A stretch of 23,824 bases of DNA from Promethearchaeota archaeon (GTDB lineage: Archaea > Asgardarchaeota > Lokiarchaeia > Sigyniarchaeales > SOKP01): contig JBHLPW010000012.1 in the NCBI GenBank assembly GCA_048939015.1, forward strand, positions 1 to 23,824, read 5' to 3'. Positions 1-23,824 of the stretch are shown one piece after another. A model generated the notes under the pieces. The model ran no database searches and was not told the DNA's origin. It worked only from the letters and a program-made list of their open reading frames with translations. A program made the translations under genes and the position numbers. How positions within the stretch are numbered: the first letter of the stretch is position 1; each line of letters opens with the position of its first letter.

Positions 1-2
1 AA

Positions 3-659
3 TGTACAATTATCGCAATCAAATCATTAAAAAAAATACATTCTAGCGAAACTAAACTCCTTCTATTTAATCAAATAAAGAGTATAATTAAGACGAGATA
101 TATTAATAAACACAAAAAGATTGAGAATAAAAAATATAGACGCATTGTAAAGAAATTAATAAAATCAAAAAAATATGAAAATTTTACTCATAAAGAGTTA
201 TCAGACATTCTTATCAATTATATAATAATTAAAAATCTAATAAAGCGATATCCAAATGTATATTATGAATTAAATCCACAAACTGGATTAATTGAACAAT
301 TAGATTTGTCTGATTTCTTAGAATATGAGGTTAAAGGCACTCCATACGGATGGAAAAATAATATTACATCTATTTCGGAAATTTATGGTTTAAAATATTT
401 AAAAAACATCAAAAAGATTGATTTATCGAATAATAAAATTGAAGATGTAAAGGATTTGAATAAGTTAGAGAATTTAACTCATTTAATATTAACTAATAAT
501 GAAATCAGTGAACTTGAGAATATAGAAATTATTAAGTCATTACCAAATTTAGCTTATTTGGATTTGAGGGATAACGATATAATAAAAAAAATTAGTATAA
601 AAGACTTTGATGAAAAAAATATTAGAGTAATACTAAAAGATTATCTTATATTAAAATAA
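3..659 (+). CDS. Leucine-rich-repeat protein, C-terminal part (5' truncated by window edge)
   Basis: The frame of the 306..659 ORF is open back to position 3 (CTIIAIKSLKK...LIEQLDLSDF), so the gene starts before the window. The C-terminus has LxxLxLxxNxI repeats: IKKIDLSNNKI, LTHLILTNNEI, LAYLDLRDNDI. Confidence 0.85.
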   Translation, partial: CTIIAIKSLKKIHSSETKLLLFNQIKSIIKTRYINKHKKIENKKYRRIVKKLIKSKKYENFTHKELSDILINYIIIKNLIKRYPNVYYELNPQTGLIEQLDLSDFLEYEVKGTPYGWKNNITSISEIYGLKYLKNIKKIDLSNNKIEDVKDLNKLENLTHLILTNNEISELENIEIIKSLPNLAYLDLRDNDIIKKISIKDFDEKNIRVILKDYLILK

Positions 660-662
660 AAG

Positions 663-671
663 AAAAAAAAA
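663..671 (-). terminator. Oligo-T tract directly after the RLP stop
   Basis: A9 on + strand (T9 on - strand) adjacent to the stop codon; archaeal intrinsic terminators are oligo-U tracts. Confidence 0.45.
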
Positions 672-2000
672 TTATTCAATTAATTTTGTTTTTCCAGTAC
701 CCCAAACACCAAGAGCTATTCCTAATTCTTTATGTACTTTTGCAACTTCTCTTACACTCTTGCCTTCCATTACAGCATCAATCGCTTGCCTGAAAGCTTT
801 CGCTCCAGCTATTGGTCCATCAGGATGACTATGGATACCTCCACCACTACCAATGAGGATGTCTTTACCTGCCTCTTGAATACATTTCTCTACCATTCCT
901 TGGGTAATTCCACCGCTTGGCATAGGTAATGTTGGTCTAATATGTCGTAATGGATATCTTAATGCTTTAAGATTTTGCTCATATCTCTCGTCCAAAATCT
1001 CCGCCTTGCCATAGGGTGCGGGAATAACTACAGAATCGGCACCACAAATTCTTGGTAACTTTGCAAAAGTTAACATACTTGTCAATCCTGTCCATTCACC
1101 TCCAAAATAACTTCCACCAAAGTCCATATGACCTAATATTGGAACTTTAATTGAAGGATCTTCTGCAATCTGTCTTAATGCTTCATAACCTGTGGTTAGG
1201 TAGTTGATCATTAAAGCATTTGCTCCTAATTCTATCATTTTATCAGCATATTCAAACATTTCAGGGAATTTAGTAGTAATATTAATTGTGTATAATGTTT
1301 TTTCTCCTTTTTCAGAATCTGCTCGGTCTACGGCTTCCATTACTTTAACAATTCTATCTTCAAGAGTATTAAATGAAGGATTTGAAATTAATTCATCATC
1401 TTTCACAACATCGCATCCTCCAACTGCGGCTTTGTATACTAAATCAGCTGCAACTTCACAAGTATGTCCTGTACAGGGTTTTACCATATTATTTAATAAA
1501 GGACGCTCAGGTATCTTCATCAATTTTCTAATTCCATCAATACCAAATTTTGGACCTTTGAAATCTTCTAACCATGCTTTGGGAAAAGCGAGATCTACTA
1601 ATTTTAGGCCATGGGTTATGCTAATATTTCCGATTACAGTTGTAAATAACATCGGAATACCCATCCCTTTGACATTTATAATTGGAAAGCCAATTTGAAC
1701 GAAATACGTTCTTTCTTTAATATCTTTCGGGATCACATATTCGTACATAGGAAGTTCATATACACCTAATACTCTTGCTACATGATATTTCCTTACTTCC
1801 TCTGTTTCAGCAGGAACTCTGACCCATGTTCCAGTTGATTGCTCAATAGCAGCAAATCTGGATAAATAATTGACATTCTGTCCTTTGGGGCGTTTAATTA
1901 TATAGCTTGCGATGATGTATTTTTCTAAATCAATACCATCTAAACCTATAGCTTCGGGTACATCATAATATTGCTCACAACTTGGAAAATTTTCTTCCAT
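672..2000 (-). CDS. RuBisCO-like protein (form IV RLP)
   Basis: RuBisCO large-subunit motifs AIEQSTGTW, GGCDVVKDDE (carbamylated Lys/Mg site), YGK, PMPSGG and GGGIHSHP are present. The KPK motif reads KPC, H-R reads H-M (GHMDF), and the H327-equivalent is absent (GADSVVIP), which is typical of non-carboxylating form IV. Confidence 0.92.
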   Translation of the reverse strand: MEENFPSCEQYYDVPEAIGLDGIDLEKYIIASYIIKRPKGQNVNYLSRFAAIEQSTGTWVRVPAETEEVRKYHVARVLGVYELPMYEYVIPKDIKERTYFVQIGFPIINVKGMGIPMLFTTVIGNISITHGLKLVDLAFPKAWLEDFKGPKFGIDGIRKLMKIPERPLLNNMVKPCTGHTCEVAADLVYKAAVGGCDVVKDDELISNPSFNTLEDRIVKVMEAVDRADSEKGEKTLYTINITTKFPEMFEYADKMIELGANALMINYLTTGYEALRQIAEDPSIKVPILGHMDFGGSYFGGEWTGLTSMLTFAKLPRICGADSVVIPAPYGKAEILDERYEQNLKALRYPLRHIRPTLPMPSGGITQGMVEKCIQEAGKDILIGSGGGIHSHPDGPIAGAKAFRQAIDAVMEGKSVREVAKVHKELGIALGVWGTGKTKLIE

Positions 2001-2087
2001 CTAAATCTCACATTTTAAAGTATTATTATGTTCTAAAGGAGATTAATATTAAAGAATACAAAAGTTTTATTATAGGAAAATAAAAGG

Positions 2088-2103
2088 AAAAAAAAAAAAA
2101 AAA
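2088..2103 (-). terminator. T16 tract ending cassette A
   Basis: Run of 16 A on + strand immediately after the stop at 2104. The paralogous cassette B has an A9 run at 10492-10500 in the equivalent place. Confidence 0.55.
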
Positions 2104-3219
2104 TTAAACTTTAGATTTTGCTTCAGCCTTAGTTGCGGCTTTAATACTAGTATAGGAATTTTCTAAAACAGTCAGATATTCCATCAGTACTTGGCTTGCT
2201 TTTGATTTTTGATCATATACTTTTTTTATGACATTTAATAGGTATTTGGGAAAAATTAGATCCAAATAGAAATCTGAAAGTAAAGCATAATATTCATTAT
2301 TTCTCTCATCTTGGAATACTTGGATCATTTGAGTATCCCATAACATCTTTAAAACGTCATCAAGATCATCAACACCTTTCTTTCTTAGTTTTTCAAGGTC
2401 ATTCCTAGTTACAATAGCATTTCTTAGCAATCTAAGTGTTTCATAAACTTGGGGATTAATAAGAATATCTATGATTCTAAGATTATCTCCTTCTGCTGGA
2501 CGATAATTTTGAAAAAATTTCTTAACTTCCGTCCTGTAATCCCCTACAAGTTGAGCAGGTAAACCACGGCTAGCTGGATCATCCAGCATTTTTACTGGAG
2601 GTATTCGTAATGTTACAACGTCTTGTATTAAAAATATAAGCTCTGACGGCATACCTTTCACTGATGTTTCTTTGACAATTTCTCGTTTTATCAGTTCTAT
2701 TAATACTCCTTCTAAATCAACGAAACCTTGTTTATATTGGTCTTTAAGCCATACCATTAATTCTGATTTGGAAACCACACCTTCATCTCTTAAACGGTTG
2801 ATTATTAACCTTTTAATTTCATCCTGATACGTGATAGCAAGTTGTTGTTCATTATTGAGTGTAGGATATACAGATAATCTTCTAAAAAGATTAGGGATCA
2901 TTTCTATATATGCATCATCTCTCATATTTTGTAAGATTATTCGAGAAATGTCGATTAATCCACCCTCGTAGCTATCTGGGTCATCATCTAAACTTAAAAG
3001 TAGAAGAATGTAAAATCCTTTATCAGGTCCAGTATAATAAGAGGCAATATTCAATGATCCAATCATTAAACTGATCATACCTGATTCACCACTATACTCA
3101 TGGGTACTGTAAACTTGCATAAGAGTCTTGTCTGTTATATTTATTTCTTCTGGATACTTAGCTAAAATTTCAGTTCCTATTCTTTCATCCCATCTCATAA
3201 CTACTAAACCGACTGGAAT
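2104..3219 (-). CDS. Longin/uDENN-like + tandem winged-helix protein, paralog A (NPRL2/NPRL3-like architecture); probable ATT start, 371 aa
   Basis: N-terminal GLVVMRWDERIGTEILAKYP resembles the uDENN/longin start pattern (hydrophobic strand-F/W-D-xxxG-xxhhxx-YP). Two WH-like segments follow (IINRLRDEGVVSKSEL...LIELIKREIV; VYETLRLLRNAIVTRNDL...LKMLWDTQMIQV). Colinear with 10508..11620. The in-frame extension ATT-CCA-GTC-GGT-TTA-GTA-GTT-ATG matches paralog MPIGLVIM. Confidence 0.7.
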   Translation of the reverse strand: MPVGLVVMRWDERIGTEILAKYPEEINITDKTLMQVYSTHEYSGESGMISLMIGSLNIASYYTGPDKGFYILLLLSLDDDPDSYEGGLIDISRIILQNMRDDAYIEMIPNLFRRLSVYPTLNNEQQLAITYQDEIKRLIINRLRDEGVVSKSELMVWLKDQYKQGFVDLEGVLIELIKREIVKETSVKGMPSELIFLIQDVVTLRIPPVKMLDDPASRGLPAQLVGDYRTEVKKFFQNYRPAEGDNLRIIDILINPQVYETLRLLRNAIVTRNDLEKLRKKGVDDLDDVLKMLWDTQMIQVFQDERNNEYYALLSDFYLDLIFPKYLLNVIKKVYDQKSKASQVLMEYLTVLENSYTSIKAATKAEAKSKV

Positions 3220-6200
3220 TATGGTTCACCTCCATATGATTCATTAATATCTTCATCTTCTGGAAAATCATCTTCCTTCTCAGGTTCAGGTTCTGGTTCC
3301 GGTTTTGATTCTGGTTCTGGTTCCAGTTTTGGTTCTGGTGGTTTTTCTTCTTCTATTTTAGGTAACTTTTTAGGTTTTTCTTCTTTTATAGAAGGCAATT
3401 TCTTTTTCTTAGCCGGGATCCCCATTACATCTAGTAACGATAAACCAATTGTATCCCATTTATCTCCAAGTTTCTTTACAATATATTCGTCTTTTGTAGG
3501 GTATAAAAGTGATTCTGAAATAGATTTACTTCCTTTAATGTCTTTTTTCATACTTCTCGCCTTTTTAACAAAAGTAGGAATTCTTCGTTGTTGAATTAAT
3601 CTATATGACACAAGACTACCACCGACAGCCGCAATTGCTCCTACTATTAATATAAAGTAAAAGGTGGGCATTCCAGGAAAAATTTCTTCTATTTGGACAA
3701 CAACTGTAAAATCTTTGGTTTCAGATGTAAAATTAGCTTTTTCAATTGAAAGCGTTGCTAAAAAGGTTTCAGGCATTAAAAATGGTTGAGCTATAGGAAA
3801 TGTATTTACTGTGTATGTACCATCACCATTATCAATTATATAATTATTACTAGTACTATAAATGTGGCCTCTAATTGCAAAGGTTAAATCCGCTCCCACA
3901 ATTGGGACGGAACTGTTATTAGGATCAGTAAGCGTTATTTGAAATTGTATAGTTGCGCCAGAAACTAAATTTATTAGAGCACCTATAGAATATTGTACAG
4001 AAAACTCTCTTTTATTAATAGTAAGAGAGATTATCGCAACTCTGAAATCATAATTATCCTTATTTAAAGTAACTACGATAGAATACTCTCCTACTTGAAG
4101 ATTTTTAGTGTTTAAATCCAAAATATATTGATGATCGGTAGTTTCTCTTAATATTCCTGTTAAAGTACTTTCGTTGATTGGTACTCCATTTTCATCGAGT
4201 TTTACAAGAATAAAACTTTTTTCATCAGCGTCCTTGATAATCTTCATAGTTAAACTATCAATAAACTCAAAAGTGAAGTTATATGAATCACGTGCATACA
4301 ATTTTTGACTTAAGTATAGAACATTATCATTTGAATTCAATAAGGTTGGTCTATTTATTATATTAATAACAAGATTAGGACTTGGAACGCCGTTAGTGAA
4401 ATTTTGCTTTACTGCCAATATATTGATGGTATAAGCACCGACTTCAGTTACATTACCTGTATCAAAGAAAAATGAATAATATCCTACACCTTTTGAGACA
4501 TCTGGATTAATAATACCCGATCCAAAAGCCCAATTATACGTTACTAGAGCATTTGAAATGGGGCTATTAGAGATAGCTTCACTAAAATAGAAAGTTATCC
4601 CTAGAGTTCGATTCCAATATTCTGTAAGCGTGTAAGATGGAAATTCAGCACCTGTAGTATAATTATGAATGGTTAAATCTGTTAATATAGACTGCACCTT
4701 AAAGAAAATTAACAGTGGTGTGGGTGGAGTATGGGGTGGAGTTGTTAAGCTTCCGTAAATACTAATATAATATGATTCACCGCCTATGAATGAAAATTCT
4801 GAACTATTGAAAGTATAACTGTATTCTCCAACACTCGAAATATTGTATAGCAGCATATTAATAGGATTCCCTATTCCATTTAATGATTCATCGCGAAATT
4901 GGAGAAATAACGTAGTGGGTTGTGCTAATTCTTTGGGATTGGATTGATATTGTTTTGTAAAATTAAAACTAATTGTAACATTATCTCTCCAATAGATACC
5001 TGTTGTAAAGTTTGTAGGATTTTTGGATATTAATGTTAAATATGTATGATAATCTGAGAGAGCATAGTTGATAATAAGAGTAACTACTACAACTTGAGAA
5101 GTATAGTTCTCTTTATCAAATGTTATAGTAATTGTATAAGTTGCATTTAATTTACTTGCTGTATCAAAGCCTAAGAGATAATATATTTGTTTTCCAGAAT
5201 CATATCCAAGCGAACCTCCTCCACTTGGATCAGTTATTTCTGTACTATTATATATATATGATTGAGTATCCAAATTAGTTATTGATGTACTCGAAATATC
5301 ATCTATATAGGAATAAGTTAAATTTAATGAGTCTCCCATATTAATGACAAAAGTACCAGTCGAACCATTAACGGATGTCGGACGATCTTCAATTGTTAAA
5401 GATAATACAGCGCTTCTTAATTCATAATTTAATTTATCAAGTGTTATAAATACAAAATAATCTCCAAGTTCCATTTTCTCTGTATCAAGATCTAAAATAT
5501 AACTATGATCACCAGTTTCAATTAAATTGCCAATTTTATTTTCCCCAGGGATTGGAACTCCGTATTCGTCAAGTTTCTGCCAATTATAACTCATTTCATC
5601 TGGATTGGAAATCTTTCCTCCAGTTAAAACGTCCGTATAATTGAATTCGAATAATTCTGTTTCTAGGGCATAAACATTTTCACTTAGAAATATCACATTA
5701 TTAGTACCATTTATTTCTGTAGGTCTTAAAAGGATATTAAGAGTAACTTCAAAATCATCGATTTTTGTATGATTTTCAAGTGTCGCGGTTATATCAATTT
5801 TATATATTCCTACAATTGGAGCGAGTGCTGTATTAAGTTCAAATGTATAATATCCAGGATTCATTGGATCAGGATTTATTGATCCAGAACCATAGTCCCA
5901 ATTATAAGTTACTGATTCTGCTGTTAAAGAACTACTAGTACTAGTATCATAATATCTAATAGTCATATTGATAAGTTCATTATAATATTGTGAAAGTGTA
6001 TTCGATGGAATCTCATCTGGCATTGAACTATAATTATATAGACTCATACTTGTTGGGAGCGAATTTATGAAAATTGAAAAGGTTACATCTGGTGGCTCGT
6101 AATAGTACAATTTCTTTCCTGAAATAGTTATGAAATATGATTTACCATAATCTCCTGCTGAAAATTCACTTGAATTTAATGTTATTGAAAAAGTCCCTGA

Positions 6201-8948
6201 ACCTTCAAACTGCATTGAATCTTCAAAAACTGTGGGGTTACCAATAGCTGTACTTTTAATATTCAATGTTATTGTAGTACCACCATTATCATCAGGATTC
6301 CAGAGACCACCTGCGTTATCGGAATATTCAAAATTAATAGCAAAGGTCATGTTTTCACCCCATGCTACTTCTGTATCAGCTACTAGGCTTCCGTTTTGAA
6401 ATCTAGTTATATAATCTTTGAAATTTAAATTCAATTCAAAAACAAGTAAAGATTCTCCATATAACGTATAATTATAGTAATTATACAACGGAATCTCATT
6501 GAACCATTGATCTGAATAATTTATTTTGAAATTAAATCTTTGTGTTATAATCCATAAGGAAAAATTATACGTAGTTTCTCTCTTATACCAAAAATTTAGG
6601 TTATCATTAATTATTCCATATGCATAGCCTTGATCATCTGTTTTTAAATCTACTACATGTTCACCTGTTCCATTTATTTCAGCTCTGACTGTTACGCCTT
6701 CAACAGGTACAGTTGCAGTATTATCAATAACTTGTATACTTAATTTAGACATATTTGTTCTGATATACTCAGAATAAGCAAAACTTAGAGATACTTCGAT
6801 AATACCGTTACATTTAGTTTTGTTCGCCCCTTCAATTTCTAATCTTAGTCCAAAAACATCATAATCTTCTTCTTCGTCTGGATGATACACAAAAGTATCA
6901 TTGGATGCTTGACCTGTATAATCCTTTAGTTCTTTAAATTGGTGGCCTGAGTCATCTAGATACCAAATTCTTACTTGAGTTAAATTATCCATTTTATCCA
7001 ATTCAACCATGGCATCTATTGCAGTAATATTACCAGGGTTTCCATAACTTGAACCTTCTAGATACGTGTCTACATTAACAGAATATGTTGGTGTTCCTGG
7101 AGTATCAACATTAGTATTATTTACGAAATAAGTGGTTTTAATACTTTCACGGGTTATTATACTCGAGTTTAAAGCAGTAGGATTTGCAAGAACATAATCA
7201 ATGTTATCATAATATACTGTATAGTTGTAACTTGAGCGATTCAACCATCTAAATGTTGCTTTTCCTGTCGAATCTAAAGTGAGACTCTCTAGAACCTCAC
7301 TTGTTCCAGCGCTAACATTTATATATCCATAATTTAATGGATTTCCATCCCAATCATCTACTTCAAAATCTATTGTCCAAAGATCAGTATATAAGATTGT
7401 AGTATACATCAATCCCTTAAACTCTACTTCTCCATCCGGTTCGGTTCTACTATCATATACTATAGCCTCACCTGAACTTATAGTATAATTCACAGTAATG
7501 TTATAAAATCCAAATGGAACTTTTGTAAAGGAAACGGTCCCATCAGATAAAGTAAAGTCTGTATAAGTAGTACCATCTACCTCTAGAATATCTGTTGCGT
7601 TTTTCCATAAGGAAACTTCTGCACCTGGAACTCTTCTCCCATCAACGTCTTTAATAATTATAGTAACTGCTGCAGCACGTTCGGTAACAGGCAATAAGTC
7701 TGTTTCAATAGCATAATAATGAGCCAACCATTCAATTTCGTCAGGAGCGACAGCATAGTCAAAATATCTGACTTCATCAAGATATCCCTCATAATATCTA
7801 CTATTTCTACCTCCATTTTCACTTGTAGCTTCGGAACCATCTCCAAAAAAGCCCCATCTATCCGTACCAGTCCCAATACCTCTACCTCCATGAGGATTTG
7901 CCCATATATCAGCAGCATAATCATCAACATATATATATTTGTCAGAACCATCATATACAACACATGCAAAATGCCATTCATCATTATTTAGACCGGTAAC
8001 ACTTCCATAGAAATCATTAATGCTACTTCCTGAAGCAGAACTAGAGAATCCGATTCTACCTTCTGTGGTACCTCCATTTGCATCAGAATCACAATCTATG
8101 TAAAAATTAAAGAACTCAGACCGATCAAAATCAAAAAATGCCCAATTATAAGTATAATCCTGAGTTGATGAAAAATCTGTTTTGAACCAGCAACTAACGG
8201 TTACTGATGTTATTTCATTAGGCTCTGTAAAATGTAAGTCATCATTTATGTAAGCCCATTCATTAGTGCCATCAAAATAAAGAGAATAATCGCCAATAGC
8301 ACTATCGGAATCATAAGTAGGATATTCGGTACCAGAAGTCCCATAGAGAGTAGCATTACAATTATTTAAACTATCAATAGTTTCTGAATTATAGCCTCCA
8401 GAACCTTCCTCAAAACTCCACCAACTTGATCCAGATGGATCATAATTAATATATGTGCCTCCGCGATAATTAATTGATGCGTTACCCCAGTACATATATG
8501 TGTCATATTCAGATTCTCCTGCAGAAGAATTAGTTTCAAACCAGATTGTAGCAATATCATTAGTAGGAAAATCTTTTTTCACATAATAGTTTCTTACTTC
8601 ACCGTTTTCGACAATTCTAACGTCATACAAATCAGCGTCCATGTTATAATTATCTCTTAAGGTACCATAATCGAATTCAATACTAACAAAGTTGTCAATA
8701 AGGTTATAACTTCCTGGATTAGTGATATTTATACATTGTCTCCACTGATAAGATGCATTCCACCATGGATCTTCGCCTATTTGTGCCATATTAAGTTTTT
8801 GTGGACCTTCATATTCAGCAGTACCTTCATTTGCGTATACAATATTACTTGTATCATTTAAACAACTTACAATCAATGGAAAAATTATAAGAATAGTTAA
8901 AAGAAATGATAAGCTCTTAATTTTTTTTGTTTTATTATGTAATATCAT
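3219..8948 (-). CDS. Giant single-pass cell-surface glycoprotein, paralog A (DUF2341-like, LamG/ConA-like, Ig-like repeats, TM, cytoplasmic tail)
   Basis: N-terminal basic+hydrophobic signal. WWNASYQWRQCINITN...DVRIV...YMYWGN is DUF2341-like. WWSFEEG...TVSCWFK...WHFACVVYDG...IYVD...YEGYLDEVRYF is LamG-like. T/Y/N-rich beta repeats carry many N-x-S/T sequons. TM is FYFILIVGAIAAVGGSLVSY, followed by a ~125-aa charged tail. Confidence 0.85.
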   Translation of the reverse strand: MILHNKTKKIKSLSFLLTILIIFPLIVSCLNDTSNIVYANEGTAEYEGPQKLNMAQIGEDPWWNASYQWRQCINITNPGSYNLIDNFVSIEFDYGTLRDNYNMDADLYDVRIVENGEVRNYYVKKDFPTNDIATIWFETNSSAGESEYDTYMYWGNASINYRGGTYINYDPSGSSWWSFEEGSGGYNSETIDSLNNCNATLYGTSGTEYPTYDSDSAIGDYSLYFDGTNEWAYINDDLHFTEPNEITSVTVSCWFKTDFSSTQDYTYNWAFFDFDRSEFFNFYIDCDSDANGGTTEGRIGFSSSASGSSINDFYGSVTGLNNDEWHFACVVYDGSDKYIYVDDYAADIWANPHGGRGIGTGTDRWGFFGDGSEATSENGGRNSRYYEGYLDEVRYFDYAVAPDEIEWLAHYYAIETDLLPVTERAAAVTIIIKDVDGRRVPGAEVSLWKNATDILEVDGTTYTDFTLSDGTVSFTKVPFGFYNITVNYTISSGEAIVYDSRTEPDGEVEFKGLMYTTILYTDLWTIDFEVDDWDGNPLNYGYINVSAGTSEVLESLTLDSTGKATFRWLNRSSYNYTVYYDNIDYVLANPTALNSSIITRESIKTTYFVNNTNVDTPGTPTYSVNVDTYLEGSSYGNPGNITAIDAMVELDKMDNLTQVRIWYLDDSGHQFKELKDYTGQASNDTFVYHPDEEEDYDVFGLRLEIEGANKTKCNGIIEVSLSFAYSEYIRTNMSKLSIQVIDNTATVPVEGVTVRAEINGTGEHVVDLKTDDQGYAYGIINDNLNFWYKRETTYNFSLWIITQRFNFKINYSDQWFNEIPLYNYYNYTLYGESLLVFELNLNFKDYITRFQNGSLVADTEVAWGENMTFAINFEYSDNAGGLWNPDDNGGTTITLNIKSTAIGNPTVFEDSMQFEGSGTFSITLNSSEFSAGDYGKSYFITISGKKLYYYEPPDVTFSIFINSLPTSMSLYNYSSMPDEIPSNTLSQYYNELINMTIRYYDTSTSSSLTAESVTYNWDYGSGSINPDPMNPGYYTFELNTALAPIVGIYKIDITATLENHTKIDDFEVTLNILLRPTEINGTNNVIFLSENVYALETELFEFNYTDVLTGGKISNPDEMSYNWQKLDEYGVPIPGENKIGNLIETGDHSYILDLDTEKMELGDYFVFITLDKLNYELRSAVLSLTIEDRPTSVNGSTGTFVINMGDSLNLTYSYIDDISSTSITNLDTQSYIYNSTEITDPSGGGSLGYDSGKQIYYLLGFDTASKLNATYTITITFDKENYTSQVVVVTLIINYALSDYHTYLTLISKNPTNFTTGIYWRDNVTISFNFTKQYQSNPKELAQPTTLFLQFRDESLNGIGNPINMLLYNISSVGEYSYTFNSSEFSFIGGESYYISIYGSLTTPPHTPPTPLLIFFKVQSILTDLTIHNYTTGAEFPSYTLTEYWNRTLGITFYFSEAISNSPISNALVTYNWAFGSGIINPDVSKGVGYYSFFFDTGNVTEVGAYTINILAVKQNFTNGVPSPNLVINIINRPTLLNSNDNVLYLSQKLYARDSYNFTFEFIDSLTMKIIKDADEKSFILVKLDENGVPINESTLTGILRETTDHQYILDLNTKNLQVGEYSIVVTLNKDNYDFRVAIISLTINKREFSVQYSIGALINLVSGATIQFQITLTDPNNSSVPIVGADLTFAIRGHIYSTSNNYIIDNGDGTYTVNTFPIAQPFLMPETFLATLSIEKANFTSETKDFTVVVQIEEIFPGMPTFYFILIVGAIAAVGGSLVSYRLIQQRRIPTFVKKARSMKKDIKGSKSISESLLYPTKDEYIVKKLGDKWDTIGLSLLDVMGIPAKKKKLPSIKEEKPKKLPKIEEEKPPEPKLEPEPESKPEPEPEPEKEDDFPEDEDINESYGGEP
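3226..3233 (-). promoter_or_regulatory. SD motif GGAGGTGA inside the last codons of surface protein A
   Basis: - strand reads GGAGGTGA-ACCATA-ATT; the same motif precedes the paralog ATG at 11620. Confidence 0.75.
3279..3385 (-). repeat. Low-complexity coding repeat (PE/PK-rich) in cytoplasmic tail
   Basis: Imperfect GAACCA-type hexamers on the - strand encoding EEKPKKLPKIEEEKPPEPKLEPEPESKPEPEPEPEK. Confidence 0.8.
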
Positions 8949-9337
8949 AGTTTATTTCATTTTTTGTGTAATAAAAAATTTTAAAATGTGTTTCAAAAGA
9001 AACATATTTTTAACAATAAATATGTAAATTTTATTATTTAACTTTTTATAATCAAATAATATAGTGAAAAATCTTAGAGTTTATTATAACAGAAAACTGT
9101 CTAAAATGATCTTATGTAATATTTGTGATCAATTTTGTGTGTCCATTTCAAATTTCTTTTGTTAGAGAAATTTCTACTCAATTTGGATAGAAAAATAAAT
9201 TGAATTCTAGCGCTATAAACGCTGTATGAATAATTGAGAGTATACAAATTGGTTGAAAAATTATTTTTTTGTATGATTTAATGGATATAATCATGCAAAA
9301 TAATTCATCCTTTTATTTCTTAAATTTATCAATTTCT

Positions 9338-9350
9338 AAAAATTTAAATA
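9338..9350 (+). promoter_or_regulatory. Possible BRE/TATA box for the GTPase gene
   Basis: AAAAA-TTTAAATA about 60 nt upstream of ATG 9408. The region is very AT-rich, so specificity is low. Confidence 0.3.
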
Positions 9351-9407
9351 GTTAAATTTAGATTGAAGAATCAAAGAATAATACCCATATGTTTTATATC
9401 AGAGAAG

Positions 9408-10430
9408 ATGTTAAGACAAGTATACATTTTAAAAGATGAGAGGATCCTCTATAATAAAAATTTCGGCAAAGCATTGGCTATGGAAGATTTCAATAAGATT
9501 TATGCAGAAATTACTAGTGGAATTGGAATTGAACTAGATAGTTATGATTTTATTAAATATAGAATTCTTTTCACAATTGATGATAAAACTGGTTTAACTT
9601 CCATCTTCGTTATTGATATTAATGATGATCTTTCGCAAGCTAAAACACAATTAAAAACATTACAAAAAGAATTCATTGAAACATTTGGTGACAGTATCAA
9701 CGATATAGACCCTTCCTTGATGGAATTAATTGACCCTATATTGGATTCCATCCATAGGAATCTTAAAACAAAGATCTCTCTAGTAGGATTTTCAGGAGTA
9801 GGAAAAACTACAACTACTAAATTAATATGTGCGACTGAGATTCCATCAGTTCACATTCCTACAATAACAGGTAAAATTTCTACAGTTAAAATAGGAAAAT
9901 TATATTTTCACTTATGGGATTTTGCAGGACAGGAACAATTTAGTTACCTCTGGAACGACTTTATACTTGGGAGTGATGCAGTTCTTATCATTACAGACTC
10001 TACTTTAGAAAACGTGGAAAAGAGTAAGTTTTTTATAGAAATAATCAAAGAACACGCCCCTTATGCTCATACTGCTGTGATAGGTAACAAACAAGATTTA
10101 CCAAATGCTTTAGATATCGCAAAAATAGAAGAGATTATTGGCCTTAAAACATATTCAATGGTCGCAATTGATCCTGATAATCGAGACAAAATGATACAAA
10201 TTATAGCTGATATCCTAGGAGTTAGTACAGATGCATCTCCTTTATTAAAACCCTTATTTGAAAGAGATCAACTAATCCAACAAGCAAAGAGTTGCTTAGA
10301 AAATGGAGAAATTGCCCAAACGGCTCAGCTTTTTGAAAAAATATCTGAATTATGCCTTGAATTAGGAGATGATACACTTTATAAGGAATTTTATGAAAAA
10401 GCAAAGAAGTTGAAGAGTTATTTTAACTAA
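9408..10430 (+). CDS. Small GTPase (Arf/Rab-related) with N-terminal longin-like domain and C-terminal helical extension
   Basis: G1 GFSGVGKT, G2 PTI, G3 WDFAGQ, G4 NKQD. The first ~105 aa (MLRQVYILKDERILYNKNF...LTSIFVIDINDD...LKTLQKEFIETF) fit the AP-sigma/SRX-type longin pattern. The C-terminal QQAKSCLENGEIAQTAQLFEKISELCLELGD is TPR/MIT-like. ATG 9408 is preferred over TTG 9363. Confidence 0.88.
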   Translation: MLRQVYILKDERILYNKNFGKALAMEDFNKIYAEITSGIGIELDSYDFIKYRILFTIDDKTGLTSIFVIDINDDLSQAKTQLKTLQKEFIETFGDSINDIDPSLMELIDPILDSIHRNLKTKISLVGFSGVGKTTTTKLICATEIPSVHIPTITGKISTVKIGKLYFHLWDFAGQEQFSYLWNDFILGSDAVLIITDSTLENVEKSKFFIEIIKEHAPYAHTAVIGNKQDLPNALDIAKIEEIIGLKTYSMVAIDPDNRDKMIQIIADILGVSTDASPLLKPLFERDQLIQQAKSCLENGEIAQTAQLFEKISELCLELGDDTLYKEFYEKAKKLKSYFN

Positions 10431-10507
10431 TTCATCAATTCTTTAAGTTGTTTCACTTTTTTATAAGAAACAATAAAAATAAGCAATAAATAAAAAAAAA
10501 TAAGATT

Positions 10508-11620
10508 TTAATCTTCTTCTATAATTTCAGTTTTTGCTTTTGTAGTTCTATAATTATCATCTAGGACATTTAAATATTCAATCAAGACTGCATTTGACTT
10601 TGATTTAACATTATATTGATGAATAATAGTATTTACTATATATTTGGGATACATTAATGAATTATGGAAATCAGAAAGTAATGCATAGTACTCATTTCCT
10701 TTATTATCTTGAAATACATGAATCATTTGATTATCCCAAAGCTTTTTTAATCCACCATCTATATCATCTACTCCCTTTTTTCTAAGTTTCTCTAAGACAT
10801 TTTTTGTAACAACTGAAATTCTAAGAAGTTTTAAAATTTCATAGACTTGTGGATCAACGATAACCTCGTCTAAAATTTTCAGATTATCCTCATCCGAAGG
10901 GCGATATTTATCAAAAAATTTCTTAACTATAACATTATACTCTTCAGTAAATTTTTCAGGAAGTCCACGTTCTGCTGGATTTCTTAGTAAATTAGTAGGA
11001 GGGATTCTTAACATTAAAAGATCATTTATAAGAAAGATTAACTCAGAAGGCATTCCTTTTACTGATGTTTCTTTAACTATTTCCTTTTTAATTAATTCCA
11101 TTAAAATGGCATCCACATCAAAAAACCCTTCTCTATATTGATCTTTTAACCAGATCTTTAATTCGGATTTAGTAAGAACACCTTCTTCTCTAAGTCGATT
11201 TATTATTAATCGATTTACTCCATCCATGTAAGTTATAGCTAGACTTTGTTCTTCATTAAGAGTAGGATATGTTGATAATCGTTGGAATAAAGAAGGAATC
11301 ATATCTAAATACGCATTGTCTTCAAAATTTTGAAAAATAACACGGGAGATGTCTGATAATCCACCTTCATATGCATCAGCATCTTCATCCAAGTTTAAGA
11401 GTAGGATGATATACAGCGGTTTTTCTCGACCTGTGTAATATGAGGCGATATTTAATGGACCAACTAATAAGCTTATCATCCCTGGTTCTCCAGTATACTC
11501 ATGTGCAGCATAAATTTGCATTAACGTCTCATCACCAATAATCAATTCTTCTGGATATTTCGCAAGAATTTCTGTGCTTACTTTAATATCCCATCTCATT
11601 ATAACTAAACCAATTGGCAT
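10508..11620 (-). CDS. Longin/uDENN-like + tandem winged-helix protein, paralog B
   Basis: Full-length paralog of 2104..3219 (shared TEILAKYPEE, LNIASYYTG, YEGGL, VKETSVKGMPSELIFLI, LEKLRKKGVDD, NEYYALLSDF). ATG overlaps the upstream stop (TAATG). Confidence 0.72.
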   Translation of the reverse strand: MPIGLVIMRWDIKVSTEILAKYPEELIIGDETLMQIYAAHEYTGEPGMISLLVGPLNIASYYTGREKPLYIILLLNLDEDADAYEGGLSDISRVIFQNFEDNAYLDMIPSLFQRLSTYPTLNEEQSLAITYMDGVNRLIINRLREEGVLTKSELKIWLKDQYREGFFDVDAILMELIKKEIVKETSVKGMPSELIFLINDLLMLRIPPTNLLRNPAERGLPEKFTEEYNVIVKKFFDKYRPSDEDNLKILDEVIVDPQVYEILKLLRISVVTKNVLEKLRKKGVDDIDGGLKKLWDNQMIHVFQDNKGNEYYALLSDFHNSLMYPKYIVNTIIHQYNVKSKSNAVLIEYLNVLDDNYRTTKAKTEIIEED

Positions 11621-14600
11621 TAGTTTTCCTCACCTCCTTCTTTTGATAATTCTTTATCTGAATCCTTTTCTTCTACTACGGTTTCTTCTGATACTTTTTC
11701 TACAAGTTCTTTTTCTTCTGGTGGTTTCTCAATCTTTGTTTCTTCTTTCTTCAGTTTTTTCTTAAATTCTTTCTCTTTCTTTACTTTATCTTTTATTATT
11801 TTATCAATAGATATTTCATCTTTTGATACTTTATCTTTAGTTTGAAGCTTTTTAGGTTTTACGTCTTTTACGCCTATGACATCACCGAGTGAAAGTCCAA
11901 TTTCTTTCCATTCTTTTCCAAATATTTTAACTGTCATTTGTTCTTTTGTCGGAATGACTATCATTTCCTCTATTTTTTTCTCAGCTTTTATTAATTTTTT
12001 AACTTTTCTTATTTTTTTAACGTGTTTTGGTATTCTAGCTTGTTGGACAACTCTATATCCTACTACACTTCCTAAAATTCCAATTATTGACCCAGTTATC
12101 AAAATAAAGTAGAATGTTGGCATACCAGGAAATATTTCTTCCATAGAAACTACAACTGTGAATTCATGAGTTTCAGAAGTAAAATTCGCTTTTTGAATGG
12201 TGAGTGTGGCTATAAAAGTTTCAGACATAATAAATGGTTGAGCTACAGGCCATGTATTAATTGTGTAAGTACCATCGCCATTATCAATAATGCCTCCAGT
12301 AATAGTATCGTAATTGATACCTCTTAAGATTAAAGATAATGTAGCTCCAACTATTGGAGCGGATTCATTATTAGGATCAATGAGTGTAATAACAAATTGT
12401 ACATTTCCTCCAGAAACTAAATAGATTAAGTTATCAATAGAAAAATTAGGAGAGAAAACTCTTTCATCAATAGTTAGAGACATTATTGCAACTCGTATTT
12501 CATGATTTTCCTTTCTTAACGTAACAACAATAGAATACTCGCCTACTCGAAGTTCTTCTGTGTTAACATCCAATATATATTGATGCCCAGTTGTTTCAAT
12601 CAATGATCCAATAATGGTACTACCAAGGATTGGATTTCCATTCTCATCACGTTTGTGTAGAATAAAACTCTTTTCATCAGTATTTTTTATAGTCTTCGAT
12701 GTTAAAACATCAATAAACTCAAATGTATAGTTAATTGGATCTAATACATGAAATCTATCACGTATATATAAAACATCATCATTTAAATTCAGTATTGTAG
12801 GTCTGTTAATCACATTAATTAGCAGATTAGGATTTGGTACTCCATTACTGAAATTTTGTTTTGTTGCTAAAATACTGATTATATATGTACCTGTTTCAGT
12901 CACATCACCAGTATCAAAGAAAAATGAATAGTATCCCGGACCTTTTGCTAGATCTGGATCTATTGTACCCGTTCCAAAAACCCATGAATACATGACGAAT
13001 GCATTAGATATCGGAGCATTAGAAATTAACTCTTCAAAATAAATTGTTATTCCAAAAGTTCGATTCCAATATTCTGTAAGTGTGTACGATGAAAATTCTA
13101 TACCTGTTGTGTAATTATGAATAGTCAAGGTAGTTTCTACGGACTGAACTTTAAAGAAAATTAGAAGTGGGTTTGGAGGAGTATAACCAGTTTTACTAGC
13201 TTGAATCCTCATATAATATGATTCACCACCTATGAATAAAAATCGAGATGTGTTGAACGTAAAGCTATAGGTTCCTTTAGTTGTATTATAGTCAATCAGA
13301 TTAATCGAAGATCCTAATGCATCTAAAGATTCATCAAGAAACTGGAGAGTTAACGTAGTAGGATGTGCTAATTCCACTGGTTCGCTTGGATCTTTTGATG
13401 TAAAAGTAAAGTTAATTGACACCTCATCTCTCCAAAAGATTTCTGTTGTAAAGTTTGCGGGATTTTTAGAAACTAGCGTTAGATTAGTACGATAATTCGT
13501 AATAAGATAACTAACAACAAGAATACTTACAACAACTTGAGAAGTATAGTTCTCCTTATCAAAGGAAGCTGTGATTGTATAGTTTCCCTCAAGTAGACTT
13601 GCAGTATCGAAGCTAATAAGATAATATACTTTCTTGGTGGAATCGTATCCAAGAGCACCATTAGTGTTAATTGTGCCATTAATAGTATAAGTTTTTGTAT
13701 CTAAATCAGTAATAGATGCTCCAGTCAAATCATCATTATAAGAATATGTGAAATTCAGTGAGTCTCCCATATTGATGGAAAAAGCACCAATAGATCCATT
13801 CACAGATGTTGGACGATCCAAAATTGATAAAGAAATTACGGCAGTTCTTAACTCATAATTTATTTTATTTAAAGTTATAAATACAAAATAATCTCCAAGT
13901 TTCATTAACTCTGTATCAAGGTCTAAAATGTATCTATGGTCAGCTGTTTCAATCAACGAGCCAATTTTATTTTCCCCAGGTATTGGATCTCCAAACTCAT
14001 CAAGTTTCTGCCAATTATAACTAGCTTCATCTATATCCGAAATTTTCGTTAAGCTTAAAACATCTGTGTAATTGAATTCAATGAATTCTGATTCAAGGGC
14101 ATATACATTTTTAGTTAGAAAAAATACATTATTGGTACCATTAATAAGAGTCGGCCTTTCTGTAATTCTGATAGATGTTAAAAGAATCTGTGTAGTATAA
14201 TTTTCTAAAGATGCCCTAATTAAAATTGTCCTCGTCCCCCATACTTCTGCTAAAGATGTATCTATAGTGGCAGTATAATAACCTATATTAATTGGATCTT
14301 CATAGAATTGAATAGGGGAGAGGCTAAGCCATTCATATGTAAGTGTTGCTCCTTTTAAAGGAGAATTGCTATTATTATAATATTTTACTGTAAGATTAAC
14401 AAGTTCACCATAGTGTTGTGAAAGTTCAGTAATGGGATTTAAACTATCGTAATAATCATGTAATGATAGAACTGTCCCTTTTCCCTCCACAAAAAGTGTT
14501 GTAACAAGCTCACTTTGAAGGATATAAGGAGTTTTAGCACCTATAATTATAAGTCTATAAAAAATACCAGCTATTCCAGCAGATAGTATGGAAGAATTAA

Positions 14601-17484
14601 ATACTTTTCCATAATATCCTGGAGAGCCTGCATTATCCATATCAAAAGTAAATAGTACATTGGTACCCTGTTTAATTATTAGTTGTATCGAATCCGGAGT
14701 CTCTACCGGACTATAGTCTACCCAATCATTTTCAGTTTTATTGAAGTAAATTTGAACCGAAACATTATTTCCCCATACTACACTCTCTGGAGATGTTAGT
14801 TCATCAAATTTTAGTTTGTAGTCACTTTGATTTACCGTCCCCATATCGATATCAAATTCAAGTGAAAAATCATACTTCAATAAAGAATAATTATACCATG
14901 AAACCCAAGTTTTTGGTGCCCATTGATCTGGATCGGGTCCAGAAACATTAAAAGTATCTCGAATAGTAGCACCTTCCCATCTAACAGTAAAATTATATAA
15001 ATAACCTTTCAAGAACATAAATGGTAAATCATTATCAGTGAAAGCATAACTGTCTCTATTTTTATCAGATATTAACGTAGTTGTAACAATACTACCAAAT
15101 ATAGGTAAAACAGATTTTATAGTAACTATCGCATCTGAGATGGTAGCTCCATCACCAAGAACTCTTATATTTAGTTTTGATATTCCTGTTTTATTAAATA
15201 GATGCCATGATTCAGTCATGTTTATTTCTATTTCTCCAGTACACTTAGATGAATTTACGCCCCATACATCGATGAGCAAACCATATGCCATGCGATTTTC
15301 ACTACTCAACTTAGAATTTACAACAGTCATAAGATCAATCTTAATATTATCATCTGTCTCTGCAACATAGCTATCATCAAAGAAAATACGATGACTTATT
15401 GTATCTGTGTTATCAGAAGAATCTATGTAATAAATTGAAACATTATTGAGAAATCCATTATTTTGTATTGATATAGATACATTTAATAATCTTGTATCTG
15501 ATATCTGTGTGGTCGAACCATTTGTATAAATTCGCTCTTTAACGTTAAATTGACCGGAACCTATTGGTTGTTTATTATTTTGATTAATATCAAGAGTATT
15601 AAATTGATGTTTATTACCATCAGGGTATTTTTCATATTCGTCTCTCCATATGTAGCCAGCATTTAACGGGGTTGAATTTGGAGAATAATCCGTATTATTG
15701 TAATAGACTTGGTAATAATAATATGAACGATTTAACCACCGAAATGTTGCTTTTCCATCAGTATTAAGTGCTAGAATATCTAATGCTGGATCTCCTTGAC
15801 TATAACTAACATTGATAAATCCATAAGTTAAAGGATAGCCTCCATCATCAACAAATTCAAAATCAATGGTGGATATGTTTAAAGTCAACTCATACACCTT
15901 GCCTGATCCATCAATCAGAAATTCTGTCGAAATAATTCTACTATCATATACAACTTCCTCTAATCCAGAATATGCTATTGTATAATTTACTGTCACATTA
16001 TAGTTTCCATAAGCCACATTGGAAAACCTAACAGAACCATCTTCTTCAGAAGTCTCATATGGACCTATTGTTGTCGGAGTTCCATACTCCTCCATTATCG
16101 TTACTTCTGCGTTCGGTACAATTCTTCCATCAACATCTTTTGTTATAAATGTAGCTTCCCCAGCAACCTCTTGTACATCATCATTCAAGGCAGTATTTAT
16201 TTCATAATTAAATTTAACATCATCTACTTGCGTAAATGCGGCATGCTTCTCACTTTCTTTACCATAAGTTCCAATTACTAGAAATAATAGTTTTCCCATA
16301 TCACCTGCATCTAAATCAATTGATATTTTACCAGTTATTTCTCCATCATTTTCAAAAGGTTCACTTGCATCATTTCTTGTATCATACAAATTTGATCCTA
16401 AAATTTCATCAATAACATAAGTTTCAGCAGGAGTTTTAACACTTCGATAATTTTCTTCTAAAATATACTCACTATGGTAATTTACATTTGAAGTGTAATT
16501 TTCGCATAACCTCATGTAATATCCCAATAGATGAGCATCATTTATAGTATAACATCTAAAGTTTCGATACACTTCTAATTCAAGATCAACTCCAATTCCC
16601 TCAACTGTTGGAACTATAAAAGGATATGTATAAAGTGTTCCTTCAAAATCGTTACCATCTTCTGGATCATTCTCGGTTCTTAAAAATTGCCCCGTATCTC
16701 CCCATTTAAAGGACCAATTACCAAAAACTCTCTCTTGGTAATCATTCGAATCAGTAAGTTTATGTACATAATTCGCACTATTTTCAAGCTCTCCACTCCC
16801 ATCATCTAATGAGGTGGGTGCTGCATTAGTATAATTCCATCCATATACATTCCAAATTTTATCCCCTGATACATAATCAAGTTCAAAATCCCCATTTCTA
16901 ACCCAACCCATTGCATCTTTTTTATTATTTGATGCAATATCCATATAATAGTCAGGATCAACGGATTCATGACCACTTCCATTAAAATACAAAAAGACAT
17001 TATCTGTGTCAATGTTATTTGGTGATTTACCAATATCTACGTCGAACCAAACAGTTACAAGATCGATATTTGGATAATCTTTTTTATAATAATATTTTCT
17101 AAGGACGCCATCTTGAACAATTCTAATATCTGATAAGTCCCCATTCATTTTATAGGGTGCTCCGCCCACTGTATGTACAGTATAATTGAATACTACTGAG
17201 GTTGTATAATTTGTAAAATCAAAATTAACATTTGGATTAGTAATATTTATTAGTCTTCTATATCTCCAAGATCCATCCCACCAAGGAGCACTACTTATTT
17301 TGCTGATGTGAAGGCTTTTAAAATTATCAATTTCCTCACTATTCTCGTTGAAATTTAGCTTTAAATTATTAGTATTCATTGGAAAAATAATGAATATACT
17401 TGGAAGCATAATTATCAAAATGAAAATTAAGGTTTTCGTTAATGTTTTTATTCTTCGATCTCCTGTCATTTTTTCGAACCTCAT
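11620..17484 (-). CDS. Giant single-pass cell-surface glycoprotein, paralog B (DUF2341-like, NGDFE jelly-roll/CBM-like, Ig-like repeats, TM, cytoplasmic tail)
   Basis: Signal/anchor LIFILIIMLPSIFIIF; PWWDGSWRYRRLINITN...LSDIRIV; WVRNGDFE...QVDDVKF domain; stalk repeats homologous to paralog A; EEIFPGMPTFYFILI + TM; K/E-rich tail. Confidence 0.85.
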   Translation of the reverse strand: MRFEKMTGDRRIKTLTKTLIFILIIMLPSIFIIFPMNTNNLKLNFNENSEEIDNFKSLHISKISSAPWWDGSWRYRRLINITNPNVNFDFTNYTTSVVFNYTVHTVGGAPYKMNGDLSDIRIVQDGVLRKYYYKKDYPNIDLVTVWFDVDIGKSPNNIDTDNVFLYFNGSGHESVDPDYYMDIASNNKKDAMGWVRNGDFELDYVSGDKIWNVYGWNYTNAAPTSLDDGSGELENSANYVHKLTDSNDYQERVFGNWSFKWGDTGQFLRTENDPEDGNDFEGTLYTYPFIVPTVEGIGVDLELEVYRNFRCYTINDAHLLGYYMRLCENYTSNVNYHSEYILEENYRSVKTPAETYVIDEILGSNLYDTRNDASEPFENDGEITGKISIDLDAGDMGKLLFLVIGTYGKESEKHAAFTQVDDVKFNYEINTALNDDVQEVAGEATFITKDVDGRIVPNAEVTIMEEYGTPTTIGPYETSEEDGSVRFSNVAYGNYNVTVNYTIAYSGLEEVVYDSRIISTEFLIDGSGKVYELTLNISTIDFEFVDDGGYPLTYGFINVSYSQGDPALDILALNTDGKATFRWLNRSYYYYQVYYNNTDYSPNSTPLNAGYIWRDEYEKYPDGNKHQFNTLDINQNNKQPIGSGQFNVKERIYTNGSTTQISDTRLLNVSISIQNNGFLNNVSIYYIDSSDNTDTISHRIFFDDSYVAETDDNIKIDLMTVVNSKLSSENRMAYGLLIDVWGVNSSKCTGEIEINMTESWHLFNKTGISKLNIRVLGDGATISDAIVTIKSVLPIFGSIVTTTLISDKNRDSYAFTDNDLPFMFLKGYLYNFTVRWEGATIRDTFNVSGPDPDQWAPKTWVSWYNYSLLKYDFSLEFDIDMGTVNQSDYKLKFDELTSPESVVWGNNVSVQIYFNKTENDWVDYSPVETPDSIQLIIKQGTNVLFTFDMDNAGSPGYYGKVFNSSILSAGIAGIFYRLIIIGAKTPYILQSELVTTLFVEGKGTVLSLHDYYDSLNPITELSQHYGELVNLTVKYYNNSNSPLKGATLTYEWLSLSPIQFYEDPINIGYYTATIDTSLAEVWGTRTILIRASLENYTTQILLTSIRITERPTLINGTNNVFFLTKNVYALESEFIEFNYTDVLSLTKISDIDEASYNWQKLDEFGDPIPGENKIGSLIETADHRYILDLDTELMKLGDYFVFITLNKINYELRTAVISLSILDRPTSVNGSIGAFSINMGDSLNFTYSYNDDLTGASITDLDTKTYTINGTINTNGALGYDSTKKVYYLISFDTASLLEGNYTITASFDKENYTSQVVVSILVVSYLITNYRTNLTLVSKNPANFTTEIFWRDEVSINFTFTSKDPSEPVELAHPTTLTLQFLDESLDALGSSINLIDYNTTKGTYSFTFNTSRFLFIGGESYYMRIQASKTGYTPPNPLLIFFKVQSVETTLTIHNYTTGIEFSSYTLTEYWNRTFGITIYFEELISNAPISNAFVMYSWVFGTGTIDPDLAKGPGYYSFFFDTGDVTETGTYIISILATKQNFSNGVPNPNLLINVINRPTILNLNDDVLYIRDRFHVLDPINYTFEFIDVLTSKTIKNTDEKSFILHKRDENGNPILGSTIIGSLIETTGHQYILDVNTEELRVGEYSIVVTLRKENHEIRVAIMSLTIDERVFSPNFSIDNLIYLVSGGNVQFVITLIDPNNESAPIVGATLSLILRGINYDTITGGIIDNGDGTYTINTWPVAQPFIMSETFIATLTIQKANFTSETHEFTVVVSMEEIFPGMPTFYFILITGSIIGILGSVVGYRVVQQARIPKHVKKIRKVKKLIKAEKKIEEMIVIPTKEQMTVKIFGKEWKEIGLSLGDVIGVKDVKPKKLQTKDKVSKDEISIDKIIKDKVKKEKEFKKKLKKEETKIEKPPEEKELVEKVSEETVVEEKDSDKELSKEGGEEN
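11629..11637 (-). promoter_or_regulatory. SD motif GGAGGTGAG in the last codons of surface protein B
   Basis: - strand GGAGGTGAGGAAAACTAATG: SD followed by an overlapping TAATG stop/start. Confidence 0.8.
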
Positions 17485-17634
17485 TTTAGAAATATATCAA
17501 TTTTTTACTTTTTATTCTAAAAATATATTTAAAACAATTATATGAGAAAATTAATTTAATATTATGCTTATCAATAAATCTTAAAAAGAAAGTTAAGTAA
17601 GGATCATTCCAATTCAAATAATTTATCTTTCGAA

Positions 17635-18270
17635 TTATAACTCTTTATTTAAAATAAGATATATTTTTCGCTTTCTTTGGCTATTTGGGTTGTCTATAAT
17701 AAAATGACCATAAAATGCTGTGCTTTTTTTGATAACTTTACCGATATTTTCTAAAATTTTCTCGTTTTTAGGATAAAATTGAATTACTACTCTAGAATTA
17801 GGTTTTAGTATATTAAAAAAAGACTTAGACATATTTTTTAACATTAAATACATTTCTTTATTATAAATGTCTCTATATATCCACTGTAAAGCTGAAATTG
17901 AAAGGATTGCATCAAATGTGTTTGCTTTAAAAGGAGGAAAACACATATCCGCCGTAATTGGGTTTAAATCCTTTATATCATAAAAATTTAAGAATTCTGT
18001 TATAATATCGAGTGCTATAGTCCTATATCCCATCTCCTTTAAAACCATTGCGGCAAATCCTGGACCACTTCCAGCATCTAATATCAAAGCATCTTTTCTT
18101 TGAAGATCTAATAGTTCTAAAGCTCTAATAGTTATCTTTTCTTGAATTTTCATCATATTCTTAGAGTTTGCATATTGAACTAAAACATCGTCTCTAAAAT
18201 AATTTGAAACATCATTATATGTTTCTTCGGGTCTCTTCCTTTTAACTTTGAAATAATACTTGTCGTTCAA
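17635..18270 (-). CDS. Class I SAM methyltransferase, BUD23/WBSCR22-like (SSU rRNA m7G methyltransferase family)
   Basis: SAM motif ILDAGSGPG plus Bud23-family signatures RPEE, IQEKITIRALELLDL, PFKANTFDAILSISALQW, QFYPKN and IIDNPNSQRKRKIYLIL, as recalled from yeast Bud23 (RPEE, RALELLNL, FDAAISISAIQW, QFYPKN, KKYYLVL). TTG start. Confidence 0.85.
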   Translation of the reverse strand: MNDKYYFKVKRKRPEETYNDVSNYFRDDVLVQYANSKNMMKIQEKITIRALELLDLQRKDALILDAGSGPGFAAMVLKEMGYRTIALDIITEFLNFYDIKDLNPITADMCFPPFKANTFDAILSISALQWIYRDIYNKEMYLMLKNMSKSFFNILKPNSRVVIQFYPKNEKILENIGKVIKKSTAFYGHFIIDNPNSQRKRKIYLILNKEL

Positions 18271-18425
18271 ATCCCATTAAACTTAAATGTGTTAATCAGA
18301 TAATCGATATTGAAAAAATAAATCAAATTTTCGATAATAAAACAAAAATTTTATTAAATTTTAAATATTTATAAATTCAAATAGATAATATTTTCTATAT
18401 TCCTATAAGTGTCTTGTGATTTACA

Positions 18426-18722
18426 GTGTCGGAAAAAGAAGAAAAACAAATAATAAGAAAAGCTACATTAAATCTTAGAAGAAAATACGGAAGAACCAAA
18501 CAAATAAACATTGTTGAGAGAGATGCTTTTATTCCAAAAAGTCTAGAGAACGAAATAAAAGATTCAATTCTAAAAAGAAAAACAATTTTAGCTACTGATA
18601 TCGCATTAAAATATGATATTAGAGTATCAACGATTAAGTTATTGTTAAAACAATATGAAGAAGAAGGTTTAATAAAATTATTAGACCCCTCATTAAAATT
18701 AAAAATTTATGTTCCTTCTTAG
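18426..18722 (+). CDS. rps25e: 30S ribosomal protein eS25 (S25e)
   Basis: 98-aa basic protein with eS25-type winged helix (TILATDIALKYDIRVSTIKLLLKQYEEEGLIKLL...KIYVP). GTG start lies 6 nt after GTGA. Confidence 0.8.
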   Translation: MSEKEEKQIIRKATLNLRRKYGRTKQINIVERDAFIPKSLENEIKDSILKRKTILATDIALKYDIRVSTIKLLLKQYEEEGLIKLLDPSLKLKIYVPS

Positions 18723-18824
18723 AATTAAGTTTCCCTAATTTTAAATGAGAAATAATTTTATATATTAAAGCTTTTAAATGTATAAATACAAATTTACTCA
18801 TTACCATTTAATATAATACATAAA

Positions 18825-18929
18825 GCAGCTGTAGCCTAGATGGTAAGACGCCGGCCTCGAGTGTATTAATTACTAATCAAGAAAGCCGGTGCGCGAAAGC
18901 GCTCGGGGGTTCGAATCCCTCCAGCTGCG
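18825..18929 (+). tRNA. tRNA-Ser(CGA) with 22-nt intron at canonical position 37/38 (intron 18862..18883)
   Basis: Acceptor GCAGCTG/CAGCTGC, discriminator G, anticodon stem CCGGC/GCCGG, CT-CGA-G|intron|A, long variable arm GCGC-GAAA-GCGC, T arm GGGGG-TTCGAAT-CCCTC. CCA is not encoded (CTA follows). Confidence 0.93.
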
Positions 18930-18944
18930 CTAGTTATAAATGTT

Positions 18945-19880
18945 CTATTGAATAATTTGTAAAATTAAATTTTCCATTTGAGGTTTTGCTGCTTCAATTC
19001 GATCTAATAATGTTATAGTTTTTTCTAAATTAGATGCATCTTCTTCAACAATAAATAGGAGATAAAAATCTAGATTACCAAAATTTAAAACCTCAATTAT
19101 ACCAGAAAATCTTTCTCCACTTTCAAATTTATCTGAAAACTCAAGAAGTGTCCTTTCCTCGTCAACTACTCGTTTTTGTAAATCAATATATATTTCATAT
19201 ATTTTTAATTTCTCTTTTAATTGGAGATGTGGTCTATAATATTCACCAAGAGTGATTCCCTTAGCATCGAACAGTGCTATTAAAATTGAATTGTAATTTT
19301 TACTTAATTCAGAAAATAATTGAGTAACCATTTCAATTTTTTCAAAAAGCATGGATAAACCACTAGAAAAAGCATCCATGATTGATTTAATATCATATAT
19401 TGTCGTTTCAAAGAAAAATATATCAAATGCATTAGAGTAGCGTGTTAAAGCTTGCTTGAGAGTAAGAATTCTTTTATTTATATCTTTATCATTAATAAGT
19501 TGAGGATCGAATTTATGAAACAGAATGCAAATTGGTACATATTCTTGTTCTTCCTTGAAAAAAAGTAAAATTTCTTCCAAATAGTCTATTGACTCAATAT
19601 ACCGATTAAAATCTTGAGCATCTATCACATAGAATAAGAGATCTGTTCCCATAAGATATTTCTCTGGATGTTTCAAATATTCTTCCCTATATTGTTTCTG
19701 TCCTCCGAAATCCATTCTTGTAAACTCAATACCAAGAAATCGAAATGAGTCTCGGGCAATTCTTCTTGTTGGTGTTAATCTAGCTATTTCCTCTTCAAAC
19801 CCGAAGCGTTTCGTGATCGCTGTTATGATACTAGTCTTACCTGCATTATCCAAGCCCATGACTCCAATTTTCTTTGAAAT
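18945..19880 (-). CDS. Rag/Gtr-like small GTPase with C-terminal roadblock-like domain; probable ATT start, 311 aa
   Basis: G1 GLDNAGKTS, G2 PT, G3 DFGGQ, G4 HKFD (His as in Rags), G5 FFETTIYD..SIMDAFS (like Gtr2/RagC TSIYD.SIFEAFS). C-terminal helix + IALFDAKGITLGE fits a roadblock pattern. The beta-1 strand KKIGVM lies upstream of the listed ATG at 19859. Confidence 0.82.
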   Translation of the reverse strand: MSKKIGVMGLDNAGKTSIITAITKRFGFEEEIARLTPTRRIARDSFRFLGIEFTRMDFGGQKQYREEYLKHPEKYLMGTDLLFYVIDAQDFNRYIESIDYLEEILLFFKEEQEYVPICILFHKFDPQLINDKDINKRILTLKQALTRYSNAFDIFFFETTIYDIKSIMDAFSSGLSMLFEKIEMVTQLFSELSKNYNSILIALFDAKGITLGEYYRPHLQLKEKLKIYEIYIDLQKRVVDEERTLLEFSDKFESGERFSGIIEVLNFGNLDFYLLFIVEEDASNLEKTITLLDRIEAAKPQMENLILQIIQ

Positions 19881-20030
19881 ATAACATCACCAATTTCAAA
19901 ATATAAATAGCTCTTAATGAAATGTCTTCTAAATTATTCAATATTAAGAGCAATTAATAAATAATCGCTTTTCGTAAAAGAATAATGATTATTTTAATAT
20001 TTAAGCTTAACGTTTAAAACTGTTTTTATT

Positions 20031-20312
20031 TTAACCTCCAGCAAGAGCATATGATAAGTAAATCTCATCTCCATCATTAAGTCGAGTTTTATAATTTTTT
20101 AGATACTTTATATTACGTCCATTCAATAAAATTAGAATCTGAGGATTAAATTGTTTTTTATTTTTATTCAATAATCCATCATCAAGCTTGTCTTTATGTT
20201 CATTTAAAAATTGAGATATTATATCACCAACAATTTTTCCCTCATATTCAATAAATTTTTTTTTAACTCTAAGCTGGAAAATATTTAATAAATTCAATTT
20301 TACTTTAGCCAT
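20031..20312 (-). CDS. MoaD/ThiS-family ubiquitin-like protein (SAMP/Urm1-type sulfur carrier or modifier)
   Basis: 93 aa, ILILLNGRNI...LNDGDEIYL, C-terminal AGG diglycine. Confidence 0.9.
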   Translation of the reverse strand: MAKVKLNLLNIFQLRVKKKFIEYEGKIVGDIISQFLNEHKDKLDDGLLNKNKKQFNPQILILLNGRNIKYLKNYKTRLNDGDEIYLSYALAGG

Positions 20313-20460
20313 AAGAATACCCTTATAATGCTGTAGATCTTTTAATGTGTATTCAGTTTGAGTTGTTATTTTATTTTTATAAAAAATATATTATTTTTAA
20401 GTTTAATTTTTATCATAAATAGATCAAGCGTTTATCTTTTGATTAATAATAATCTGATAA

Positions 20461-22056
20461 TTAAATAAAAATAGTGATATTATAATTACCCACTATTTTT
20501 ACTTGATCCGTTTTCAAGTTATGTTCTTTAAGCACAGCAATACCTTTTTTATAAATGTCAATTTCCATAAAGGTTTCATCAAATCTCTCTGGATTAAGAT
20601 TTCCACCGTTTGAAAAAATGGTATTATCAATTTTTACATTAAATGATACACTTGGTGAACTATTTAGACAAAGTTCAATCTGGGAATGAGCAAATTGGGC
20701 AAGAATATCACCTGAATCTATTAATTCTGTCCTCCAAATACTTAAAGGAGTGGGTATTAGACTATGAAAACAGCAAACTCCAAATATTTTCTGATGACTA
20801 AGTGATAAAACTTTTTCTATAAATTTGTACATTCTTTTTCGTCCAATAAATCCTTCTGTTGAATCCCGGGTCGTGGAATTTAAACCTTGAAAATATAATT
20901 TTTCATTCTCATATAAAGGGTCAAATTCACCAAAATAATGCCGCCAATAATCCCAAGCTGGAGGTTTTGAATCAGTATAGCCTGGTACAACTATATATGG
21001 ATATTTTAAATTACTTATTTTCTTTTTTGCTATGTCAAACTCTTCCTTATAACTATTTTGTGTTACATTTCCGTTATGTACTACTAAATCAATATCTTTA
21101 ATTGTATTAATTTTAGTTATAGCTTTATCTAAATTGGTGTTTATTGTATCCGATTTTCCACTAATTAAAGAATTTGAAATTTGTATAAATTTACAAATCG
21201 GTTTTTGATTTTTTTCTAATTCTAAAGGAAGATAATAATTGACTTGACGTTGTATTTCACGTTTTGAATTCGAATCTAAAATTGGAATTATCTTAAATTT
21301 AATACTATTATCTTTAATATCTATAACTGAATAAGTGAATAACTCACGATATCTTGTTTTATTACAACAAAATGTCCCCGCGTTTAAAATAAATAAATCT
21401 TTTTCACTACTACTAACAGTATATAAATTTGAAGTATGCCTATGTCCGTTCAAAATTAAATCTGCTTTAGCTTCTAAAAGCATTTTAAGCATATCTCCTG
21501 AATCATCAATCGCAGACCTTTCCTTCCCTGTATTGGGAATTGGGATAAGTTGATGATGAAAACAGACTACTTTAAACTTGTCCTCTCTTTCTTGGCTCTC
21601 TAATCGCTGTCTCACGTCCTCAATAATATTATGATGTATTATTCCTCCAGGTAAATCAGGTTTAGTACTATCTATTCCTATTATATATAACTCATCATCT
21701 TCATATTCATAGTGTCTCTTTCCAACCATTTCTTCAAAAAGTAAATATCCTACATTCATCGCATCATGATTTCCAATAAGAATCATGATTGGACATTTAG
21801 AGATTGGTTTGAATTTTTTGAATTGTTCCATAGCATATTCATAATCTAAAAGAGTACCAGTGTGAGTAATATCTCCAAGATGTAAATAAAGATTAACATT
21901 TTTTATTCTATTTATCTGTTCTATACCTAAATTATATGCATGAAGGTTAAATGGACCTCTAGATCGAGTAATATGAGTATCTGATATTAGAACAATTCTT
22001 TTTTTTGATCTGGTATCATTTTCAGTATTTATTTTAAAACTCCTTTCTGAAATCAT
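20461..22056 (-). CDS. Calcineurin-like metallophosphoesterase (Icc/CpdA-like) with a second degenerate domain
   Basis: Domain 1 has intact motifs SDTH, GDIT, GNHD, HH and GHRH. Domain 2 has ISNS, GNVT, GYTD, FHS and NSSP at the equivalent positions. Confidence 0.88.
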   Translation of the reverse strand: MISERSFKINTENDTRSKKRIVLISDTHITRSRGPFNLHAYNLGIEQINRIKNVNLYLHLGDITHTGTLLDYEYAMEQFKKFKPISKCPIMILIGNHDAMNVGYLLFEEMVGKRHYEYEDDELYIIGIDSTKPDLPGGIIHHNIIEDVRQRLESQEREDKFKVVCFHHQLIPIPNTGKERSAIDDSGDMLKMLLEAKADLILNGHRHTSNLYTVSSSEKDLFILNAGTFCCNKTRYRELFTYSVIDIKDNSIKFKIIPILDSNSKREIQRQVNYYLPLELEKNQKPICKFIQISNSLISGKSDTINTNLDKAITKINTIKDIDLVVHNGNVTQNSYKEEFDIAKKKISNLKYPYIVVPGYTDSKPPAWDYWRHYFGEFDPLYENEKLYFQGLNSTTRDSTEGFIGRKRMYKFIEKVLSLSHQKIFGVCCFHSLIPTPLSIWRTELIDSGDILAQFAHSQIELCLNSSPSVSFNVKIDNTIFSNGGNLNPERFDETFMEIDIYKKGIAVLKEHNLKTDQVKIVGNYNITIFI

Positions 22057-22058
22057 CT

Positions 22059-22799
22059 TTATTTAATTTCCTTTATTTTTGCAGGATGCCCAATATATAC
22101 TGAATCTTCCTCTAATACATCATCAACTTTTGTATAAGAATGAGCAGATAATTTTGCATTTCGCTTAATGTAGGTTCCTGGTAATAATACACATTTAGCT
22201 CCAATTAAAACGTTATCTTCAACAATTACTTTTTTTAAAATAAACTTATCTTGTTCAATTCCAAAACTCAGAAGAGTACTATTCATTCCAATAATAACAT
22301 TCTTACCAATAGACACAAATTCAGAAGAGATCCAGCAATTATCATTTATTCCTTTCTTTCCAATTTTCACTCCAAAAAATCGGAGTGTGAAACGATTTTT
22401 AAACCAAGGTAATGGATTTGAAGCGCTTATAAAAAGTGGCCATTTTTTGATAATATTTCTCATATTCCAATATGAATAATTCTTATCTTTTATATCTCTC
22501 TTAAAGATTCCCTCTTTTGGAAAGAAAACTAATTTAACTAAAGTTAAAGTTAAAAAAGAAATTAATATTGCACTAAATTGTAATAAATATATTAAAATTA
22601 CAATATTTAAAGGGGAAAGTAAAAAGAAGAATAGATATAGTCCTTCCCTCCAAAAAATAATAAGATACGTATATTCAAAGAGAATACTTGGAATAAAACT
22701 AAAAATAATTATGATAGAATAAATTATCAAATATTTTCTTCTTAATTTCTCATCTATAGGTGTTGGAGAATCACCTTTCAAACTTGCGGGTTGGAACAT
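22059..22799 (-). CDS. Membrane protein with left-handed beta-helix (hexapeptide, acyltransferase-like) domain
   Basis: Two hydrophobic N-terminal segments, then PKEG, RFFGVKIGK, VSIGKNVIIG, VEDNVLIGAKCVLLPG and YIGHPAK. Confidence 0.8.
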   Translation of the reverse strand: MFQPASLKGDSPTPIDEKLRRKYLIIYSIIIIFSFIPSILFEYTYLIIFWREGLYLFFFLLSPLNIVILIYLLQFSAILISFLTLTLVKLVFFPKEGIFKRDIKDKNYSYWNMRNIIKKWPLFISASNPLPWFKNRFTLRFFGVKIGKKGINDNCWISSEFVSIGKNVIIGMNSTLLSFGIEQDKFILKKVIVEDNVLIGAKCVLLPGTYIKRNAKLSAHSYTKVDDVLEEDSVYIGHPAKIKEIK

Positions 22800-22802
22800 C
22801 CT

Positions 22803-23669
22803 TCACGTACTCCCTCCGCTATTATTTTTACTATTAAGTTTAGGATTCTCTATAGTGCCTTTTTTTATTCTTTCTGCCTTTTTCTGAGATTCTTCTACGG
22901 ACTGAATTTGAAGAGTCATACTAACTGGAGTACCCACATGGATTAAATCTCCTTCTAGTACTTGGTCTATCCACGTATAGCTATTTACTCCCAAAATAGC
23001 ACCATCTCTGAGGATAGTTCCAGGACTAATTATAGTTTGAGGTCCGACAATGCAAGTTTTCCCGACTTTAACTTTCTTAATTAGAATTTTATCGTGATAA
23101 ATTAGATGTGAAAAAATACAAATGTTTAGAGATGTCATTGTATAATCACCAATCTCTACAAACTCAGGATCTATATAGCCTTCATATGCAACAACATTTC
23201 TACCAATATTAACCCCTAACAAACGGTACACAATAATATCTAACCAAGGTAAAGGTAATGCTCTTGCTAACCAAATTGGAAAATATGCTGTCCAAAATCT
23301 TCGATGAGTATATTTCCATTCTTTACTCCCCCTTTCAAATACACCCTCTTTAGGAGGATAAAGCTTATTTAAGAACTTAAAAATTATAGTCGAAATTAGA
23401 ATAATTGAAAATGCAAATAATAGGATATTACCATAAATATTTAACGGAAGCAAGATCCATTCCCACCACTCACCAACTAAAACATATGGTAGAATGCTCT
23501 TGCCTGTTAAAAGAAAATAGAGATCATTATAGAACCATAGATTTATTAAAATCACTACAATACAACCTACATATAACTGTAGAAGAATGATTAAAGTAAA
23601 TGGCGTTTTAAAAACTCCTGAAGTGGAAATATATTCGATTCCACCTTGAGAATCTCCAGTATTTTCCAT
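22803..23669 (-). CDS. Membrane protein with left-handed beta-helix domain, paralog of 22059..22799
   Basis: Hydrophobic N-terminal helices, PKEGVF, PLPW, RLLGVNIGRN, VEIGD, VKVGKTCIVG and VGTP. Gaps of 2-3 nt between these three genes indicate an operon. Confidence 0.8.
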   Translation of the reverse strand: MENTGDSQGGIEYISTSGVFKTPFTLIILLQLYVGCIVVILINLWFYNDLYFLLTGKSILPYVLVGEWWEWILLPLNIYGNILLFAFSIILISTIIFKFLNKLYPPKEGVFERGSKEWKYTHRRFWTAYFPIWLARALPLPWLDIIVYRLLGVNIGRNVVAYEGYIDPEFVEIGDYTMTSLNICIFSHLIYHDKILIKKVKVGKTCIVGPQTIISPGTILRDGAILGVNSYTWIDQVLEGDLIHVGTPVSMTLQIQSVEESQKKAERIKKGTIENPKLNSKNNSGGST

Positions 23670-23824
23670 TTAGGTTCTCAAATTTTATTATGGTTTCTTT
23701 ATAATATATTATAAGTTTGAAATTAATTAAATAATGATATAAAATTTTGCGAATTGAAATCTAAAAGTAAAAATAATTAAAAACTTATTACACTATGATT
23801 TATATATTATTAAATAAATAAATG

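Follow-up and report, generated by a model that had tools for sequence, protein, structure and literature searches.

The window, the whole 23,824-nucleotide stretch of Promethearchaeota DNA analysed here, contains a GTPase gene on the plus strand, henceforth referred to as ArfL (9408–10430, +), flanked by two tandem cassettes, A and B, each pairing a giant surface protein with a longin/winged-helix protein henceforth referred to as X370. Cassette A comprises giant surface protein A (1909 aa; 3219–8948, −) and X370-A (2104–3219, −; 364 aa when translated from the ATG at 3198), and cassette B comprises giant surface protein B (1954 aa; 11620–17484, −) and X370-B (370 aa; 10508–11620, −). The ORF map shows a divergent, AT-rich intergenic region (8949–9407; GC 0.26) between giant A and ArfL, presumed to contain the promoters for both genes. 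A Gtr1/RagA-like GTPase gene (18945–19880, −) is located 1461 bp from giant B. All of these genes were found where the first-pass annotation had placed them, with the Rag-like gene about 1.5 kb beyond the two cassettes, which confirms its description of the locus.

X370-A and X370-B share 64% identity, and giants A and B share 50% identity across their C-terminal ~1490 aa. A quick tree of the X370 family places the A/B tandem duplication as recent, within the window's own Lokiarchaeia family. In cassette B, the giant stop codon and the X370-B start overlap as TAATG. In cassette A, the codon homologous to the X370-B start is an ATT (3219–3217) overlapping the TAA stop, and the frame 5′ of the ATG at 3198 encodes IPVGLVV, matching β1 of X370-B; X370-A is 371 aa long if this ATT is the start. 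The ArfL reading frame is open from a TTG at 9363, and its aligned orthologs begin at the ATG at 9408.

Pfam, sequon and tail-charge analyses were used to characterize the giants. Both show type-I topology, with a hydrophobic segment at the N-terminus and only one hydrophobic run in the C-terminal part (aa 1762–1782 in A, 1790–1810 in B). NxS/T sequons occur at approximately twice the number expected from composition and lie almost entirely N-terminal to the transmembrane helix (51 of 52 in A, 48 of 49 in B), and both giants are predicted to be heavily N-glycosylated. Giant A contains an N-terminal signal/anchor, a DUF2341 and LamG-like lectin region (Laminin_G_3, E 1.3e-8), Ig-like repeats, and a cytoplasmic tail of 127 aa whose juxtamembrane segment is basic. 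Giant B differs in its N-terminal region, is colinear with A over the remainder, and ends in a 144-aa Lys/Glu-rich tail. The 65-aa juxtamembrane tail has a pI of ~10, compared to 4.9 for X370. Two further giant paralogs, on contig C106 of the same genome, have no accompanying X370.

Domain composition of X370 and ArfL

The AF2 model of X370-B (pLDDT 95, pTM 0.88) shows an acidic cytosolic protein predicted to consist of a longin domain followed by two winged-helix units, WH1 and WH2, and bears out the earlier reading of the ~370-aa proteins. X370 is present in 349 of 400 Asgard genomes. The N-terminal 121 residues gave the NPRL2 longin as top structural match (Z 11.9–12.4, rmsd 2.6 over 119 aa), near-tied in score with the longins that follow, namely Npr2/3, VAMP7, Lst4, FLCN and a Lokiarchaeota roadblock-longin protein (Z 10.3–11.3). 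Adaptor and coat subunits sigma, mu and zeta also match (Z 9–10), as do SRX structures (Z 8.8–9.0). NPRL3 and NPRL2 headed the whole-chain Foldseek matches (E 6e-4 to 1e-3, prob 0.98), at a TM of only ~0.2. X370 matched no Pfam family, including NPR2 and NPR3, and gave no PDB sequence-profile match to NPR2/NPR3. Arg65 of X370 was considered as an arginine finger and rejected, as Arg is not conserved family-wide; about a quarter of X370-B orthologs carry Gly, Lys or Ser at this position. The X370 sequence offers no catalytic mechanism.

WH1 structurally resembles RosR (Z 9.7), MepR and MecI (Z 9.1–9.7), and WH2 gives a profile match to the archaeal regulator PH1932 (E 1.2e-4). Since the sequence of WH2 is related to those of archaeal ArsR-type regulators, the C-terminal half of X370 may not be homologous to the C-terminal domain of NPRL2. 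These similarities also favor a reading of X370 as a transcription regulator, in which DNA is bound by its ArsR/MarR-like winged helices while its release from the receptor tail is under the control of the longin or GTPase, forming a ToxR/CadC-like membrane-to-gene pathway; a TrmB-type HTH gene that follows X370 paralogs of one class (contig C91 of the same genome; P0241) points the same way. Such a role is highly improbable, however, as the protein is strongly acidic (family median pI 5.2) with a net negative charge on both winged helices, X370-B reads GVDDIDGG at the ArsR recognition-helix position and presents no DNA-contacting surface there, and a short linker would tether fused forms of X370 to the membrane.

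ArfL comprises a longin domain (aa 1–118), an Arf-family G domain (aa 120–273) and a C-terminal three-helix unit. The protein matches Pfam Arf (E 9.5e-19), its best PDB sequence match is Arf1 (E 1.8e-14), and its G domain compares with Rab5, Rab6 and Arf6 at Z 20. The N-terminus of the AF2 model (pLDDT 85.7) has the β-β-α-β-β-β-α-α topology of a longin, and its profile matches AP-2 sigma (E 4e-4), the VAMP7 longin (0.015), and AP-3 and AP-4 sigma, substantiating the longin initially assigned to this middle GTPase. In ArfL, this N-terminal longin replaces the amphipathic helix, and the protein has no transmembrane helix.

Linkage of X370 to surface proteins and to ArfL

The most common neighbor of X370 is a large single-pass surface protein. 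The giant-to-X370 arrangement is kept in 47 of 47 loci of related species, which do not represent independent samples, and in about half of 30 distant X370 genes (29 stretches), as well as in 3 of 6 distant representatives picked at random. Longer proteins with a C-terminal X370 are represented by nine 50%-identity cluster representatives, five of them 1,330–2,550 aa in length, and two surface protein–X370 fusions were confirmed as single ORFs on their own contigs. In the quick tree these fusions nest inside a clade of split A-type genes, and small-GTPase genes flank the fusions on both contigs read. The X370 gene is translationally coupled to the cytoplasmic end of the giant surface protein and is fused to it in some organisms. 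The frequent linkage and the one-ORF fusions fit a tail-tethered adaptor, and the pairing of surface protein and longin/winged-helix protein proposed at the outset is upheld.

Linkage to ArfL was assessed using a single-sequence ArfL query against five genomes, each from another GTDB family and two of them closed (Freyarchaeia and Atabeyarchaeia-2). In all five, the best genome-wide match (E 4e-36 to 8e-59) directly adjoins an X370 homolog. The arrangement varies by lineage, being a same-strand operon, divergent or convergent, and the ArfL-adjacent X370 genes occupy at least four deep branches of the quick tree. Linkage of X370 to the GTPase, as anticipated by the first-pass annotation, is therefore kept in deeply divergent Asgard lineages. 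Adjacency was absent at the six full-length X370 loci of two closed genomes of one family (f3), where the ArfL-type gene that comes closest is two genes away from a stand-alone X370-type longin, and in 6 of 6 randomly sampled distant paralogs. In MK-D1, GTPase genes as a rule do not share operons with genes for longin or roadblock proteins (PMC10933270).

Inherited gene order, together with the many small GTPase and longin genes that Asgard genomes carry, could produce such adjacency with no functional module; X370 would then either serve the giants as a chaperone or assembly factor associated with their tails or be unrelated to them. Sixty-nine ORFs of the window's own genome match ArfL at E<1e-3, making GTPase genes common neighbors; its other ArfL paralogs have no X370 neighbor, many X370 paralogs lack ArfL adjacency, and the syntenic block of the 47 close relatives also includes housekeeping genes. 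This explanation is nevertheless improbable, as it is the best ArfL match and not any GTPase that abuts X370 in the five distant genomes, gene order and strand vary between lineages, the stop/start overlap is conserved, and fusions are hard to explain unless the proteins are physically related.

A candidate membrane-proximal GTPase module

The partnership of surface protein, longin adaptor and ArfL is, from its gene linkage, probably a real membrane-linked GTPase module. The best explanation, to which a probability of roughly 0.55 is assigned, is a three-component, membrane-proximal small-GTPase module with X370 as its hub. Held by the surface protein's basic juxtamembrane tail, X370 would stay at the membrane's inner face and there pair with ArfL through longin–longin or longin–G domain contacts, as in eukaryotic longin platforms. 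X370 could regulate ArfL as a GAP or GEF, or serve as its effector or platform; in either role, the GTPase cycle would be coupled to the surface protein. Purely by inference, the surface protein may sense a ligand, and information could flow outside-in, from ligand or cell contact to the GTPase, or inside-out, with the GTPase governing how the surface protein is clustered, sorted or placed.

The X370–ArfL complex was predicted with GTP and Mg riding along and scored 0.37, compared to 0.00 for the best control, with at least 90% of contacts shared between runs and partner pLDDT of at least 82. In the benchmark, 58 of 80 solved complexes passed the mark, as did 2 of 110 mismatched pairs; passes at or below 0.60 included only 7 of the 80 solved complexes, yet both mismatches. 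These counts hold only roughly for X370–ArfL, which was run with its own alignments and ligand, and 0.37 lies in a range in which, barring a high prior, a pass is likelier to be wrong than right. The initially proposed pairing of longin/winged-helix protein and GTPase is weakly supported by this score.

The same linkage evidence can be read as an inside-out cargo-adaptor or sorting system, in which ArfL-GTP brings X370, as a longin adaptor, to the membrane and X370 binds the giant tails, so that the giants are clustered, sorted or positioned, for example on protrusions, with no ligand sensing. This proto-coat logic would resemble Arf1 with AP/COPI sigma/zeta longin subunits and cargo tails, and is consistent with the sigma-adaptin matches of the ArfL longin, with the sigma, mu and zeta matches of X370, and with the many complex surface proteins, and no S-layer, of Lokiarchaeal cells (PMC9834061). 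It is considered unlikely, as X370 comes without the remaining parts of an adaptor complex, its longin is nearest to NPRL2/Npr2 and not sigma-adaptins (by near-tied scores), fused X370 is permanently attached where a reversible coat would need no such tie, and cultured Lokiarchaeia have no known internal trafficking compartments (PMC10933270).

Related systems and the Rag-like GTPase

The hub module was compared with known longin and roadblock systems. NPRL2 and NPRL3 (Npr2/Npr3) are the longin subunits of GATOR1/SEACIT, a GAP for RagA. X370 resembles them in its longin (Z 12.4 and 11.3), in size (~370–400 aa), in the Foldseek ranking, and in its adjacent A and B paralogs, which recall the NPRL2–NPRL3 pair. 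However, it has none of their Pfam or PDB profile matches, superimposes in the longin domain only (TM ~0.2–0.38), carries two ArsR/MarR-like winged helices as its C-terminal half, lacks a conserved arginine finger, is conserved beside an Arf-like and not a Rag-like GTPase, and underwent a recent, not ancient, A/B duplication.

C9orf72–SMCR8 (CSW) and FLCN–FNIP are longin-DENN GAP complexes, and CSW acts on Arf GTPases, in keeping with the Arf-family G domain of the conserved X370 neighbor. In the X370 family, a W10-D11-x3-G15 motif (conserved in 54, 48 and 52 of 59 members) spans the end of β1 and the start of β2, with spacing and position equal to W33-D34 and G38-P39 of C9orf72, residues described together with a "GP-motif" analysis of 14 Asgard longins (PMC12290439). 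Pro follows the Gly in just 7 of the 59 members, however, and X370 has winged helices instead of a DENN module and no conserved Arg finger.

Asgard ESP families with an "NPRL2-like longin domain" have been published (Liu et al., bioRxiv 10.1101/2020.10.19.343400) and counted (PMC9834061). X370, being a widespread Asgard protein with such a longin, probably belongs to one of these asCOGs. The published account contains nothing on a coupling with giant surface proteins or with one particular longin-Arf GTPase, and no description of the three-gene linkage of surface protein, X370 and ArfL was found in the literature.

In the bacterial MglA–MglB pair, made up of a Ras-like GTPase and its roadblock-domain GAP, the gene of a prokaryotic small GTPase likewise adjoins that of a roadblock/longin-superfamily regulator. 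MglB, however, consists of one roadblock domain, no longin is fused to MglA, and the pair has neither a membrane protein partner nor winged helices. In the SRP receptor, the longin-like SRX domain of SR-alpha is bound to the membrane-anchored, Arf-like SR-beta, again combining a longin fold and an Arf-like GTPase at a membrane; here, the anchor is a giant surface glycoprotein and not the GTPase, and the X370/ArfL module has no tie to SRP.

The Rag-like GTPase (Pfam Gtr1_RagA, E 1.5e-24; closest solved relative Lokiarchaeota RagA-like 8yl2, E 2.4e-34) is separated from giant B by a methyltransferase gene and an eS25 gene. Its weak association with the module is one of local synteny: it co-travels with the locus in close relatives alone, inside a housekeeping-gene block, and no Rag-like gene was found near X370 in the 29 distant stretches (30 X370 genes). 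The Rag-like GTPase is therefore probably not part of the module. The initial "GATOR1-Rag-like" label was accordingly abandoned along with this gene, given also the missing NPR2/NPR3 match, the longin-only structural alignment, the variable R65 and the Arf-like conserved partner; the longin/winged-helix fold, the longin on the GTPase and both linkages were retained from that reading. The first ATG of the Rag-like gene (giving 18945–19859, −) lies within the P-loop region. The frame upstream of it reads ISKKIGVMGLDNAGKT, and orthologs start MKKIAFLGLDNAGKT. From the position of this ATG, translation probably begins further upstream, at the ATT at 19880.

Surface proteins and gene layout

The combination of a giant surface protein, a protein of the X370 family and the GTPase ArfL is a real locus, far beyond chance, and is best read as an adaptor of longin/winged-helix type that is tethered by the surface protein and works with its own dedicated longin-Arf GTPase; in this reading X370 may act as a GAP, a GEF, an effector or a cargo adaptor. 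The window, which has a low G+C content (26–36%), is the start of an 85-kb contig in a 4.86-Mb Promethearchaeota (Lokiarchaeia-type) MAG. Gene positions were taken from the ORF map and translations, with which the layout described in the first-pass annotation agreed, and gene family names are Pfam assignments. Two cassettes lie on the reverse strand, each coding for a giant and its own ~370-aa X370: giant A (1909 aa, 3219–8948) with X370-A (2104–3198), and giant B (1954 aa, 11620–17484) with X370-B (10508–11620). ArfL is encoded between them on the forward strand (9408–10430). Beyond giant B follow a small SAM methyltransferase (17635–18270, reverse), ribosomal protein eS25 (18426–18722, forward), a Gtr1/RagA-like GTPase referred to as the Rag-like gene (18945–19859, or to 19880 with an upstream ATT, reverse) and, all on the reverse strand, a Urm1/ThiS-like gene (20031–20312), a metallophosphoesterase (20461–22056) and two hexapeptide transferases (22059–22799 and 22803–23669). 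The methyltransferase and eS25 genes stand head-to-head (17635–18722), a pair kept between the Rag-like gene and giant B in relatives. On the other side, a RuBisCO large-chain-like gene (672–2000, reverse; Pfam E 7.5e-48) and an LRR protein fragment (3–659, forward) flank the module, and both genes are found beside cassette A in most related genomes.

The two giants are 50% identical across their C-terminal ~1490 residues and have unlike N-termini; DUF2341 and a LamG-like lectin domain were identified in giant A. Both have a hydrophobic segment at the N-terminus and a single TM helix towards the C-terminus, and 51 of 52 NxS/T sequons in A and 48 of 49 in B, twice the compositional expectation, lie N-terminal of that helix. 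The cytoplasmic tails measure 127 aa (A) and 144 aa (B) and begin with a basic segment of ~65 residues that both copies conserve. Based on the TM layout, the sequon placement and these tails, the giants are type-I surface proteins, probably with heavy N-glycosylation. Sorting by the PGF-CTERM/archaeosortase route was rejected, as no NCBIfam sorting-signal model matched the C-terminal 210–225 residues and tails of such length follow the helix, where proteins sorted in this way have a very short basic C-terminus.

The stop codon of giant B overlaps the start of X370-B (TAATG), with GGAGGTGA just upstream. Copy A has ATT at the site of this overlap ATG, which is present in X370-B and most orthologs (3198–3221, reverse strand), and the X370-A frame from the ATT to the first ATG reads IPVGLVV, which fits longin beta-1. 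Either ATT would serve as the start codon of X370-A, or half of the first strand would be missing.

Domain structure of X370 and ArfL

X370-A and X370-B share 64% identity. Neither matched a Pfam family at E ≤ 0.1 or an NCBIfam model, no NCBIfam family was matched by the giant tails or ectodomain N-termini, and every database relative of X370 is labelled "hypothetical". An AlphaFold2 model built on a 59-member alignment (pLDDT 95, pTM 0.88) displayed the longin topology beta-beta-alpha-beta-beta-beta-alpha-alpha in residues 1–121, with DSSP elements E4-11, E15-22, H30-43, E47-53, E56-62, E69-75, H81-97 and H104-120 all at pLDDT > 90, and this segment is assigned on the model to the longin domain superfamily. 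In an exhaustive comparison against 48,161 PDB representatives, X370 superimposed on the longins of NPRL2, Npr2/3, VAMP7, Lst4, FLCN, Ykt6 and Sec22b over 104–124 residues (Z 10–12.4). The top match was the NPRL2 longin domain (Z 12.4, rmsd 2.6, 119 aa), followed by Npr2/3 of the yeast SEA complex (11.3), VAMP7 (11.0), Lst4 (10.8), a Lokiarchaeota roadblock-longin (10.6), and FLCN and FNIP2 (10.3). Since these Z values nearly tie, the safe statement for the modelled N-terminus is "longin domain, nearest to the NPRL2/Npr2 type".

Likeness to NPRL2 over the whole chain is suggestive. Whole-chain Foldseek placed NPRL3 and NPRL2 first (E 6e-4, prob 0.98; 314–330 columns) at a TM of ~0.2, and NPRL2 clusters of the ESM Atlas gave a TM of 0.32–0.38, values that keep the modelled architecture at that level of support. 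Residues 1–121 alone superimposed on NPRL when VIA-align was used. Unlike NPRL2 and NPRL3, X370 falls by sequence outside Pfam NPR2 (PF06218) and NPR3 (PF03666), and the 59-member X370 profile found no PDB chain of NPRL, FLCN or C9orf72 at E ≤ 10.

The C-terminal half of X370 has a winged-helix fold (Z 8.6–9.7), with WH1 at residues 121–204 and WH2 at ~243–323. WH1 matched RosR, MepR and MecI (Z 9.1–9.7), and WH2 matched the archaeal ArsR-type protein PH1932 by sequence profile (E 1.2e-4), a set of relatives that raises the possibility of an ArsR/MarR-type DNA-binding regulator. This candidate is disfavoured: no basic recognition helix or wing was found, the protein is acidic (pI 4.9; family median 5.2), WH1 and WH2 each carry a net charge of -3, and the segment that aligns with the recognition helix of ArsR is rich in Asp. 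DNA binding by X370 is unlikely.

An N-terminal consensus, M-P-x-G-(hydrophobic x4)-[RK]-W-D-[ED]-[RK]-x-G ... K-Y-P, was obtained from 59 family members, with W10 conserved in 54, D11 in 48, G15 in 52 and P23 in 58. Beta-1 ends at W10-D11 and beta-2 begins at G15 in the model. The eukaryotic longin GAP survey of 2025, which also pointed out GP-motif longins in Asgards, described an essential W33-D34 and a "GP" motif, G38-P39, in C9orf72 (PMC12290439). The WDxxxG spacing and its structural position are the same in X370, whereas the Pro of the GP motif is rare, occurring at position 16 after the Gly in 7 of 59 members; X370-B of the window has Ser at 15.

A catalytic arginine finger had been proposed by the first reading from R65 in X370-B, with P65 in X370-A, and did not prove to be a conserved family feature. 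Position 65, in the beta4-beta5 loop, is most commonly Pro (14/59), and no conserved Arg was present at positions 65–68. About three quarters of B orthologs have Arg at 65 and about a quarter Gly, Lys or Ser, while A orthologs have Pro. Given that R65 is not conserved, an arginine-finger GAP mechanism is not supported by the alignment.

The G domain of ArfL was assigned by sequence to the Arf family. It matched Pfam Arf (PF00025) at E 9.5e-19 (68 bits, cut-off 22.3), its best PDB sequence match was Arf1 (E 1.8e-14), followed by Arl8 and Arl10, and the structural matches Rab5, Rab6 and Arf6 (Z ~20) covered the G domain only among the matches listed. GxxGVGKT, the switch-I Thr, WDxAGQ with the catalytic Gln, and NKQD are intact and invariant in 24 ArfL orthologs. 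Where Arf family members have an N-terminal amphipathic (myristoylated) membrane-binding helix, ArfL instead has a 118-residue domain of longin topology (pLDDT ~85 in the model). The profile of this domain matched AP-2 sigma (E 4e-4) and the VAMP7 longin (0.015–0.09), together with AP-3/AP-4 sigma and MglB, and its putative assignment as a longin follows from the topology and this marginal profile match, the matches listed by the structure search having covered the G domain only. Lokiarchaeial ArfL copies have an extra C-terminal three-helix unit. As a class, fusions of a longin with a GTPase had already been published for Asgards (PMC10933270).

Linkage, fusions and the predicted complex

A survey queried with a single X370 protein reached relatives at 60–92% identity, and 47 species-level genomes at this distance share nearly the whole block in the order Mpe, Urm1, Rag-like, eS25, methyltransferase, giant, X370, ArfL (opposite strand), giant, X370, RuBisCO-like and LRR, with a third cassette in some. 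This synteny mostly reflects common descent. The X370 profile matched in 349 of 400 Asgard species genomes, including every genome of the window's own class; matches were strong (E 1e-30 to 1e-130) in many other families and marginal or absent in most genomes of families f12–f18, f28 and f29.

The distant sample covered 15 genomes belonging to other families, with 29 stretches that carry 30 full-length X370 genes. An ArfL ortholog with the same longin N-terminus lay within two ORFs of X370 at 10 of the 30 loci. The arrangement varied: X370 preceded ArfL on one strand, ArfL preceded X370, the two diverged or, in an Atabeyarchaeia genome, giant, X370 and ArfL followed one another on a single strand. 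A single-pass protein of 600–3,200 aa adjoined X370 at about half of the loci. When the window's ArfL alone was used as a single-sequence, and hence non-circular, query, its best genome-wide match adjoined an X370 homolog in each of the five distant genomes queried (G115, G117, G319, G100 and G002; E 8e-59 to 4e-36), of which G117 is a closed Freyarchaeia genome and G002 a closed Atabeyarchaeia-2 genome. The X370-ArfL linkage, for which the first-pass annotation had looked to a synteny survey across Asgards, was thereby recovered in distant families. Six randomly chosen distant X370 representatives had a big neighbour in three cases and ArfL in none. The ArfL-adjacent X370 genes occupied at least four deep branches of a quick ML tree of 49 X370 sequences, and because they are spread over several such branches, the association is old or recurrent, beyond the accident of one lineage.

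Two closed genomes of family f3, one of which (6,035,313 bp) has the size of Ca. Lokiarchaeum ossiferum, have X370 always after a surface protein of 2,000–3,200 aa, with three tandem cassettes in one of them. ArfL was not found beside X370 in these two genomes, where the closest gene of the ArfL type is two genes away from a longin of the X370 type that stands alone. Such stand-alone proteins of ~130 aa were also observed in the window's own genome (contigs C6:541–936 and C108:54559–54936) and at two further loci (L084:10336–10749 and L071:7230–7619). One of them reads WDNEIGP, the full WD...GP motif, and in two other genomes the stand-alone gene is near an ArfL-type GTPase.

X370 also occurs as the C-terminus of longer proteins in nine 50%-identity cluster representatives recovered by exhaustive HMMER, five of them 1,330–2,550 aa long. 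Two of these fusions were read, each a single ORF on its own contig, and both run from an ectodomain through a TM helix and the same juxtamembrane motif to X370, which is joined by a ~25-aa linker and has Arg in the position of the start Met. The genes flanking each fusion code for small GTPases with N-terminal extensions, among them a 651-aa Arf-type protein. The fusions are nested in the split A-type clade of the quick ML tree, which indicates that they are secondary. At the sequence level they are classic evidence that the surface protein and X370 would work in contact.

On one fusion contig (L086:5733–17565) three small-GTPase genes (651, 307 and 327 aa) surround the fusion; the 306/307-aa type has a ~135-aa N-terminal extension and a G domain just ~25% identical to ArfL. 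A direct X370-GTPase fusion, sought as a second Rosetta stone, was discarded as none of ten long X370 forms scanned contained a GTPase domain; SIR2_2 with TPR was identified in two and TPR in one. The X370 homologs P0176 and P0178 (~1,020–1,046 aa) are extended by a SIR2-like domain and TPR repeats, which unexpectedly joins the longin/winged-helix adaptor to a domain resembling an NAD-dependent enzyme.

Complex prediction for X370-B with ArfL, GTP and Mg riding along, gave a score of 0.37 (0.42, 0.37 and 0.36), with at least 90% of contacts in agreement between runs and a partner pLDDT of at least 82. In the benchmark, 58 of the 80 solved complexes passed the complex mark, as did 2 of the 110 mismatched pairs; at a score ≤0.60 only 7 of the 80 solved complexes passed it, along with both mismatches. 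The best control scored 0.00, and the X370-B/ArfL score falls in the weak band. Given the gene-order prior, the prediction nudges the odds of X370-ArfL binding upward as weak support and is no proof.

Matching regulators to GTPases is a problem in Asgard genomes, which encode dozens of small GTPases and longin/roadblock proteins, and the structural survey of MK-D1 reported that operon or genome layout was generally of little help in matching GTPases with regulators (PMC10933270). The locus offers a concrete, conserved pairing of one longin-WH family with one longin-Arf GTPase orthogroup, and adds a membrane anchor in the form of a giant, probably glycosylated surface protein, which some organisms even encode in one piece with the adaptor. 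"NPRL2-like longin" ESP families in Asgards were published previously (PMC9834061). No description was found in the literature, within incomplete coverage that is no proof of novelty, of a longin protein coupled to giant surface proteins or of a conserved pairing with one GTPase. If the link holds, eukaryote-like GTPase regulation would be tied to the unusual cell surface found in the archaea most closely related to eukaryotes. Because closed genomes encode members of the X370 family, one of these genomes having the length of that of the cultured Ca. Lokiarchaeum ossiferum, assays of binding, GAP/GEF activity and localisation are feasible.

In the window's own genome, a third cassette on contig C91 (4848–11027 and 2918–4828) codes for a 1683-aa single-pass protein and a 375-aa X370 paralog of 29% identity. 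The next gene encodes a 636-aa TrmB-type HTH protein, and the related protein P0241 is likewise followed by a TrmB-domain protein (locus L090). In a metagenomic relative (L093:1335–9438 and L094), a 1554-aa Ig-like surface protein is followed after a one-base gap by X370, a 397-aa protein of unknown type and an actin-family gene (PF00022), all on one strand.

The Rag-like gene and eukaryotic longin complexes

The gene at 18945–19880 was assigned by sequence as a genuine Gtr1/RagA-type GTPase. It matched Gtr1_RagA (PF04670) at E 1.5e-24 (87 bits, cut-off 22; model positions 5–206 of 232), and its nearest solved relative is the Lokiarchaeota RagA-like GTPase 8yl2 (E 2.4e-34). It accompanies the locus just in the family-level syntenic block, together with eS25, the methyltransferase, Urm1 and the phosphoesterase, and other genes take its place in more distant genera (L045, L048 and L054). 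As a part of the module it was rejected, no Rag-best match having been found near X370 in the 29 distant stretches. A Rag-like gene also lies ~2.3 kb from the C91 cassette, a proximity that may be due to chance because the genome contains 19 Rag-like ORFs.

The analogy with GATOR1-Rag drawn in the first-pass annotation survives as "longin domain next to small GTPase" and fails beyond that level. We consider it improbable that X370 and ArfL are the surviving prokaryotic form of the machinery behind the eukaryotic longin GAP complexes (C9orf72-SMCR8, FLCN-FNIP and GATOR1) acting on Arf/Rag, physically wired in Asgards to giant surface glycoproteins. If true, this would amount to a receptor- or cargo-coupled small-GTPase system at the plasma membrane that is older than eukaryotes, and the system may govern both the cell-cell contacts of Lokiarchaeia and their "complex surface proteins".

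The first ATG of the Rag-like gene lies just before the P-loop (MGLDNAGKT; 19857–19889, reverse strand). Upstream in frame, after a stop, the translation reads ISKKIGV, and none of the codons ATG, GTG and TTG occurs there. In other genera the orthologs start MKKIAFLGLDNAGKT, and 11 close relatives are likewise ATG-less at this site. The gene is a candidate for a non-canonical ATT start, the second in the window.
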